From: a virus | DNA length: 64,000 bases | Virus record (IMG/VR): IMGVR_UViG_3300048930_000192 | Span: 32,001-96,000 of that record | Direction: 5' to 3' (one strand) | Part shown: one piece after another, positions 1 to 64,000 of the stretch | How the letters are laid out: every line of letters begins with the position of its first letter | How positions within the stretch are numbered: the first letter of the stretch is position 1 | The notes under the pieces: generated by a model | The model's database searches: none | Told to the model about the DNA's origin: nothing | What the model saw: the letters and a program-made list of their open reading frames with translations, nothing else | Program-made: the position numbers and the translations under genes

Positions 1-2
1 CT

Positions 3-3000
3 TGATTGTATGTAACCTCTTACATTAAATACACTATCTGCTGCGCTATAAGAACTAGCCAACGAATTACTGGCACTATCTGTAATGCGAATTAGTCTTT
101 GACCAACTCTAAACGTACCAGATGGTACCGCAAATACTACGCCAGTTATTTTACCACTAGAGTCTGAAATCAGAGATCCAGTGACGTATTGGTCTACTCG
201 AACGCCATCAAAGAACATATAATGTTGAGTATTTGGCTTTAATCCCTCAGCATTGATAGTTATATTTTGACTTAGTATAAACGGAGAAATACTCTCATTA
301 ACGTATCTATTAAGTGTGTTCTTTGTAATATTTTCTGGTGTAGATCTATTAGAAAGATTAGAGCTGGCTGGGTTAGAATATAGATTAGTAGATCTGCTGA
401 CAATATATTGATTTTGACGAGAAATTTGGTCTTCAACAATTTCTTTTCCTGCCCAGTTTAGTTCCCAATCGTTCCACTGGCTGCCGAAGCCATGCCCAGT
501 TGCAGATGATTCCCACGCATCGTTTTCACCTTGCACGTTAATCTTTGTTAAGACGTCGCGGTTTTCGTCGTACCACAAATCACTGGAAGGTGAATTTTTA
601 ATAGATCCGAGATAGCTGTATATTCCAGTATCGTTTATTTTGATTGCATTTGTTACTACGGTTTGGAATATAGCAGGTGTGCTTGTATAGTTGGCAATAG
701 CAATATTGTCTGATGTGAGTGTTATGCCAGCACTAACAGCAGTTAATCCACTGTATGGTTGCACAATAGTTCTGAAACTTGGTCTAAGCTCTGAGTTCTC
801 GAAGTCGATTGCGCATTTATAATATTCGTCTTGTACGTCGCCCTTAGAGTGACCTTTGAATGTATCTACCAAGATGCCAAGTTTTGGTCTAGAGAACCCA
901 TCTGTGTCGTAAATTTCTGTGTTCTTGGCTTCTTGCTCGACAACACTCAAAGAGGTATAGAATTCTAGATTATCAACACGCTTTTCAATCTTGCCGATAT
1001 CTCTCATTGTATATCTACGATTTTCAACATATCTTATGCTAAGATCTTTGCTGTCGTAGGTATATGGATTATATGTAACGCTATACAGAGTCATCGAATC
1101 TGTAGCATCGGCCGGAGCCTTTGGATCTACACTAGGAGATCCCGATATAACTTTAAACTTCTTATCTCTTGTAAGAACTATCTTATCTGTTCTTGGCAAA
1201 TAGTGACTATAAGAAACATTTGAGTTAATGTTGTCAGATGGTACATCACACCCAGTAAGTGCGCCAGTCAAATCTCTGTACGGTCTAAAGTCATATACAT
1301 CACCCAAGTTGTATGTGTATCCGTTACTCTTACTGGTATATGTTGGTATCCATTCGTATTTTGTTCTGCCATCATATGGATCATTGCCGCCATTAAGATA
1401 GCTATTTACATTAATAGCACCAAATCCACTGTGATCATATCTAGTCAGATGTATGTCATATGGGCCAGTATATGAAGAATAGTTGATGTTGGGCTTCAAT
1501 ATTATTTTAGCCCAATCATAATAATTATCTGTTTGACCGGTATCTAAATCGAAACTAGAGAACATATTAGTAGTTATACCAGCACCTATGTGGCCAGTTA
1601 TATCATGAATTTGAACAACGTCAACCAATTTCTTTAGAAGAATGTAACTATTATTATTTTCGTCGGTTAATATGGTTGCTGATGGACCAGTAATGGTTAT
1701 TACTTCTGTAACAATATCTTTTGTGCGATGAAGAGTTCTAGAAGCGGCCTTTGTTTCGTAAGAAGCATAGCAGTGGGTTGGTCCACTTATGTTCAGAACC
1801 AAAGCCAAATATTGAGGTGCGCCTGTTACTGTGACAGTACCAGTTAGTGATACACCATTTGCGCTATAAACCATCAAAGATGATTGTGGGAAATTTCCCG
1901 GTGAAATATCAATGCTACCAAATGCATCGTATGGCGACAGAGTTACAGATGCATGGCCAGAGGCATTGAATGTAATTTGCTTATTAACATTGTAATAAAT
2001 TTCTGGATCTGTACCGGAATTTTCGAAATCTTCAACAGCAAGATTATTCAAATCATATATCAGGTTATTAAAGTTACCATTTTCTATCGAAGCAGTTGCA
2101 CCATTTGGCACAGTAAACAAATAATCGTTGTTTGCTGTGCGGCCATAGGCATACAATCTCTTGAATGAAGATATAGAATAAGATCCAGTAAGATTGATGT
2201 CATATAGATGCAAATAATAACTTGAATCTATCACGTCCTTCAAAGAAATTTGGCGAATCTTTGCTGTACCAATGTGAGAAAATTCTGCGTTGCCTGTGCC
2301 AGACGACATCAAGAAATTTTGACCGTTATTGGTATCAAATGTTAATCCAAAGTTACCAGCAGTTGAATTAAACTGCATTGTAAGATATGGGCCAACAGAT
2401 CTGTCGAAATACTCATTAGTAATAATCCGATTAGTTCTTGCCTTTGACACAACAAGATTTGTTGATCCTTGAGTCTCAAATTCGTATCCGAAGATGTATG
2501 CTTTACCAGCCTCTAGTTTTAGATTAAGAGTACTTGTATCCGCAGTTATATCTTGTATTTCTAGATCAAATGGTTTTACTGTATAGTTACCACTTTCGTC
2601 GTAAGTTCTACGAGCTAGTGTATCTTCTAATGCACTATAATCTGGATACTTCTCTAGTTTGATAGTAGTACCGTCAACGACGCGCATAAATTCTACGAAA
2701 TCTACTCTAGAAAGGTTATCAGTTGCAGATGTATTTGTAGGAGTAAAATCATACTGTTTAATGTCTAACGATATCTTATATCTATCAGATCCTGGTGCAC
2801 CGTAGTTATATGAGCCGTACGCTGGATCTAACAAGGTTTCGTCTAAGTCGGAATTAATAAACGAACGATTCACTGTAAATCCGACTCTTACTGTTGGATC
2901 TGTAAAGTTTCTATATTGAGAACCATCAGAACCATTTAGATTGTATAAACCAATATTCTGCCCAGTATATCCGACAAAGAATCCGTCAACGTATCTTATA

Positions 3001-3521
3001 CCATTGGCTACACTTATCAGTTTAGCGTCACTAATATAAGAACCGGGAACAGCGGTGAGACTTGTAACCTTAAACGTAAATGGATTACCAGAGGCTGTGC
3101 CTGATATAATTGCGTTATTTGTAAATGTCAGACCGGAAGTATAATGAACATAAGCCACGTTTAAAGTATCTACAGAGCTGCCAGATATACCACCCTCTGC
3201 AAATATTACATTACCAATCGATGTCGCACCAAGAGAAAGATTAGATCCTATAATTTCTGAATATGAAGCACCAGAAAGGCTTGCAAATCTAACAGCCTTT
3301 AGTATATTTTCTGTTATTTCCCCACCCGCAACAATGCTACCGTCAGCAAAGATATGATTACCAAATCTTTGCACTTGATTTTGTAGAAGAGTCTGAATTT
3401 GAGTCAATTCTCGTGCTTGTACGGCAAATCCTGGGCGAAACAATAACCGCAAAAATCCCTTATCAGAATTAAAGTCGTCATAGTATGGATCTGTATTAAA
3501 TAGAGTTGGATCGTAAACCAT
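3..3521 (-). CDS. Large virion structural protein, VrlC/DUF4815-like (runs off window start)
   Basis: Not in ORF track; ATG at 3521 after AGGA RBS gives MVYDPTLFNTDPYYDDFNSDKGFLRLLFRPGFAVQARELTQIQTLLQNQVQRFGNHIF, the typical N-terminus of this family; follows gp8. Confidence 0.85.
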   Translation of the reverse strand, partial: MVYDPTLFNTDPYYDDFNSDKGFLRLLFRPGFAVQARELTQIQTLLQNQVQRFGNHIFADGSIVAGGEITENILKAVRFASLSGASYSEIIGSNLSLGATSIGNVIFAEGGISGSSVDTLNVAYVHYTSGLTFTNNAIISGTASGNPFTFKVTSLTAVPGSYISDAKLISVANGIRYVDGFFVGYTGQNIGLYNLNGSDGSQYRNFTDPTVRVGFTVNRSFINSDLDETLLDPAYGSYNYGAPGSDRYKISLDIKQYDFTPTNTSATDNLSRVDFVEFMRVVDGTTIKLEKYPDYSALEDTLARRTYDESGNYTVKPFDLEIQDITADTSTLNLKLEAGKAYIFGYEFETQGSTNLVVSKARTNRIITNEYFDRSVGPYLTMQFNSTAGNFGLTFDTNNGQNFLMSSGTGNAEFSHIGTAKIRQISLKDVIDSSYYLHLYDINLTGSYSISSFKRLYAYGRTANNDYLFTVPNGATASIENGNFNNLIYDLNNLAVEDFENSGTDPEIYYNVNKQITFNASGHASVTLSPYDAFGSIDISPGNFPQSSLMVYSANGVSLTGTVTVTGAPQYLALVLNISGPTHCYASYETKAASRTLHRTKDIVTEVITITGPSATILTDENNNSYILLKKLVDVVQIHDITGHIGAGITTNMFSSFDLDTGQTDNYYDWAKIILKPNINYSSYTGPYDIHLTRYDHSGFGAINVNSYLNGGNDPYDGRTKYEWIPTYTSKSNGYTYNLGDVYDFRPYRDLTGALTGCDVPSDNINSNVSYSHYLPRTDKIVLTRDKKFKVISGSPSVDPKAPADATDSMTLYSVTYNPYTYDSKDLSIRYVENRRYTMRDIGKIEKRVDNLEFYTSLSVVEQEAKNTEIYDTDGFSRPKLGILVDTFKGHSKGDVQDEYYKCAIDFENSELRPSFRTIVQPYSGLTAVSAGITLTSDNIAIANYTSTPAIFQTVVTNAIKINDTGIYSYLGSIKNSPSSDLWYDENRDVLTKINVQGENDAWESSATGHGFGSQWNDWELNWAGKEIVEDQISRQNQYIVSRSTNLYSNPASSNLSNRSTPENITKNTLNRYVNESISPFILSQNITINAEGLKPNTQHYMFFDGVRVDQYVTGSLISDSSGKITGVVFAVPSGTFRVGQRLIRITDSASNSLASSYSAADSVFNVRGYIQS

Positions 3522-3531
3522 TTATTTCCTT

Positions 3532-5811
3532 TTAGAAATTAATTACAAGTTTAATTTCTTCTCTTTGCTCGTTCGATCTTGGCACAGGTCGTATATTTTG
3601 TATGTGAACCAATTCACCAGAATGATACTTTATGTCTGGATATCTTATAATGTTATTTATGGTAGCAGAATACGAATTACCGTATTTAATAGTGTGACCA
3701 GTAGCAAATGTACCCCAAACACCGTTTACTATCGCATTGGCGCTAGTTGATCCTGTAGCAGGAACCCAATCTATTAGATATCCTTTCGACATTTCGGTAG
3801 TTCCAGAAAGGCTTGTTATAAGACTATCCGCAGTCAAAGACGAATCGGTAAATACATTAGCGCCGTTATAGAATAGTTCGATATTATAAGATTGTGTATA
3901 TATACTATTACTGTTAAAGTCGCGATAGGCTATCTCTGATATCTTACCAATTTTACTGCTGTATCCGGTATTACCCACATACCATTTATTGACAAATTCG
4001 CCAATATTAAATGCACCGTGATAGTCTTCTAGATATAGAGATCCTATTAAATTAGTAGCCAAATCTGGCTGCCATTTATACACTTTACCGTAAGAATATG
4101 TAGGATAAACGCTGTCACCAGATGTGCTGCCATTACCGACACTTTGAACAAATTGGCCACGAACAAAATCTACACCTTCTGGATCAAATGTTGCATCATA
4201 TGGTGTTATTTTAACGTCTAGTGTATTGTGCCCTTCTGTGCCTGCAATAGTCTTGTAACTCACTTGATTTATTGTTTTGCCATCAGATAAAGTCAATCCA
4301 ATCTTGAAGGCATTTTCGTAATCAGATTTTAGATAAAGATTAGAGGTGCACGTTATACCGGTGATACCAGCAAACCATTCAATTACTTCACCAGATGCAG
4401 TACCAAAACTTACAATATCACCGGCAGCATAATCGTCAGAATCACCAGACTCAACCAGGTTCAAATTTACTATTTTTCTGTGCAGCAATGGATTTTTCAA
4501 CAAAGCAAATTGGCGATAGTCGTTGCTAATGGTCAGCAAATTGTCTTCATCTTGATCGAAATTCTCTATTATCATCAGCGCATTGCATCCCAGTTCTTTA
4601 ACTGGATTTGAGCCGTGACCACCGGGTGGTGACATTATAGCCTTTGCCAATACCGACATATCGGCATTAGATCCTGGTATCGAAGTTAGCCCCTTAATAA
4701 TTTCAATTTGGCCAAACGTATATTCTTTGCCGCTGTCTACTATTTCGATTGTGTCCAGATATTTCGGTCCAGTAAACCCCGACAGATATTGATCGCCGAA
4801 AGTTACAGCAAAATCTGCTCTATTGAACTGGGTATTAAGAGAATTGTTGCTGGCATATCCGTCACCAACTATTTTTATTTGAGGTTGTATAGAAAACAAA
4901 CTACGATCAGATCCGACACCAGATGTTACGCCAACATCAAGAGGTGTTTCTATAGTTACAGTTGCGCTGTTAGATCCTGCGGCATAGCTAGAAATTATTC
5001 TTTGCTGACCTTGACCAAGCCCAGATTCTATTTTTAGTACCATTCCGTCATAATAACCGTTAGAATACACAATATTTGGGCTAGATATCACAATGCTGCT
5101 TGTGCCAGCAGTTGCTGATTGAGATATTTGATTTTCTGGTTTATAAAAAACAACTCTATCAGATATAATCTGGTCTCTGACAGATTTGTTCAATTCTACA
5201 AAGTCTATACTACCGTCAATTGCCTGTTGCTGAACATTCCATTGCAAAATTCTTTCGTCGTTATCTTCTACGTTTTCGATATATTCGACTGGCATGTATC
5301 CGATAGAATCTGAATAAGATTTAGTCAGAAACTTTCTCTTAGATTCTGGTATCTGATACATAAACTTCCAACGATATCCGTCAGACAATGTTCTTATTTG
5401 AGAATCTGTATGAGTAGGTGCAACCGAAGAAACTGCGTTATAGTTGTTATCTATGCACTTATAAACTCTCGCTTCGTCTACGAGAACATAGAAGTTGGAC
5501 GGGCTATCGTCGTCGAATAAGTCGGTATAATCTCTGTACGTGTTATACACGGTACCTGGTGACCAATCAACTCTTCTTATTACCAAAGAAATATCGTCTT
5601 GGTTTATTTGCTTGCAGCCTATAATACCTCTATAAAACTCGGTATCAGACAAGATCGAATCCACATTGGCTGGCGGCGAGTCGTCGTTTGGCCACTCACT
5701 TATTCTACTTATTGCAACAAAGTACTTATCATCAGAATACTTTATATTAGAATAAAGCATATCTGCTAACGAAGTCCTAGTTTTTTGCCTGAATGGATCA
5801 CATACACCCAT
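3532..5811 (-). CDS. gp8: Baseplate wedge subunit gp8 (extended)
   Basis: RVDWSPGTVY, FYVLVDEARVYKCIDN, DGYRWKFMY, SPPGGHGSNPVKELG and C-terminal EEIKLVINF motifs. Confidence 0.85.
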   Translation of the reverse strand: MGVCDPFRQKTRTSLADMLYSNIKYSDDKYFVAISRISEWPNDDSPPANVDSILSDTEFYRGIIGCKQINQDDISLVIRRVDWSPGTVYNTYRDYTDLFDDDSPSNFYVLVDEARVYKCIDNNYNAVSSVAPTHTDSQIRTLSDGYRWKFMYQIPESKRKFLTKSYSDSIGYMPVEYIENVEDNDERILQWNVQQQAIDGSIDFVELNKSVRDQIISDRVVFYKPENQISQSATAGTSSIVISSPNIVYSNGYYDGMVLKIESGLGQGQQRIISSYAAGSNSATVTIETPLDVGVTSGVGSDRSLFSIQPQIKIVGDGYASNNSLNTQFNRADFAVTFGDQYLSGFTGPKYLDTIEIVDSGKEYTFGQIEIIKGLTSIPGSNADMSVLAKAIMSPPGGHGSNPVKELGCNALMIIENFDQDEDNLLTISNDYRQFALLKNPLLHRKIVNLNLVESGDSDDYAAGDIVSFGTASGEVIEWFAGITGITCTSNLYLKSDYENAFKIGLTLSDGKTINQVSYKTIAGTEGHNTLDVKITPYDATFDPEGVDFVRGQFVQSVGNGSTSGDSVYPTYSYGKVYKWQPDLATNLIGSLYLEDYHGAFNIGEFVNKWYVGNTGYSSKIGKISEIAYRDFNSNSIYTQSYNIELFYNGANVFTDSSLTADSLITSLSGTTEMSKGYLIDWVPATGSTSANAIVNGVWGTFATGHTIKYGNSYSATINNIIRYPDIKYHSGELVHIQNIRPVPRSNEQREEIKLVINF

Positions 5812-5826
5812 GTTTATTTTGCCTTC

Positions 5827-7551
5827 TTAAAAATTCGGACTTGAGCCGTAATTTCTTACGGTGCCTGTTGTTGATCTGCAATCGAACTTCTCTCCGATTG
5901 GCATTTCCAAAAAACTGCCAATTGATATTTTATAAAATTCAGACGCATTATCGTACTGCAATGTAACATATTTATGATCCCGCGGCCCAGTAAATGATTC
6001 TAGCCATTCAGATCGCCTAGATGCAGTTAATGTCCATTCTTGCCAATTTCCCAAACCAGTAGACCCAGCGAAGTTATATCTTTCTTCATATGGTATTCTT
6101 GCCACAACAGTACCGTTATTTCCGATTCTTTCATTTGGATGATCGTATATAATCCAGAAAGGATCTGCTCTTACAAATCCACTAAGACCAACCCAGTCAG
6201 AAGTTGTACCAGATTCATACTCTATGCCATTAGAAAGTGGATTGCAGTTTCCAGCAGTCATTATCAAGTTATCGTGCAGCGAGGGATAATACCCGGCTTT
6301 ATCAGAATCAATCATAAACCAATCGGCAAGATTGTCGTAAGTGTTAAATGTATACGGCAAATAATGTCCAATTATAGGAACTTCATATCTAGAAAGTTCT
6401 GAGTTTGTACTCATATCACCTTCTATACATCGTTTGATTAAAACCTGACCAAAGAAAGCAAGACCGGCTGGGTGAATTAGTTTCTTGATTATATCTCTAT
6501 ATCTGCTTATTACAACTTCTGTTTTAAGCACATAACTAAAGTTCTGATAATAGTGATTATCTTGTAGTACTTTATTGGAACTTAACTTGCCATCATTGTT
6601 TGAATAGTATCCTTCGTAGTTGCATATAGCACCAATATTTGCGGTACCAGAGAATCCAGAACCCTTTACACTTGTAACAGATATAGTTGGCGATATACCA
6701 TAATTAACACCAAAGTTATTAATCTTAATCTTTAGTATTTTGCCAGTAGATGAAACCTGAGAAACTTCTGCTTCTGCTTTTTGCCCAACATCGTTTATAT
6801 CAGTAGTGAAAACTAACTTATCGCCGATTCTATAGTTAGATCCACCGCTTATTATGCTTATTGAAGAAACTACAGAGTATACCTTAGATTCAGTAAGTAT
6901 TTCGGTGTCGTCATTGAACATCACTTGTTGATCAGCAACGAATGTTCCACTTACACCAGTTAGCTCATATTCAGATACCTCAAACACACCAAGCTGATAC
7001 CTAGAAACATTTTCAACAAATGCAGAAGATATAACAGTACCAGAACTATTTACTTGATATATTTTTTTACCAAGAGACCTAAAGCAGTTAGAACCAAGGC
7101 TGCTGCTTGTTCGTATAGTTTTCTTTTGAGTCCACTTGCCGTCACTAACTCTAAGAATATCTAATTTTGGATAATAAAATTCTACGTTAGTGTCATATAA
7201 TATTCTAAAAAGAAGTTCATATGTCTTTTCTGTGCCCCTTGCTCGATAAAACTGTTTAATATTCTTTATCAGCTTTCTTTCATCGAGCGGCGCACCTGTA
7301 TCTTTATTGATGGCAAGAGTTTCTGGAAACCCATTTAGATACTGACTCTTAAAACTAGATATAAACTCGTCGAATGTCGTATCAATATCTATTGCATTAC
7401 CAAGTTCTAACATGTTTCTCAGACTAGAACCCTGAGTTTCTGTCCATTCGTAGTACGCTTTAATAAAAGCAGTAAATGTAGGATGATCCAGCCGCACAAA
7501 TTGCGGTATTCTGTAATTTATGATGGCCGATATATTATTGCCAGTTGACAT
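5827..7551 (-). CDS. gp7: Baseplate wedge initiator gp7-like
   Basis: IPQFVRLDHPTFTAFIKAYYEW, FYRARGTEK, LQDNHYYQNFSYVLK, LIHPAG; synteny gp6-gp7-gp8. Confidence 0.8.
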   Translation of the reverse strand: MSTGNNISAIINYRIPQFVRLDHPTFTAFIKAYYEWTETQGSSLRNMLELGNAIDIDTTFDEFISSFKSQYLNGFPETLAINKDTGAPLDERKLIKNIKQFYRARGTEKTYELLFRILYDTNVEFYYPKLDILRVSDGKWTQKKTIRTSSSLGSNCFRSLGKKIYQVNSSGTVISSAFVENVSRYQLGVFEVSEYELTGVSGTFVADQQVMFNDDTEILTESKVYSVVSSISIISGGSNYRIGDKLVFTTDINDVGQKAEAEVSQVSSTGKILKIKINNFGVNYGISPTISVTSVKGSGFSGTANIGAICNYEGYYSNNDGKLSSNKVLQDNHYYQNFSYVLKTEVVISRYRDIIKKLIHPAGLAFFGQVLIKRCIEGDMSTNSELSRYEVPIIGHYLPYTFNTYDNLADWFMIDSDKAGYYPSLHDNLIMTAGNCNPLSNGIEYESGTTSDWVGLSGFVRADPFWIIYDHPNERIGNNGTVVARIPYEERYNFAGSTGLGNWQEWTLTASRRSEWLESFTGPRDHKYVTLQYDNASEFYKISIGSFLEMPIGEKFDCRSTTGTVRNYGSSPNF

Positions 7552-9468
7552 TTATGTTCCAGTTGAATATGGGAAATTTGCACCAGACGAATATGGATCA
7601 GATCTGATAGATTCGGGTGTACAAGTCACAGTAATATTACTGTAATCTATTGTTACTATTTGATTTCTCTTTGATATAACATCTCGTTTATTTGGTATCA
7701 CAGTTATCTTTATCTCAGAGTCTATTATATTTGATAATCTTGTTGGTCTAAAGTTAACCAATACTAATTTACCAGTATCATAATCAATTGTACCGGCAGA
7801 TTCTTTGACGTATATCTTTTCTTGATCGATAAGTTTATAAATCTTCACTGTGCCCAAACCATCGTCTTCTAAATAGCAATCAACATCGGCACCATCAGAA
7901 TCTATGTAACCAAATCCATTGCTAGATACTATAGACGTATATCCGTCAATTGGGTGATATAGTTGGTTATTATAGTTTATCGTATAGTTGCTAGTAATGT
8001 TAAATCTTGGATCAATTGTTCTCATTAGATTAATGTCTGTATCACTGCTCAATATAGAAGTATTGGTGTCATCGATATAAGACAAGAAATTTGAATATCT
8101 AAAGTTTCTATCGAACTTGTCTAGATATAAATCGCCATATGTAGTTATGTAAGTAGAAATTAGCTGCTGCATAGCCTTTGGTGTTAAATTAGTTTTGCTT
8201 TGATCATAACTAACATTACAATTTATTATAAGATAGATGTATTCTGGATCTACTATTTCTGGCGTAATACTAATTAGATTTCTGCTCTTTATAATATTTC
8301 TAGCAATAGCAGATTTTTCTGATTGAGTAAACTTAAGAGCATTTGTTGGCTTTAAAGATATAAAGACTTTACCGTATATTGGTGGCTCATTATCTTCGCC
8401 GCCCCAAACAAACACACTATCTGCACCTTCACTATATTCTCTTGCGATAAGAGTTCTATAGTCATCAGACGTAACAGCTCTGTCTTGAGCCTGATAGTTC
8501 TTTGGCGCATAATACTTTATACTGCTTAAGTCTTCAACATAAGTACCACCGTATGTTACTGGGTACGTACCGTCGTCATTTTGAACTATTTTAACTGTAG
8601 ATGTGGAATCAGAGGCGTTGGTAAATGTTTGAACAAGACTTGTCTCATTTCTACCAATACCATTACCCTGTTCACCTAGAGTAGTAAGATAAGTAATGCT
8701 TATCAAATTACCATTTTCGGGGCTTCTACCCAAAATGCCATCGCCAAAATAGATCTCATACTTATCTTCGTATCTTTGTACGAAGTATACTCTAGATTCG
8801 CTATTTAAAACATTAATATCAGTCGATTCTTTCCATATGTATTCATTACCTTGGGTATCAGTAACCGATTTTTGTACTCTTACCAATATACTAGTTGTAT
8901 CTACTGTTGGATCTGGTATTATATACTTTATAGCTTCGTTGTTATTATCTGCAACATAAGATACAGAAGAATATGTACCTTGCTTTATTTCAACATTTCT
9001 AGCAACAAACTGCTCAGACTGGTATTCAATTTCGTAGTTATCGGTCGCAACAAATGACATATTTCTACCATTTGCGTCTTTAGCAGTAAATGATGTGCCT
9101 CTTAGTAGATACAATGGTGTGCCATTTATTACCAAATCTTGCTGATCTTCTGTTAGGTTATTATAGTATACGTCAACATAAGTTATTGCACCTCGATAAG
9201 ATCTCGGTACATAGTTTAGGTGCTTAGAAATACTAGCCGCAGACTGCACAGTGCGGCAGCTATCCAAAAATGCTTCATTTGCTACCATGTTAGCATAAAA
9301 TGCTTGATAATGAGTATTTGCAGCAAGAATGTCCAACATTATGTTTAGACCGGCACCTTCAAAATTGTAGTCTTTAAAGGTGTCTTGAGACTGCAAAAAT
9401 GCCTTTAGACTCGACTTAATACCGTCGAAGTCAATAGAGCTTATGCTTATATCTGATCGGTTTGTCAT
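7552..9468 (-). CDS. gp6: Baseplate wedge subunit gp6
   Basis: DFDGIKSSLKAFL, DYNFEGAGL, YFGDGILG, QDRAVTSDDY, VWGGEDNEPPIYGKVFI. Confidence 0.92.
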   Translation of the reverse strand: MTNRSDISISSIDFDGIKSSLKAFLQSQDTFKDYNFEGAGLNIMLDILAANTHYQAFYANMVANEAFLDSCRTVQSAASISKHLNYVPRSYRGAITYVDVYYNNLTEDQQDLVINGTPLYLLRGTSFTAKDANGRNMSFVATDNYEIEYQSEQFVARNVEIKQGTYSSVSYVADNNNEAIKYIIPDPTVDTTSILVRVQKSVTDTQGNEYIWKESTDINVLNSESRVYFVQRYEDKYEIYFGDGILGRSPENGNLISITYLTTLGEQGNGIGRNETSLVQTFTNASDSTSTVKIVQNDDGTYPVTYGGTYVEDLSSIKYYAPKNYQAQDRAVTSDDYRTLIAREYSEGADSVFVWGGEDNEPPIYGKVFISLKPTNALKFTQSEKSAIARNIIKSRNLISITPEIVDPEYIYLIINCNVSYDQSKTNLTPKAMQQLISTYITTYGDLYLDKFDRNFRYSNFLSYIDDTNTSILSSDTDINLMRTIDPRFNITSNYTINYNNQLYHPIDGYTSIVSSNGFGYIDSDGADVDCYLEDDGLGTVKIYKLIDQEKIYVKESAGTIDYDTGKLVLVNFRPTRLSNIIDSEIKITVIPNKRDVISKRNQIVTIDYSNITVTCTPESIRSDPYSSGANFPYSTGT

Positions 9469-9470
9469 TT

Positions 9471-9857
9471 TTATCTGGTCCTTACCAAAGGAACTCTTAC
9501 TAAGGCAACTTCTGGTATATTATAGATAGTAAAAGCTATTTCAGCAGCCAGAAAATTACTATCTGGGTTAAAATAGACTTTAATATCATATTTCTGTATT
9601 CTCGGTTCGTAGTCCTTTATTATCTTACCGATCGACTCTTTCAAAATATATTCTGTGTTTGGGCTGTCGGGAAATTCGAACAAAGTAGAGGTTATTTTGC
9701 TATTGATCTCTGGATGAAATGGCTTCTCATAAAACTGCAATAATATAAGATTACGAACACTTCGCTTGACAGCTTCGGCGTCGTATTTGAACCCAATATC
9801 ACCACTTACTGGATTTCTCTTAAAATCTAGATCTAGATCTGAATATTTTGGCATCAA
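9471..9857 (-). CDS. gp25: Baseplate wedge subunit gp25
   Basis: YSDLDLDF, AVKRSVRNLI, EKPFHPE, YEPRI. Confidence 0.9.
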   Translation of the reverse strand: MMPKYSDLDLDFKRNPVSGDIGFKYDAEAVKRSVRNLILLQFYEKPFHPEINSKITSTLFEFPDSPNTEYILKESIGKIIKDYEPRIQKYDIKVYFNPDSNFLAAEIAFTIYNIPEVALVRVPLVRTR

Positions 9858-9860
9858 ATT

Positions 9861-9868
9861 TATTTATC
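9861..9868 (-). promoter_or_regulatory. T4-type late promoter (GATAAATA)
   Basis: NATAAATA immediately upstream of gp25. Confidence 0.55.
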
Positions 9869-9875
9869 TAAGTTT

Positions 9876-10166
9876 TTAACCACCTATAAAAGTATTTGGG
9901 CTTCCTTGTATACAAGCAGATCCACAGTCTACAGGATCACCCAATCTCGCAGCTTGAAGACCGTTTATGTAAACAGAGCTAGATCCAGTAGAAGTTTTTG
10001 AGCCAACGTGTCTGTCATCACCACACACATGGTCTGCCCAACCGTCGGTTTGACGGTGAGATGACCTATTATTGACGAACACGTTTGGCGAACCTTCTAC
10101 GTTTGGTCTTGGTGGATAGCAGCCATGGCCAGAGCAATAGTCACCCAATCTAGTTGCAGATCGCAT
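9876..10166 (-). CDS. PAAR spike-tip protein (gp5.4-like)
   Basis: ATRLGD, GSPNVFVN, GSSSVYINGLQAARLGD repeats. Confidence 0.93.
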   Translation of the reverse strand: MRSATRLGDYCSGHGCYPPRPNVEGSPNVFVNNRSSHRQTDGWADHVCGDDRHVGSKTSTGSSSVYINGLQAARLGDPVDCGSACIQGSPNTFIGG

Positions 10167-10168
10167 CT

Positions 10169-10849
10169 TTAATCTCCGTAAAATCCGAGTGATTTCTGAT
10201 AAGAAACATAGCTGCCGCCGTCAATTATTTTGCTTGTATCATCTTGGAACTTCTGATCTTCTACTTGCCGAATAAAAGAATCTCTCAGATCACTCCAGTC
10301 TAAAGATATGTCAATTGCATATATTTTTCTGGTTAAAGGCTCTGGTGGTATAAAGTGATATCTTACTACATATCCTTTATTATATATCGGATAGCTGTCA
10401 TATTTAACAGGTTTCGGAAAAATATCGGCTGGATTACCCAAAATTTTACCATATACCTTTAGACTTCTGTTACTATTAGATCCGGTAGATATCAATCCAA
10501 CACCGTCTGGTAACTTACCCGCTACTATAGCAGTAGATGGTCTTAAAAAGAAGTTTTCCAAAGTTGAGTACCATCTACCAAGCAAAGGTGACGACTCAAA
10601 ATATTGAATGGTAGTAGTTTGCCTAAATATTTTAGATATAACTGTTTTATAGTATATATTTTTTAATAGAAATACAGTTGTGTTATATTCTTGATCGATA
10701 TAAGCAACACCAGACGATGTTGTAGATGTGTTTCTTTTAAGAAAAGACAAAGCAGACGACTTTTTGCTTGTTTCTGATATTTTGGTGCCTAGTTCTAAAG
10801 CATCACGACCAACTTTTATTATATCGCTGTCTAATGGTAATATTATCAT
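10169..10849 (-). CDS. Hypothetical protein in baseplate operon
   Basis: 226-aa ORF tightly packed in operon. Confidence 0.6.
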   Translation of the reverse strand: MIILPLDSDIIKVGRDALELGTKISETSKKSSALSFLKRNTSTTSSGVAYIDQEYNTTVFLLKNIYYKTVISKIFRQTTTIQYFESSPLLGRWYSTLENFFLRPSTAIVAGKLPDGVGLISTGSNSNRSLKVYGKILGNPADIFPKPVKYDSYPIYNKGYVVRYHFIPPEPLTRKIYAIDISLDWSDLRDSFIRQVEDQKFQDDTSKIIDGGSYVSYQKSLGFYGD

Positions 10850-11389
10850 TTACGCCTCTACAAACACCTCATTGCCACCAGAATCTCTAATGCCAATCAA
10901 TAACGCACTACCAGACAAATCATACCAAAAGCTACCATAAACGCTCGTTGGTGCAGTTAAACCAATTGTTAAATTAATATTGCCGCCAGAAGCGGAAGAT
11001 ATGTAGTCCCATGCAGATCCGGACCATTTCCATTCTCTATTCTCAAACGCATATATGTCGCCGGTTAGCGGTCCGGTGGGAAAATTGAACTCGGAAAGTG
11101 AATTTACAGATTCGCCGTTTGTAAAAATATCAACAAACTGAGAACTGTTTTCGGTAGAAAGATATACATATCCTTTACCACTATTTGTCTTAATCCATAC
11201 CAGACCCTCAAACGATTCGGTGCTCGCGGGTGCAGTCATACCATAATAAACTGCATACCCATCTGCGCCAGAGTCGCCTTGAGTACCAGCAGGTCCCTGT
11301 ACGACCTGAATAAAGGCTCTTTCTGTAGAAGATGGTGCAAAAGTAGAACCATTTAGGGAAGAAAAATAGTCAATCGATTTACTCATCAC
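10850..11389 (-). CDS. Putative virion/fibre-associated protein
   Basis: Short collagen-like GPAGTQGDSGADG and NFPTGP..GDIY..REWKWSGSAW motifs typical of phage fibre proteins. Confidence 0.55.
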   Translation of the reverse strand: MMSKSIDYFSSLNGSTFAPSSTERAFIQVVQGPAGTQGDSGADGYAVYYGMTAPASTESFEGLVWIKTNSGKGYVYLSTENSSQFVDIFTNGESVNSLSEFNFPTGPLTGDIYAFENREWKWSGSAWDYISSASGGNINLTIGLTAPTSVYGSFWYDLSGSALLIGIRDSGGNEVFVEA

Positions 11390-11726
11390 AAGGCTTCCTT
11401 ATTTGGTCGTCTATTTCCTTCAATTTCTTTTCTAGTTCAGATACTTTATTTTCAAAGTATTCTGGTATTTCCTTGATTGTGTCTATACCAGACTGAATTC
11501 CCTTTTCGTAGAAATCTATTCTATTTTCAATTTGTGTTTCGATGCCAGTTTTTAGTGCAGACAATTGACCTTCTAAATTCTCAATTGCGTCATCTATTTC
11601 TTGCTTTCTTGCTTCCAAATTAAACAAATCCCGGATCTCTTTTTCAAAATCTTTGAGCTGCTTCTTTATTTGACATGGCGACAGGCTACCCAGCGTTGTT
11701 AAATCATCTGGCATTTTAGGCTCCAA
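11379..11726 (-). CDS. Hypothetical coiled-coil protein
   Basis: E/K-rich heptad pattern; overlaps neighbours. Confidence 0.55.
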   Translation of the reverse strand: MEPKMPDDLTTLGSLSPCQIKKQLKDFEKEIRDLFNLEARKQEIDDAIENLEGQLSALKTGIETQIENRIDFYEKGIQSGIDTIKEIPEYFENKVSELEKKLKEIDDQIRKPCDE

Positions 11727-12864
11727 ACAATCTCTTTAGTACCGATTGAATTTTAGATGATATTGCAGCACTCTTATCTTCTGCGGATTTAATAGAAGGC
11801 AATTTATTTATTGTGTTAGATATAGATTTTGACAGTCTTGTTAACTTTGTCATTTCAGAAAATAATCTGTTGTAGATAGCATAATCTAAACTCGGCGAAT
11901 CGTCTACTATTCCAGGAACATCAGATGGCTTGGGCGTCGCGGGATTCAAATCTATTCTTTTTGCTGTTAGTATCATATTACCTTCACATGATATAGTATG
12001 AGATCCTTTTGTTTTTTGTATAACATTTCCCAAAGTCTCTGTAACGCTATTACCATAAACTAATATGTTTGCATTGCCCTGAATCTCTATGTTTAGATTG
12101 TTTCCCGTTTTTAGATTGTAGTTGTTAGTTATATTCTCTGTTTTGGGGCCTTTGATTAGCACCCTACTACCATCAGAAATAATTTCATAGTTCGAACCAA
12201 CTATTCTTTGAACTTTAGAACCATCAGGCTGATATTCATCAAATGATCCTGACTTATGATACCTAAGCAGTCTTTCATAATTTAAGGTATCGTCAACTTC
12301 AAATATATGGCCAGATTCCGTCTCTGTTACTTTATTGTGCGGGTACTGAGAACCATACGGTACAGTTGGTTCGTCCCACAAGTCATTGTTTAATGCACCA
12401 AGAACATTTCTTTGTCTGCTATCGTTTCTGGCTTTAACTACGGTTTCATCTATCTTTTCATTTCTAGCTAGACGACTAACCTCGCTTTCACCAATAACAT
12501 CTGATGTTGGATAATAGCTATTTGGATCTGAGAAACCTCTAGAATAGTTTGGTCTTTCTGTGGGTCTACCGATGATAGATCCCATGACAATTGGTTGCTG
12601 GGCGTAATCGCTATCTTTGAAGAACCCCACAACCCAAGATCCGGGTAATAATCCAGATGGTGTAGTACCTATAGAGTTAACACCGGCAGTTGTAATTGGC
12701 ATTATACACTGTGCCCAAGGTAAATCTTCTGTTGGCAACATAGATTTATCGTCTGTGTGATAACCAAATACTCGGACCCTGACTCTGCCAGACTTCATAG
12801 GGTCGTCTACGTCTTCGACTACACCTTCCCACCATTTCAGAACATCGCCGAATATATTGCTCAT
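11716..12864 (-). CDS. gp5: Baseplate central spike gp5 (OB fold + beta-helix, no lysozyme domain)
   Basis: WWEGVVEDVDDPMKSGRVRVRVFGYH, LPWA, GSWVVGFF, YPHNKVTETESGHIFEVDDT. Confidence 0.92.
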   Translation of the reverse strand: MSNIFGDVLKWWEGVVEDVDDPMKSGRVRVRVFGYHTDDKSMLPTEDLPWAQCIMPITTAGVNSIGTTPSGLLPGSWVVGFFKDSDYAQQPIVMGSIIGRPTERPNYSRGFSDPNSYYPTSDVIGESEVSRLARNEKIDETVVKARNDSRQRNVLGALNNDLWDEPTVPYGSQYPHNKVTETESGHIFEVDDTLNYERLLRYHKSGSFDEYQPDGSKVQRIVGSNYEIISDGSRVLIKGPKTENITNNYNLKTGNNLNIEIQGNANILVYGNSVTETLGNVIQKTKGSHTISCEGNMILTAKRIDLNPATPKPSDVPGIVDDSPSLDYAIYNRLFSEMTKLTRLSKSISNTINKLPSIKSAEDKSAAISSKIQSVLKRLFGA

Positions 12865-14126
12865 GTTATTTTTCCGTCTGGGTATCGTGTGGCCATACTA
12901 TCTTTGACAAGCAAGAGGTCTGTATTATAGTTGTCTCTTGTTATATTATGAGTTATTCTTGAAACACAATATACACCAGAAATATATTGATCGTTCATTT
13001 CTTCTGTTGGTAGATTAGTCGGGGCATTAGTCATTATGTTAAGGTATACGTTAGCACCCAATCTTATATTGGTATCGCCAAAAGTATTTATTGCAACTTT
13101 AAACGAATCAAATGAGTTTATACTACTTTGGCGTCTTTGTACAAAGTCCTGAAGTCGGTCATTATATTGAGAATTGTCATAACTATAGCTAGTATTTGGT
13201 ACGGTCTTCGCATAACTATCATATTTTGAACAAAGACTTTCGTTAAATACTGGCAATATACCATATTTGTTTATGTGATAATAGTTATAAAAGTCTTTAT
13301 TATAAGAATAGTTTAGTACTTTATATGACTTGTCGAAACTATCTATGAACGTAGATCCAGAGGAAAATACACCGTTAGTTATATTTTTAACAGCATCAGA
13401 AGATTCATAGATCTCGATTTCTCTAATACGAGAATATTCTATTTCCGAATTTGCCAAGAAAGATCCTGGCGCACTTGGTTGAAACTGCGAATACTTTCTT
13501 ACTGGCAACTTAGTGGTATCAAAGAAGGGTCTAAAATTATAACTATTGTCGATACCCTCAAAAAACACAAAGTTGGTATTACCAAACATATCATAGGATT
13601 TTTCTGATAATTGAGTTATACACGTAGATGGTTGTAGATACGGTAAAGCAAAGTTCTTTTTAACATTTGTTTTCCATATATTAAACTTGTAGCTCTTATC
13701 GTAATATGTTTGGCATATATCGTATATAATGTCATCGATTGTCGAAAAATAAGACTTGCTAAACTTGTGTTGCAAGTCATTAAACATATTGCAGCTGATT
13801 AACTCAAGATTATAGTTTATTGATTTTTCGTCGCCAACTCTACGAGAAATACGTCCCACGTTAAATTTGAATGATATCCTTGTTCTTGTTGGTGTAGAAA
13901 ACGTGATTTGAACTATTTCGTTGCCGATAATAGGTAAGTGTCTTGCAAGATTCAAAGAATCTGCAAGAGTTAAAGACCCCTGTACAAATAAGTCTATCAT
14001 ACTTTCGCGTATTTCAAGACTCAATAGATATGGCCGCAAATCAAGGACCATCTTATTATACGAAATAATAGAAACGTCCTCTAATTCAATTTGACCCGGA
14101 TATTGTAATGTGGGTTTATTGCTCAT
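12861..14126 (-). CDS. Baseplate hub protein, gp27-like
   Basis: Between gp53 and gp5; LPIIGNE, FVFFE, SGVYCVSRITH pattern. Confidence 0.65.
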   Translation of the reverse strand: MSNKPTLQYPGQIELEDVSIISYNKMVLDLRPYLLSLEIRESMIDLFVQGSLTLADSLNLARHLPIIGNEIVQITFSTPTRTRISFKFNVGRISRRVGDEKSINYNLELISCNMFNDLQHKFSKSYFSTIDDIIYDICQTYYDKSYKFNIWKTNVKKNFALPYLQPSTCITQLSEKSYDMFGNTNFVFFEGIDNSYNFRPFFDTTKLPVRKYSQFQPSAPGSFLANSEIEYSRIREIEIYESSDAVKNITNGVFSSGSTFIDSFDKSYKVLNYSYNKDFYNYYHINKYGILPVFNESLCSKYDSYAKTVPNTSYSYDNSQYNDRLQDFVQRRQSSINSFDSFKVAINTFGDTNIRLGANVYLNIMTNAPTNLPTEEMNDQYISGVYCVSRITHNITRDNYNTDLLLVKDSMATRYPDGKIT

Positions 14127-14946
14127 TTAAAATGTTATTTAAACTTTCATTTACAAGAGATAGATATTCTGGCCTTAAAATATAAATCTTTCGTTTAAGA
14201 TCGTTGATATTTTCTTCGTGTTCTCTGTTTGGTACAGAATACAAATCTCCACCATCTATGTAGTTGGATAGTGGAAACTGTGTGGTGTTTATATCATTGC
14301 CAATTAAGCCTTCATATGGATCCATTGTATAACCATCGTTGTCTTGGAAATGATGTAATGCATATGTATTATCAAACACTATTCTACCGACATTCATTCT
14401 AAATTCTATACCATCTTTGTTTGTGGATACCAAGTAGCCGCCAAGTTCTGTTTGAGGTACTGTTTCGCATATTACACAGTTATAATTCTTATCGGTGCTA
14501 AGTATGATAGATTCCCATTGCTCAATGCCATTTAACATATACTTTACAGTATTACCATTAACAAACCAACCATTCTTGATTGATAGTCTAGTAACACCGT
14601 CTGCATTTAATAGAATGTTAGAATTTAAAGCCATATAAATGGCAGAACCTTGGTATTTACTTTGTATCAATCCCTCTATCTCACCCCTGTTAAGTGGCCA
14701 TTGAAAGTATGGGTTAAATATATTATTGAAGATTAATATGACCCAATACAGAGTTGGATCACCATATACTTTATTAGCTATACTTTCCGGCTTATCGCTA
14801 TCTTTTACCAAATATTCTGTAAAAAGTTGGCCTCTATTTTTTGTATAGTGATCCGTGAACTTTACATTCCTCATAATATTAGCAACCAATTTAGTATTAT
14901 TCTGATCGTCGTATCTGTAGTTGGTTACCGGAAAGTTCTTAAACAT
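14116..14946 (-). CDS. gp53: Baseplate wedge subunit gp53
   Basis: DKPESIANKVYGDPTLYWVILIFNNIFNPYFQWP LysM-like motif; C-terminal EENINDLKRKIYILRPEY. Confidence 0.9.
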   Translation of the reverse strand: MFKNFPVTNYRYDDQNNTKLVANIMRNVKFTDHYTKNRGQLFTEYLVKDSDKPESIANKVYGDPTLYWVILIFNNIFNPYFQWPLNRGEIEGLIQSKYQGSAIYMALNSNILLNADGVTRLSIKNGWFVNGNTVKYMLNGIEQWESIILSTDKNYNCVICETVPQTELGGYLVSTNKDGIEFRMNVGRIVFDNTYALHHFQDNDGYTMDPYEGLIGNDINTTQFPLSNYIDGGDLYSVPNREHEENINDLKRKIYILRPEYLSLVNESLNNILNEQ

Positions 14947-16292
14947 TAATATCCCCCCTCGGTGAACAAATCGGCTGCTTTGCTATTGATGTCGAAGTCT
15001 TCGGCAAATAGCAGTTCAAGTTCTGTTAAAGATATTGATAGTTCTAGACCTATTGGCGATCGATAATTTTCATTGCCATTTATAGTTATTGATTCGTTAA
15101 ATAGAACCAAACTATTGCTGTCTGTATAATTTACTTTGATTGATGTAATAACACATGGCTTTATTCTATTGATATATAAATTTTCTACTATTTTATTACC
15201 GTTGAGATATAGATGCTTTAAAGTGAATATCTTGGGATATCTAATATAGAATTTATCTAAAGAAGACGTGCCGCCAGAACTATCTTGATGGAGCAATGCA
15301 CTGGGGTGGGAATATTTCTTGAGGTTATAGATAATGTTATAAATCTCGGTTGCTTCTTTAGAAGATTTTGCGTACATCTTCCATGTAAAATTAAACTTTC
15401 GACGATCTATGCCTTCGAACGTATATTCGACCATGGGGATTGGTATGGTTCTAGATTGAAATCTAATATAACCTTCAACGTCTGGTGTACCAGAAAGTAT
15501 GCTATCACTTACACCAGATGTAGTAGCAAGTATACTAGAAACGATGCCGTTTATAAGAGATGCAGTACCTTGTTTAATTATATAATTGGGAACTCCGACT
15601 GTGCCGGACATGGCAGAATTTATAACTTCTGCTGCCTTTCTAGCTGATCCAACACCCTCGTTATCAGAATAATTTAGCGAATAGTTTGATTCTAGATTTG
15701 GTGGTGCTGGTAGCCGCATTTTAACGAGCGGTGTGAGTTTCTTATTTCTAAGTCTAGTATTTTCCATGAGCACAGGTAATGTGATAAGTACCTGAGTACC
15801 GGCACTCACAAGAGCTTGGCTTGCTACACTTGCAGCGAAATTAAGAGCATACACCGACTTCGCAGCATAACTCTCTGCATTTTTGAAATTTTCTGCGGCA
15901 ACCAATGTATCTGGGCTTGAAGTATTTGTATTGGAATTGATTTGATTGTACAAACTTTCAAACCCGGCTTCATTGACATCATATGCTGTTATTTCTACAA
16001 ATGGAAACCTCGATAAATCGTCTTGAAAGTGGAGTTCATTTGGAAACGAATACAGATTTGTATTTGTGCTTGGTGATAGCTTTTCTAGTACAGGATCAAT
16101 ACTAACTGCACCATTTTGTATTGGGCTATATTTACCGAGATTGTTGTCGTATAAAACAGAATCTCTATTAAAGTCTTCTGGTATGTCGGGTGTAGGTGTT
16201 ACTGAAACCGAGTTCAGATTTATACTTTTCTTTGAGGTTACACCTGGTATGGGTGATGTTCCAACTGGTAAGTTGATGGGTTGAAAGCTCAT
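14946..16292 (-). CDS. gp48: Baseplate tail-tube cap gp48-like
   Basis: FEGIDRRKFNFTWKMYAKSSKEA, CVITSIKVNY, LSISLTELE. Confidence 0.8.
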   Translation of the reverse strand: MSFQPINLPVGTSPIPGVTSKKSINLNSVSVTPTPDIPEDFNRDSVLYDNNLGKYSPIQNGAVSIDPVLEKLSPSTNTNLYSFPNELHFQDDLSRFPFVEITAYDVNEAGFESLYNQINSNTNTSSPDTLVAAENFKNAESYAAKSVYALNFAASVASQALVSAGTQVLITLPVLMENTRLRNKKLTPLVKMRLPAPPNLESNYSLNYSDNEGVGSARKAAEVINSAMSGTVGVPNYIIKQGTASLINGIVSSILATTSGVSDSILSGTPDVEGYIRFQSRTIPIPMVEYTFEGIDRRKFNFTWKMYAKSSKEATEIYNIIYNLKKYSHPSALLHQDSSGGTSSLDKFYIRYPKIFTLKHLYLNGNKIVENLYINRIKPCVITSIKVNYTDSNSLVLFNESITINGNENYRSPIGLELSISLTELELLFAEDFDINSKAADLFTEGGY

Positions 16293-16298
16293 ATAACT

Positions 16299-16323
16299 TA
16301 TTTATAATATTCGGAGATAAATA
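16299..16323. promoter_or_regulatory. Divergent T4-type late promoters (TATAAATA on -, 16299-16306; GATAAATA on +, 16316-16323)
   Basis: Between divergently transcribed gp48 and gp4. Confidence 0.75.
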
Positions 16324-16332
16324 CTTTAATAG

Positions 16333-16794
16333 ATGAGTAATAACAAATCCTATAGTGGCCTTTATACTATACGCAATCCTTCGAAGTACCGTGGTGATCC
16401 GAATAATATTCGGTGGCGATCACTTTGGGAACGCAAGTTGTGCGAATATTTTGACTTCAATCCGAGCATTATATCATGGAGTCTGGAACCATTTCCTATA
16501 CCATATCTGAATCCACTCGATCGCAAATACCACAGATATTTCGTAGATTTCTGGGTGAAAATCAAAGACAAAAATGGTGTAATATCAGAAAGACTAATCG
16601 AAGTTAAACCATACTATCAAACAGTAGAGCCAAAGAAGCCAGATAAGATTAATAAGAAATATGCGTATGACATGCAAAATTGGATCATAAACAATAGTAA
16701 ATGGGAAGCTGCAAAGAAGCTCTGTGAGCAGAAAGACTGGAAATTTACGGTTATCACAGAAAAGACTATATTCGGAAAGAAAAATGATCAATAA
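16333..16794 (+). CDS. gp4: Head completion nuclease gp4 (TnsA-like)
   Basis: NPSKYRGD, RSLWERK, HRYFVDF, LIEVKP, KWEAA, FTVITE. Confidence 0.92.
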   Translation: MSNNKSYSGLYTIRNPSKYRGDPNNIRWRSLWERKLCEYFDFNPSIISWSLEPFPIPYLNPLDRKYHRYFVDFWVKIKDKNGVISERLIEVKPYYQTVEPKKPDKINKKYAYDMQNWIINNSKWEAAKKLCEQKDWKFTVITEKTIFGKKNDQ

Positions 16795-17353
16795 AATAGT
16801 CGATAACCTTAGAAAGAGAGTATCGAGGGCAGATCAAACTGACCTTGCCAGCTATCGATCTTTGATGTGGTATTATAGTGAAGTTAAGCAAATAAGAACC
16901 ACGAATAATAGAGCAAAATCTTCGCCGATACCAGAACCCGGTAGAATGTTTCTGATGGAATATTCACCAAAGACTGCTCAAGACCTAGAATATTATGATG
17001 CGTATCCGTTAATATTCATTATAGATTTTACGAAAGACGGGTTTCTTGGTTTAAATTTGCACTATTTGCCGAGAATGGAAAGATCTCAATTGCTTGCTGC
17101 TTTGATAAATCTCGGCAAGAACAAGGCAGAAGATAAGATACGGCTAAGTTATCAGCTAATTAAGTCTTTTTCTAGATCTAAACACGCATCAGTTTGCATA
17201 AAGAGATACATTTCAACCAACATCAGTAACATGATACCAATATCATCTGACAGTTGGATAACAGTAAGTGGGTTACCCGTAGAGAACTTTAAGAAGAAGA
17301 ATAAAGATAGAGTTTGGTCAGAAAGTATACGAAAGTTAAATAGAAAGAACTAA
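16784..17353 (+). CDS. gp2: DNA end protector gp2
   Basis: YYDAYPLI, GFLGLNLHYLP, CIKRY; likely start ATG 16784. Confidence 0.9.
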   Translation: MINKIVDNLRKRVSRADQTDLASYRSLMWYYSEVKQIRTTNNRAKSSPIPEPGRMFLMEYSPKTAQDLEYYDAYPLIFIIDFTKDGFLGLNLHYLPRMERSQLLAALINLGKNKAEDKIRLSYQLIKSFSRSKHASVCIKRYISTNISNMIPISSDSWITVSGLPVENFKKKNKDRVWSESIRKLNRKN

Positions 17354-18397
17354 ATGGCGAATAATAATCCAAAATCTATGATTCAAGATATTGTTAGCCA
17401 TGCGTCTAGTTATGGCTTTCAAAGAAGTAACAGGTTTGTTGTATTCATAAGTGGACCTAAATTTCCTCAAGGTACAGACTATGCAACGCATGTTAAGCGG
17501 TTGGCATTAACATGCAACTCAACTACGTTTCCTGGCCGCAGAATTGGTACACAGGACTTTACTGTTTATAACGTACCAACAAGAATGCCCAATAGAGAAA
17601 TATTCTCTCAAGAATTAAACCTACAATTTCTATGCAGTACAGATATGTACGAGGCTATGTATTTTAAGTATTGGCAAGACCAAGTTATGGATCCCTTGAC
17701 TAATAGCGCAAATTTTTATAATAATTACGCTAAACCATTTAATGTTACTATCATATCTATTCCTAATAGTATTAATGATTATAGCCAGCTAGCAGGTATA
17801 TTTCTAGACAATCCAGAATCTCATCCAAATAGGTCGTATGTGCCTGCGTCCGGCCTAAGAAACACAGACACAGAACAAAGTATCTATTATAGAAAATGCT
17901 TAGAATGTTATCCGGTAGAAATAGTTGCAAACGAGATGGGCACTGTGCCTGGCAATACAGTAATGACTATAAATGTTAGAATGGCATTTAAGAAATGGGT
18001 TGATCCGATAGAGTTGTGGTATAAACAATATTATGAAACATCTCGTAGAGCTGCCATAGAGTTCGATAAATCTTCCGAGAATACATGGGAACAAAATAGA
18101 ATAATTAACAATTACACAGTAACACAAACACAATATGTAGAACCAGTTGATCCGCCATGGGTAAGATTTAGAAAGTTTGCCAGAGATGTTGTACGTATTT
18201 CTGATCCAAAAGAGTTTAGAAGAGTTGCAGTTGACCAAGCAGCAGACATATTGGGATCTACGTTTGGTTTAGAAAACGTCGAAAACGCAGCCGGTGCTGG
18301 TCAAGTTATAGATGTTTATCGCAGAAACCCAGGTTCAGGATACGGAGACCTAAGAGACAGATTGCTGGGTCCAATCACAAATATCGGATTAGGATAA
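17354..18397 (+). CDS. Tail tube initiator gp54 / gp19-like
   Basis: RSNRFVV, TTFPGR, FKYWQD, ECYPVEI tube-family motifs. Confidence 0.7.
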   Translation: MANNNPKSMIQDIVSHASSYGFQRSNRFVVFISGPKFPQGTDYATHVKRLALTCNSTTFPGRRIGTQDFTVYNVPTRMPNREIFSQELNLQFLCSTDMYEAMYFKYWQDQVMDPLTNSANFYNNYAKPFNVTIISIPNSINDYSQLAGIFLDNPESHPNRSYVPASGLRNTDTEQSIYYRKCLECYPVEIVANEMGTVPGNTVMTINVRMAFKKWVDPIELWYKQYYETSRRAAIEFDKSSENTWEQNRIINNYTVTQTQYVEPVDPPWVRFRKFARDVVRISDPKEFRRVAVDQAADILGSTFGLENVENAAGAGQVIDVYRRNPGSGYGDLRDRLLGPITNIGLG

Positions 18398-18409
18398 TAG
18401 GAGTATATT

Positions 18410-19111
18410 ATGTCGTTACCAAAGATCGCAGTTCCAACTTACACACTAACTCTACCTTCTAGTGGAAAAAAGATAAACTATAGGCCATATCTAGTCAAAG
18501 AACAGAAGATTCTATTAATGGCTTCTATACCCGGCGCCACATTTGAAGATGTTTATAATGCTATTAAACAGATAGCAGTAAATTGTACTTTTGGTGAGAT
18601 AGATATCGAAAGTATACCGTTGTTCGACTTCGAGTATATTTTCTTGAATATCAGAGCAAAGAGTGTCGGTGAAATAATCACACCTTCTATCAAGTGCGAC
18701 AAGTGCGACAAAGACGTGCAGGTAACTATTAACTTGGGTGATATTAAAGTTACCAAACTAACAGATAGAACTATTAAATTATCTGAAAATATTGGTATAG
18801 TATTAAATTATCCGTCATTTAGTATATCTAAGATAGAAGCAAAGCCAGACGGTAGCCCAGATGACGACTATCGAGCAATATATAATTGCGTAGATTACGT
18901 CTACGAGGGTAGTCAGGTATTTACTAAGAAGGACTTCACATACGAAGAATTTGTTTCATCTTTTATAGAATTGCTAAGTGATACCGATTATCAGAAGATA
19001 TCAGATTTCTTTATTAACATGCCAAGAATATATCTAGAAACCGAAATGAAATGTAAGTGTGGGCAAACAAAGAAGATAGAAATATCGGGGATACAAGATT
19101 TTTTATACTAA
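18410..19111 (+). CDS. gp26: Baseplate hub assembly protein gp26
   Basis: LPKIAVPTYTLTLPSSGKKINYRPYLVKEQKILL, FLNIRAKSVGE. Confidence 0.9.
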   Translation: MSLPKIAVPTYTLTLPSSGKKINYRPYLVKEQKILLMASIPGATFEDVYNAIKQIAVNCTFGEIDIESIPLFDFEYIFLNIRAKSVGEIITPSIKCDKCDKDVQVTINLGDIKVTKLTDRTIKLSENIGIVLNYPSFSISKIEAKPDGSPDDDYRAIYNCVDYVYEGSQVFTKKDFTYEEFVSSFIELLSDTDYQKISDFFINMPRIYLETEMKCKCGQTKKIEISGIQDFLY

Positions 19112-19293
19112 GCTGCATACATGAAAGTTTGATGATTTATTATAAGTTAAACTTTCAATTATCGCAGCATCATAAATTTAGCTTAGAAGAACTTGAAAAT
19201 ATGATACCATGGGAACGCGAAGTATACGTTACATTATTGAATCAGCATCTGGAAGAATTAGCAGAAAAACGTAGACAAAGAGAAGCCACATGA
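19057..19293 (+). CDS. gp51: Baseplate hub assembly catalyst gp51 (start uncertain; possibly reached by -1 frameshift)
   Basis: YYKLNFQLSQHHKFSLEELENMIPWEREVY. Confidence 0.85.
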   Translation: MWANKEDRNIGDTRFFILSCIHESLMIYYKLNFQLSQHHKFSLEELENMIPWEREVYVTLLNQHLEELAEKRRQREAT

Positions 19294-21512
19294 CACCAGA
19301 GGACGAATCACGCAATCCTAAACCAGAACGTCGCCATTACGATGATGACCAATCATTTGAAATGGCGATGTGGGTGTGGAAACAGGAAGTTAAAAATGCT
19401 CGCGCATATGCTAGGTTCAATAAGAAGGTAGACGAGAAGTTTAATACAAAACCCGCATCTGATGGCGAATCTGATATTAATCCATCGGACTCATCACCCA
19501 CCCCAACAAAACAAGAACGTGTAAAAGCAAGAGCAGAAATAAAGAATGATGCGCAGCCTTCTGCTACACCAGATCCGGTTAGTCCAGCACCGACTAAAAC
19601 TACTAATAATGCCAAGATAGAAGATATAGAGCCGCAGTCTAAAAGAACAAGATCTAAAAAAAGAAGCCCTCTTGGTCCAATAAAGAGGGAACTTGCCAAT
19701 ATTTCTAAAAATGCATCTACAAGTGCAAGAAATAGTGGTGTAATACGCACACAAATATTGGGGCCAATAAACGAACGATTAGCTAATTTAGGTTCTTCTG
19801 TTCGCCATGCAACTACAAGAATAAACCAGTCAGAAAGAAACCTAGAAGAAAAAATAGGCAAGGTATCTGGTATTGTAAAAGATGTTAGATCTGAAAACGG
19901 AAAACTATTTGATCGACTAAAGAGTTTGCGCAATATTGGTAATATCTCTAGGGGTGTTGCCAAAGCCCGCAAACGAATAGAAGGTATAAATGAGCGCACA
20001 AAGAGTTTGCGCAATATTGGTAATATCTCTAGGGGTGTTGCCAAAGCCCGCAAACGAATAGAAGGTATAAATGAGCGCACAAAGATCATTAACAAGAATG
20101 TAAAGATACTTACCACTCAGCCAACTGACGTAGAACCACAACATCAGCCGGGTATAATGGAAAGGGCATGGACCGGATTAGGTACTAGACTTGGATTAGT
20201 TAAACGCGACGGCAATGCTGCACTAAAGAATGTTAGAGGTACCGGCAATAAAGCTAAGATAAAATCTCTAAATCCAAGAATGTCTAAAATTCCAGATCCA
20301 GGCGAATTGCCTAGTCAGTTGGGCATAGAAGCTAAGAATATCTATGACAGATATACTAGCCCGTGGTCTACTGGTACGAAATCCAGAATATTGGCAAATA
20401 TGGTTATGCCAGGTGTAACTGCTTTACCTGCATTGGCTAGATCTATAACCGGTACTTCTAAAGGTAGAGGCATATTTAAGAAGCGCAATAAAGGTAAACA
20501 AGATGTTTCAAATGCCGAAAAGGTAGAAATAAAACAAGACAAATCAGAGCAAACAGAAGATTTGTTAGAAAAGTTGAAGAATACTGTATTTAAGGTCAGA
20601 ATCGTAGAAGGCGACGACTCGCTTTTGCTAACTGGTAAAAAAGATAAAAAAGACGAAAATGGAGAAGATGGGTTATTAAAAACTCTTGCTAATGGGCTAT
20701 TATCTGGTAAAATGATGTCTACAATAATGAGCTATATTACAGGTCCGGCTTTGGGTGCAATTGGAACAGCTGCTCTTGCTATTGTATCATCTCCGGTTTT
20801 CTTGGCTGGTGCAGCAGTTGCAGTTGGGTACATATTGGGAAAAGTGATGGAAGATTTGGGTCTTTTGGATGCACTTTTAGATAAATTCCCCGATGCTAAG
20901 AAATTCTTAGACGACGCCGGGGCGGGATTTGAGCAAAGAGGCACATTAATAGATTATAGACACGAATCTAGAAAGGCGTTTGAAGCCGCTGCAAAAGGTG
21001 AAGATAATAACTTCAGCAAGACTAATCCTTTGGCTCAAAAAGCATTTGAAGAAGGAGAAAAATTAAAATTTAAGTATGATAAAATGCGCGAGGACGGTGT
21101 TTCCGAAAGAGAAATAAAGAAACAAATTCAATTGGATTATTATGGGTTAACCAAGAAATTAGAAGAAACTTCACCAAACTTACTTTCTCCCGAATATCCA
21201 TTAATTCAAAACAAGCCGGTTGATGTTAGTGGTCTTGGTATGTATGATAAATCTGGCATATTAAAAAATAATAATATATCGCCATCTGACGATAATAGAA
21301 TGTTCAACCCATTCTTTGGCCTGTTTAATGAAACTTCCAAGAAAATTGAGCAGGAAGAAAATACTAAACAAGAACAACCGGCAGCACCAATAAATGTCAA
21401 TAGTATAAGTAATAATGTTAGTACAAACAATTCTTCACCCACACTATTGGCGCCACAATCGATGTTCGATGCAAAACAATCTTATAGTAGATTTGGCTGG
21501 CTATACGCCTAA
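19290..21512 (+). CDS. Tape-measure / hub protein gp29-like
   Basis: 740 aa, helical/low complexity with Gly/Ala-rich hydrophobic segment, after gp26/gp51. Confidence 0.6.
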   Translation: MTPEDESRNPKPERRHYDDDQSFEMAMWVWKQEVKNARAYARFNKKVDEKFNTKPASDGESDINPSDSSPTPTKQERVKARAEIKNDAQPSATPDPVSPAPTKTTNNAKIEDIEPQSKRTRSKKRSPLGPIKRELANISKNASTSARNSGVIRTQILGPINERLANLGSSVRHATTRINQSERNLEEKIGKVSGIVKDVRSENGKLFDRLKSLRNIGNISRGVAKARKRIEGINERTKSLRNIGNISRGVAKARKRIEGINERTKIINKNVKILTTQPTDVEPQHQPGIMERAWTGLGTRLGLVKRDGNAALKNVRGTGNKAKIKSLNPRMSKIPDPGELPSQLGIEAKNIYDRYTSPWSTGTKSRILANMVMPGVTALPALARSITGTSKGRGIFKKRNKGKQDVSNAEKVEIKQDKSEQTEDLLEKLKNTVFKVRIVEGDDSLLLTGKKDKKDENGEDGLLKTLANGLLSGKMMSTIMSYITGPALGAIGTAALAIVSSPVFLAGAAVAVGYILGKVMEDLGLLDALLDKFPDAKKFLDDAGAGFEQRGTLIDYRHESRKAFEAAAKGEDNNFSKTNPLAQKAFEEGEKLKFKYDKMREDGVSEREIKKQIQLDYYGLTKKLEETSPNLLSPEYPLIQNKPVDVSGLGMYDKSGILKNNNISPSDDNRMFNPFFGLFNETSKKIEQEENTKQEQPAAPINVNSISNNVSTNNSSPTLLAPQSMFDAKQSYSRFGWLYA
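19919..20085 (+). repeat. Perfect 81-bp in-frame tandem duplication
   Basis: KSLRNIGNISRGVAKARKRIEGINERT x2, identical DNA. Confidence 0.95.
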
Positions 21513-21515
21513 AAA

Positions 21516-21544
21516 GAAACCGAGACCCATAAAGTCTCGGTTTC
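21516..21544. terminator. Bidirectional intrinsic terminator
   Basis: GAAACCGAGAC-ccataaa-GTCTCGGTTTC between convergent genes. Confidence 0.85.
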
Positions 21545-21568
21545 CATTGTATTCAGTTGTATATTAAA

Positions 21569-22513
21569 TTATTCTTGTGACAGTTTCTTATAGAAATCAA
21601 TCACATTATCACTATCGCCGCCATCAGCTTCGAATGGGCTATCTTCTTGTTCAGCCTTTGGCTGTGGGCGATTAGAAGTTACCTTTGGCTTTTGAGTTGA
21701 AAGGTGAGATCCACTATTAGAGCTTATTCCCATAACCTTCTCGTACTCTTGCATACCTTCTAGTACTTCTTGCAGGCGAGCCTTAAGCTCATCATATGGC
21801 CGAAGAACCTTGGTTTCATCTGTGAATTCGGCAAGCGGATACTCTGACTTCCATACCTTTTCAAGTAGAGCGTCATCACCCTTTAGAAGCGGCGAAGATG
21901 ATTCGACGAATTTAGAATCATCATAGTTGTTGTACCCACCAACTTGCTTGAGATTGATCAGGAAGTTACGGCCATTCCACATATCAAACGGATCGAATGG
22001 CTCGCGCTCTGTGAGTTCGTCCTTCTTGAAGGCTTCTGCAACCTTCTCGAAGATTTTCTTCCCGCAACGATACAAAAATGTCCGCCCTTCATTTTCGGGA
22101 TTGCCCGGATCCTTGATCACATAGATATTAAGAACATAAGTTTCGTTGCGCTTAGTAAATCTACTAACGAACTCTTGCTTAGCCTTTTCTCCAGACGACC
22201 ACAATTTCTTGTTCAATTCAGAAACAGGGCATGGCTTACCAAACGTAGTTGGGCTTACAGTATTATAGAACTTACCGGTTTGCTTATTGTCAAAGCGGTT
22301 TGTGTAGTACTTAGCCCAGCACAGATCTTCACCATCGGGCGCGGGCAAGAATCTGACAAGCGCAGATCCATTACCATCTTTACCCTTCGTTACATTCCAG
22401 AATCGTTCGTCCTTGAACGATGCCGCTCCACTGCCACCGCTTGCTTCCAAAACTTTCTTCGACATAACTTCAATGTTGTTCTTAGCCTGATTCTTTAGAT
22501 TTTTAAAACTCAT
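21569..22513 (-). CDS. gp32: Single-stranded DNA-binding protein gp32
   Basis: DERFW, GNGSALVRFLPAP, CPVSE, GKKIFEK, PFDMWNGRNF, NYDDSKF, acidic tail. Confidence 0.95.
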   Translation of the reverse strand: MSFKNLKNQAKNNIEVMSKKVLEASGGSGAASFKDERFWNVTKGKDGNGSALVRFLPAPDGEDLCWAKYYTNRFDNKQTGKFYNTVSPTTFGKPCPVSELNKKLWSSGEKAKQEFVSRFTKRNETYVLNIYVIKDPGNPENEGRTFLYRCGKKIFEKVAEAFKKDELTEREPFDPFDMWNGRNFLINLKQVGGYNNYDDSKFVESSSPLLKGDDALLEKVWKSEYPLAEFTDETKVLRPYDELKARLQEVLEGMQEYEKVMGISSNSGSHLSTQKPKVTSNRPQPKAEQEDSPFEADGGDSDNVIDFYKKLSQE

Positions 22514-22609
22514 ATAATTCCTTTTTTAACTGGTTGTTCTTTTATAAAATTTAACTGGTTGTTTACTGGGTGTTAATATATTTTGTCACATCATATTATA
22601 AATCTCCTT

Positions 22610-23251
22610 TCAACTTAATATTTCTGATGATGTTTTACGAAAATAGTCAATATCTTGTTTCGAGTGTGACATAAGGTATTTATACCGATTGTATTTAATC
22701 ATTTTAGATGACCATACTATGTTTTCACTATAAACCTTATCGAACATCGAAACAAAATTCAATAATATATCAAATATACAATAAGTCTCTGGCGTAATAT
22801 ATTCTTGCAATAGCAACTTACATATTAGTGGTACATTGCCCGGATCCTTTGCAACAAATAATTCATTGAAAGTCTTATCGTGCTTTTCTAGATAGTTTCT
22901 TATATTGCAACAATCTACATAAAATGTATGGCGTATACCTTCTGTGCGCTTGATCCATTCAGAATACATTATTTCACATTCTTCATTTACAAGATCTTTA
23001 GACCAAAGAGTGTCGTCAGCTAAGAAATTGGCTATAAAGAAATTCTTTATCTCTGATGGCTTATACTTGGCTGCCAATCGTTCAAACCAATACCTATCAT
23101 TACGCTTATTATAAGACTCTATCTTTGCATTTACCTTGCCATAGGTAGAATAGTCATAGTTAGACGACTTGAAGTGTAGCTTCAAGCCAATATATTCTTT
23201 ATAAACATCAAATCCAGAAGTTTTCACAATATTAGCACGAAAAGTATCCAT
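22610..23251 (-). CDS. gp59: Helicase loader gp59
   Basis: GFDVYKEYIGLKLHF..NYDY..YGK, KRNDRYWFERL. Confidence 0.9.
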   Translation of the reverse strand: MDTFRANIVKTSGFDVYKEYIGLKLHFKSSNYDYSTYGKVNAKIESYNKRNDRYWFERLAAKYKPSEIKNFFIANFLADDTLWSKDLVNEECEIMYSEWIKRTEGIRHTFYVDCCNIRNYLEKHDKTFNELFVAKDPGNVPLICKLLLQEYITPETYCIFDILLNFVSMFDKVYSENIVWSSKMIKYNRYKYLMSHSKQDIDYFRKTSSEILS

Positions 23252-23254
23252 ATT

Positions 23255-23509
23255 TTATTTGTTCTTCTTTTTGTTTCTCTGCTTCATCTTCAAACTTTTA
23301 ATGCCGCCGATGTTGTCTGTAACTGCTTCCATGTAGATCATTTCTGATATAGGCTTACTAATAAAGCATGTTATAGACGACGGATCGATATCATTAGAGG
23401 TACAAACTTCTAAAATCGCGTCTATATAACGGCATTTCTTTAATTTTACAATATCTTCGATATCTTTGGTAAACTCTTTCTCGTTCGAGTATTTCATGAA
23501 ATTTTTCAT
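23255..23509 (-). CDS. gp33: Late transcription coactivator gp33
   Basis: FTKDIEDIV..YIDAILEVC..IDP; synteny with gp59. Confidence 0.8.
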   Translation of the reverse strand: MKNFMKYSNEKEFTKDIEDIVKLKKCRYIDAILEVCTSNDIDPSSITCFISKPISEMIYMEAVTDNIGGIKSLKMKQRNKKKNK

Positions 23510-24186
23510 ATTTGTTTCTCTTTATGGTAATATTCTTCGCATACATCTTGTATTTTGATGAAGTCTCTATTTTTCCAATAGTTTCTAGAAGTCTCTAGAA
23601 AGTGTTTGGCGCAAGACCTTGTTTTCTCAATAAAGATATCTGATCCAGATTCCTTTACTGAAATAATAACAACTAATTGAGGTGTTGATACATTTAAAAG
23701 TTCTTCACCCATGAAGCTGTAGCAAAATGCTTGATCAAAATAATTGTTAATCCATTCTCGCTTTTTTCGTTTACGAGAGGTCTTATAGTCGATAATAGAA
23801 TTTATGCCGTTATACTTAGCTATCAAATCTACTTGACCTGCAATTCTTAGTTCGTCGCTATACAAGACTTTTTCTTGTACAATTATATCTGTTATATTAT
23901 CTTTAACATGCTTTATATTATCAAGATGGTCCAAATCTATTTCGTCTTTATGTACTATTTCTTTACCACTAATATAGTTTTCCATATTAGTATGTAATCT
24001 AGTACCATATTCGCATGATTCTTCTGAAGATTTCTTGTTGGCTGGATCTTTACGCCATTGTTCAAAGAATTCTTTATCTTTATCATTAACTACTGTAGTA
24101 ACTGATGGATACCATAATTTAGTAGTCGGCGACCTATAAAATCTGCCTAATGGAGTACTTATTCTTTCGCATGTGTAATCTGTCAT
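23506..24186 (-). CDS. PD-(D/E)XK exonuclease
   Basis: YPSVTTV, GTRLH, IAGQVDLIA, IIDYKTS. Confidence 0.85.
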   Translation of the reverse strand: MTDYTCERISTPLGRFYRSPTTKLWYPSVTTVVNDKDKEFFEQWRKDPANKKSSEESCEYGTRLHTNMENYISGKEIVHKDEIDLDHLDNIKHVKDNITDIIVQEKVLYSDELRIAGQVDLIAKYNGINSIIDYKTSRKRKKREWINNYFDQAFCYSFMGEELLNVSTPQLVVIISVKESGSDIFIEKTRSCAKHFLETSRNYWKNRDFIKIQDVCEEYYHKEKQI

Positions 24187-24443
24187 CTTAAAAACTTATC
24201 TGATATATTATGCTTAGGGTTCCGCTTTTTGACTTCTTTCATAACGTCATTGAAACCGTTGCTTGTTCTTAGATTGCCGACCGTAATCGGATCTACTACT
24301 GTCATCATAGACATCAATTTCTCAACAGTCAACTTCTTGCAACTAGGGCAAGGATCTTTGGTTGGTTTATGTCTAGATTCCACTTTTTCAAACAAGTCAA
24401 AGGTATGTTTACAACTACTGCATTTATATTGATATAATGGCAT
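24183..24443 (-). CDS. FmdB-family zinc-ribbon protein
   Basis: MPLYQYKCSSCKHTF...CPSC. Confidence 0.85.
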   Translation of the reverse strand: MPLYQYKCSSCKHTFDLFEKVESRHKPTKDPCPSCKKLTVEKLMSMMTVVDPITVGNLRTSNGFNDVMKEVKKRNPKHNISDKFLR

Positions 24444-24463
24444 AATATACTCCTATAGTATAT

Positions 24464-25399
24464 TTATGCACTCATTATAGCCAAATCTTTCATTTTGAAT
24501 TCGTAGTCTATATCAACATCTAGACCATAGGTATTAGGTCTTGCAGTCGGATAATCTGCGTGCTTTCTAGGATTTTTATGACCAATAACACTTTCAGAGT
24601 AATGAAATATAGGCTTAGTTTTCCATGTAGAATAACACAACTTGAACGCCTCTTCTTCTGTCAAGGTGCCTGGATTGCACTTATGGTGTAAATAATCAAA
24701 TGTTATTGGTATGTCGTGTTTCTTGTATGCAAAGTTATACAGGTTTTCTACATTCCAGTATCCCTTGTCTTCATTTTCTAGAACTAGTTTACCTGTCATC
24801 ATGTCCAAAAGCCCACCAATATAAGAACTTGAAAATCTAGTTTTAATTTCCTCGATGTCGCCTTTATATGTTCCCATATGAACATTTATGGGATGTCTAT
24901 CGCTTTCATAGGCGTCTTGCTTAAGAACACTAAGCAGGAGATCATTATCATGGATAATACTAATCGACTTCGAAGAAACATGATGTTTTGCAGATGATAT
25001 AATAACGTATTGATCTGGGTGGCTACTGAACCTAACAGGCGAATTCTCATAAGATTTTAAATAAAGCGTGTAGAAATTTTCAAGTTTAATATTAGATAAA
25101 CTCATTGAGGCCGGTGAGTTACTGTACAAAACATGTTGCCATACCGGGAATCCCCCTAAATTAAAATCATAAAGTGGGAATATATTACCGACTCTATAAT
25201 TCCAATTGTTTATTTCGCAATACCTAACTATTTCATCTAATACCATTGCATTGTTTTGATATATTTCGTGCAACTTAGATATAGAATTTGTATTACTAAT
25301 AAACGACTTTCGAGTCATTGTTCTAAACTTTAAGCCTCGATTCTGCAATTCTAAAGATATACAACAAAGTCCGGGTTTAAAACTCAATGGATTACTCAT
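24464..25399 (-). CDS. uvsE: UV-damage endonuclease UvsE/UvdE
   Basis: RFSSHPDQY, INVHMG, LVLENED, ITFDYLHH, HYSES, HADY, EFKMKDLA. Confidence 0.9.
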   Translation of the reverse strand: MSNPLSFKPGLCCISLELQNRGLKFRTMTRKSFISNTNSISKLHEIYQNNAMVLDEIVRYCEINNWNYRVGNIFPLYDFNLGGFPVWQHVLYSNSPASMSLSNIKLENFYTLYLKSYENSPVRFSSHPDQYVIISSAKHHVSSKSISIIHDNDLLLSVLKQDAYESDRHPINVHMGTYKGDIEEIKTRFSSSYIGGLLDMMTGKLVLENEDKGYWNVENLYNFAYKKHDIPITFDYLHHKCNPGTLTEEEAFKLCYSTWKTKPIFHYSESVIGHKNPRKHADYPTARPNTYGLDVDIDYEFKMKDLAIMSA

Positions 25400-25589
25400 T
25401 GAATGCCAGTTCTTCCTTTCTCATCCAAAAGAACTCTACGCCCCATTCTCTAGAATATGTCTTAATAAGAAATTGATCACCGTGGATATAGTCATTTTCC
25501 ACTCTTATGATCTCACCATGCTCTCTTGGCGTCTGCACGCTACGAATTGTCACGAAATTGTTGTTTGACGACGTGTTTCTGTTTTTCAT
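25392..25589 (-). CDS. Hypothetical protein
   Basis: 65-aa ORF directly behind a sigma70 promoter. Confidence 0.55.
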   Translation of the reverse strand: MKNRNTSSNNNFVTIRSVQTPREHGEIIRVENDYIHGDQFLIKTYSREWGVEFFWMRKEELAFNE

Positions 25590-25595
25590 AGACGT

Positions 25596-25666
25596 ATTGT
25601 ATCGCTAAGGTAAACAGAAGTCAAGAAACAACGATTTTTGACTGTTATCGACCGACTGTATATAAT
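25596..25666. promoter_or_regulatory. Back-to-back sigma70 promoters
   Basis: - strand TTGACT-17-TACAAT (25624-25596); + strand TTGACT-17-TATAAT (25638-25666). Confidence 0.85.
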
Positions 25667-25674
25667 ACACTCAT

Positions 25675-26808
25675 ATGAGTAGAACAGCTAATAATAGAGC
25701 AACAGAAGTTACTGTGTATGGTGACGAGCCTTCATGGGAAGGCTGCGATTCTTGGGATGCAGAAAAAGTTTCAAAAACTTTCATGCTCGCCACTCAATGG
25801 TATAATTACATGAGCGATGAGAAAGACCATAAAAAATGGTTAATGGAATATTGCAAAGCTAACTGCAAAGAATCTGCGCCAAAGATATCAAAACTAGACA
25901 ATACAAGTATTAAATATGGTGAAATGGCTGGCGATGTCGGGTTTAATCCCGGTATCTACGCCAGGATTCTAAATCTTGGCGGAAAATTACCAGAGAAGTT
26001 GGTTGCAGATCTTAAAGCCGGAATATCTTATTTGTGTAATAAGTCTGATCGCATCTCAAATAAAGCCGCAGATCAGATTTCGGCAGAATCACCCAAACAA
26101 AAACCACCCAAAGAAATATCTGTAAGAGATCGGTCTATTCAAAAGGCCTTAGATGCAAACTTAGAAATAGAGAAGTTTTCCGACTATGTGCTAACAAGCA
26201 ACAAAGCCTTTACGTCAGAAACCATAAAAGATATATTTAAAGATAGAAGCATAAAACCTTCTCAAGCCGCCAATATAGTTGAGATATGGTCAGATAAAAA
26301 GAAAATCTTCGATCCAGAAGATTACTACACCTATGAAGAACAGGCCGTAAAAAGCTATCAGTCATTTATAGACTTGACTATTAAGGTTGCATCTGAGATA
26401 TCTTCTGTTAAGAAGATCATTATACATAAGCCTAGAAAAAAGTCACCAGTAGATCAAGTTAAGAAACTGAAATATAAGAAAGAAGATACTACATTAAAGG
26501 TCACTAGTATTTTACCGTCTAAAATAATAGGAAGTACAAAACTTGTACTTTTCAATACTAAATATTCTAAGATATCATATCTAGAAGCTGGTAATGCAGT
26601 GGGATTTACAGTTAAGGGCAATATAATAATGGGGTATGACGATACAAAGTCTTATACCAAGAAAGTTAGAGATCCTAAGAAAGTAATGGGAGAAATACAA
26701 AATAAGGGAATTAGAATAGTAAAATCTGTACTTGATGGGCTAAAGACTAAAAAGATGCCCATTTCATGCAGAATGTCAGAAGAGGTTTTAATAGTCGGAG
26801 TATACTAA
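25675..26808 (+). CDS. Hypothetical protein upstream of RNase H
   Basis: 377-aa ORF; QVKKLKY, IIGSTKLVLFNTK, GFTVKG resemble a conserved T4-like unknown family. Confidence 0.7.
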   Translation: MSRTANNRATEVTVYGDEPSWEGCDSWDAEKVSKTFMLATQWYNYMSDEKDHKKWLMEYCKANCKESAPKISKLDNTSIKYGEMAGDVGFNPGIYARILNLGGKLPEKLVADLKAGISYLCNKSDRISNKAADQISAESPKQKPPKEISVRDRSIQKALDANLEIEKFSDYVLTSNKAFTSETIKDIFKDRSIKPSQAANIVEIWSDKKKIFDPEDYYTYEEQAVKSYQSFIDLTIKVASEISSVKKIIIHKPRKKSPVDQVKKLKYKKEDTTLKVTSILPSKIIGSTKLVLFNTKYSKISYLEAGNAVGFTVKGNIIMGYDDTKSYTKKVRDPKKVMGEIQNKGIRIVKSVLDGLKTKKMPISCRMSEEVLIVGVY

Positions 26809-26809
26809 T

Positions 26810-27001
26810 ATGAAACTGATTGATTTAATCGAAATTCTAACAAAGTTAGAAAAAACAGACCTTAATAGATATGCTGATATTGTAGTCATGGTAAACGACG
26901 AAGTCGTTGACTTGGCTGATGCATCAATTGGGTACATCGATGATAATATAGGTGATAAAGTATTAGTATTATATACGGAGTCAAATAATGATACTCATTG
27001 A
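26810..27001 (+). CDS. Hypothetical protein
   Basis: 63-aa ORF in operon. Confidence 0.55.
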   Translation: MKLIDLIEILTKLEKTDLNRYADIVVMVNDEVVDLADASIGYIDDNIGDKVLVLYTESNNDTH

Positions 27002-27845
27002 TGCTAACCATTTGGCCATTGTCAGTTTAATGGCTGAATGTAAAGGCATGCCAGAATATAACGAGAATTTAATCAGACATATATTTCTGAATCAAATTAG
27101 AAATATAAAGAAAAAGTACAGTTCAGAATATGGTGAACTAGTATTGTGTTATGATACCAGAAAGCCGTCATGGCGCAAGAAGGTTTATCAATATTATAAG
27201 GCATGTAGAAAGAAAAGTCGAGAAGATTCTGATATTGACTGGAATAAATTATTTGAATTTCTTAATAAGTTTAAGAACGAAATTGATGAGAATTTCCCAT
27301 ATCGAGTTATATCGATCGACGGTGCAGAAGCAGATGATATCATTGCATGTGCGTGTAAATATAAGAGTAATGAAAATAATCTTATAGTTAGCAATGATAA
27401 GGACTTCTATCAGTTGCATGTGTATCCGAATACCAAGCAATATAGTGTATATCATAAATCTGTCATAAAATGTGAGCATCCCGATAGATATCTATTTGAG
27501 CACATTTTAAGAGGTGACAAAGGTGACGGTGTGCCAAACTATCTGAGCACAGATGATACGTTTGTATCAAACAAACGTCAAAGGTCTATTACCGAAAAGC
27601 ATATCACAGAAATGTGGCACCAAAAATGCACTAACCCCAATTGGCAATCTGGTCTTACTGACGAACTAATTACTAACTATACAAGAAACGACACACTGAT
27701 CAATTTTGTGTATATTCCAAAAGAAATAGATGATGTTGTTAAGGCAGAATTGAACAAAATAAATCCTAAAAATAGAGCTAACATACATAAATACTTTGCA
27801 GCCAATGGTATGAATTTGATGATAGAGAATGTAACTGATTTTTAA
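26988..27845 (+). CDS. rnh: T4-type RNase H / 5'-3' exonuclease
   Basis: ILIDAN, WRKKVYQYYKACR, EADDIIA, SNDKDFYQL, GDKGDGVPN. Confidence 0.93.
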   Translation: MILIDANHLAIVSLMAECKGMPEYNENLIRHIFLNQIRNIKKKYSSEYGELVLCYDTRKPSWRKKVYQYYKACRKKSREDSDIDWNKLFEFLNKFKNEIDENFPYRVISIDGAEADDIIACACKYKSNENNLIVSNDKDFYQLHVYPNTKQYSVYHKSVIKCEHPDRYLFEHILRGDKGDGVPNYLSTDDTFVSNKRQRSITEKHITEMWHQKCTNPNWQSGLTDELITNYTRNDTLINFVYIPKEIDDVVKAELNKINPKNRANIHKYFAANGMNLMIENVTDF

Positions 27846-27856
27846 ATGGAGATGGC

Positions 27857-28270
27857 ATGACGATTAAACTGATTTCGGAAATTGTGCAAGAATGCAGTGA
27901 TGCAAAGACAAAACAAGAAAAGATATCTATTCTAAGAAATAACGACTCACCTTCTTTAAGAATAGTATTAAAGTTCATGTATCGCCCAGATATTGAATAT
28001 TTCACAAATGTTGTACCACCATATACCAAAGACGACTCGCCTGTGGGGTTTAGTATGAATAATTTATATCATGAAGCAAAACGGTTATACATCTTTGAAA
28101 AAGACGCAGCCGTACATCACGACCGAAAACATACTATTTTAATGCAGATGTTAGAAGCACTACATAGTTTAGATGCAAGATTGTTAGAAAAGATTATTTC
28201 TAACAAAAAGTCTGATATAAAGTTAAACAAAACAATTGTGGAGGAAGCATTTCCAAACTTGCTTAAGTGA
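27857..28270 (+). CDS. Hypothetical protein (T4-like conserved)
   Basis: LYHEAKRLYIF, QMLEALH, VEEAFP; usual neighbour of rnh. Confidence 0.65.
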   Translation: MTIKLISEIVQECSDAKTKQEKISILRNNDSPSLRIVLKFMYRPDIEYFTNVVPPYTKDDSPVGFSMNNLYHEAKRLYIFEKDAAVHHDRKHTILMQMLEALHSLDARLLEKIISNKKSDIKLNKTIVEEAFPNLLK

Positions 28271-28273
28271 TAT

Positions 28274-28474
28274 ATGATTAATAGAACCGACTGGCACAAT
28301 TACGACAATTCTAAGCGTCTAAGTGATCCTACCAAATTCAAGCGTAAGCCATTTAAACAAATTATAAAGAATTACGTTAATACGCACGATTTATTGAATG
28401 GAGAAGACATCTATGGCGAATTTGGACCCGAAGAGAAATTCAGAAGCAGGCATGAACGATCAAACAAGTTTTAA
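28274..28474 (+). CDS. Hypothetical protein
   Basis: 66-aa ORF in operon. Confidence 0.45.
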   Translation: MINRTDWHNYDNSKRLSDPTKFKRKPFKQIIKNYVNTHDLLNGEDIYGEFGPEEKFRSRHERSNKF

Positions 28475-28721
28475 TCAAGAAATTGACAGTTTGTTTGGCG
28501 ACTATATCAAGAATCTATCACCAGAGTCGAATTCTACTATCGAGTTCGATCCAGACAACTTTGCAGATACAGAAGTAAACATGATTGGCCAGCAAGAAAT
28601 CAAATTTGAAAACGACCCATTTTATACTGACCTGAGAGATGGTACCACATATTCTAACATAAATAATCCCATTAGCCACCATGGCAGATGGGAAGATTTA
28701 GAAGATGATGCACACCGATGA
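28452..28721 (+). CDS. Hypothetical acidic protein
   Basis: ORF in operon; start uncertain. Confidence 0.45.
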   Translation: MNDQTSFNQEIDSLFGDYIKNLSPESNSTIEFDPDNFADTEVNMIGQQEIKFENDPFYTDLRDGTTYSNINNPISHHGRWEDLEDDAHR

Positions 28722-29430
28722 TTTGAATGTTTATCATGAAGATTGCCTAAAGTTTCTAGAATCAGAACCAGATAATAAGTATGACTTGATTTATGTAGAT
28801 CCACCATACAATACTGGTAAAAAACAAAAAGTTGGCGACAATTCGTATATTGACAAATACGAAGATTACCAATCGTTCATAACGCCTATACTAAAACAAA
28901 GCTGCCGGGTATTGAAAGATACCGGCAGCTTTTTCTGCCATCTAGACTGGCGAGAAGTTCATAAGACTAAGGTTATAATAGACTCGATCTATGGCGAAGA
29001 TAATTTTCAAAATGAAATTATCTGGCATAGCGAAATTGGCAATAGCCCTAAGCGAACATGGCCGCGTAAGCATACTAATATCTTATGGTATACCAAATCT
29101 AACACATATACATTCAATGAATCTAATGTGCCTATGGTAGATCGAAAGGCTCAAAAAGAAGGATATTCCGATCTTAAGCGAATGACAGACGTATGGACTT
29201 ACAATTTAAGCACTACAGATCCAGAAAGAGTTTCATATCCGAACCAAAAGCCATTGGCTATACTAGAACCGATCGTGTTGGTACACTCTAATCCAGGCGA
29301 TCAGTGTTTAGATTTCTTTGCTGGTAGCGGCAGCTTTGGTGAAGCTTGTATAAGAAACGGGCGAAAATGTAACCTGGTGGACAGAAATCCTCAAAGCATA
29401 GAAGTCATTAAGAAACGATTCAATATTTAA
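28705..29430 (+). CDS. Orphan N6-adenine/N4-cytosine DNA methyltransferase (beta class)
   Basis: YVDPPYN (motif IV) before YPNQKP and LDFFAGSGS (motif I). Confidence 0.92.
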   Translation: MMHTDDLNVYHEDCLKFLESEPDNKYDLIYVDPPYNTGKKQKVGDNSYIDKYEDYQSFITPILKQSCRVLKDTGSFFCHLDWREVHKTKVIIDSIYGEDNFQNEIIWHSEIGNSPKRTWPRKHTNILWYTKSNTYTFNESNVPMVDRKAQKEGYSDLKRMTDVWTYNLSTTDPERVSYPNQKPLAILEPIVLVHSNPGDQCLDFFAGSGSFGEACIRNGRKCNLVDRNPQSIEVIKKRFNI

Positions 29431-29435
29431 AAATA

Positions 29436-29470
29436 CAAACAGCCGTGGACCATAAATCCACGGCTGTTTG
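29436..29470. terminator. Bidirectional intrinsic terminator
   Basis: CAAACAGCCGTGGA-ccataaa-TCCACGGCTGTTTG between convergent genes. Confidence 0.85.
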
Positions 29471-29482
29471 TGTTATTGAGAT

Positions 29483-30217
29483 TTAGAGATTTTCGCGATA
29501 ACAGGCTTCGATCTTAGCAACAATACCACTTCGAACACAGTCTTCCACTTTCATTTCATGGAATCCAATTTCTTTGATGGAAGGCAATCTTTTTAGAGCG
29601 TCTACAAGACCATTACTAGAAAGCAAGTCGGTTTGATGTGTATCGCCCGTTATTACAAGCTTCGAATAATTACCCATTCGGGTGAGCAACATTCGCATTT
29701 GGGATGGCCGTATGTTCTGTGCCTCATCACACACAACAAATGATTCTTGGAATGTACATCCTCTCATATAGGCAAGTGGTATAGCACTTACGATACCGGC
29801 ATCAATGAATTCAGTAATTGAAGAATAACCAATTAGTTCACTGGCTATTTCCATTACTGGATACATAAACGGCGCGATCTTATTATTATAGCCGCCAGGC
29901 AAGAATCCAAGATGTTCGCCTGCTTCTACATATGGGCGTGTAATAATGAGGCGCTTATATTTTCCTGTAGTTAGCCCATGCAACCCGCGTGCGATAGCAA
30001 GAAATGACTTTCCTGTACCCGCACATCCGTGGATGAAACTAATTTCGTGTTTATCTATGCACTCTAATGCAAGCCGTTGACCTTCATTTTTGTGATGAAT
30101 AAGAACACCGCCGAAACTCGTCTTTTTAAGAGTACGATCGACATCTCCAGTCGTCAACTTCTTTGGTACCAGCTCGTCGCTTTTCTTTAGGCGCTTACTA
30201 CCAGACTTACTACTCAT
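29483..30217 (-). CDS. phoH: PhoH-family ATPase
   Basis: GCAGTGKS, LGFLPG, LAYMRGCTF, DEAQN, LTRMG, TGDTHQTD. Confidence 0.95.
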   Translation of the reverse strand: MSSKSGSKRLKKSDELVPKKLTTGDVDRTLKKTSFGGVLIHHKNEGQRLALECIDKHEISFIHGCAGTGKSFLAIARGLHGLTTGKYKRLIITRPYVEAGEHLGFLPGGYNNKIAPFMYPVMEIASELIGYSSITEFIDAGIVSAIPLAYMRGCTFQESFVVCDEAQNIRPSQMRMLLTRMGNYSKLVITGDTHQTDLLSSNGLVDALKRLPSIKEIGFHEMKVEDCVRSGIVAKIEACYRENL

Positions 30218-30765
30218 TTAGGCGTCTCCAACAAATCTTTGTATAGATACTTTGCGATAAAATACGAATCCGAGATATCACTTATAGGGCTTGCAATATT
30301 TTTAGAAGTATAACTTAGAAGCGTTCTAAGATCTCTTTTGGTATCCTTAAGATACGCGCTATACATCATCGATTTATCTGCATTTCCTTTAATGGCAAAC
30401 TTCTTAATTACTGTTGGTGGATATGTCTTATATGGCACTCCTTCCTTAGTTAGTAGATACTTTAAAATAGCTGTGTTTTCGGCGATGTGGAATACTCTGC
30501 CTCTGCTACCCATACTATAATCCTCGATCGCGGCATAATCTGCCCCTTTAATAAAAGACATAGCCCATAGAGCGATATTTTCGTATCTCTCTATTGGGCT
30601 AGAATATGTTTTTATTTGTGATCCACTTATATCACCATAATCATTAATATATTTCTTAACATCTGTAAGAAAGTAAGTTTTGCAGTTATCTGACGAAAAT
30701 GTATTACCTTCAAATACGGTAATAGCCGGGCAACTCAAACTGTAATCTATTCCACAGAGTTTCAA
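30214..30765 (-). CDS. RuvC-like Holliday junction resolvase
   Basis: GIDYSL, AIEDYS, IAENTAILK, KGNADK, DISDSYF. Confidence 0.8.
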   Translation of the reverse strand: MKLCGIDYSLSCPAITVFEGNTFSSDNCKTYFLTDVKKYINDYGDISGSQIKTYSSPIERYENIALWAMSFIKGADYAAIEDYSMGSRGRVFHIAENTAILKYLLTKEGVPYKTYPPTVIKKFAIKGNADKSMMYSAYLKDTKRDLRTLLSYTSKNIASPISDISDSYFIAKYLYKDLLETPK

Positions 30766-30784
30766 CTATCTATTTATGAAAAAA

Positions 30785-33700
30785 TCAAGAACACTTGCTC
30801 CAACCACATGATTTGCAACTAACACAACCTTCTTCTCTAACCAAAGACTCGGATTTACACGAATCGCAAGATTGCCCGGTGACTTTTTCACCATTTGGAA
30901 TGTACTTTTTAAGTATTCTGCCAATAGATTTACCAAACGAATGCATATCACCGGGAGCCTTCTCGATTTGATCTACTATAAATTTGATATCAGAACCGTG
31001 TCTTAGGCTCAAACTTGTCATTCTTGCTATGACAACTTCTTCGTCTGTAAACTTAGAAGAAATGTTCTCTATAACTATACCATCATCTGTGTGAAGGTCG
31101 TAATGGCCTCTCTTAATCTTTACTAGCTTTCCTTGTTTGCTGGGTGTTATTTTACCCTTACCAGCAAATATCTCATATGGTGTATTCTGATATTTGCCGA
31201 CCACCACAAAGAATTCTTCACCACCGACCTTGGTTTCATAGATATCACAATCAAGAGACTTTGGTCTTTTTGGTGCAGTTGTCTTATTAAATGAATCTTT
31301 CTTTGATTCGTTCGAGCCACCAGATATTAATACACCGGCTCTGCATTTGTCTCTATAAACGGTGAACCCCTTGCACCCATGTTCCCACGCTTTCATGTAA
31401 ACTTCTGATATTGTGTCTTTGGTGCAAGACTCTGGCACATTACAAGTTTTAGAAATTGCATGACATATCCATTTTTGAGCAACAGCCTGAATTTCTACAC
31501 TTGCCAGCCAATCAATATCGTTGGAAGTAGATTGATAATATGGTGACACTTTGTAGAACTCCAAATCGTCAGCAGTTTTACAATTCTTGCTTTCGTCTAG
31601 TTTATATCCGTTGATATCCATCCAAGATTTAAATGCATGATGAAAAACTGGGTATTCTTGCCACTTGTCGCCCATGTCATCAACAAAATCTACTCTAGAA
31701 TTTACATCATTTGGATTAATCTTCTTTCTTCTCTTATAAAATATCAAATATGCCGGTTCTATACCAGAAGTAGTTTGAGTCATTGTAGAAACAGATCCCG
31801 TTGGTGCAGTTGTAGTATTAGCAATATTTCTGCGACCATACTTCATATAAAGTTCCAAAAGTTCTGGATCTGAATTTATTATTCTAGATATAAATGGATG
31901 ATCTTTTTCTAGGTTTCTGTCGAATACTGGAAAACAACCACGTTCTCCAGCCATTATACAAGAAGACTTATAAGAGTTTATGGCCAAAGTTTGATAAATC
32001 TTCTCTGTTATTTCAATAGAATCCTGAGAACCATATTTAATACCAAGCGCAGCAAGAGTATCACCAAGAGCTGTTATACCCAACCCAGTTCTTCTTCCAT
32101 TAACACAAGCAGTTCTAATATTTTCCCACAATCTCTTTTCATAAAATTTGATTGCGCCGTCTTCTGGATCAATTTCTATTTTATGCAGTATTTTGTCAAT
32201 TTGCTCTATTTCTAGGTCAATCATGTCGTCCATAAGTCGTTGTGATTGAATGATGACCTTTGAATAATTGTCATAGTCAAATTGAGCAGAACTTGTAAAT
32301 TTATTATTTACAAATCCCATAAGATTAATGCACATTAGCCGGCAAGAATCTGATGGAGACAATATAATTTCGCCGCAATTTTTTGAGTTGAACATACATC
32401 TTTCTTTTCTGCCATCAACAACTTGTTCGTTGCCGCCGATATAGAAATTGTGAAACTCATCAACTGTTCCATTATAAACATCTTGCTTTCCTGCATGAGC
32501 AACACTAATTACTTTATGATTATTGTAGGCTGCGTTTATTTTTAGATCGCCATAATCGTTGAATCCATATTTTGTGCCGAACCGACAGCTTAAATCATTC
32601 TTCTTGCATTCTAACTTATACTCTTTCAGCATTGGTTCTCTACCAATTATGTATTTGAAATCGCAATATAAATCCATCTGCGATTTCTTAATTGAATCCA
32701 TTTTTATTTTATAAGATTCATTAATAGAATGCGCTCGTTTTGCACAAGATTCTGGGTTTGAATTATTTATTTTGTTTGCACAAGTTATACCACAGCAAGA
32801 AACTTCGCGGTGCCCGTGGGCCACTTCAAATTTATCACCACAGCATTCGCAGACTTTTTCTACAAATACTCTAGAATCTTTGATAGAGCACTTATATCCC
32901 TGAGATTGCATTTTTTGCAATAATTTTGTTGTTCTTGGATCTATTTCGATCAGTTCGGCAGAAATACCGCAAACTTGGGCGCATTTCTTAGAAAATTCTA
33001 AAACATCGCCAAATTCATTGTATCTATAATCTGCAAATGCTAATGGCAAATCATTATTTTTTGCATATTCTTGCCATTCTTTTATGGAAAATCTTCTACC
33101 GATCGAAAGAGTCAATTCTATTCCTTTAGCCTTTAACTCTGTATTAGATATATCCTTTGCATTACCATTTTTCAAACCAGTATTAAGTTCAGATTGCAAT
33201 TTTCTATATTGAGCAGATCTTTCTGGATCAGCCAATATTTTGTGTATTGGATTATTGGCGCCCATCATTTTTTCTTTGTGGTGCTCGTTGTGGTCGGTAA
33301 TTAGCATCTTTTCTAGATTTTCAATTTTATTGTTCTTAGAATTATGATCTTTGTGATGTACTATATAACCTTTGCCAACGTCACCAAAATGATGGTTGTA
33401 GATATACCGATGCTCAGTTTTTTTGAAAGCATTGTTGCAATTTTTTAGCATCCAGTACATAGTACGCACATTTCTGGATTTGACATTAGGGATATCTACT
33501 ATCGATCCTTCATATCTAAATCCAACATGCAAACTATCGCCTGGGACAATGTCTTTTACCTCTTTAAAAGATCCATCTCGCATCATCATTCTATGATTAC
33601 TTGTGGTTTTAAATTTCGACCCGTCATCTAATATAACTTCATATACATCTTGATTATATCCGGTTATTCTAGGATTTCGCATTGTTCTAACAGCAATTCT

Positions 33701-34687
33701 TCCTCTGTCATCGCAGCAATAAACGGGAATGTCCAATCCTTCTTCTGCTAATTTAGATATTTCTACAAATCCTCTACCATCTGCAACAGATATTAATGTA
33801 TCTCCAGTAATACAAGGATTTGTAGAAGTACTTTCATATCCAAAATCCTTATAGATATCAGACGGCGTCAATCTCTGCGCGGTATCCCAAAATAGTAAAC
33901 CTGGTTCAGCAGAGGCCCACGCAGCCTCGATTATCTCATTCCACAAAGATTCTGCATCTACAGACTCTTTTATAGATGGATTAGAAGAATCAACCGGCCA
34001 TCTCAATTCTACTTTTTGCTTATTCTTTACTGCATTCATGAATTCGTCTGTTAAACGAATTGATATATTAGCACCAGTTACCTTCTTTAAATCCTTCTTG
34101 ATATTGATAAATGTTCTAATTTCTGGGTGGTGGCAAGATATAGTAAGCATTAGTGCCCCGCGCCGCCCACCCTGAGCCACTTCTCGGCAGGTATTGGAAA
34201 ATCTTTCCATGAAAACGCCAATGCCATCTGTAGTTCTTGCTGCGTTCTTTGTTTTAGAACCCTTTGGTCTTATGTTGCTTATGTCAAATCCGACACCACC
34301 GCGGCGCTTCATGATTTGAGCCTGTTCTTGATCAGTTTTCAATATGCCTGAATACGAATCTTTTGGCGAATCTATGACAAAACAATTGGAAACACTTTGA
34401 ATTTGATAATCGTTGCCAATTGCACTCATTGGCGATCCCTGTGGAATAACAAATTCAAAGTTCTTAAAAAGATTATATATTTCTTCTTCTGTTAGTGGAT
34501 TAGGATAATTAGCTTCTATTCTGGCAAATTCTTTTGCCAATCGTCTGTGCATTTGATCTGGAATTGATTCTAATATATTACCATCTTCATCTCTAAGCGC
34601 ATATTTTCCAACAAATATACCAGCAGCCAATTCATCACCATTAAAATACGAAATTGAATCCTTCATTGCTTCTTCGTAGCTAAACAT
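30785..34687 (-). CDS. nrdJ: Class II (B12-dependent) ribonucleotide reductase with intein
   Basis: SNCFV, RRGGVGFDIS, QGGRRGALM, EPG, TNP[intein]CGE, RRTGLG, APTG, GIEP, KGFTVYRD, C-terminal Zn ribbon; no nrdB adjacent. Confidence 0.92.
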   Translation of the reverse strand: MFSYEEAMKDSISYFNGDELAAGIFVGKYALRDEDGNILESIPDQMHRRLAKEFARIEANYPNPLTEEEIYNLFKNFEFVIPQGSPMSAIGNDYQIQSVSNCFVIDSPKDSYSGILKTDQEQAQIMKRRGGVGFDISNIRPKGSKTKNAARTTDGIGVFMERFSNTCREVAQGGRRGALMLTISCHHPEIRTFINIKKDLKKVTGANISIRLTDEFMNAVKNKQKVELRWPVDSSNPSIKESVDAESLWNEIIEAAWASAEPGLLFWDTAQRLTPSDIYKDFGYESTSTNPCITGDTLISVADGRGFVEISKLAEEGLDIPVYCCDDRGRIAVRTMRNPRITGYNQDVYEVILDDGSKFKTTSNHRMMMRDGSFKEVKDIVPGDSLHVGFRYEGSIVDIPNVKSRNVRTMYWMLKNCNNAFKKTEHRYIYNHHFGDVGKGYIVHHKDHNSKNNKIENLEKMLITDHNEHHKEKMMGANNPIHKILADPERSAQYRKLQSELNTGLKNGNAKDISNTELKAKGIELTLSIGRRFSIKEWQEYAKNNDLPLAFADYRYNEFGDVLEFSKKCAQVCGISAELIEIDPRTTKLLQKMQSQGYKCSIKDSRVFVEKVCECCGDKFEVAHGHREVSCCGITCANKINNSNPESCAKRAHSINESYKIKMDSIKKSQMDLYCDFKYIIGREPMLKEYKLECKKNDLSCRFGTKYGFNDYGDLKINAAYNNHKVISVAHAGKQDVYNGTVDEFHNFYIGGNEQVVDGRKERCMFNSKNCGEIILSPSDSCRLMCINLMGFVNNKFTSSAQFDYDNYSKVIIQSQRLMDDMIDLEIEQIDKILHKIEIDPEDGAIKFYEKRLWENIRTACVNGRRTGLGITALGDTLAALGIKYGSQDSIEITEKIYQTLAINSYKSSCIMAGERGCFPVFDRNLEKDHPFISRIINSDPELLELYMKYGRRNIANTTTAPTGSVSTMTQTTSGIEPAYLIFYKRRKKINPNDVNSRVDFVDDMGDKWQEYPVFHHAFKSWMDINGYKLDESKNCKTADDLEFYKVSPYYQSTSNDIDWLASVEIQAVAQKWICHAISKTCNVPESCTKDTISEVYMKAWEHGCKGFTVYRDKCRAGVLISGGSNESKKDSFNKTTAPKRPKSLDCDIYETKVGGEEFFVVVGKYQNTPYEIFAGKGKITPSKQGKLVKIKRGHYDLHTDDGIVIENISSKFTDEEVVIARMTSLSLRHGSDIKFIVDQIEKAPGDMHSFGKSIGRILKKYIPNGEKVTGQSCDSCKSESLVREEGCVSCKSCGWSKCS
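32378..33814 (-). mobile_element. Intein (479 aa) with HNH homing endonuclease
   Basis: Starts CITGDT, block B TTSNH, HNH HHKDHNSKNNKIENL, block F VYNGTVDEFHNF, ends SKN before extein Cys. Confidence 0.9.
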
Positions 34688-34716
34688 ACTTTCTCCATTT
34701 TGCTTCGGTTCATTAT

Positions 34717-35550
34717 TTAGATTGATGTCTTTAACTTTTCTAACAGTTCCTTCTTCTCTCTGTCAGATAATTGACTGTTTGACACCAATTGAATTAGTTT
34801 ATTTTCCTCGACTGCGGCACGTAATATTTGCATTTCTTGAGAAGAGAAAGATTCGGCGTTTATCATATAGTCGTCGAACGCTTCAAATATTATCGGGAAC
34901 TTTGGTCTTACCAAACTACAGATGGCATTTGCGTAATCTTGTATCTCCATTTGAGCATGAGGGTCCATTCTAAGCTTCAAGAATCTCATGAGATTATTCA
35001 AATCTACTTTGCAATAGAATTCGGTGTATAGGCTTAATGGCAAATTAATTCTTGCAAGTTCACGAGATACACCTTCTTCGATATCGGCATTATAGGTATC
35101 AAAAATGTGTACGTTTAGTAGATTTATGTCATTTATAAAATTGTTGGGATCTTCAATCGTACCTTCGCGACCTTGCTTATTTGTGGTACTTTGGCGCTGA
35201 ATGTATTCTGGAGTAGGAATATAGGTTTCTGTTTCTGCTTCGCTATATCGTAAAGAAGTTTCATTATAACTAAACGTGCGGTGCCTCATCCATTGACGAG
35301 CAACGAATATTGGCAACTTGACATGAAGAACAACTTCACCAAATTCAGTTGGTGAAGTGTGTTGATTTCTGATAAGGTACCTAATAAGATTTCTGGTATC
35401 ACTCTTTATTCTGGTACCCTTACCATAAGATACTCTGGCTGCTCTCTCTATGGTTTCATCTGATCCCATGGTTTCTATCAAACCGACGAAGCCGCCATTG
35501 TGTATCGGAATATATCTAGGATCACTTAATATTTCACTTTGTTTTGTCAT
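34717..35550 (-). CDS. thyX: Flavin-dependent thymidylate synthase
   Basis: AARVSY, HTSP, RQWMRHRTFSYNETSLRY, ARINLP, HAQMEI. Confidence 0.96.
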   Translation of the reverse strand: MTKQSEILSDPRYIPIHNGGFVGLIETMGSDETIERAARVSYGKGTRIKSDTRNLIRYLIRNQHTSPTEFGEVVLHVKLPIFVARQWMRHRTFSYNETSLRYSEAETETYIPTPEYIQRQSTTNKQGREGTIEDPNNFINDINLLNVHIFDTYNADIEEGVSRELARINLPLSLYTEFYCKVDLNNLMRFLKLRMDPHAQMEIQDYANAICSLVRPKFPIIFEAFDDYMINAESFSSQEMQILRAAVEENKLIQLVSNSQLSDREKKELLEKLKTSI

Positions 35551-36548
35551 ACCTTACTCCATTCTATAAGTTTAACTTTCGCCATCAAACCAGAATATGT
35601 ATTTTCGTCTATTATCTGTTGAGCGTTTATACCATTAAGAATCATGTCATTTACATCTTTTTCTTTGATATATTCTGGCCATATACAAACATTATATCCG
35701 TGCTCGATTGCACCACTAACACGATTTATTACATCTTTGTTTCGTGGTTCGTTATCGTATACAAATACACATAAATCTTTATCGCCTGGCAAACTAGATT
35801 CTGCCATTACTTTAAGGCCACTAACTGCAATAGCATTCGGTATCATCATGCTGTCTATTGGACCTTCTAATATATAAATCTTAGAAGTTGCATCTAGTTT
35901 GTCTATACCGTATATTAATTCTCGTTCTTCGCCTTCTGGCTTTATTATAATATACCGATACTTACTATATTTGTTCAAAGTACGGCATATTACACCATAT
36001 ACAGAACCATCTTTTTGTTTAAATGGTATTACTATCTTAGGATCATTAAAGTAGTTTCTTGTATCGTTTATTGATTTACCGAACGATTCAAAATCTTCTG
36101 AATAGTAAATCTCGTCATATAGTATAGACGGCACTTTACGATCTGTCAAATATCGAACAGCTATATGATCGGGTGGTAAGTCAGATATTCTAGGCAAATC
36201 TATGAAAATAGCCTTATCGAATCTTTCTTTTGGCGAAGTGGTAGATACTTTGATTTCTGGTTTACTTGGAGCAAACGACTGCTGAAAGATCTCCATTCTA
36301 TATTCGCGGTATAGTTCGGGATCGTAGTTCTTTAGAAACGTAGAAAATAGGTTTGCTATTTCGCAATTATGACACTTAGCATGAAACTCACCCTTCTTGT
36401 AGTAAAAATAGAACCGGCGTTTACTCTTATTCTTTTTAGAGTCGCCGCACGTTGGGCACCGACAAGTAGCCAGAGTTGCAGTTTTCCATGAAAACTTCTC
36501 AAGTCTGGCTGATATCATGTTAATATATTTTACGTCGATGTAACTCAT
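35547..36548 (-). CDS. gp61: DNA primase gp61
   Basis: CRCPTCGDS, CHNC, EGPIDS, YDNEPRN, KDVNDM. Confidence 0.93.
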   Translation of the reverse strand: MSYIDVKYINMISARLEKFSWKTATLATCRCPTCGDSKKNKSKRRFYFYYKKGEFHAKCHNCEIANLFSTFLKNYDPELYREYRMEIFQQSFAPSKPEIKVSTTSPKERFDKAIFIDLPRISDLPPDHIAVRYLTDRKVPSILYDEIYYSEDFESFGKSINDTRNYFNDPKIVIPFKQKDGSVYGVICRTLNKYSKYRYIIIKPEGEERELIYGIDKLDATSKIYILEGPIDSMMIPNAIAVSGLKVMAESSLPGDKDLCVFVYDNEPRNKDVINRVSGAIEHGYNVCIWPEYIKEKDVNDMILNGINAQQIIDENTYSGLMAKVKLIEWSKV

Positions 36549-37948
36549 TCAAAGAAATCCGAAACCGAATTGCGAGTCTCATAGTTCCAATTAATTGTAT
36601 TCAGCAAGCCATTTAGTGGATCTAGAAATGTCTTTTCATATTGAGTTTCTTTGTCGATATATCGTTGTAATTTAAATTCTTCTGGTATATCTTTAACAAA
36701 ACTAATTACATGAGATTTTGTTGGGTTTGGTACTTTAAGATATATAAACTTGATCTTGTCACCGCTGTCTATCTTCTGATACCGACTCTGTAGTTTATTA
36801 GATTCTATCAAGTTATTGTATATCAATGCACCTTTAACTGCTATAGGAGTACCTTTACTAAAGATCTCTTTGGCGTCGGTATATTTCTCTAGGTCATTAA
36901 CACCTCTGGGTGATGCTATGTCGATATATGGCCTGGTCATGAAGTCGTTTTTAAACTCTGTAACATAGTTTATTAGTTCATTTTCTGTACCAGTAAGCAT
37001 TATCTTTATGCACTTCTTTAATGCTTCCCTACATATATTAGGTGTACTAGACCTTTGAACCTCTATGCCCATGATTTTGAGTTTCGGCTCGGCATATCTA
37101 ACACCTTCGCTGTCAATAACATTTAGACAATATCTCTTTTTAGCTACCCATATACCTTTAGAGCATATATTCTCTCGTTTCATTACCATTTTGTTGGTAT
37201 AACAGTTCATATATTCGGCAAGTTCTTTATAGCACTTGTCCATAAATGGTTGTATTACTTCTTTAGATATTTTGTCTAATGTATTAGTAGCCTTTATTGG
37301 GTCAGCAATAGGCCCGAAAATTGAATCAACAATACGACTAGCGCTAATATACAAACTATCTGTATCAAGGTATTCAATATAATCAACACCACTCGTTTTA
37401 CATATTTTATTAAAGTATTCGTTGACATATTTTTCTACCCACTGGATTGCCAATTGGCCAGATATTGTAATAGCCTCTGCTTGGCGAACATCATAATGAC
37501 GGAAGTTAACCTGACCAATGGAACCATATCCCGAGTTGGCCGCAATCTTATATGCCATTTGTTTCGTTTCTAGCTTAGCAGCAAGTTTTTTGGTTTCAGC
37601 AATCTTTCTTTTCAGATCGTCTGTTGACAGATTTTCATACATAATTTTATTTTTATTTCTTATGGACAATTCTTTTTCCATAAGCTCTATTTCCTTCTTT
37701 AGGTCAATTGCCTTATTCTTTGCAGCCTTACGCCAATCCATGAAGTTACTCATGATTGACGACAAGAAACTTTGCCGATCATTACTGAACAGTTCACCGT
37801 TGGCAGCCATACCACAATTCAGTTTCTTAAGATACGATAGATCCATTTTCTTGTGTAGAAAATCTTGAACGGTAGGTGGCGACTTTAGATGGTATTCTAG
37901 GTTAAGTAGTTCAGTATCAGTCAGCAAACTCAAATCAATATTATGCAT
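36545..37948 (-). CDS. gp43B: DNA polymerase gp43, C-terminal subunit (fingers/palm/thumb)
   Basis: KIAANSGYG, YLDTDSLY, KKRY, KIMGIEVQRSSTP, C-terminal clamp-binding SDFF. Confidence 0.92.
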   Translation of the reverse strand: MHNIDLSLLTDTELLNLEYHLKSPPTVQDFLHKKMDLSYLKKLNCGMAANGELFSNDRQSFLSSIMSNFMDWRKAAKNKAIDLKKEIELMEKELSIRNKNKIMYENLSTDDLKRKIAETKKLAAKLETKQMAYKIAANSGYGSIGQVNFRHYDVRQAEAITISGQLAIQWVEKYVNEYFNKICKTSGVDYIEYLDTDSLYISASRIVDSIFGPIADPIKATNTLDKISKEVIQPFMDKCYKELAEYMNCYTNKMVMKRENICSKGIWVAKKRYCLNVIDSEGVRYAEPKLKIMGIEVQRSSTPNICREALKKCIKIMLTGTENELINYVTEFKNDFMTRPYIDIASPRGVNDLEKYTDAKEIFSKGTPIAVKGALIYNNLIESNKLQSRYQKIDSGDKIKFIYLKVPNPTKSHVISFVKDIPEEFKLQRYIDKETQYEKTFLDPLNGLLNTINWNYETRNSVSDFFE

Positions 37949-39228
37949 TATAATCCTCTGCGTTGTTTTTCCGCTGATATTTTGCTTAACAAATCATTCT
38001 TTTCTATAATAGTATCTGATCCGATAGAATACTGGATAATCAAAGATGGATACAGTGAAGTGAGGTCGAAGCTAATGATCCAGTCCTTGAATCCCGGTCT
38101 AGGATCTTTAACATATGCACCGGCATATTGACCGTCAATCACTTCACCCTCTTTCTTTAGAGGTATAACTATGTTTTTATTCTTTAGATAGTTGTAGATA
38201 ATACAATCCCAAGTCTTGACTTGGCCAAACACATCTTCAAAGTTGCACTTGGCAACGTATGCGATGCCTATATGCAGATCTATTAGATTCAACTTATTAT
38301 CTAATTCATCTACTATATCTACGTCTTGAATATTATACATTACAAACTTATCAAAGTCCTTTGTATAAAATTCATGCATACTATCATATTCTGTATAGTC
38401 TAACTTGGTCTTATTGAGCTCGACTTTAGCTACATGGTTTAAAGAATATGATTCTAATGTCTGTGTAGAATACTTTCTATAAAGTTCGTATAGATCTAAT
38501 ATTGATATGCCAACCAATCTGAACGTCTGGCAAGTCTTGCCACGATATTCAATTTCTTCTTCTTTTATCCAATTCCATGGCGACAATTCTTTGGTTGCTT
38601 TCTCACCAAGAAGCTTATAACATCTGTTGACAATATACGGTATATCGTAAAATCTAATGTTCCAGCCAGTTATAACATCTGGATCTATTTTCTTAAATTC
38701 AGAAATGAAGGCTTTCAACATTTCTTCTTCTGAATCATAACATTCGATAATAGTATTTTCGAAAGTAGTTATAGTCTTATTAAGACAGAAAGTATGCCTT
38801 AAACCAGTGTTCTTATTCTTTATTGTTATAACATTGATTCTTTCTGTCGGATCATCAGCTGGCGCAAATCTTTCTTCTGATTCTGTTTCAATGTCTAAAG
38901 TTACAACAACTATGTCGTGCATATCATAATGAATTTCATCAGGAAACTTATCAGAAATATACTGATACTTGTAGTCGGTATTACCGTATACTTTAAAATT
39001 ATTGATATCTTCGTATTGCTTTAGAAAGTCTCTGGCATCAGATATTGATCCTATCTCGATACGATCTAAGAAATCACCTTGAATGCTGGTATAGTCAGTA
39101 GTCTTGGCAGATGTAATATACAAAGTAGGTTTAAACGCATTATCAATATATGTTACTCTTTTGCCGTTTTCTATACCACGGTAAAGAATATTATCGCCCT
39201 TTGTTTGTACATTCGTATAATAATTCAT
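37948..39228 (-). CDS. gp43A: DNA polymerase gp43, N-terminal subunit (3'-5' exonuclease + motif A)
   Basis: LDIET, GWNIRFYDIPY, YNIQDV, SFDLTSLYPS; TAATG overlap with gp43B. Confidence 0.92.
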   Translation of the reverse strand: MNYYTNVQTKGDNILYRGIENGKRVTYIDNAFKPTLYITSAKTTDYTSIQGDFLDRIEIGSISDARDFLKQYEDINNFKVYGNTDYKYQYISDKFPDEIHYDMHDIVVVTLDIETESEERFAPADDPTERINVITIKNKNTGLRHTFCLNKTITTFENTIIECYDSEEEMLKAFISEFKKIDPDVITGWNIRFYDIPYIVNRCYKLLGEKATKELSPWNWIKEEEIEYRGKTCQTFRLVGISILDLYELYRKYSTQTLESYSLNHVAKVELNKTKLDYTEYDSMHEFYTKDFDKFVMYNIQDVDIVDELDNKLNLIDLHIGIAYVAKCNFEDVFGQVKTWDCIIYNYLKNKNIVIPLKKEGEVIDGQYAGAYVKDPRPGFKDWIISFDLTSLYPSLIIQYSIGSDTIIEKNDLLSKISAEKQRRGL

Positions 39229-39665
39229 TTTCTCTTAATAACCTTTTTAACTGGTTTCTTAGTAACTTTCTTAGTAGCCTTCTTCTTGGTTTTCTTCGCG
39301 TAAGAAAGAACTTCTTCTGGCATGTCCATCAATTTGGGATCAAGTCTGCCTCGAATGTGCATTTCTTCTTGGTGTATCATTGCAGCTGCATTCCACATGA
39401 TTGCAGCCAAGTGATCTTCTGATCTATCACCAGCAAGATACCGAATACAATGCCTATTCATAGAATCATATATCTTTCTCATTGGCAAGCCAAGTTTCCA
39501 ATTATCTTCTGGGTGTGTCTTAGCTCCATTCTGATAATGCTTAGCCAATCTAGTAGTTGCATGGGTAGAAATCATATCGAACCTACCCTTATCCGTATTT
39601 TCTGCTCTAACTGCACCAGAAGAGAATTTCTGCATCTTAATTTTGTGACTTGAACTCTTTGCCAT
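39225..39665 (-). CDS. dATP/dGTP diphosphohydrolase-domain (DUF5664-like) protein
   Basis: SGAVR, KGRFDMI, GAKTH..DNWKLG, RH, EDHLAAIMWN. Confidence 0.8.
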   Translation of the reverse strand: MAKSSSHKIKMQKFSSGAVRAENTDKGRFDMISTHATTRLAKHYQNGAKTHPEDNWKLGLPMRKIYDSMNRHCIRYLAGDRSEDHLAAIMWNAAAMIHQEEMHIRGRLDPKLMDMPEEVLSYAKKTKKKATKKVTKKPVKKVIKRK

Positions 39666-39666
39666 A

Positions 39667-40200
39667 TTATCTTACTCCTGTACTACCAAATCCACCATTT
39701 CTAGATGTTTTAACTGATGGCTTTGAATCTATTGGCTCTAGATTATACGCAAGCGATTCGATCATTTCAAGTTGCGCAATTCGATCACCGCTATTAATCT
39801 TTACAGGTATATTTGTAGTATTAGTAATCATGATATATAATTGTTCAACATAATCGCTGTCGATAATACCTTCATTGTTAGTTAAACTCAATCCGTTCTT
39901 TAGTGCAGTACCAGATCGACTATGCACTCTTACGCTATAGCCAAGTGGTATATCTAATATAATACCAGTTGGTATTAAAACTCTATCGCCCGGATTTACA
40001 GTCAAAGATTCAGCCTCACTTTGCTGGCTATCTTTAACTGCAACTTTGCTAGTTAGCGTATTGTCTTTTGTATAACACTTTATAATCTGTTCGTGTGTGT
40101 TACCAAAGTACGCATGTACATCAAAACATGCAGATTGCAATGTTGCAAAATATGGTTCTTTGACGTTCTGGTACATCTTATAATATTTCAAATTATTCAT
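39667..40200 (-). CDS. dut: Trimeric dUTPase
   Basis: SACFD, SRSG, GIIDSDY, GDRIAQ, RNGGFGSTG. Confidence 0.95.
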   Translation of the reverse strand: MNNLKYYKMYQNVKEPYFATLQSACFDVHAYFGNTHEQIIKCYTKDNTLTSKVAVKDSQQSEAESLTVNPGDRVLIPTGIILDIPLGYSVRVHSRSGTALKNGLSLTNNEGIIDSDYVEQLYIMITNTTNIPVKINSGDRIAQLEMIESLAYNLEPIDSKPSVKTSRNGGFGSTGVR

Positions 40201-40283
40201 AATAACTCCTTTTGTAAATGCAGCAAAGATGTAATATTACATCTTTGCTGCTATGTTTTACTATTCTTAAATATTGTCGAATC

Positions 40284-40685
40284 TTACTTTTTACCTATTT
40301 GATACTTAGAAACTAATTTCCATTGTGCTTTTTCTCCATGCTTTATTACTTTTATTTCATTCATCAATGCAACTGGGAATTCAGTTTTCTTAGGGTCCAA
40401 TATTCTAATCAAACCCCAATCTTCTATTAAGTTAGCAATTGTATTTCTACGAGCAAGATCATTTTCGTCAAAGGTTATTTCGTGGCCATCTAATCCAAAA
40501 AGTTCTTTAAAGTGAATAATTGCATATCTACCCTTTTTGTGGAGAAGGTGGCAACTTTGGTATATAGTATTATCTTTTTTGGAGCATATACCAATTCTGG
40601 TTAATGTCTCTTTAACTTTCAAGAAATTCTGTGGATCAATCAATTCAATTTCAACGCCGAACCCTCTGAAAATATCATCTTGCAT
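40284..40685 (-). CDS. regA: Translational repressor RegA
   Basis: FLKVKETLTRIG, QSCHLLHKKGRYAIIHFKELFGLDG. Confidence 0.95.
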   Translation of the reverse strand: MQDDIFRGFGVEIELIDPQNFLKVKETLTRIGICSKKDNTIYQSCHLLHKKGRYAIIHFKELFGLDGHEITFDENDLARRNTIANLIEDWGLIRILDPKKTEFPVALMNEIKVIKHGEKAQWKLVSKYQIGKK

Positions 40686-40730
40686 GTGTTGGCCCTATAT
40701 AAAATAATCAAAGTCATATGTAGGTATTTA

Positions 40731-41123
40731 TTACTTTGTGCCGCCAGGGTTCATTCGCTCTTTGATTTCTTTAAGTTGGTCTTTAGACAAGACCTTTAGA
40801 TATTTCTTAGCCACTTCTCGGTTTACGCTATAATAAGACATTATAACCTCGACATCGGCAGTCAACTCATTTTTATGCCACTTTCCACTATACCGTTTGC
40901 GTTTTTCTACACCAAACATATAATAATGATATTGCATCATTTTATCTAGATTTGGTCGTATATTCATCTCATTTGCATAAAATATAGTGTCTGGATGATA
41001 CGAAAATGCACGATTTGTTAGATACGGTATATAAGAACTTATATTAGACTCACCTTTAGTGATATCTGCCTTTGCATAAGAAGCATCATTATAGAAATCA
41101 AATGGATTAGCTTTTTCCGTCAT
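40731..41123 (-). CDS. gp62: Clamp loader small subunit gp62
   Basis: YIPYLTNRAFSYHPDTIFYANEMN, KRKRYSGKW. Confidence 0.9.
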   Translation of the reverse strand: MTEKANPFDFYNDASYAKADITKGESNISSYIPYLTNRAFSYHPDTIFYANEMNIRPNLDKMMQYHYYMFGVEKRKRYSGKWHKNELTADVEVIMSYYSVNREVAKKYLKVLSKDQLKEIKERMNPGGTK

Positions 41124-41859
41124 CTTTTGGTTCCGGTCTCTTTATTTCGTCAATCGAATCACTAAACATATCAATAATCAGGCTAATCGGTACAGCAACA
41201 TGAGTATTTGTTATAGAATCGTATAATCCATGAACATAGAAGCTATCTAGAAATCCCACCCCAATATATCTGTCTATTAAGTTGGATTCAATATAATCTG
41301 GCGATAATTTAGGTTCATGATGCTTTGCCTTGATTGTTCTAATCTTACCATTCAAATCTTCGTATGTTATATCTATTGTATCATTCTTTATTTTGATTAG
41401 CGATAGATCTATCCATAACGACAATATTCTATCTTTAAAAGACTTGGGATCTGTAGTTATTTCTGAAGGTGCGCGATCTACGATTTGAGTACAAACAAAT
41501 TTGTTCCAAAAGTAATCTTCTCTATTTGCCATAAACTCTTTTTTAAGACCAATTACTTTCTTGCAATATTCATCATATTTAAACTTCTGCTGAATTGATC
41601 CTATTTCATCTATAATTTCTAGCTGATCATCTGGTGAGAAGTTAGCAACTTCATTAACAATGATTCTGTGCAATTCAGAACCGGTCTTGATGTCGGTAGA
41701 ATACAAAATATCTTTGAGTTTGTTATAAGTAGACGTATCTTTAGATTTAGATACTATGATATTTTTAATTTCGGTATAATATTCTTCAACTCTATATTTT
41801 TTGTGTAGAGAATGAACGTCTATAATCATGTCATTTGCAGACCGAGTAATGTTTCTCAT
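41107..41859 (-). CDS. Hypothetical protein between gp44 and gp62
   Basis: 250-aa ORF co-oriented, overlapping gp62 start. Confidence 0.65.
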   Translation of the reverse strand: MRNITRSANDMIIDVHSLHKKYRVEEYYTEIKNIIVSKSKDTSTYNKLKDILYSTDIKTGSELHRIIVNEVANFSPDDQLEIIDEIGSIQQKFKYDEYCKKVIGLKKEFMANREDYFWNKFVCTQIVDRAPSEITTDPKSFKDRILSLWIDLSLIKIKNDTIDITYEDLNGKIRTIKAKHHEPKLSPDYIESNLIDRYIGVGFLDSFYVHGLYDSITNTHVAVPISLIIDMFSDSIDEIKRPEPKDDGKS

Positions 41860-41879
41860 ATGTAATATTTATGATGGCC

Positions 41880-42815
41880 TCATTTAAATGTTGCATTTAC
41901 CATTATTTCAACAAAGCAGGCACACAAACAAATTTCTGGGTCACTGCTGAATGCCATCTTATACTGGTAATCTGCCAATATTAGAATTACTTGAGGCACA
42001 GATTGCTTGTCTACGGTTTCAGATAATGTATCATAGATTTCTCTAAAAATAGCAGACGAATCACAATCGCTGTTTTCACTAACCCATTTTCTGACTGAAA
42101 CGAAATTTTTCTCTTTCATGTGCTTAATTAGGGTAGCAACATTACTATGAGATCCGAGTGACAATATACCTTCGTCGATAGTACCTCTTGAACCGTATGT
42201 TTGTAGTTCACCGAGAATCTTTCTAAAATCTGGAAAGAACTTAAGGATAAATCTACTTAGAACCTTCTCGTCGTAAGATATCTGTTCACGATCCAAAATG
42301 TTCTTAACTCGTTGATGCATTTGAGAAGCCAATTTAGGCTGTTGATCTCGTGGCATCTTAAAATCAATAATAGAAAATCTACTATGTAGTGGTTCTATAA
42401 TCTTATTTTTAAAGTTACATGTTAGTATAAATCGGCAATTGGCTGCAAACTCTTCTATGAATCCACGAAACGCAGATTGAGTTGCCGCAGTCATATTATC
42501 ACTTTCGTCTAATATAACTACTTTGCCACCGCCAAGCACACTAACTGTACTTGCAAAGTTTCTGATAGTAGTGCGCAAGGTATCTATGTTGCCTTGTTCA
42601 GATGCATTAATGAAAAGTGTATCACAATTCAATTCATTGCACATGGCTCTGGCTGCCGTGGTCTTACCGCAACCGGGGCCACCACTTAACATTAAATTTT
42701 GAGCTTCGCCACTTTTGATTATATCTTTGAAGATCTTTGAGATATTATCTGGTAAAATACACTCGTCAATAGTTTTGGGCCTATATTTCTCAACAAACAG
42801 AAATTGATCGCTCAT
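41880..42815 (-). CDS. gp44: Clamp loader ATPase gp44
   Basis: VEKYRPKTIDECILP, GGPGCGKTT, ILDESD, PLHSR. Confidence 0.95.
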   Translation of the reverse strand: MSDQFLFVEKYRPKTIDECILPDNISKIFKDIIKSGEAQNLMLSGGPGCGKTTAARAMCNELNCDTLFINASEQGNIDTLRTTIRNFASTVSVLGGGKVVILDESDNMTAATQSAFRGFIEEFAANCRFILTCNFKNKIIEPLHSRFSIIDFKMPRDQQPKLASQMHQRVKNILDREQISYDEKVLSRFILKFFPDFRKILGELQTYGSRGTIDEGILSLGSHSNVATLIKHMKEKNFVSVRKWVSENSDCDSSAIFREIYDTLSETVDKQSVPQVILILADYQYKMAFSSDPEICLCACFVEIMVNATFK

Positions 42816-42822
42816 TATTTAC

Positions 42823-43500
42823 TCACTTCCAGAAGCTATCACTTTCAACACTTATAAAGTAAGTCACGTCAATGTCTTTGTTGGTAAATTTAGATATCTT
42901 TGGGCTGAGTTCGACAAGATAATTGCCAGGAATTATCTTGAGGCTATTTACAATGTCGAAGTTAAAGCTAAATTCGTGATTAGTCTGGTTATCACCAAGA
43001 TCTACTTCATACACGTTGCTTGAACTATCATTCTTATCATGCACAGCCAATACGATTCTATCGCCAACAGATCTAATGCTCATGTTAGAAACCATAAGTG
43101 CAGATCGTGACTTCATGATACCAGTGATCATTTCTGGTGTCAACTCGAAATTAAACTCAAAAGTCAGCGGCTTCATGTTTCTCTTGAGGTTATTTTCAAG
43201 AGTAGTCATCAATTCAGGTGCAGCATAACGGTATTTTACCTTTGACTTGCCACTAGAAATGATAACATGTGTGTCCTTGAAGTCAAAATCTGGATCCTTC
43301 ATCATCGAACACACATTTAGAAACTGAGAAAGATCAAAAATGTTTGCCTTCTCTGTAAAATTCTCACTAACAGTAGCAATAGAGATAATACCAAGATTTG
43401 GAGCTACAGTTTTAAGCTCGTTTCCTGGAAAAATCACTAAATTACTGTTGATTGATGAAAAATTCTTCAAAACCGTCATAGTATCTTCACTTATCTTCAT
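42823..43500 (-). CDS. gp45: Sliding clamp gp45
   Basis: LKNFSSINS, IFDLSQFL, LKIIPGNY; synteny. Confidence 0.92.
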   Translation of the reverse strand: MKISEDTMTVLKNFSSINSNLVIFPGNELKTVAPNLGIISIATVSENFTEKANIFDLSQFLNVCSMMKDPDFDFKDTHVIISSGKSKVKYRYAAPELMTTLENNLKRNMKPLTFEFNFELTPEMITGIMKSRSALMVSNMSIRSVGDRIVLAVHDKNDSSSNVYEVDLGDNQTNHEFSFNFDIVNSLKIIPGNYLVELSPKISKFTNKDIDVTYFISVESDSFWK

Positions 43501-43576
43501 AATATCTCCAAAATATTAAAAATCACTGTTTAAAATGTCTGATACAACGTCTATTATATCAGACATACGACGTATT

Positions 43577-43720
43577 TTAGCTGTTCGGAGAGAACTTGTC
43601 AACAACCTTACTTTCGGCATCTCTTACTTTAGCAAGAGTATTCTTATTATTCTTGCTAAACCAAACAGTAAGACCAAAACTAACGACTGCGCCAACTAAA
43701 AGACCTGCAATAAAAAGCAT
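43577..43720 (-). CDS. Small single-pass membrane protein
   Basis: AGGAG RBS then MLFIAGLLVGAVVSFGLTVWF. Confidence 0.6.
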   Translation of the reverse strand: MLFIAGLLVGAVVSFGLTVWFSKNNKNTLAKVRDAESKVVDKFSPNS

Positions 43721-43739
43721 AAACTTTCTCCTTTTTAAA

Positions 43740-43985
43740 TTATTCATTATCATCTTCACCAAAGTCTTGAATATCACCATCTTCTGTGTCTGGTTCTACT
43801 TGATCCAAATCTTCTTCTGAATATCCATTATATTCAGCCTCTGGATTAGTAAAATTCTGCGAAACAAAATCTTTAAAATGATTAATTCGATCATTTGTAC
43901 GATTGATCATTTCTTGATCAAACATCATCTTAAATGTTCCTGGGTTACCGTCATTTAAGGCATTCATCATATCTTCAATACTCAT
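43740..43985 (-). CDS. Prohead core protein gp67-like
   Basis: 81 aa helical N-half plus very acidic tail, resembling T4 gp67. Confidence 0.5.
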   Translation of the reverse strand: MSIEDMMNALNDGNPGTFKMMFDQEMINRTNDRINHFKDFVSQNFTNPEAEYNGYSEEDLDQVEPDTEDGDIQDFGEDDNE

Positions 43986-44596
43986 GGATTTGTTCCTTTC
44001 ATCTGTTTAATTCTATCTGCCAAGCCGCCGGCAGCTTTGCGCTTTGCTTCTAGTTCTTTGCGGCGTTTCTCTTCGGCATTAGCTCTATCATCAGCCAACT
44101 TTGCACTCTTTTCTGGATCTTGAGTTGCTTTATAATGGTCTTTAGATGCTTGCCGTTCTGAATCAGTTAGTTTCTTGCCAGTAAATCTAGGCACGAAGGC
44201 AGCAGGATCAACACTTCTATTTTCCATCTGCGCCTTAACGCGATCCATGATTCTATTATATCTACGCTTTTTGCGATTGTCAGAATCTTTCTTTGGGCCT
44301 AATCTATGCAATTGGCGAACATTGCGTTCTAAAGTATCTTTCTTATTTTTACCTGAAGCCTCTGATATTTTGTCAGTAGTTTGAAACTTGGCGTAACTAA
44401 CATTTAAAGCTTTGGCATTAGTAAGCGGCGAACTCTCTGTCTTTATGTCTTTAAGAGCGGCCAATGCTCGTTCTGCTTCTGGTCGGTCTTTATGCTTACT
44501 CATGGTAAGTGTTTGTGTGCCTACGATCTTAATCACAGCAAACAGATCGCCGCCGAGCTTTATAATTTTGTATTTAGTCGTATTTTCTTGCGCCAT
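43982..44596 (-). CDS. Basic hypothetical protein (possible internal head protein)
   Basis: K/R-rich, in late operon. Confidence 0.5.
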   Translation of the reverse strand: MAQENTTKYKIIKLGGDLFAVIKIVGTQTLTMSKHKDRPEAERALAALKDIKTESSPLTNAKALNVSYAKFQTTDKISEASGKNKKDTLERNVRQLHRLGPKKDSDNRKKRRYNRIMDRVKAQMENRSVDPAAFVPRFTGKKLTDSERQASKDHYKATQDPEKSAKLADDRANAEEKRRKELEAKRKAAGGLADRIKQMKGTNP

Positions 44597-45242
44597 TAGC
44601 TTCTACCTCTTTCAAAAAACCGACATATCCAAGCAAACTGTCGTCTTTGGACTTGATCGGAAATGCTTCTATTCTAACACGATACTTTATGCCATCTGTG
44701 TTTTGAATATAAAATATATCATGAAATTCTTCAATATTTGATATACACCGATTCCATTCACTTCTAACCTCTTCTCTGTCTGACTCTTCTATTGTATTTA
44801 GCCAACCATAACCCAACAGTTCTTCAATTGTTCGATTAGTAAGCCGTTGGTACAGTCTATTAACAGTAGTTACATTGCCACGACTATCTGTTTCAAAATA
44901 ACATATTTGCTTGCTAGAAGTTAAGATAGCCTTTTGGCGCTGTTCTAGATAGTGCATATTTTTATCTATTCTATTAACAGAATCTTTGATACTCATGCCA
45001 CCGTTAGTAGAAAGTTCTTTAGATATTTCAGAAATTTGATTATTTATTTTAGGTATTTGACCAATACTATCTGATATCGAACTAAAGTACTTTTTTACTG
45101 GTATCACTATTTTCTTACTAACATACAGATATATAGCACCAATAGCTCCGGCTCCAGCAACTATACCCACCAATGCTTGACTGATCTCATTAATGTTGGG
45201 TATACTAATTAATGCAATAATCAGACTAACGAAATGATCCAA
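44574..45242 (-). CDS. Membrane-anchored PAS-domain protein
   Basis: N-terminal TM; C-terminal FETDSRGNVTTVN..EELLGYGWLNTIEESDREEV..W..GYVG PAS pattern; CATAAATA late promoter at 45273-45280. Confidence 0.75.
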   Translation of the reverse strand: MDHFVSLIIALISIPNINEISQALVGIVAGAGAIGAIYLYVSKKIVIPVKKYFSSISDSIGQIPKINNQISEISKELSTNGGMSIKDSVNRIDKNMHYLEQRQKAILTSSKQICYFETDSRGNVTTVNRLYQRLTNRTIEELLGYGWLNTIEESDREEVRSEWNRCISNIEEFHDIFYIQNTDGIKYRVRIEAFPIKSKDDSLLGYVGFLKEVEANGARKYD

Positions 45243-45281
45243 AGTAATATCTCCAGTTAAGTTCTTATTAGATATTTATGT

Positions 45282-46376
45282 TTACCCAAAAGTAGTTAAC
45301 GGTGATATGCCAATTCTTGTGTTTGGTATGACCAAACCATGAATATCTACGTTCCGGTCACTGGCTGGCCTCAACGAGAAGCATGGTTCTAGATCTGGTC
45401 TAAGAGTTATAATGTCTCGATGTATTCGTCTGTCAATTACATGCAACGGATTGTCGGTATGAAAATAATCGTCTATTGTTTTTTCGTCTGGCTCACCAAA
45501 ACAGATCATATCTACGTTATTTGGACCAGATTCGCCAAATTGACTATATTCGTGCCCGTACATAGCACAATTCATTAATTCTATAGATTCTGGTGAGCCA
45601 TCATATATTCTACGAATCGTTCGTTTTGTGGTTGAATTGAGATATTCGTTTACATCTATTATATATGATATATTCTTAACTAATTTATTATTGTATATCC
45701 GTTCGCCTGCACTCTTAGATATACCAGACCATTGTCTGAATTCTGGCCCACTCGACCCTGCTTTATGAGATATAAAGTAAGTGTTTAATTTACTTGAGCC
45801 ACCATAACTGGTACTTGCAGTATACAATGCTATATCAGCCTTTTCGCCAGTATTTAACGGCAAGCAACAAATTGGCGTAGATTTATACCCCATCGAATCA
45901 ACATATCGTCTAAACAAGCCTTTTCTTATAGCACCATTTACTTTACTAACAAATTTAATTTCATGCCTGGCGCACGACACAAACGGAAATCTGGGTAACG
46001 GCACTCGATCAAACATCGGCATTTGTGTGTACAAATTAAAATCTTCAAAATCGTATTCTAACGGTGTGTTTGATGAAGTTAATAAGATGTTACTTTTTAT
46101 TACATTGCAGCCGTTAATTTCTATCTTAGAAACTTCATCAACAAACTTAATCGTACATTTGTGTTTACACAATTGCTGCAATTCTTCGATCGGTGTTGTA
46201 AAGATATTGTATTGTTTATTATCTAATTCAAATACAACTGTAGTAAAACATATTGGGTTATATTTTTTAACTACCCAATATGTTTTACTATTTAATTTAT
46301 CTTTGACAGCTTCAATTCTTTCAATCGCACAATTGCCGCTTGAGCCTAGAAATCCCGGTGCATTCAAACCACTCAT
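45282..46376 (-). CDS. Hypothetical protein
   Basis: 364-aa ORF, no recognised family. Confidence 0.65.
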   Translation of the reverse strand: MSGLNAPGFLGSSGNCAIERIEAVKDKLNSKTYWVVKKYNPICFTTVVFELDNKQYNIFTTPIEELQQLCKHKCTIKFVDEVSKIEINGCNVIKSNILLTSSNTPLEYDFEDFNLYTQMPMFDRVPLPRFPFVSCARHEIKFVSKVNGAIRKGLFRRYVDSMGYKSTPICCLPLNTGEKADIALYTASTSYGGSSKLNTYFISHKAGSSGPEFRQWSGISKSAGERIYNNKLVKNISYIIDVNEYLNSTTKRTIRRIYDGSPESIELMNCAMYGHEYSQFGESGPNNVDMICFGEPDEKTIDDYFHTDNPLHVIDRRIHRDIITLRPDLEPCFSLRPASDRNVDIHGLVIPNTRIGISPLTTFG

Positions 46377-46396
46377 GATATAATATTCCCTAATAT

Positions 46397-47557
46397 TTAA
46401 CTAAAATCAATTTCGTCGATATTAACGGCATTATCGTATTGCGGATACTGTTTTGCACCAGTGTTAATACTACTCTTAATTAGACCGTTGGCATATTTAA
46501 TATTTACACGAGCCAAAATATCTTCAACTGCATCTCTGTCTGCCTGGGTTTCGTGCGGGCTAGCCCAATAAAGCGCCTCTTTGTAGCCACCTATGCAAAG
46601 AGCACTAACCAGTGCCTCAAACGGCTGATATGTATTATACGACGGCATACCGTTGCCACGATATCGTGGCAACGCAATCCACGGCAACTTCTTTGTGCTT
46701 ACGCTCAACGAATCTGCAAGATCTAATGCTATTTCAAACCCTACTCTAGACGCACGAGCCAAATCTATATCTGCTGCATTTTTATCTAAAATCACTTTGG
46801 CCTGATACGATCGTAACGATATACCTCTGGCACCCGAACAGTCTGGATATATTGGCGGCGAATTGTAGCCAAAGTAACTAACACCTGTATATTTGGTGCT
46901 AACCCAGTTATTGATTTCGGTATGATCACGATACATCTTGCTTACGCCGTAATTAGAAAATACGTTGCCAACATAGTTCTGAGCATAATACGGCTTAGAA
47001 ATTATTTCGTATAAAGATTTGGTGTATCTTAGTTGCGCCCATCTAGAAAAGTTCATGATCCATCTGGCACCACCAGATGCAGCACCATAACTAGTTAATA
47101 ATACATCTTTATCGTATGTGGCCAATAGTTTGCGGTCAAATTTCTTAGTGGCAATAGCTGCGTCAATTTGTGCAAGTCTGGTTGGATTATCTACGCCAAT
47201 TCTGTACCAGGTATAACCGCTTTCGTTTTCTAATACAACACGATACGGTTGCACGCCACCAGCGGCGCTATATGCAGCCCAAAATCTTTCGCTATAATTA
47301 CGCCATGCAATCATCGACGGTGTATTGCCGATCAAAAAGTCAGCCAACGACTCAGATGCAAGATTTGGCAAACCAGATGCGGCCTCGCCAAAATGCCGAA
47401 GAAACATCACGTCACCGTCTTTCATCTGACTGGCTGCTGATTGTGCAGCAGCCTCTGGTGATGCAAATGTAGAAACTTTTATTAATACCATTGGTTTAAT
47501 AAACTCTGATTCTGGATTCTTGCTTTGAACATCATCGGTCCATGAAAATAGCTTCAT
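46397..47557 (-). CDS. Hypothetical protein (possibly glycoside-hydrolase-like barrel)
   Basis: 386 aa, aromatic-rich; AATAAATA late-type promoter at 47587-47594. Confidence 0.55.
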   Translation of the reverse strand: MKLFSWTDDVQSKNPESEFIKPMVLIKVSTFASPEAAAQSAASQMKDGDVMFLRHFGEAASGLPNLASESLADFLIGNTPSMIAWRNYSERFWAAYSAAGGVQPYRVVLENESGYTWYRIGVDNPTRLAQIDAAIATKKFDRKLLATYDKDVLLTSYGAASGGARWIMNFSRWAQLRYTKSLYEIISKPYYAQNYVGNVFSNYGVSKMYRDHTEINNWVSTKYTGVSYFGYNSPPIYPDCSGARGISLRSYQAKVILDKNAADIDLARASRVGFEIALDLADSLSVSTKKLPWIALPRYRGNGMPSYNTYQPFEALVSALCIGGYKEALYWASPHETQADRDAVEDILARVNIKYANGLIKSSINTGAKQYPQYDNAVNIDEIDFS

Positions 47558-47607
47558 ACGATTATATCTCCCTGTTATATGATAACTATTTATTACAACG
47601 ATAATGT

Positions 47608-49369
47608 TTAATCAAACATTCTAATATTAATCAAACATTCTAATATTACTGTATACCAGTGTTGTAAGAAATGATCAAGACCCGATGATATCTGATTCAT
47701 ACTTACATCAAAGTCAGATGTATAATGGGATTTGTAATAATCACTGAATTCGCCAAGTGTAGACATTAAACCAAGGTCAAATCGATTAAACAGTTTATTG
47801 ATCAACTCGCGATGTGTATAATTAAATGTAACATGTCTGAAAAATACAAGTACCTTACCGGGCATTTCTTGAATACTAACATACATTGATATAGTAATAG
47901 AACCATCAGTTTCTATAATTAAACTAACAACCGATGTGGCAATATCAAGATGGCCAGTATCTACAGGCACAATAAAACCATAATTGGGTGTGTCGTCGCC
48001 AGATAGTATGTAAATTTGAGGTACATTAGCCATTATTGGGTATATCCAGCCAATGATTGGTTATAACAACAAGATTTATGTAACTTGTCACAAATTCGAT
48101 GTCAGCCATATTATGTTTTCTCTTTTTATAATAACTTGCGAATTCCTCAGAAAAATACGAATACATCTGTTGCATTACACTCAAGAAGTTATATTTAAAG
48201 ATTGGGCCAAAATGCTTTGTAAAGCAGACCCATGAAAAATCACCATGTTTAAATCTCAATGTTATATGCAAATTGCCATTACTGCATTCTACGTTTTCGA
48301 CAGTAATGGTATAATTCTCAAATACAAAGCAACCACTATTATCAGTCAACCTGCTAATCATAACATTATAATAATGTGTATTATAGTCGGGGTTGGTCTT
48401 ATATACGTTCATGTATACCACCTGTGCCGATCTTGTTGAGCTGAGTCATATAATATAAGAAAAGGTGAGCACAATAAAATGAAACCTCGTCTATTTCATT
48501 AGATGTTAGAAGACGACCAAAATCTGCAACCACAGATCTACAAATCCTATCATAAACTGATTTATATATATCACTGATAACAGTCAGTATTGGTGCACCG
48601 ATATCGTATGTAACACCCAAATCGCAAATACATAAATCATTAATTTGCCGCTGAGGGGGTAGATCATAAGTTTGTAGATGCAAAGTAATATCACACCGTA
48701 TGTTAGTATTACCGATCGCCATACGAAAATGACTAATTGTTATATCTTTATTAAGATTATCAATAGTAGTAGGTAAACCAATAATCTGTTTGTTTGTTTG
48801 ATGAATGCTGGTATCACAACTGTTCTTTGTTATTGTAATGTTAGATAATTGATCGATACCGACGCAATAATTGATAAAGTTATCGTTTGGTATCATATAT
48901 TATGTTCCACTGTTCTAGGAAACTGAACTAAACTTAAGGTAATCAAATAATCAACAAGAAAGCAGACAAGACTGATATTATCAGGTTCTATTACAGATAT
49001 CTTAGAAAGACCACTACTAATTGTATTATTAATCGAATGTAATAACCACATTATGTCGTCGTGTATCGTAAATGAATCATTATAGAGTTCAGTATATTCT
49101 TCTTTTGGGGTTGATGAAGCCTTATTATTGATGACCTTCGCACAAAGATTGATTTTGTAATAATATCTATTGTTGATAGTATTATACCCAGCAATAAACT
49201 CTTTAAGTATTATTTTAATAGTATATTGGCTATTAGAAAATAATGCAATAACCTCTGATTCTTGCATGGTATTAGTATCTGAGTTTGGTTGATTGGATAT
49301 GTAAAATTGATATCTGATAGTATCTTTAATACATTGTGGTGTAAAGAAGTTATTATTTAATGCAGTCAT
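47608..49369 (-). CDS. Four AT-rich hypothetical ORFs (48893-49369, 48399-48896, 48026-48421, 47608-48033)
   Basis: Overlapping stop/start chain behind promoter at 49408-49436. Confidence 0.55.
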
Positions 49370-49407
49370 ATATGAAACTCACGATATAAGAACACTAATG
49401 TTGACGT

Positions 49408-49436
49408 ATTATACACGATTGGTATGATATGATCAA
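49408..49436 (-). promoter_or_regulatory. sigma70 promoter
   Basis: TTGATC-17-TATAAT. Confidence 0.7.
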
Positions 49437-49507
49437 AAATCTGAGTTTCGGTGCGTAAGATAATAGTCGCCTATAGTAGATCTATAGTGATTACCGTGAC
49501 CACCGTT

Positions 49508-49720
49508 ATTTTAACTCTGGATAGTGAAAAATTGTGGCGGCCAAAAGAACGGTAACAGTACCACCACCGTACCACCACCACCGTACCACCACCACCGTAC
49601 CACCACCACCGTACCACCACCACCATTTTGACTCTGGATAGTCACCATTTTAACTCTGGATAGTGAAAAATTGTGGCGGCCAAAATATCGTATTTAATCT
49701 TCAACGACCCCCACCACCCC
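49508..49720. repeat. Repeat block: 39-bp direct repeats (49508-49546, 49647-49685) flanking (GTACCACCACCACC)x4 plus a partial copy
   Basis: Read directly; sits at the strand and composition switch. Confidence 0.9.
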
Positions 49721-49796
49721 TCTTTATATAGTGTCTTTTCGTATCTGAGATACTACAGTTAGTGTGTACTAACAGTCGATTTTTTCACTCCAGTGC

Positions 49797-49824
49797 TTGA
49801 CTCTACGCGCGACGCGCATACACT
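49797..49824 (+). promoter_or_regulatory. sigma70-like promoter of the CC/GG-free gene
   Basis: TTGACT-16-TACACT, preceded by TCTGAGATA and GTTAGT..ACTAAC motifs shared with downstream cassettes. Confidence 0.65.
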
Positions 49825-49894
49825 CTATGTGTCTACTACGTGTCGCGCAACTTCGTGAGACACGAAAACAATAGTAGACTTGTGAGAATCTGAC

Positions 49895-50559
49895 ATGACT
49901 TCTACGCTTCAGATCGTTGCATCGTCGCACGTCGTTCGTTTTCGTGATCAAGAGCAGCGACTGTTTTCGTACAGTCTGCACGATTCGTCTGTCAGTCTCA
50001 CGCGCAACGCGCTTGCGTCGTACGCGCTCGATCGTGAAGACTCTCTCGCGCACGTGCATACGATCGATCGCGACGAATTCGAGCGCGCAAATACGCGCGT
50101 GATTCGTGACAGTGTGTACGAAAACTACGCGCAGAATCGTCACTCGATCGAGCGCGTACGACGCAAACGTTCGCGCGTGCGACGATCGATTCGTGCTTCA
50201 CTACGTTCTCGACTGTCGCGCGCTTCACTGTCAACGTCGATAACGTCAAGCGCGACAAGTGTGTGCGAATCGTGCGAAAAGTTGAATTCGACGAAGCGTA
50301 CAATGCAAGCGCAGAGCACGATTTGCAGATCGCGCAAGATTGCAGACTGCAATCGATCGAGATCATGCAAATGATCGAAGATGTGCAGAAATTGCGCGCA
50401 AAGATCGCATCGTGCATCACTCTCTTTCACAAAATGAAAGAGAGCGCAGACAAAGAGACGCGCGACAAAGCGTTTGCTGCTCTCAACGCTGCGAAAAAGC
50501 GCAAGATTCTGCTCGCAGAGATGCTCGAATCGTTGAATTGCGCAGATCTTTTCGACTAA
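49895..50559 (+). CDS. CC/GG-free early gene (~221 aa, no Gly/Pro/Trp), split by a 1-nt frameshift near 50120
   Basis: Frame of 49895 reads MTSTLQIV..DSVYE; the -1 frame continues KLRAESSLDRARTTQTFARATIDSCF..LNCADLFD* to 50559; flanked by promoter and terminator. Confidence 0.7.
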
Positions 50560-50579
50560 GATCGAAAACAGAACAAAAC

Positions 50580-50609
50580 ACGAACGAAGCGCTAACGTGC
50601 TTCGTTCGT
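50580..50609 (+). terminator. Terminator hairpin built without CC/GG
   Basis: ACGAACGAAGC-gctaacgt-GCTTCGTTCGT followed by CTTTC. Confidence 0.7.
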
Positions 50610-50843
50610 CTTTCTCACAAAGCGCCGATTGCCAGTGCTTGTTGCGCTGGCTTTCGTCGTTTTTCGGTCGGATCATAACATCGCGTTCGCCATTGTATGC
50701 ATGGTGGTATCAAAAGTCAAGTAAAAAATAAAATAATATTATACGGTGGTGGCGGACGCGAGGTTAGTAACGGCTAACTAACAACCATCTGGGATACCGT
50801 ATGTTAGTGAATACTAATGTGTGTCAAAATCAAGTCTACGTGC

Positions 50844-50872
50844 TTGACATTCGCACGTTTACGCGCTATACT
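50844..50872 (+). promoter_or_regulatory. Early sigma70 promoter
   Basis: TTGACA-17-TATACT. Confidence 0.88.
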
Positions 50873-50951
50873 TATGTGTCACACGAGAGAATATTAGACG
50901 TGAGTGTTTCACGAAAAGTAAACTCTCAAAACAAGTTTGGAGTATCTGACA

Positions 50952-51533
50952 ATGACGACCGCCAATGCTCTGCCGTTTGCCCCCGTCACCCCCGGGGCGC
51001 CCAAGACCGCCAAGCCCGCTGCCCCGAGTGGCGTGACCTACGGGGACAAGATCAATGCTGCCTTCGCGCTTGAGATTGCCCGCACCGTGGGCTTCGACCC
51101 GTTCGACGTCGCCGCTCGCCCGACCTACTTCACCCGCCCGCAGATGTTCCGCATCGCGCTCGAAAACGGGGCCAAGTGGTTTCTCGACTACTACCGCAAG
51201 CAAAAGAGTGGCAAGGGCCTGGGCAAGCTGATCGCGCAGACGGGGCAAGACTGGTACACCCCCGAATTGTTCAGCGACCCCAAGTTCTACTCCCGCTTTG
51301 GCGTCAAGCTGGGCAAGCCGAATCATGTGAGCAACAAGCACACCAAGAATGGCGTCTGCGTCGACCCGACCCGCCCGTGCCTGCCCAACGGGACCAAATG
51401 CTACGACGCCGTCGTGCTCTGGGAATCGCTTGACCGCGTGCGTGAAAAGATGGGCGAAGTTCACTACCTCGCCATGTGCGACCGCAAGCCGTTCGATGCC
51501 GCGACCGACGAAGAAACCGAAGATTCCGAGTAA
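50952..51533 (+). CDS. GC-rich early protein, paralog of 52967-53644
   Basis: GGAG RBS; shared RP.Y.TRPQM, SRFG..GKP.HVS, VDP..P.LP.GTK.YD...LW.SLDRV. Confidence 0.85.
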   Translation: MTTANALPFAPVTPGAPKTAKPAAPSGVTYGDKINAAFALEIARTVGFDPFDVAARPTYFTRPQMFRIALENGAKWFLDYYRKQKSGKGLGKLIAQTGQDWYTPELFSDPKFYSRFGVKLGKPNHVSNKHTKNGVCVDPTRPCLPNGTKCYDAVVLWESLDRVREKMGEVHYLAMCDRKPFDAATDEETEDSE

Positions 51534-51563
51534 ACCCATCGTCACGACAATCTGAGATAGACC

Positions 51564-51591
51564 CAAGGGGCTGGATCAATCCAGCCCCTTG
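51564..51591 (+). terminator. Terminator hairpin
   Basis: CAAGGGGCTGGAT-ca-ATCCAGCCCCTTG then TTT. Confidence 0.8.
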
Positions 51592-51752
51592 TTTCGGTAC
51601 ATTATCCCAAACATCGCGTCCGGCATTATAGGGGTGTGGTATGATGGTGTCAAGTGCATTAGTGAAAATTAATGTTACCGTATGGCGGACACGAGGTTAG
51701 TAAGTACTTACTAACAGATATCTGAGATAATAAAATAAAATGCACTATACAC

Positions 51753-51781
51753 TTGACATCGACTAGGTAACATGCTATACT
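51753..51781 (+). promoter_or_regulatory. Early sigma70 promoter
   Basis: TTGACA-17-TATACT. Confidence 0.88.
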
Positions 51782-51820
51782 TATGTGTCGAGTGGATCAT
51801 CTATCACAAAGGGGCTCAAA

Positions 51821-52634
51821 ATGAGCAATTGCATCCAGCCGCGTGGCAATTTCTGTCAGGGTGTCATCTTGGATCCTTCCATGTTCACTGGGCTCCTTGC
51901 CGTCGAAGATGCCGAGGGCAACAAAATCTTCCGATCCACTCGTGATGGCTGGGTCCTCAAGATGGGCAGAATAACCACATGGCGTGGGTTTCGTTGCTTT
52001 CTCTGGAACCATGTGCAACCGTTCGTCAATCAGCCGCGCGTCAAGATCCCAACCCTGATCGCCGACGAGGCTGATGAGTTTGCCGAGGCATTCACTGCCA
52101 CCGTGCACCTATTTCCACCTGGGACCAAGAGCGCAGACGTGGCTGATTGGACCAAGATTTTCCCCTGACCAGACCAAATGGAGATATGACCATGACCGAT
52201 AACCTCAAGACCGTCACCCGGAACCTTCTGATGTCTGCCCTCATGTGTGATGAGGGTGTGACCAAAGAAGTGTTCGACCGCCTTCTGGAACTCGCCGAAG
52301 AGGTGTTTGGCACGCCGGGTGCTCATGTGCTCGCGATGTACGTGGATGCCACCGATGATTGTTTCTATGTCGCGGAACACAAGGTGTCTGCCTTCATGAT
52401 CGACGTGGCTAATCTGATCTGATCACCAGACCCAATGGAGATATGACCATGACCAAGATCATTGTGACCGTGACCGACAACGAGAACCCAGAGTGTGAGC
52501 CTGCTACCTATGAGGCGCTCGTGGAAACCGGACTTTCTCCTGAAACCCAGGAAATGATCGTTCGTGGGATCCTTTTCGCCCATTCCTGGGCAGATTCTGC
52601 TGGCATCGACTATACCTGGTCCTACGACGGATAA
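51821..52634 (+). CDS. Three small early genes (51821-52168, 52186-52422, 52443-52634)
   Basis: Good RBSs, GC-rich third positions. Confidence 0.7.
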
Positions 52635-52650
52635 CCCGACCTTTCAAATG

Positions 52651-52699
52651 CGCCGATAGAACCGTGAATGGTGTGTTGCCATTCACGGTTCTATCGGCG
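52651..52699 (+). terminator. Long terminator hairpin (~21-bp stem)
   Basis: CGCCGATAGAACCGTGAATGG...CCATTCACGGTTCTATCGGCG then TGTTTTT. Confidence 0.85.
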
Positions 52700-52863
52700 T
52701 GTTTTTAGGCTCATCCGTAAACCTCGTGTCCGGCATTATAGTATATAGGTAGTGTAAAGTCAAGTATGGTATGTAAAATTGATGTTACCATGATGGCGGA
52801 CGCGATGTTAGTACTTACTAACTAACCTGTATCTGAGATAATCACAAAAAGAGCGATATACAC

Positions 52864-52892
52864 TTGACGTCTTCTAGCCTACGCGCTATCAT
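52864..52892 (+). promoter_or_regulatory. Early sigma70 promoter
   Basis: TTGACG-17-TATCAT. Confidence 0.8.
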
Positions 52893-52966
52893 TCACTGTC
52901 AACTGCAACTGTCGCGCGTCGCGTCGATCGCAAGTTGAAAATTACCCACGAAAGGGGTAAAGTATC

Positions 52967-53644
52967 ATGACCGAGAATAACAACGCCGTTGCCACCACTC
53001 CTGCCACCGCCGCCAAGAAGGGCCGCAAGCCCAAGAATGCCGCTGCCTTGCCTGATGTGCCGCCTGCCCCTGTCGCGCCTGGCGCCGCGACGCCCGAGAC
53101 CCCGATCAGCAAGCCCGCCAACGTGTCGCGTCGTGACCGTACCAATGCGGGATTCGTGCTCGACCTGTGCATGATCACTGGCACTGACCCGACCGACATC
53201 GCCAATCGCCCGCAGTATATGACCCGCCCGCAGATGGAAGCCGTTGCCATCTCGAATCGTGAGCCGTGGTACGTGAATATGTGGAACAAGCAGAAGACCA
53301 CCAAGCACCGCGACAAGACCATCGCCAAGACGCATGCCAACTGGTTCGACGAAGCCATGCTCGTCGATGGCAAGAAGTTCAGCCGATTCGGGATCGTGTG
53401 TGGCAAGCCGGGCCACGTGAGTTATGCCACTGTTCATGCCGGGGTGATGGTCGACCCCAAGGGCCCGACCCTGCCCGACGGGACCAAGCAGTACGACATC
53501 ACCCAACTCTGGGATTCTCTCGACCGAGTGATCGCTGCCTACCCCGCGGGGACCTATGCCGAACTGAGCCAGCGCAAGCCCGTTGTCGCTGATGACTCGA
53601 CCGATGAGTCTGACACCGAGACCAACGACGAGACCGCCGACTAA
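52967..53644 (+). CDS. GC-rich early protein, paralog of 50952-51533
   Basis: Shared motifs, Ala/Pro/Lys N-tail, acidic C-tail. Confidence 0.85.
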   Translation: MTENNNAVATTPATAAKKGRKPKNAAALPDVPPAPVAPGAATPETPISKPANVSRRDRTNAGFVLDLCMITGTDPTDIANRPQYMTRPQMEAVAISNREPWYVNMWNKQKTTKHRDKTIAKTHANWFDEAMLVDGKKFSRFGIVCGKPGHVSYATVHAGVMVDPKGPTLPDGTKQYDITQLWDSLDRVIAAYPAGTYAELSQRKPVVADDSTDESDTETNDETAD

Positions 53645-53674
53645 ACCCGACAACCCGACATCCTGAATCACCAC

Positions 53675-53700
53675 GAGGGGCTGGATCGATCCAGCCCCTC
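53675..53700 (+). terminator. Terminator (perfect 26-bp palindrome)
   Basis: GAGGGGCTGGATCGATCCAGCCCCTC then TTT; near-identical to 51564. Confidence 0.8.
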
Positions 53701-53841
53701 TTTCGGGTACATATACTAACCTCGTGTCCGGCATTATAGTATATAGGTAGTGTAAAGTCAAGTATGGTATGTAAAATTGATGTTACCATGATGGCGGACA
53801 CGAGGTCTATGGTTACCGATAAAATAATCGTGTGTGTAGAC

Positions 53842-53870
53842 TTGACATCATGTTGCCATAACGCTAGAAT
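53842..53870 (+). promoter_or_regulatory. Early sigma70 promoter
   Basis: TTGACA-17-TAGAAT. Confidence 0.85.
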
Positions 53871-53912
53871 AACTGTCGCGCATTGTCTCTCACATACACT
53901 GGAGATCGCCGC

Positions 53913-54401
53913 ATGGGCTACCGTGATCCTCGCCGTTTCGTGATTGCCGTCACCAACGTCAATGGCCGCAAGGACTACTATGCGGGTAGCCGTGATGGCC
54001 AACCCACATGGTCGAATGACCTGATCGACGCCTTCCAGTTTCGTGGCGAAACGGAACTGGATGCTGCAATCCTGCTCGCCAAGAAGCTTGGTGCCAGGGT
54101 CTATCAGCGTGGCGTGATGGTCGAGTGTTGGTAAGCAATTTCATCCATCTCACGCAACCACTCAAGGAGTATCATCATGGCTACCGTAAAGTCGGACCTG
54201 ACCGCCGCCCGTAGGTACCTGATCGAGGCCTATAAGGCTATCAAAGATGCCAGAACCCACTGTGATGGTGTCGTGGATGTTGAAGGCATCCACTACCATG
54301 ATATCACCAAAATCATGGACCAAGTCGATACCGTCGCTCGGATTTGCAAGGTCGAGCTGGATCGTCTGGATAAGGGTATTTTGACGTCCAAGGAATCCTG
54401 A
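53913..54401 (+). CDS. Two small early genes (53913-54134, 54177-54401)
   Basis: GGAG RBS before each ATG. Confidence 0.7.
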
Positions 54402-54441
54402 TATTTTCCGCTGTTTTCCGTAATTGTCGTCAAAAATCACG

Positions 54442-54531
54442 AAAAAACTGCATTTGGACAGCCAGGATGCAGTTTATTTTGATGGATTTACGCTCCAAAA
54501 AAACTGCATTTGGACAGCCAGGATGCAGTTT
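54442..54531. repeat. Two 34-bp palindromic direct repeats with a 22-nt spacer
   Basis: AAAAAACTGCATTTGGACAGCCAGGATGCAGTTT at 54442 and 54498. Confidence 0.85.
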
Positions 54532-54792
54532 TTCACGAAAACACGTGTTTTTTGCATTTACCCCTGCTCCGCTACAGGCCAGCCCTTACCAAACATCAAA
54601 AAACTCGCGTCCTTTTGGAAATACGTGGCAATAGGTCTATAATTTTACCTCGTGTTCGGCATGTTATGTGTATGGTGTATGATAGTCAAGTATGGTCTAA
54701 AATATTAATGTTACCAATTGATGTATAATGGTAGCGCCAATGGTGGCGAACACGAGGTATGCCATTGGTATAATATATTCGTGTGCGTACAC

Positions 54793-54821
54793 TTGACTAT
54801 GATATGCCAATCGTCTAAAAT
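54793..54821 (+). promoter_or_regulatory. Early sigma70 promoter
   Basis: TTGACT-17-TAAAAT. Confidence 0.85.
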
Positions 54822-54863
54822 AACTGTCGCGCATTCTCTCACACGATCATTGGAGTATCCACA

Positions 54864-56645
54864 ATGACAGAGCAAGACTTCAACCAGTTGCCAGACCACA
54901 TCAAGAATGCACTCAAGGAAGCCAACATCGTGGCCATGTGCACCCACCACCGATTGAACACCGACAATAGTGGTGTGATGGGCACCACCGAAGTCCATGT
55001 TGATGCCGGTTGCTATATGCACAACACGGAACTCAAAAAGTTGGTACAATGCAATGGTTTCGTGAAAATCTGCCCGTACTATATTGGCACAACGCCATCA
55101 TTGAAACTGGTCTTTTGGACCGTGGTATAAAGGAAACCACCGAAAATGAGCACCACCATCACTCGGCCAATGGTATGGGACGTCTATTACCACGACGACG
55201 ACACCATCACGATGGTAATGGGTATTACCAGTGATAATCGGGTCCATCTGCGGTCGATCAAAAAGTTGACGGATTACGACAACCACTTCGGTTACCATGG
55301 GTTCGACGACGGTGGCCTCATGTCGGTCACCATGGATGAATTCCTACGAGCACTTTCACAGTCCATCATCATCAAGGTCATCAATTTGCAACTGCCATTG
55401 TGATTTTCATGGATTTTCACCATTTTTTTAACATATATAGGCTCTTTTTAGTTTATCCACGGTCCCTATAATGTTAGATTTTTCGTGGTTTCTACGATTT
55501 TTGTAGAAAGGGTAAATGGTATATGATGCAGATTATTGATTGCCATGGCAATCCAGTTGTCAATGGTGATATTGTACAATCACATAGCGGTAAGAAATAT
55601 ACAGCCATGTTCACTGATGGTGGCATTGTTTTAGAACAATCATCTACATGGTTGTATAATCCATCTAAGGGCACAGGATCAAAGCAATACGTTTCTTCTT
55701 CCTATCATCCGATCACCATTTCATTTGAAAACTTCCCCAATACTCAATGGCATAAGGTATAATCAATTTTTTGAAATAGAAAGGGCAAATGGTCCACACA
55801 TGAGCATTATTAAACTGACCGTCAACGGCGCCACCATCACAATCGACCAAACTGCTGATGGTGATACCACCATTGGTGTTAATACACAAGGGCCTACAGT
55901 CAAAACTGAGCCCGACGGTACTCATGCTATCCCAATTGTTGACGGCGGTTACTATACACCCCCTGCACAAACTGATTCAGTTGGTCCGGCATTCAGCCCT
56001 GAGCAACTAGGCAAATTGCGGGAAGTTATTCGAGCAATTGCATACGGTATCATCTATCTTGGTCCTAGTGATGGTTCAGTCGAGGACCGGCTTCGGCGCG
56101 ACCGTAAACTTCAAGAGAAGTACCATCTAGAAAAGGATGCCTTAAATTGCCTGTGCAGTTTGGTTGGTGATACTTTTTATTGTGAGACCCTTAAGGATTT
56201 TAAGATTTAAAGGAGATTTCATTTGAATACTGGAAATGTTCCGTCGGGTGATCTAGCAGGCGAATCAGCCAAGATTCTTGAATGGCTACGGTCTAGTACC
56301 CAATCGGCTGGTGATTTTGCCATTACACAGGCACCGTTGGCTGCTCAGGAATTCATTCGATGGGAAATCGTTGGTCATGGCATCACGGCAGGTTTGTATC
56401 TTATCTGTGGTATCGCCATGTTGATATGTGGCATACTTGGCCTCAGGTATTTAATGAGCGACAAAATGAATTGGGAAAAAGGCCCAAACGGCGGTTTCGC
56501 CGTGTCTGCGGTCGGTTGTATTCTTGGTTTCGCTGCGATGGTTGGTGTGTTGCCATCTGGCATCAGCGAGGCAAAGCAGTCGATCAAGGCATACGTTGCA
56601 CCGCGGGTAGTGATTATTGAGAAAATCAGCGACCTGGTCCGATAA
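54864..56645 (+). CDS. Five small early genes (54864-55130, 55146-55403, 55523-55762, 55800-56210, 56223-56645; last has two TM segments)
   Basis: Co-oriented ORFs with RBSs; no family recognised. Confidence 0.6.
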
Positions 56646-56655
56646 CTTGTTTTTT

Positions 56656-56782
56656 GCTCGGGTATCGTGGATATGGCTCACGCACGCCCTAACCGGCGTG
56701 AAGGGGTTGGCCCCCTGCGGGCGAAAGCCTTAATGACGGTTCGAATCCGTTGGTATAGTCGGTTCGAATCCGACCCCGAGCG
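56656..56782 (+). ncRNA. tRNA-like RNA (127 nt) with expanded variable region and two T-arms
   Basis: Acceptor GCTCGGG/CCCGAGC, D-arm CGTG/CACG, ACGCC/GGCGT arm, two GGTTCGAATCC T-loops. Confidence 0.75.
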
Positions 56783-56815
56783 TTTTGACCCCTGTTTATA
56801 GATGGAATATGGCAT

Positions 56816-57534
56816 ATGAAAAGAGAAGATCTCCTAGCTTTACTTGTTAATCGGTTATCGTCTGATTTTATTATTACTGATGTTGGTCACGGTTGGTCTA
56901 ATAAGGTGATAACAGTTAAATCTGGCACCAATCAAGTAAACCTATGGGTCGATGAAACTGGTATACGCATTGTGTGTATGTGCCCAAACCCGAAAGAATC
57001 TGGTGGATGTAATAAAGTTGTTTTACCAGAAAATGTAATCGACACCATTATTTCTCTTAAAGGGCATAAATGCATGCCTTGGGGTGGGTGATTTGTATAT
57101 ATGACTGATACTAACCAACAGCCAAATAACAGGGCATTAACTCTTGAATCTATTAATAGGTCAGGATTATACACCTATTATGACGGTTGGCTAGAATATT
57201 TTGAAGGTACGCGGTGTACCATGCTTTTAACTGCCATTGGATCATACAGAAAGCATGGCCTCAATTCTTTTGTTGACAGATCCGGTCTACCCCAACAGGA
57301 ATTCCAAATATGACCAGATACACAAAGATAGTTGACACCATCGGCAATCCGATGTGTTTGTGTGCTTATATCGACCAGCACCAATTTTGCTTCTATCACA
57401 ATACTGCATGCACCATCGGCCCATTCTATTACCCAGCGGAAAACAGGCTTAGCACAGAAATTGACATTGGCCTAGCCGAATACACAGACCTTTTGATTGA
57501 AATATTACAATCAGCCAAGGCGGCCAAACTGTAA
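56816..57534 (+). CDS. Three small genes (56816-57091, 57101-57313, 57310-57534)
   Basis: Co-oriented chain of ORFs. Confidence 0.55.
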
Positions 57535-57658
57535 TTTTATTCGGCATCAAATTTCTTTAACGACAGTCTTGACAGTGATTTGCCATACGTCTACAATCAC
57601 ATGAGTGGGGCGATTCTTGTATGATTCTCACTCACCCCCCCTTATGGAGTACCTTGAA

Positions 57659-57967
57659 ATGACAACCACTCAACGCAAGGTTTGGACTCGTGACGAAATC
57701 AAGGCTCAGATCCTCACCGATGATCGTTGGGTCGAACGTGCCATCGTGGCCATCTACAACAAGCAAACCAGTCACGAACAGGCAATCGGATCGACCACGG
57801 TCCATAACGGTGTTGGCTTTGCTCACTGTCACGCCAATCTTGGATCCTATTATGCCCGTTGGATCCAGAGTGGCAAGATGCTCAGTGGCCATCATGTGGC
57901 CAAAGCTCGCAAGATTGCCCTTCGATACGTCGGGCAACTGGCCAAGATCGCAAACGGTGAGATCTAA
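57659..57967 (+). CDS. Conserved phage hypothetical protein
   Basis: RAIVAIYNKQT..EQ..T.VHNGVGF..LS..ARKI..RY..QL pattern; GGAG RBS. Confidence 0.7.
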   Translation: MTTTQRKVWTRDEIKAQILTDDRWVERAIVAIYNKQTSHEQAIGSTTVHNGVGFAHCHANLGSYYARWIQSGKMLSGHHVAKARKIALRYVGQLAKIANGEI

Positions 57968-57980
57968 AAGGAGATACACG

Positions 57981-58699
57981 ATGACGGCGAATTGGGATAA
58001 GCTGTGGGCGGCTGTGGCCGTCGCGTCGTTCATGGCGATGTGGGCACTGCCCTTGATGCTAGTGTTGTTAGCATGGGCGCTGCGCATGGAGTCGATTCGC
58101 GACCAGGATCGAGATTCGCTGGTCCGCGAATCGAACGGTCTATTGCGCGGAGCAGCATATGCGCTCATGGCCCTGTTGGTACTGATAGTGTTGCACATAC
58201 TTTATGGAAACTAGATATAGCCTGCCGCACTAATATTTTAACGTTATAGCTTGACAGTGAGTTGCCGTACGTCTACAATTGATTGGCGTTCGATGCACAA
58301 ATGAATTTTCCGCCTCTCACTCACAAAGGAATCAGCACCATGACCATCACCACTCACAATGATCTGATCGCACGGCTCAAGGCCAACTACCCCGACGAAT
58401 CGTTGGACGGTGAGTTTCTTGCGCCGGGTGTTGCTTTGGCCAACAAGCTCATTAGCTGCCATACTGTGGCCGACAACTACGAATCTTCGACCACGATCTT
58501 TGCCTTTAATCCCGAAACCACTGATGCAGAGATTCGTGACATTGCCAAGATGTGCCACTTTGATCCAGATGGATCCAGTTGCAGGTGCAGTCACGATTGC
58601 TGTGGCCACTGGTTTCATGGCGCCATCCGAATCGTTGATAACACCAGTCACCCTGCGTTTTTTCGGTTCGCCTATATCTATGGGCACAGAAATGTCTAA
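57981..58699 (+). CDS. Two small genes (57981-58214 membrane protein; 58340-58699 Cys-rich CRCSHDCCG)
   Basis: AGGAG/AGGA RBSs. Confidence 0.6.
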
Positions 58700-59151
58700 T
58701 ACAGCAACTCGCGCAATCAATCCCGAGTCAATTACACACACCGTTGGTGATGTGGGCATCTTTATGGCCACCTACGACGGGAGTGTGCGTATGCGGAACG
58801 ATCATGGCTCATATTATACCTATCTCACTCTTTATGCGGTAACTGATTTCAATATGGCCGGTTCATATCGTCCAAGTCATCGAAGCTTTGTGACCGACGA
58901 CGGAGAAATCCTAAATGATTTCTAATACAGCCACTCGCGCAATCAATCCCGACTCAATTGCACGCACCATTGGTGATGTGGGCATCTTTATAGCCACATA
59001 CGACGGGTATGTGTATATGAAAACCGATCGCGGCGCATATTACAATTACATCACTCTTTATGCGGCATCTCGTTCCAGCATGGCAGGCGCATATAATCCA
59101 AAACATCGAATCTATGTAACCGATGACGGAGAAATCCTAAATGATTTCTAA
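58692..59151 (+). CDS. Tandem duplicated microprotein genes (58692-58925, 58915-59151)
   Basis: SNTATRAINP.SI..T.GDVGIF.ATYDG...VTDDGEILNDF in both; DNA-level repeat. Confidence 0.8.
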
Positions 59152-61461
59152 GAACAGGCAACAGCCAATGTTTGTTGCCAGTAACAAATCACCAACACCG
59201 TATCGTCTGATTGATATTAGTCAGGCTCAGGCAATGGCCGGCGATACGCCGTTGCCATTGCCCGGTTGCCGAACGGCGATCAATGTTCGCAAAACTAGAA
59301 CCAGAGGCTGGCTTTATCATTTACCTTCAACCGGTACTTTCTTGTTTACCACATCAAACGAACACCGTATGATTCATGGTACTACTCAAATTATCACAAA
59401 GGCACAAACGCCAAACAAATTGCCACGAGAAGAAGCTCGGTTGCCTGCATATGTTGGCGGCCATTATCGGCCGCGATGGGATGCCGACCGCGAGGTTTGA
59501 CGGTGCATTACATTTTGACGATATCACTTGACGATGACTTACCATACGTCTACAATTGATTGGCTCTCGTTGTCTTTTCAAGAAAGGTTGATACAAGCCA
59601 TGAAGATCGTCAAGACGCATAATGCCAAGATGGGTATGGTATATCAACTGATTGCCATGGACCACAAGATTCCTAGTGCATGTGTATGGTCAACCAATGA
59701 TGGGCAACGAGTTGCCCTTTGTCTGATGCGCAAGGATCGGCATGGTGAAATGGCAATTTCTCGCATGATGAGTTGGCGAGAAAAGATGAGTTGGATCATG
59801 TTGGTGTGTTACGACATTGAGAACGTGGCCAAGGCGTTGGATATTAAGCCGATTAAGGTTTGATAGCCAACCATCTGAATTTTCCTCAAAAGAAAGGTAT
59901 CATCACAATGATTAGGCAATACAAGGTTTCTAGCAATGCCCCGGGCTTCGTTGAAAAGTATCTGTGGTCTAGTTTCTACGTGGCCGAATTGGTCAAGACC
60001 ATCCCAGATGGCTATACGGTCGATATCGAATACGAAGATCGGCCGATCTTGTCGGGCATCATCGGCCAGATGACGTTGCCGACGATCGCAACCTTGTATC
60101 GAGCCGTTGCAGTTGATCCGACTGTGTTGCCTGTGGTGACAGACGATGAGCCGTGCCAGATCAGCGGCAACGAAGGTGCAGTTCAGGGATAATTGCTTGT
60201 AGGCACATGTGGAACCCTAAAATGGATACTAGATGGGTCAGCCGAACCTTCATTAACTACACCAGTTTCGGTGCCTCAATTACTATGATTTTTTATGATG
60301 GGCATATATCTTCTGGTAGTGTATCGCTTCGCCAAGGCGGGCAATATTATACCAATAATAAGAACTTTTCACCAACAGGAGTAGAATCATGAAGTATTTT
60401 GAACGGGATAGTAAATTCAATTTCGTGGACGCAAACAACGTCTTTGTAGGCTATGACTCACATCAGGATTGCTGTGAGTTGGCTAGCTGGTATTTTTCTT
60501 TCAACCCGGGTGTAATTCCAGTTAGTGATTCAGACCATATTAGTGTTGACGAACTGGATGCATATTCGTTTGACACCGGTTATTTCCGTAAAGAGTTTGA
60601 AGATGAAACTGCAATTGCGGAATTCAAGTTGGTCGCCGCAGGTCTTCCGGATATCTATTTGATTCTTCATAACACCCATAATGGTTATTATGGGCATGGC
60701 TTTAAGTGTGAAATTTCTGGCGAAGTTCTGCGTTCGGGCATTCTGTGATATGGGTGAGTGCCGAGCACGAGGTTGATGTTATAGGCAAGTGATATTTTAA
60801 TGATATCACTTGACAGTGATTTGCCGTACGTCTACAATTAATCGACTGGTCTCACACGCATACTTTATATGGAGTATCACCAGATGCCAATTCGCCTGTC
60901 AACTCCAACCGAATACACTCTTGACATGGGTCGGTCTGATGGGAAGTTTGCTCTCAGGGCAGACAGATGGGAGTTCGCCTTCAACTACAACGGCGAAACC
61001 ATGGCTGTTCAGGTCTTGCATGATGGCATTGAGACCAGATTCAAGATGTTTCACTGGGATCTTGGCGATCGGTTTGAAGTCATCACCAAAGAAATGTTGG
61101 ACCAACGGATCCAAGACGCCATTGACCATGGCGACACTTACGATGGCAAGACGATTGAGGTCGCTGAAACTGCTGGGTATGACGCCATCATGGCAGATGT
61201 TCGCGCGCGATGGACTGCCATTTCATATATCGTTAACCCCAGGTACGCCTATTAATTTGGGAGAGGTGTATGATCCCGGCGAGAGAAATTGGTTACTCCT
61301 GCATGACTTACTATATTGCGGGTAGATGGATCATGACTTTGTATTATTCCGGTGATTTTACGAGGAATGAAATCACACACACAAGTTTTTACAGGTTATT
61401 TGAAAGCGGGGAGTATTGCTACAAAAGTAAATTATTTGACTCAACTGGTGTGGGTAGATAG
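59141..61461 (+). CDS. Small early genes (59141-59500, 59600-59863, 59908-60192, 60207-60392, 60389-60748, 60869-61255, 61270-61461)
   Basis: Co-oriented ORFs behind sigma70 promoters; 60389 has HQDCCE..HNGYYG, a common phage unknown family. Confidence 0.6.
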
Positions 61462-61546
61462 AGGCTGATTAAATTTTGCATATCGACTTGACAGTGATGT
61501 GCCGAAGTTCTATAATTTTGTACGCACTCTCTGGAGATCAAAGACG

Positions 61547-61906
61547 ATGATTAAGATCCTTTTCCTTGACGACGAAGCAGCCAGGTTTGACGTTTTGGTA
61601 AAGAATCTTGGTGATAGTGCCCAATGCCGTCATGTGAAGGACGGGTTTGAATTTCTTGAGGCTCTGTGTGATTCCAAATATGATGTTATCATGTTGGATC
61701 ATGATCTTGGCCTCTGCGATTTCACTGGTGTGGATGCAGCAAAGATTCTTGCCTGCGCACCAGAGAATCTGAATGATCACCAACTGGTAGTTGTTCATAG
61801 CATGAATGTTTGCGGCGCCGACAACATGATTTCACACATGAGGAACTCGCCGCATCTTAGGATTCGCAAGATGCCTGGTGCATGGATGAAGAATTTTCTT
61901 GGATAG
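61547..61906 (+). CDS. Stand-alone receiver-like protein (cyclic-phosphate-processing REC family)
   Basis: ILFLDD..R, IMLDHDLG, TG.D, VVHSMN..GA..M. Confidence 0.8.
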   Translation: MIKILFLDDEAARFDVLVKNLGDSAQCRHVKDGFEFLEALCDSKYDVIMLDHDLGLCDFTGVDAAKILACAPENLNDHQLVVVHSMNVCGADNMISHMRNSPHLRIRKMPGAWMKNFLG

Positions 61907-61919
61907 AAAGAGGTAAATA

Positions 61920-64000
61920 ATGTCAAACGATGAAAACGTCCCAACTGCAAGCCCAAGTCGAGAAGAAACAATCACCAATCTTGTCGAGGAGATGACAGGT
62001 GAAATGCTGCAAATCAGTAGGAAACTGGAACCCCTATACACTACAAGGGATGCCTTGTATGATCAAACCGACATCAATTTGATGGACGAATATATCTGTA
62101 GCCTAGAAGACCAAATTAGGCTTGTTCGTGACATTACCGTTAGGAAGATTTGCGCAATTGTTTGAAAGATACCTTAAACAATGGCTGGTTATTGATAGTG
62201 GTACTATTGTTTTCTATGATGGTGCCATTGTATTGTTAAATCTACATATGTATAGCCCAAGAGGCAGAATTCATGGTGGTAACGGTAGTAAATGGTATGA
62301 CGAAACCGGAATAGAGTATGGTACCTAAGAGGTCGGTTCATCTTCAATGGATTTGTTATGAAGAACCAGATGGCCGTTGGTTCTCAGACATATGGTACCT
62401 TGGAGTAATTGTTTTTTGTGTGCCAGCACGTGGTTTTGAAAGTGATGGTAGCTATGACCTTACCACTGCTGAATATGACGATACTGGGCTACTGATAACA
62501 TGACTGACAGGATAATAGGATCATCATACATTTATTACATAGAGCCGGGTGCCAGGCGGCCTGCTAGTGGGGTTATGGGATACAATGGCACCATAACATA
62601 TAGTAATCTTACTTTTTGGAATACAGGTCAATATAATTTTGGCCGCGACGTATTTTCGCCAACAGGAATAGAATTGTGAGTACCCGCATATTATATTATT
62701 TCATTTGGTGCGACGGCCAAAGTCTATGGTACACAGGCAATATAGACCGGGGTGATGACACCCATCATGAAAGCGGTAGTTACGATTTGGGGTTCAGACA
62801 TTTTGACCGAACAGGATTAATATTATGAGAACGAGGGAGATTCAACTGGATTGCATGAGAATCATACTCGGTGAATATTTCACATACTATATTATATGGT
62901 ATGATGGCGATGTAGATTTCGGCACTTATGGGCTTGCTCATCGGGGCGTTAGTTTAAATTTAAGCCCAGTTGGAGCATATACCATTGAACACTTCGTAGA
63001 TCAATCTAGGCTATGTGTTAATGCCGATGGGTCTTAATATTTTGGCAATAATAATTTTGATATATCGACTTGACTGCGACTGTCCAGATGTCTATAATTT
63101 ATGACAAGGAGATCTGCGATATGGATAAGTCATACCACGAAGTTCACGATGATGCCGATTGTATCGATGATCTGCCAGAGCTGACGGCAGAAGAAGCCAA
63201 TATCATCGAACGGCAAATCGATGGCCTCTATGAAGGTCCTGTGTTCCAACGGAAACTTGAGGCCTATTATGAAAGAGTCGGAAATCAGGATAGTTGACTA
63301 CCGCAAAATTGCCAAGCCACACATCAACATACTATATGGCGGTGATATCATTCATCGGTCAAGAGTATTCCTACATGCATCCGGCGAGTATACCACATTC
63401 GACTCATCGGCTGCGGTCACATCAGATGGAAGTGAATTAGAATGGCCAAAGAAACCGTTATAGAATACTACTGTATTGTCTTTGGCGGCCCGGGTAATAA
63501 TACATGTGTTGCATTTTATCACGGTGAGGCCAGGTGTCTATGGGGCTACTGGTTATGGGACACCGGGGCATATTATGTCAATTACAACAAAAATCGGACG
63601 CCAGTGGTATTTTACGATGAAACGGGGTTACAACAATATGAATAGGTCAATATTTGCTACCAATATAATTTTGTGGCATCCAAACGGATATCGAGATGTT
63701 AGATATAATGGCAGTGTCACCAACCAGAAATTCTGGCTGTGGGAAAATGGTTCATACTATGTTTACCGTCACCCGAATGACACACCCTGCTTTACTGTGT
63801 TTGATGCAACAGGAGTCTATATATGAATAATCCCGGAAACAAGCCTGTGCGCGTAGTTTGCCCGCGAGAAATCGTTAGGTATTATGATGGCGCTCGCGAC
63901 ATCATAAGCTATATTGGTACCATTAATACAACTGGCAATTTTCTGCTTTATAGTATCGGATCATATAATCTCTACGACCGACCCAACCCCAAAATTATGG
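61920..64000 (+). CDS. Chain of microprotein genes (61920, 62122, 62318, 62500, 62676, 62825, 63121, 63269, 63442, 63638, 63823-partial)
   Basis: Mostly overlapping stop/start junctions; most share a Y.G/G.Y/D.TG motif. Confidence 0.7.

What the first reader, a model, noticed from the sequence alone, without database searches (positions are those of the whole stretch)
25596..63098. CC fixed at -21/-20 in 16 of 20 sigma70 promoters, with CC/GG-poor flanks
Seen: CC occupies positions 9-10 of the 17-bp spacer in + promoters at 25638, 52864, 53842, 54793, 57569, 58251, 59528, 60810, 61488, 63070 and - promoters ending at 25624, 49436, 51653, 52763, 53761, 54689, including spacers otherwise unrelated. 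Exceptions: 50720(-) is shifted by one base, 51753 has GG at 8-9, and the two first promoters (49797, 50844) have none. In several cases it is the only CC/GG nearby: 25530-25720 has just the two spacer ones, and 50799-50938 has none. Established: sigma70 makes little base-specific contact mid-spacer. Inference: a (possibly modified) CC mark read by a phage factor defines a second temporal class, while the CC-less promoters fire first.
Basis: partly seen in the sequence, partly recalled or inferred. Interest (0 to 1): 0.87.

Follow-up and report, generated by a model that had tools for sequence, protein, structure and literature searches.

The report
Fixed CC inside phage promoter spacers
Nearly every strong bacterial-type promoter of this uncultured T4-like phage carries an invariant CC in the middle of its spacer, and the phage's first rightward gene unit contains no CC or GG at all, so something in this system probably reads that dinucleotide.

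Summary
In the whole 131.8-kb record, 29 of 30 TTGAC-N18-TANAAT sites carry CC at spacer positions 9-10 (-21/-20), binomial P about 4e-40. A 47-kb relative has it in 19 of 19. In 11 orthologous promoter pairs the CC never changed (0 of 22) while other spacer positions changed 38 of 165 times. Distant T4-like relatives lack it (0 of 67 sites).

The core word is T-R-C-C-R, always in one orientation. So CC marks the phage's main promoter class, not a subset.

Three rightward promoters (49797, 50844, 51753) form a separate CC-less class. The first drives an 834-bp unit (49791-50625, 51% GC) with zero CC/GG. Thirty-five substitutions seen in relatives never create one.

My best guess is the host transcription machinery acting at the Z-element/GcrA position of the spacer. 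A phage-encoded reader is the main rival.

No cytosine- or guanine-modifying enzyme was found. Timing could not be tested and the host is unknown. Other first-stage readers of this scan had already noted both features on this genome.

The parts
25596..25624 (-). CC-class promoter TTGACT-17-TACAAT. An ATG lies 7 nt after the -10, so the mRNA is probably leaderless.
   Evidence: Ortholog in relative L118 keeps the CC while other spacer bases differ.
25638..25666 (+). CC-class promoter TTGACT-17-TATAAT, back to back with the one above. An ATG lies 9 nt after the -10.
   Evidence: Ortholog in L118 differs at 6 of 15 non-CC spacer positions and the CC is kept.
43574..43602 (-).
   Evidence: Conserved in relative G003.
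49408..49436 (-). CC-class promoter TTGATC-17-TATAAT at the head of the leftward replication-gene block.
49797..49824 (+). CC-less (class II) promoter TTGACT-16-TACACT followed by cTATGTGTC. It drives the CC/GG-free unit.
49791..50625 (.). 834-bp run with no CC or GG at 51% GC. It spans the promoter, leader, gene and terminator hairpin (50580-50609) of the first rightward unit.
   Evidence: Thirty-five substitutions in relatives create no CC/GG.
49895..50559 (+). Gene of the CC/GG-free unit. It reads in one frame over 49895-50155 and in another over 50158-50559. Relatives have one extra base behind 50155 and a single ORF. The product has no Pro or Gly.
50692..50720 (-). Leftward cassette promoter TTGACT-17-TACAAT with CC at spacer positions 8-9 (shifted by one).
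50844..50872 (+). CC-less (class II) promoter TTGACA-17-TATACT followed by TATGTGTC. It lies in the second-longest CC/GG-free run (50798-50939).
51625..51653 (-). Leftward cassette promoter, CC class, TTGACA-17-TATAAT.
51753..51781 (+). CC-less (class II) promoter TTGACA-17-TATACT followed by TATGTGTC. GG sits at spacer positions 8-9.
52735..52763 (-). Leftward cassette promoter, CC class.
52864..52892 (+). CC-class promoter TTGACG-17-TATCAT.
53733..53761 (-). Leftward cassette promoter, CC class (98% copy of the 52720-52808 module).
53842..53870 (+). CC-class promoter TTGACA-17-TAGAAT.
54661..54689 (-). Leftward cassette promoter, CC class, TTGACT-17-TAACAT.
54793..54821 (+). CC-class promoter TTGACT-17-TAAAAT.
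57569..57597 (+). CC-class promoter TTGACA-17-TACAAT.
58251..58279 (+). CC-class promoter TTGACA-17-TACAAT.
59528..59556 (+). CC-class promoter TTGACG-17-TACAAT.
60810..60838 (+). CC-class promoter TTGACA-17-TACAAT.
61488..61516 (+). CC-class promoter TTGACA-17-TATAAT.
63070..63098 (+). CC-class promoter TTGACT-17-TATAAT.

Best explanation
The CC is the invariant core of a third, position-fixed and orientation-specific element, T-R-C-C-R at -23 to -19. It belongs to the phage's main class of sigma70-type promoters. The full consensus is: A/T-rich UP-like tract at -57 to -47, AC-TTGACW, N6, TRCCR, N4-5, C at -13, TAnAAT.

I think it most likely acts positively and is read by the host transcription machinery. 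The site lies in the spacer window where the beta' zipper 'Z-element' effect (around -21) and the sigma70-bound cofactor GcrA (around -20) are known to act. Recognition could be direct, through the shape of an A/T-tract-to-GCC junction, or through a host RNAP-bound cofactor. The result would be very strong early promoters tuned to one host.

Shown: position, invariance, orientation, selection, and restriction to one lineage. Inferred: that the effect is positive, and who reads the CC.

The three CC-less promoters at the head of the rightward early region are a separate small class. Nothing shows that they fire earlier.
For: CC is at spacer 9-10 in 29 of 30 strict sites in this record. It is also there in 19 of 19 sites of a 47-kb relative and 2 of 2 of another.

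In 11 orthologous pairs the CC changed 0 of 22 times. Other spacer positions changed 38 of 165 times (Fisher P 0.009), flanks changed at 22%, and the hexamers changed 2 of 132 times.

The logo of 34 sites shows R at -22 in 32, R at -19 in 30, T at -23 in 27, and never GG. All 19 sites of the relative read RCCR (read).

The sites are consensus -35/-10 promoters with 17-bp spacers. Most sit in intergenic DNA ahead of genes.

Distant T4-like relatives have ordinary A/T-rich or TG-type spacers, with 0 of 67 unique sites carrying CC. That fits adaptation to a particular host.

A second phage group has ATT(G/C)CC(A/C) at the same register in 12 of 23 and 13 of 25 sites (counted by eye). It shares only one detectable protein with this phage in about 110 kb compared.

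Published precedents: the Z-element maps to the 5 bp ending 4 bp upstream of the -10, that is spacer positions 9-13, and the beta' zipper acts around -21 (passages of PMC3173786). GcrA sites in its regulon are 'narrowly centered around -20' (passage of PMC4647560).
Against: In the solved Thermus open complex, protein-DNA contacts are absent from -29 to -18, and the zipper touches the -17 phosphate (passage of PMC4593229). Direct reading of -21/-20 by RNAP alone therefore has no structural support.

Known Z-element effects are modest (2- to 5-fold). That sits badly with 100% invariance.

The T7A1 Z-element places its CC two bases further downstream and is A-rich.

The second phage group was found with a pattern that already contained the motif. 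There the whole spacer is conserved and CC is not singled out, so it is weak independent support.

The host is unknown and no host promoter could be examined. One Anaerolineales genome tested had CC in 11 of 163 sites (6.7%), which is about what chance would give.

This explanation gives no reason for the CC/GG-free first unit.
Confidence: 0.45

Rival explanations
1. A phage-encoded, RNAP-associated factor (GcrA-like in logic) docks on the CC, so CC promoters form a factor-dependent class. That class would be switched on after the CC-less promoters, whose products, for example the protein of the CC/GG-free unit, supply the factor.
For: The -29 to -18 surface is free of RNAP contacts in the open complex. 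A cofactor reading a word at about -20 is known.

The CC is restricted to one narrow phage lineage.

Exactly three promoters lack CC. They share their own -10 variant and a downstream box, and they sit at the head of the rightward early region.

The first of them drives a unit from which CC/GG is excluded by ongoing selection. This suggests the dinucleotide has a meaning beyond promoters.
Against: CC promoters have consensus -35, -10, spacing and a UP-like tract. They should therefore be strong with host RNAP alone.

No sigma (Sigma70_r2) or AsiA homolog was found in the record.

The unit-1 protein has no family, fold or Atlas match, and in this record it is frameshifted.

Timing is untested.
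Confidence: 0.28
2. The CC is part of an operator. A phage or host repressor binds the spacer to shut off the early class later in infection.
For: The position overlaps RNAP's path, as lambda and many phage operators do (recalled). The word is short and orientation-specific, and a GGYA (the reverse complement of TRCC) recurs at -61 in 11 of 34 promoters.
Against: A 5-bp word without a consistent partner half-site is too small for a typical dimeric repressor. The -61 partner is present in only a third of sites. No candidate repressor was found.
Confidence: 0.1
3. The CC (GG on the other strand) is a site of DNA modification, or a target or PAM-like word of a defence system. The promoters and the CC/GG-free unit reflect that system rather than promoter recognition as such.
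For: Total exclusion of CC/GG from one expressed unit on both strands points to a constraint at the level of double-stranded DNA. In 2.85 Mb of other fetched loci, the longest CC/GG-free run is 269 bp at 26% GC.
Against: No C5 methylase, TGT/DpdA or dCMP-hydroxymethylase family member was found in the 72% of the genome held. The only methyltransferase is adenine-type.

All other phage genes have normal CC/GG content.

A defence target would be avoided in promoters, not fixed there.
Confidence: 0.08
4. The CC has no function. It is inherited from one ancestral promoter cassette that spread by duplication.
For: Many promoters are clearly paralogous, for example the gtgatttgCCrtacgtc group and the near-identical cassette copies.
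Against: Several spacer positions have drifted to near-random (0.1-0.3 bits) while CC stays at 34 of 34. Spacers unrelated elsewhere keep it (25624, 25638, 51653, 52864). Orthologs show 0 of 22 changes against 38 of 165.
Confidence: 0.03

Closest known systems
Z-element of sigma70/sigmaA promoters, sensed through the RNAP beta' zipper (Yuzenkova et al. 2011, PMC3173786; passages read)
   Same: It is a sequence-dependent element in the mid-spacer and occupies the 5 bp that end 4 bp upstream of the -10 hexamer (spacer positions 9-13). It acts together with -35 and -10. The T7A1 version (AACCT) also contains CC.
   Different: Here the CC sits at positions 9-10, not 11-12. The word is TRCCR rather than A-rich. 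Conservation is absolute across dozens of promoters, whereas the known effect is 2- to 5-fold and no consensus has been defined. Zipper dependence is untested.
GcrA-dependent, CcrM-methylated sigma70 promoters of Caulobacter (Haakonsen et al. 2015, PMC4647560; passages read)
   Same: A short word centred at about -20 is read by a protein riding on sigma70-RNAP and stimulates open-complex formation.
   Different: That word is methylated GANTC (YGAKTCK). The promoters here have no GANTC in the consensus. No GcrA or host is known. The phage's methyltransferase is adenine-type and unrelated to CC.
Lineage-specific early-promoter consensus of T4-type phages (Nolan et al. 2006, PMC1524935; 'Early promoters' passages read)
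   Same: Early promoters of T4-like phages form their own class. They resemble sigma70 promoters but have extra conserved positions that differ between phage lineages, plus an A-rich UP-like region, and they precede many small novel ORFs and tRNA genes.
   Different: The extra positions described there are at -33, -36, -40 to -44 and next to the -10. No mid-spacer dinucleotide is mentioned in the passages I read. The figures and supplements were not seen.
T4 middle promoters (MotA box with AsiA sigma appropriation; consensus quoted in PMC1524935)
   Same: A phage-specific TGC-containing word lies upstream of a sigma70 -10 and defines a temporal class.
   Different: The MotA box replaces the -35 and lies 11-13 bp from the -10. 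Here a consensus -35 is present and the word lies 7 bp from the -10. No AsiA hit was found.
Promoter-early stem-loop (PeSL) cassettes of T4-type phages (Arbiol et al. 2010; recalled and named in earlier scan notes, paper not read)
   Same: Repeated promoter-plus-hairpin modules lie between small early genes. Contigs of relatives join different cassettes (skips 50699 to 51683, 50796 to 52854, 51716 to 52829), as expected for modular shuffling.
   Different: PeSLs, as I recall them, do not carry a fixed spacer dinucleotide or an internal antisense promoter.

Membership tests
sigma70/sigmaA-type -35/-10 promoter | -35 hexamer close to TTGACA | tested here: met
   TTGAC is present in 31 of 34 sites and TTGAT in 3.
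sigma70/sigmaA-type -35/-10 promoter | 17 +/- 1 bp spacer and a TAnnnT -10 | tested here: met
   All class members have a 17-bp spacer. No CC-class site with a 16- or 18-bp spacer and a good -10 was found. In the -10, A is at -11, A at -8 and T at -7 in 34 of 34.
sigma70/sigmaA-type -35/-10 promoter | Mapped transcription start | not testable with these tools
   Only assembled contigs were available; no raw RNA reads.
Z-element (beta' zipper dependent) | Lies in the 5 bp ending 4 bp upstream of the -10 hexamer | tested here: met
   CC is at spacer 9-10 and R at 11.
Z-element (beta' zipper dependent) | Sequence like AACCT / AACAT / AATGT | tested here: not met
   The consensus here is CC-R-w-w preceded by T-R.
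Z-element (beta' zipper dependent) | Effect lost with beta' zipper Y/R substitutions | not testable with these tools
   This needs biochemistry.
GcrA-type cofactor-read promoter | Word centred at about -20 | tested here: met
   CC is at -21/-20.
GcrA-type cofactor-read promoter | Methylatable GANTC (YGAKTCK) word | tested here: not met
   There is no GANTC in the consensus or in the aligned spacers.
T4 middle (MotA/AsiA) promoter | MotA box at -30 in place of a -35; AsiA encoded | tested here: not met
   A consensus -35 is present. No AsiA hit was found in the record, which is 72% complete.
Extended -10 promoter | TG at -15/-14 | tested here: not met
   The consensus is G at -15, T at -14 and C at -13. 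Only 1 of the 20 listed promoters is flagged TG.
UP-element-containing promoter | A/T-rich tract at about -59 to -38 | tested here: met
   A/T dominates -58 to -47: A in 26 of 34 at -55, A in 24 of 34 at -51, T in 22 of 34 at -47. The UP consensus itself is recalled, not read here.

The most novel reading that the evidence does not exclude
This phage-host system recognises the bare dinucleotide CC/GG in double-stranded DNA. One CC, placed on the RNAP-facing side of the spacer at -21/-20, licenses almost every phage promoter through a dedicated reader.

The first rightward unit, including its promoter, leader, 221-codon gene without Pro or Gly, and terminator, is kept completely free of CC/GG so that it works outside that system.
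Probability: 0.2. Interest if true: 0.9.

Novelty: new variant of a known kind. Interest (0 to 1): 0.68.

Why it matters
The middle of the promoter spacer is usually treated as sequence-neutral. Here, dozens of promoters with diverged spacers act as a natural mutagenesis series. They point to two bases, in one orientation, that are as conserved as the -35 and -10 hexamers.

It would also give a usable signature for calling early promoters in this uncultured wastewater phage lineage, and possibly for predicting its host.

The companion fact is an expressed 834-bp unit with no CC/GG, maintained by selection in relatives. I could match this to no system I know (no literature search was made for it). 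It would be directly testable by synonymous recoding.

Tried and rejected
Identity and host. Megablast of two parts of the window against phage records found nothing. The DNA polymerase and portal proteins are at most 47% identical to cultured phages, namely cyanophages and Pelagibacter phage Mosig. The proteins occur only in unnamed metagenome contigs. Sequencing runs holding parts of the stretch are labelled mostly wastewater or sludge metagenomes, so no host follows.

A scan of 301 genomes of the phylum of G010, all 0.4-2.1 Mb and so probably not the proteobacterial sample I intended, gave at most 5 hits per genome. One Anaerolineales genome with 11 hits had 163 sites in all, so 6.7%. I stopped host scanning there.

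Reader and modification. There were no hits to Sigma70_r2, AsiA, Thymidylat_synt, TGT or C5 DNA_methylase in the record. The record is 72% complete, so this is weak evidence.

The unit-1 protein parts have no Pfam or PHROG match, apart from one sub-threshold DUF4487 hit for the C-terminal part. They have no Atlas match and no relatives in IMG/VR or JGI metagenome contigs. There was one homolog among 1.84 billion representatives. The AlphaFold model had mean pLDDT 51, so no fold search was made. The protein's pI is 5.7-7.6, so it is not an acidic DNA mimic.

Other checks. Rfam found nothing in the window. TATAAATA, the T4 late motif, occurs only 7 times in the record, so it gave no class map. 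With no 16- or 18-bp-spacer members, I could not tell whether the CC is anchored to the -35 or to the -10. Supplements of the papers were not opened.

Rejected ideas. The complement of the CC word resembles a sigma54 -24 box (TGGCA), but the -12 GC is missing (my reading of the consensus; the sigma54 consensus is recalled). TTGCCA as a second -35 hexamer fails because no conserved -10 lies 17 bp downstream. General restriction-site avoidance in unit 1 fails because GATC, TCGA, CGCG and GCGC are abundant there. Mutational erosion of CC fails because the unit is GC- and CpG-rich.

Full report
What the DNA is. The window is bases 32001-96000 of a 131,810-bp linear metagenomic virus record that CheckV rates 72% complete. 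It encodes a T4-type split DNA polymerase, a portal, a sheath, a large terminase, baseplate proteins, a ribonucleotide reductase carrying an HNH insertion, PhoH and NAD-salvage enzymes. The nearest cultured phages are only 45-47% identical in polymerase or portal. Its proteins occur only in unnamed metagenome contigs. Parts of the region occur in runs labelled mostly wastewater or sludge metagenomes. The host is unknown.

Check of the observation. The pattern continues well beyond the finding's range.

- In the whole record, 45 sites fit TTGAC-N18-TAnnnT and 32 of them have CC at 9-10.
- Of the 13 without it, 10 lie inside long ORFs and look like chance matches. The other three are 50720(-), with CC at 8-9, and the two 17-bp-spacer class II promoters.
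- With a TANAAT -10 the count is 29 of 30. Against a genomic CC frequency of 0.039, this gives a binomial P of about 4e-40.
- A looser consensus scan (at least 10 of 12 hexamer matches) gave 69 sites, 31 of them with CC.
- A logo of 34 sites was built after dropping one of 35, an in-ORF site with a TATCTT -10. One or two weak members, such as the site at genome 26004, may be chance matches.
- The logo shows further non-canonical conservation: C at -36 (29 of 34), T at -23 (27), R at -22 (32), R at -19 (30, never C), C or A at -13 (31), an A/T tract at -58 to -47, and G at -60 (21).
- No site has GG at 9-10, so the element has one orientation.

Is it selected or inherited? Many promoters are paralogs, so copy number alone proves little. 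Three results argue for selection.

- Spacers that are otherwise unrelated keep the CC: 25624, 25638, 51653 and 52864. Several spacer columns have decayed to 0.1-0.3 bits.
- A 47-kb fragment of a relative has CC in 19 of 19 TTGAC-N18-TANAAT sites, all reading RCCR. Another relative has it in 2 of 2, and a third in 1 of 2, the miss lying in an ORF.
- In 11 orthologous promoter pairs, chosen by flank identity without requiring CC in the relative, the CC changed at 0 of 22 positions. Other spacer positions changed at 38 of 165 (Fisher P 0.009), the hexamers at 2 of 132, and flanks at 22%.

The element is confined to one lineage. In 78 loci of distant T4-like relatives (marker protein at most 34% identical), 67 unique strict sites include none with CC at 9-10. 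Their spacers are A/T-rich or TG-type.

Two classes. Three rightward promoters (49797, 50844, 51753) lack CC. They share TA(T/C)ACT, with C at -8 where the main class has A in 34 of 34, and the box TATGTGTC just downstream. They head the rightward early region, next to the switch of gene orientation at about 49.4-49.8 kb. However, the CC class is the general one. It precedes small early ORFs, tRNA and NAD-salvage regions, the replication block, and five leftward 'cassette' promoters.

The flanks. Around the 34 promoters, CC/GG is depleted from about -55 to +15. Part of this is ordinary: an A/T-rich UP-like tract lies upstream, and the leaders stay free of CC/GG until the GGAG ribosome site.

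One feature is not ordinary. The stretch 49791-50625 is an 834-bp run at 51% GC with no CC or GG, where about 100 are expected. The next longest run in the record is 141 bp and covers promoter 50844 and its leader. In 2.85 Mb of other fetched loci, the longest run is 269 bp at 26% GC.

The run coincides with one transcription unit: promoter 49797, leader, gene, and terminator hairpin at 50580-50609. The gene is real.

- In the frame read over 50158-50559, 10 of 13 substitutions seen in relatives fall on third codon positions, and 8 of 11 changed codons are synonymous.
- Contigs of relatives carry one extra base behind 50155, which joins the two frames into one ORF.
- The single homolog found among 1.84 billion representatives is a 212-aa protein that covers both parts (48% and 59% identity). 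It has no Pro, no Gly and one Trp.
- The frameshift in this record lies in the right arm of a 25-bp inverted repeat (50010-50034 / 50145-50169). Relatives differ from this record at five positions there, which suggests a template-switch mutation or an assembly fault.

Of the 35 listed substitutions in relatives inside the run, none creates CC or GG in its haplotype. The one that would (at 50158) is paired with a neighbouring change that prevents it. The neutral expectation is 24-28% per substitution, so P is about 6e-5. Only the best-supported differences were listed by the tool. Exclusion of CC/GG from this unit is therefore maintained by selection.

Who reads the CC? By helical phasing from the -35 (my inference), the major groove at -22/-21 faces RNAP. 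Three published facts frame the options.

- The beta' zipper acts on the spacer around -21, and a 'Z-element' maps to the 5 bp ending 4 bp upstream of the -10. In T7A1 this is AACCT (passages).
- In the Thermus open-complex structure there are no protein-DNA contacts from -29 to -18, and the zipper touches the -17 phosphate (passage).
- The sigma70-bound cofactor GcrA reads methylated GANTC sites 'narrowly centered around -20' (passage).

So the position is one where sequence can matter. It could matter through RNAP at an earlier step, through DNA shape (here an A/T tract abutting GCC), or through a bound cofactor.

For a host-side reader: the promoters are otherwise ideal host promoters. The element also tracks a narrow phage lineage, as host adaptation would. 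In addition, a second phage group (contigs of 45-105 kb rated 12-31% complete) has ATT(G/C)CC(A/C) at the same register in 12 of 23, 13 of 25 and 4 of 5 strict sites (counted by eye). That group shares only one detectable protein with this phage in about 110 kb compared. This support is weak. The group was found with a pattern containing the motif, its whole spacer is conserved, and variants without CC occur.

For a phage-side reader: invariance is absolute, a separate CC-less class exists, and the first unit is CC/GG-free.

I found no sigma or AsiA homolog and no C- or G-modifying enzyme. The one DNA methyltransferase has a DPPY motif and resembles RsrI and CcrM, so it is adenine-type.

I rate host machinery at 0.45, a phage factor with a temporal switch at 0.28, an operator at 0.10, a modification or defence word at 0.08, and neutral inheritance at 0.03.

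Comparison with known systems. The promoters meet the sequence definition of sigma70-type promoters. They fall in the Z-element window but do not match its sequence or its register. They share position, but not the word, with GcrA sites. They are not MotA-type or extended -10 promoters. They fit the known habit of T4-type phages of having lineage-specific early-promoter consensus sequences (passages of PMC1524935).

The passages I read, and one full-text search on T4-like early promoters and spacers (my other two searches sought the Z-element and GcrA papers), turned up no invariant mid-spacer CC. I therefore file this as a new variant of a known kind. I could match the CC/GG-free unit to no system I know; I made no literature search for it.

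Earlier notes of this scan. Others noted the CC/GG-free gene and proposed two frame breaks (e1-6158558). Data from relatives and the homolog support one break. A note on another genome describes TG(C/G)CC(A/C) at spacer 6-11 (e1-5326980); I did not test it. Notes on GANTC-bearing phage promoters led me to the GcrA paper.

Limits. There is no host, no transcript ends, no modification data, and the genome is incomplete.

Noticed in passing
window 49791-50625: This 834-bp transcription unit at 51% GC has no CC or GG on either strand. Thirty-five substitutions in relatives never create one. Its protein and its only homolog contain no Pro or Gly.
   Followed up: yes
window 50010-50034 / 50145-50169 and 50155: A 25-bp inverted repeat lies inside the CC/GG-free gene. 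Its right arm carries the frameshift of this record. Relatives have one extra base and five differences there, which suggests a template-switch mutation or an assembly fault.
   Followed up: partly
window 50676-54825: Five repeated intergenic modules occur here. In each, a leftward consensus promoter sits between inverted arms (ACCTCGTGTCCGGC / GGCGGACACGAGGT) and is followed by the rightward promoter. Contigs of relatives join different modules (skips 50699 to 51683, 50796 to 52854, 51716 to 52829), as in cassette shuffling.
   Followed up: partly
window 49504-49690: Four 14-bp-spaced copies of an ACCACCACCGTACC repeat (the last 86% alike) are bracketed by 44-bp direct repeats. They lie in the divergent intergenic region just upstream of the CC/GG-free unit.
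   Followed up: no
window 50952-51533 and 52967-53644: Two paralogous GC-rich genes (60-68% GC locally) with no family match sit in a genome of about 38% GC.
   Followed up: partly
window 25596-25680: Two back-to-back promoters have start codons only 7 and 9 nt after their -10 hexamers, so the mRNAs are probably leaderless. Many promoters of distant relatives show the same arrangement.
   Followed up: partly
window 28705-29430: A stand-alone N6_N4 DNA methyltransferase has a DPPY motif. Its best solved relatives are RsrI and CcrM, so it is adenine-type.
   Followed up: partly
L103, L104, L079, L115, L345-L348 (IMG/VR contigs behind G005-G008): An unrelated group of probably very large phages has a promoter class GG-TTGACY-aWWAATT(G/C)CC(A/C)ATTyTGC-TATAAT, with CC at the same spacer positions. 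TTGACA promoters without CC occur alongside it.
   Followed up: partly
window 25638-25666 versus L118:7012-7040: In this orthologous pair the flanks are 92% identical but 6 of 15 non-CC spacer positions differ. The spacer is turning over faster than its surroundings.
   Followed up: partly
window 30785-34687: The ribonucleotide reductase large subunit gene is interrupted in frame by an HNH endonuclease-like segment (residues about 405-640).
   Followed up: no

What the first reader, a model, noticed from the sequence alone, without database searches (positions are those of the whole stretch)
49791..50625. An entire early transcription unit with zero CC and zero GG dinucleotides
Seen: reading base by base, there is no CC and no GG between the CC at 49790-91 and the CC at 50625-26 (835 bp). 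The stretch is roughly 50% GC and CG/GC-rich; chance would give about 2 x 0.25^2 x 834, ~100 such dinucleotides. The gap covers promoter, leader (no GGAG SD), CDS and terminator, so the protein has no Gly, Pro or Trp. The next gene uses CC/GG freely. Inference: the constraint acts on DNA, not protein. Model A: virion DNA carries a bulky modification at CC/GG that blocks host RNA polymerase, and this first gene must be read before anything else, its product licensing or unmasking the rest. Model B: a host defence attacks CC/GG-containing DNA or RNA, and this target-free gene encodes the counter-defence.
Basis: partly seen in the sequence, partly recalled or inferred. Interest (0 to 1): 0.96.

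Follow-up and report, generated by a model that had tools for sequence, protein, structure and literature searches.

The report
CC/GG-free early phage gene cassette
One small early gene unit of an uncultured T4-like phage, and its relatives in many waters, is written without a single CC or GG in its DNA, so its protein has no glycine, proline or tryptophan, which means that something still unidentified reads that two-letter step on DNA.

Summary
The next longest gap in the whole 131,810-bp record is 142 bp.

Selection on DNA keeps it so, not chance and not protein need:
- Recoding the same protein with the neighbours' codons gives 35-90 CC/GG.
- The promoter spacer, leader and terminator are free too.
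- Of 32 listed substitutions in relatives from four metagenome studies, none creates CC/GG.
- All 14 family proteins (25-91% identity) lack Pro, and 10 of 14 lack Gly.
- In the 13 counted by script, Met is never followed by V, A, D, E or G.

The unit is a sigma70-type promoter, a 221-codon ORFan (beta sheet plus helical hairpin, no known fold or family) and a hairpin. In this record the ORF is broken by a template-switch frameshift. Inverted Chi-like GGTGGTGG motifs bracket the unit.

Best reading (about 0.4): the unit escapes a factor that reads GG/CC on double-stranded DNA, probably a host defence, and encodes an accessory counter-defence protein. This scan noted the same ban before in at least 23 other genomes. 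My literature searches found nothing in print.

The parts
49791..50625 (.). Stretch with no CC and no GG on either strand (835 bp)
49797..49824 (+). Promoter P1: TTGACT, 16-nt G+C-rich spacer without CC/GG, then TACACT. It shares GTGCTTGAC and the TATGTGTC after the -10 with P2 (50844).
   Evidence: function inferred from consensus only
49880..49897 (+). Leader end with a weak GAG-type ribosome-binding site and the ATG at 49895. It parallels the GGAG...ATCTGACAATG leader of the next gene.
   Evidence: (read directly)
49895..50158 (+). ORF part A: 88 codons that align with residues 1-88 of the 221-aa homologs
50145..50169 (.). Break site. This is the second arm of a 25-nt inverted repeat (first arm 50010-50034, 24 of 25 complementary). 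Relatives differ here by five substitutions and carry one extra base.
   Evidence: template switch is my inference
50161..50559 (+). ORF part B, in another frame: 132 codons plus TAA, aligning with residues 90-221 of the homologs
50576..50613 (.). Hairpin (15-nt arms, 8-nt loop) that ends the unit. The scan scores it as a terminator for the minus strand (T-rich tail); on the plus strand the tail is weaker.
49560..49629 (.). Tandem 14-nt repeats (ACCACCACCGT-type), read on the minus strand as GGTGGTGG. 9-10 overlapping GNTGGTGG lie on the minus strand between 49568 and 49718.
   Evidence: a shorter version is present in relative L011
50743..50752 (+). Single inverted copy of ACGGTGGTGG. It is the only plus-strand copy of this 10-mer in the record.
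50692..50720 (-). Antisense sigma70-like promoter (TTGACT-17-TACAAT) that fires towards the unit's hairpin
50797..50939 (+). Second longest CC/GG-free gap of the record (142 bp): promoter P2 (50844-50872) plus leader of the next gene, ending at its GGAG
50952..51533 (+). Next gene (193 aa, G+C-rich, CC/GG used freely), with a paralog at 52967-53644. No family match.

Best explanation
The stretch is a natural gene cassette of a distant T4-like phage. It consists of a sigma70-type promoter, a 221-codon ORF and a hairpin. Purifying selection keeps it free of the GG/CC step on double-stranded DNA.

Most likely mechanism (inferred): a factor in the infected cell reads GG/CC on duplex DNA and then binds, marks, nicks or cuts there. 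I think it is a host DNA-level defence. Among known readers, only PAM-scanning CRISPR effectors (type I-F/I-A CC, Cas9 NGG) read exactly this word on both strands. Because the unit offers no such site, host RNA polymerase can transcribe it from the incoming DNA whatever happens to the rest of the genome. Its product is an ORFan protein with a beta sheet and a long helical hairpin, and it would act as an accessory counter-defence or takeover factor.

Shown here: the ban; its maintenance by selection in relatives; its DNA-level nature (it includes the non-transcribed promoter spacer and codon junctions); the anatomy of the unit; and the Gly/Pro/Trp-poor protein family.

Inferred: In this record the ORF is broken by a frameshift that looks like a quasipalindrome template switch.
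For: (1) Absolute local ban: 0 CC/GG against about 110 expected, and the only outlier in the record.
(2) The ban acts at nucleotide level. Recoding the same 220 residues with the neighbours' codon usage gives a mean of 60.9 CC/GG (minimum 35 in 20,000 trials). With CC/GG-free codons only, codon junctions alone give a mean of 24.4 (minimum 11). The 104+66 non-coding bases would carry about 20.
(3) The promoter spacer is G+C-rich yet free of CC/GG. A diverged spacer in a seawater relative is also free.
(4) Relatives in 4 of 4 laid runs (4 studies: wastewater twice, seawater, freshwater) are 80-99% alike. None of the 32 listed substitutions inside the stretch makes CC/GG. By chance, 28% of all possible substitutions would, and 57% of those to C or G would; 14 of the 32 are to C or G. 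Only 40 of 255 differences were printed. All 9 loose-end consensus strings at or inside the unit (about 240 nt of unalignable relative sequence) are CC/GG-free by my reading, while several outside the unit hold 2-6.
(5) Protein family. An exhaustive HMMER search finds 4 clusters beyond the close ones. Pro is 0 in 14 of 14 proteins, Gly 0 in 10 of 14, and Trp 0 in 11 of 14. In the 13 counted by script, Met is followed by V/A/D/E/G in 0 of 72 Met-x pairs, although these five residues make up about 32% of the proteins (P0015 read by eye, likewise none in 5 pairs). The neighbouring genes have 7.7% Gly, 6.5% Pro and 1.6% Trp.
(6) A broken copy fits an accessory gene.
(7) Inverted GGTGGTGG motifs bracket the unit, both oriented so that a RecBCD-type enzyme coming from outside would meet them first (the orientation rule is recalled from E. 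coli Chi).
Against: - No reader is identified and the host is unknown.
- The protein matches no anti-defence family or fold: Pfam, PHROGs and PADLOC give nothing above cut-off; Foldseek best E 6e-3 with TM 0.15; VIA best Z 6.7.
- A cut anywhere else in the genome would still kill the phage, so a single target-free gene helps only in three cases: the DNA enters in order, the damage is reversible, or the product serves kin. None of these is shown.
- T4-type phages are usually circularly permuted (recalled). The record is a linear 72%-complete fragment, so the ends cannot be placed.
- CC/GG is not depleted genome-wide (observed/expected 0.75-1.35 per 2 kb), unlike the published PAM depletion (PMC12174588, abstract read).
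- Selection per PAM should be weak, which fits poorly with a ban strict enough to remove three amino acids.
- Earlier unchecked notes of this scan report the same ban in phages of Rhizobium and Pseudomonas syringae. By my recollection, CC-PAM CRISPR is uncommon in those hosts.
- P0002/P0010 carry 2 Gly, P0003 and P0011 carry 1, and P0005/P0011/P0012 carry 1 Trp, so the ban is not absolute everywhere.
- Early expression rests only on promoter consensus and position. No RNA holder was listed.
Confidence: 0.4

Rival explanations
1. The reader belongs to the phage. Either virion DNA carries a phage-made mark at CC/GG, or the phage (or the cassette itself) makes a DNA-acting weapon that reads CC/GG. 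In both cases the unit must stay unmarked or uncut so that it keeps being expressed.
For: The all-or-none pattern, running from the promoter to just past the hairpin, is what a per-site block of transcription would select. The later early promoters of this record carry a fixed TGCC in the spacer, while P1 and P2 have no CC, so two promoter classes exist. The record holds two PF01555 methylases, one with an unusual GPPEY motif. The same ban noted in many unrelated phages (unchecked notes) is easier to explain by something phages carry than by one host defence.
Against: The record holds no TGT/DpdA, no thymidylate-synthase-like enzyme and no C5 methylase, but it is only 72% complete. Methyl groups do not stop RNA polymerase (established knowledge). 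One methylase has the adenine-type DPPY motif. The gene behind the sister promoter P2 is full of CC/GG. A licensing gene should be essential, yet this copy is frameshifted. The cassette proteins of other genomes share no detectable sequence with this one.
Confidence: 0.2
2. The ban tunes expression. Without GG or CC there can be no G-quadruplex or i-motif on either strand, there are fewer pause and Shine-Dalgarno-like sites, and there are no slow Pro/Gly codons. The first message would then be made and translated as fast as possible.
For: The unit sits first in the rightward block of small genes behind a consensus-type promoter. GG-free RNA has no GGAG-like internal sites and the protein has no Pro.
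Against: Such effects need runs or longer motifs, not every single step. They do not explain the ban in the non-transcribed promoter spacer or the equal ban on CC at codon junctions. The gene even gives up its own GGAG ribosome-binding site, which should lower expression rather than raise it. The other early genes of the same record do not follow the rule.
Confidence: 0.1
3. The ban works at RNA level. A ribonuclease or RNA-binding factor reads GG and/or CC in single-stranded RNA, as RegB reads GGAG or MazF reads ACA (recalled). Both the message and an antisense RNA must escape it.
For: An antisense promoter (50720-50692) fires into the 3' end of the unit.
Against: The ban is symmetric, and it covers about 40 bp of G+C-rich promoter upstream of any plausible start, also in a diverged relative. 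The antisense RNA should stop at the hairpin after about 110 nt, so it cannot explain the CC ban across 800 nt.
Confidence: 0.05
4. There is no selection for the ban itself. Either a context-specific mutator (a CC-directed deaminase of the APOBEC3G type) has erased CC/GG, or the cassette came from a donor with such a composition.
For: TC and GA (74 each) exceed CT and AG (47, 46), as CC to TC changes would give. The unit is flanked by a 10-bp direct repeat, CCAGTGCTTG, and relatives show other cassettes behind like promoters, so it is a mobile module.
Against: G+C stays at 51% with CG at twice expectation, which is not the A+T drift that deamination gives. The protein family is conserved from 25 to 91% identity with the ban intact. 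Substitutions to C or G occur in relatives but never next to the same base. The boundaries coincide with the unit.
Confidence: 0.05
5. The protein itself must lack Gly, Pro and Trp for its function, and the DNA pattern is a by-product.
For: The C-terminal half is a long helical hairpin, a fold that is poor in Gly and Pro.
Against: Given the same protein, 35-90 CC/GG are expected from synonymous choice and codon junctions, and the non-coding parts are free too. The N-terminal 130 residues are predicted beta strands with turns, where Gly and Pro are normally common. Met-[VADEG] avoidance has no protein rationale.
Confidence: 0.02

Closest known systems
Pre-early (first-step-transfer) DNA of phage T5 and the leading end of T7 with gene 0.3/ocr (recalled knowledge, no call)
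   Same: A small unit transcribed by host polymerase is expressed before the rest of the genome. It lacks the sites of a host nuclease and encodes functions that protect the rest.
   Different: In T5 and T7 the avoided words are 6-bp restriction sites, and the logic rests on ordered DNA entry. Here the avoided word is a dinucleotide, and the ban is total and costs three amino acids. The phage is T4-like, and its ends and entry order are unknown. The protein is unrelated to any known anti-restriction protein.
CRISPR PAM depletion in phage genomes, e.g. CC depletion in Pseudomonas aeruginosa phages targeted by type I-F (PMC12174588; abstract and outline read)
   Same: The word is exactly CC read on either strand of duplex DNA, and the driver is escape from a defence.
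   Different: The published effect is a modest, genome-wide statistical depletion. Here the depletion is absolute, confined to one 835-bp unit, and absent elsewhere in the genome.
Messages that lack the site of a short-motif endoribonuclease (ACA-less mRNAs and MazF; T4 RegB at GGAG)
   Same: A gene escapes a cutter of very short words simply by not containing the word.
   Different: Those cases act on one RNA strand. Here the ban is symmetric and includes non-transcribed promoter DNA.
Chlorovirus Nt.CviPII/M.CviPII, a nicking enzyme and methylase reading CCD
   Same: It shows that enzymes reading a CC-type word of two to three letters on duplex DNA exist and are used in virus-host conflict.
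   Different: It comes from a eukaryotic algal virus. Self-protection there is by methylation of the whole genome, not by avoidance in one gene. No homolog was looked for or found here.
Promoter-early-stem-loop (PeSL) gene cassettes of T4-type phages (recalled: Arbiol, Comeau, Krisch and colleagues, 2010; not fetched)
   Same: Both are small early ORFan units bounded by an early promoter and a stem-loop, and are shuffled between relatives. Here there is a flanking 10-bp direct repeat, and other sequence follows like promoters in relatives.
   Different: PeSL cassettes are not reported to avoid any dinucleotide.

Membership tests
Defence-motif avoidance (restriction site or CRISPR PAM depletion) | A specific short word is rarer than composition predicts | tested here: met
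   0 CC/GG against about 110 expected
Defence-motif avoidance (restriction site or CRISPR PAM depletion) | The word equals the recognition motif of a defence present in the host | not testable with these tools
   The host is unknown; the record is an uncultured virus contig. CC/NGG as a PAM is recalled and supported by the abstract of PMC12174588.
Defence-motif avoidance (restriction site or CRISPR PAM depletion) | Depletion extends over the genome or all targeted regions | tested here: not met
   Observed/expected is 0.75-1.35 per 2-kb bin elsewhere, and no other 300-bp window falls below P 4e-3
General restriction-site avoidance | Short palindromic sites in general are rare | tested here: not met
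   GATC 14, GCGC 23, CGCG 18, TCGA 15 and CGATCG 5 in 835 bp, which is 3 to 30 times the genome density
First-entering pre-early region (T5 FST, T7 leading end) | Lies at the genome end that enters the cell first | not testable with these tools
   The record is linear without end repeats and 72% complete. Only contigs, no raw reads, were laid.
First-entering pre-early region (T5 FST, T7 leading end) | Transcribed by unmodified host RNA polymerase | tested here: inconclusive
   A sigma70-like promoter matches 9 of 12 consensus positions. No RNA data.
First-entering pre-early region (T5 FST, T7 leading end) | Encodes anti-restriction or takeover functions | tested here: inconclusive
   No family or fold match
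Anti-CRISPR locus | Small ORFan protein next to an HTH regulator (aca) | tested here: inconclusive
   The ORFan part is met. The next gene has no Pfam or PHROG match, so no HTH was seen.
Anti-CRISPR locus | Inhibits a CRISPR-Cas system | not testable with these tools
   Needs an assay
Hypermodified phage DNA (7-deazaguanine, hydroxymethyl pyrimidines) | DpdA/TGT or a thymidylate-synthase-like hydroxymethylase is encoded | tested here: inconclusive
   PF01702 and PF00303 were not found, with controls positive, but the record is only 72% complete
T4-type phage | T4-like replication and baseplate genes | tested here: met
   gp43 in two parts, three baseplate wedge proteins and the RNR large subunit. 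gp43 is 45% identical to cyanophage S-PM2.
Quasipalindrome template-switch mutation | A cluster of changes that turns an imperfect inverted repeat into a near-perfect one | tested here: met
   The arms are 24 of 25 complementary in the window. Five substitutions and one missing base, all within arm 2, separate it from relatives in 3 of 3 runs with cover. An assembly error is not excluded.

The most novel reading that the evidence does not exclude
The unit is a nuclease-proof expression capsule, and it is the footprint of an undescribed, widespread activity (not CRISPR) that reads the GG/CC step on duplex DNA. Outside it, inward-protecting Chi-like GGTGGTGG arrays stop RecBCD-type degradation from both sides. 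The unit therefore stays transcribable even while the rest of the incoming genome is marked or destroyed, and its Gly/Pro/Trp-free product disarms the cell for the same phage or for kin phages.
Probability: 0.12. Interest if true: 0.95.

Novelty: new variant of a known kind. Interest (0 to 1): 0.85.

Why it matters
A complete ban on one dinucleotide, held by selection across a protein family down to 25% identity and paid for with three amino acids and the normal ribosome-binding site, means each single GG/CC in this unit is costly. No described bacterial or phage system is known to act on every GG/CC of duplex DNA. PAM-scanning CRISPR complexes come closest, but they should not select this strongly.

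The cassette is therefore a sequence footprint that points to an unidentified reader, either a defence or a phage mark, and it gives a direct handle to find it. Put GG/CC back into the unit of a cultured relative and ask which host or phage gene makes that costly.

It also supplies natural proteins built from 17 amino acids. Such units can be found by a trivial scan, which may flag first-expressed anti-defence genes in uncultured phages.

Tried and rejected
Searches for relatives' DNA that found nothing:
- Megablast and tblastn of the unit and both ORF parts against the phage collection.
- The search for related loci in viral contigs with both ORF parts, P0006, P0007 and the next gene.
- The search for related loci in metagenome contigs with A2 and P0012.
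- The search for related loci in genome contigs with A2.

Partial results from searches for relatives:
- The left-neighbour gene found one relative, L011 (80% aa, 86% nt). Its contig ends inside the repeat array about 200 bp before the unit, so it says nothing about the unit.
- A degenerate P1/P2 promoter pattern found 8 viral contigs. None has a CC/GG-free stretch of 200 bp or more; the longest is 189 bp in A+T-rich DNA. I take these as chance promoter matches.
- A 19-nt motif of an alternative cassette seen in relatives was not found in viral contigs, and a related 18-nt motif was not found in the window.

Protein function:
- Pfam gave only CagZ at E 0.012, below the cut-off.
- PHROGs gave nothing better than E 0.013.
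- PADLOC gave only LmuA at E 0.0035 for one homolog.
- The ESM Atlas gave no usable hit.
- Foldseek against PDB and BFVD gave nothing at E <= 0.001.
- VIA wide gave a best Z of 6.7, generic helical-hairpin matches only.
- The first structure model (3 sequences) had pLDDT 48 and was set aside.

Other checks:
- Rfam had no match in 49300-51000.
- DarT1 was considered as a guanine-modifying defence. The paper's passages say no consensus motif was found and that adjacent Gs are not doubly modified, so it gives no reason for a GG ban (PMC11543638, passages).
- General restriction avoidance is rejected.
- No RNA holder was listed among the sequencing runs, so nothing can be said on expression.
- Supplementary files of papers were not consulted.

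Literature. Searches (terms on PAM depletion, GG/CC dinucleotide, dinucleotide avoidance in early genes, and no glycine/no proline) listed no paper describing a dinucleotide-free transcription unit. This covers only the held library. PMC13575424 was seen only as a listing and the start of its abstract. Work by Modell 2017, Levy 2015, Dabert 1992, Borges/Landsberger 2018 and Arbiol 2010 is recalled and was not fetched.
Full report
OBSERVATION. Window 49791-50625 holds no CC and no GG. The flanking CCs are at 49790-91 and 50625-26.
- The stretch is 51.3% G+C (A221 C219 G209 T186), with CG 113 and GC 83, so G and C are abundant but never adjacent to themselves.
- Its own composition predicts 109.6 CC+GG. 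In 5000 shuffles the mean was 109.2 and the minimum 75. log10 P(0) runs from about -51 (own composition) to -29 (genome-wide dinucleotide frequency).
- The window is bases 32001-96000 of a single 131,810-bp record. In that record the next longest gaps are 142, 139 and 125 bp.
- In 300-bp windows only this unit departs from expectation: P 2e-21 and 1e-15, with the next best at 4e-3.
- Apart from CC/GG words, the only missing trinucleotide is TTA. CG-containing words and GATC, GCGC, CGCG and TCGA are enriched, so this is not general restriction-site avoidance.

WHAT THE GENOME IS. The record is an uncultured virus contig, linear, with no end repeats and an estimated completeness of 72%. It encodes a DNA polymerase gp43 in two parts, three baseplate wedge proteins and a ribonucleotide reductase with an HNH insertion. 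gp43 is 45% identical to that of cyanophage S-PM2, so this is a distant T4-type phage. Left of the unit lie A+T-rich leftward genes. Right of it begins a G+C-richer block (45-58%) of small rightward ORFs behind many sigma70-like promoters.

ANATOMY OF THE UNIT.
- Promoter: P1 is TTGACT, a 16-nt spacer, then TACACT, at 49797-49824. It shares GTGCTTGAC and a TATGTGTC after the -10 with P2 (50844) and partly with a third promoter at 51753. From 52864 onward most promoters instead carry a conserved TGCC in the spacer.
- Leader: it ends in GAGAATCTGAC-ATG, parallel to the GGAGTATCTGACA-ATG of the next gene. The start at 49895 is therefore credible, and the usual GGAG is replaced by a GG-free version.
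- Hairpin: arms at 50576-90 and 50599-613 close the unit. The pattern scan scores it as a terminator for the minus strand.
- Antisense promoter: 50720-50692 points at the hairpin.
- Flanks: a 10-bp direct repeat, CCAGTGCTTG, flanks the unit at 49790 and 50632.
- Rfam has no match here.

THE ORF AND ITS FAMILY. In this record the coding sequence changes frame near 50158. Homologs are single ORFs of 196-222 residues:
- P0001, P0002, P0004 and the fragment P0003.
- P0005-P0008, from an exhaustive HMMER search of 1.84 billion representatives, which found only these 4 clusters.
- P0009-P0013 as cluster members.
- P0015.

All sit on contigs of 820-2433 bp. The two parts of the window ORF align end to end with P0001 at 84% and 95% identity.

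THE FRAMESHIFT. Contigs of four public runs from four studies (two wastewater, one seawater, one freshwater) were laid on the window. In 3 of 3 runs with cover, relatives carry one extra base at 50155 or 50159 and five substitutions between 50150 and 50169. All these changes fall in the second arm of a 25-nt inverted repeat (50010-34 and 50145-69) that is 24 of 25 complementary in the window. I read this as a quasipalindrome template-switch mutation that broke the gene in this lineage. A local assembly error cannot be excluded without reads. The converted segment is itself a copy of CC/GG-free sequence, so the ban is unaffected.

THE BAN IS ON DNA, NOT ON THE PROTEIN.
- Keeping the 220 residues and drawing synonymous codons from seven neighbouring genes gives a mean of 60.9 CC/GG (minimum 35 in 20,000 trials).
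- Allowing only CC/GG-free codons still gives a mean of 24.4 at codon junctions (minimum 11).
- The 104 non-coding bases before the ATG and the 66 after the stop would carry about 12 and 7.
- The roughly 40 bp from the -35 to the likely start are 55% G+C and free of CC/GG. A seawater relative has a different, equally G+C-rich and equally CC/GG-free spacer.

So the rule holds in DNA that is not transcribed, and it holds on both strands.

SELECTION KEEPS IT IN RELATIVES.
- Of the differences printed (40 of 255; the other 215 were not shown), 32 are substitutions inside the stretch. Applied run by run (32, 19, 8 and 21 of them), they create no CC/GG.
- 28% of all possible single substitutions would create one, as would 57% of those to C or G. 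14 of the 32 are to C or G.
- Nine loose-end consensus strings lie at or inside the unit. This is relative sequence that no longer aligns, including another terminator hairpin and another promoter spacer, about 240 nt in all. They contain no CC/GG by my reading, while several loose ends in the next gene hold 2-6 each.
- At protein level, Pro is absent from 14 of 14 family members, Gly from 10 of 14 and Trp from 11 of 14 (P0015 by eye). In the neighbouring genes these residues make up 7.7% (Gly), 6.5% (Pro) and 1.6% (Trp).
- A test needs no DNA. Met has the single codon ATG, so a GG ban forbids V, A, D, E or G after Met. This pair occurs in 0 of 72 Met-x pairs in 13 proteins (38 pairs in the 7 cluster representatives). 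These five residues are 29-35% of the proteins. The members are related, so the pairs are not independent. Even so, the five most diverged lineages alone give 26 pairs.
- Exceptions exist: 2 Gly in P0002/P0010, 1 Gly in P0003 and P0011, and 1 Trp in P0005/P0011/P0012. The rule is therefore strong but not absolute in every relative.

THE PROTEIN. With seven sequences, AlphaFold gives pLDDT 68.1 and pTM 0.59. It predicts beta strands over residues 5-131 (low confidence before residue 90) and a confident helical hairpin at 140-213. I cannot name a function from sequence or fold:
- Foldseek finds nothing at E <= 0.001 in PDB or BFVD.
- VIA wide gives at best Z 6.7, and those are generic helical matches.
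- Pfam, PHROGs, PADLOC and the ESM Atlas give nothing usable.
- The isoelectric point ranges from 5.1 to 8.5 across the family, so it is not a strongly acidic DNA mimic.

FLANKING MOTIFS. Upstream lie tandem 14-nt repeats that read GGTGGTGG on the minus strand. There are 9-10 GNTGGTGG sites between 49568 and 49718, out of 26 on that strand in the whole record. Downstream, at 50743-52, is the only plus-strand copy of ACGGTGGTGG in the record. A relative (L011) has a shorter version, and its contig ends there. If the host's Chi resembles GNTGGTGG (recalled for Haemophilus; E. coli has GCTGGTGG), both sets face so that RecBCD coming from outside meets them before the unit. This is an inference. 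The chance of that orientation alone is 1 in 4.

WHAT READS GG/CC?
- I looked for a phage-made DNA mark. The record has no TGT/DpdA, no thymidylate-synthase-like enzyme and no C5 methylase. It has two PF01555 methylases, one with DPPY (adenine type) and one with an unusual GPPEY. The missing 28% of the genome leaves this open.
- CRISPR effectors with CC or NGG PAMs are the only known readers of exactly this word on both strands. CC depletion in phages is published (PMC12174588, abstract). Against this, there is no genome-wide depletion here, per-PAM selection should be weak, and the host is unknown.
- DarT1 modifies guanine without a consensus motif (PMC11543638, passages), so it gives no reason for this ban.

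I therefore commit only to the general mechanism: escape from a duplex-DNA reader of GG/CC by a first-expressed accessory gene, with confidence about 0.4. Within that, CRISPR PAM reading is the most concrete candidate but less than even odds. A phage-side mark or weapon is the main rival (0.2). The broken copy argues for an accessory role rather than an essential licensing role.

EARLIER NOTES OF THIS SCAN. The same stretch was noted twice. Other notes on this record gave me the leads on the spacer CC of later promoters (checked), the antisense promoters (checked in part) and the CC-rich repeat with its Chi likeness (checked in part). By words, the index lists CC/GG-free early cassettes with Gly/Pro/Trp-free proteins in at least 23 other genomes. 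These notes are unchecked, and I did not test them. By sequence, none of those cassettes shares words with this protein.

NOVELTY. Motif avoidance and target-free leading genes are known kinds. A complete dinucleotide ban over a whole transcription unit, conserved through a protein family and reshaping its amino-acid alphabet, is not described in the papers that four searches listed. I file it as a new variant of a known kind.

Noticed in passing
window 50010-50034 and 50145-50169: The frameshift that splits the ORF coincides with a 25-nt inverted repeat made near-perfect (24 of 25) by five substitutions and one lost base relative to environmental relatives. This is the signature of a quasipalindrome template-switch mutation, or possibly a local assembly error.
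   Followed up: partly
window 49560-49720 and 50743-50752: The CC/GG-free unit is bracketed by inverted copies of ACGGTGGTGG. Upstream there is an array of 9-10 Chi-like GNTGGTGG on the minus strand; downstream there is the only plus-strand copy in the record. Copy number varies in relatives, and assemblies break here.
   Followed up: partly
window 52864-64000 and on to genome 130500: About 25 rightward sigma70-like promoters share a conserved spacer core, T(G/A)CC(A/G), at a fixed position (TTGACn-N7-TGCC-N6-TAnAAT). The first three rightward promoters (49797, 50844, 51753) lack it and share TAYACT-TATGTGTC instead, so there are two promoter classes.
   Followed up: partly
Read laying on window 49300-51700, places 49821 and 50880: In wastewater and seawater relatives, a different CC/GG-free, CG-rich sequence follows P1-like and P2-like promoters. 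It shares a 19-nt start and is absent from this window. Relatives therefore seem to carry further or alternative CC/GG-free cassettes.
   Followed up: partly
window 50000-64000 versus 1-49000: Composition switches sharply at the unit: 32-40% G+C in the leftward replication and structural genes, against 41-58% in the rightward block of small early ORFs.
   Followed up: no
window 30785-34687 (minus strand): The 1300-aa ribonucleotide reductase large subunit carries an HNH endonuclease domain (residues about 405-476) between its two RNR halves, which suggests an intein or an inserted homing endonuclease. DNA polymerase gp43 is split into two adjacent ORFs (37948-39228 and 36545-37948).
   Followed up: no
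window 28705-29430 (+) and genome 99839-100384 (-): There are two PF01555 DNA methylases. The first has the adenine-type DPPY motif. The second has an unusual GPPEY where motif IV is expected, and its target is unknown.
   Followed up: partly
window 50677-50796 and 51610-51729: Repeated inter-gene modules (47-nt and 21-nt direct repeats about 933 bp apart), each holding a leftward consensus promoter, separate the first early genes.
   Followed up: no
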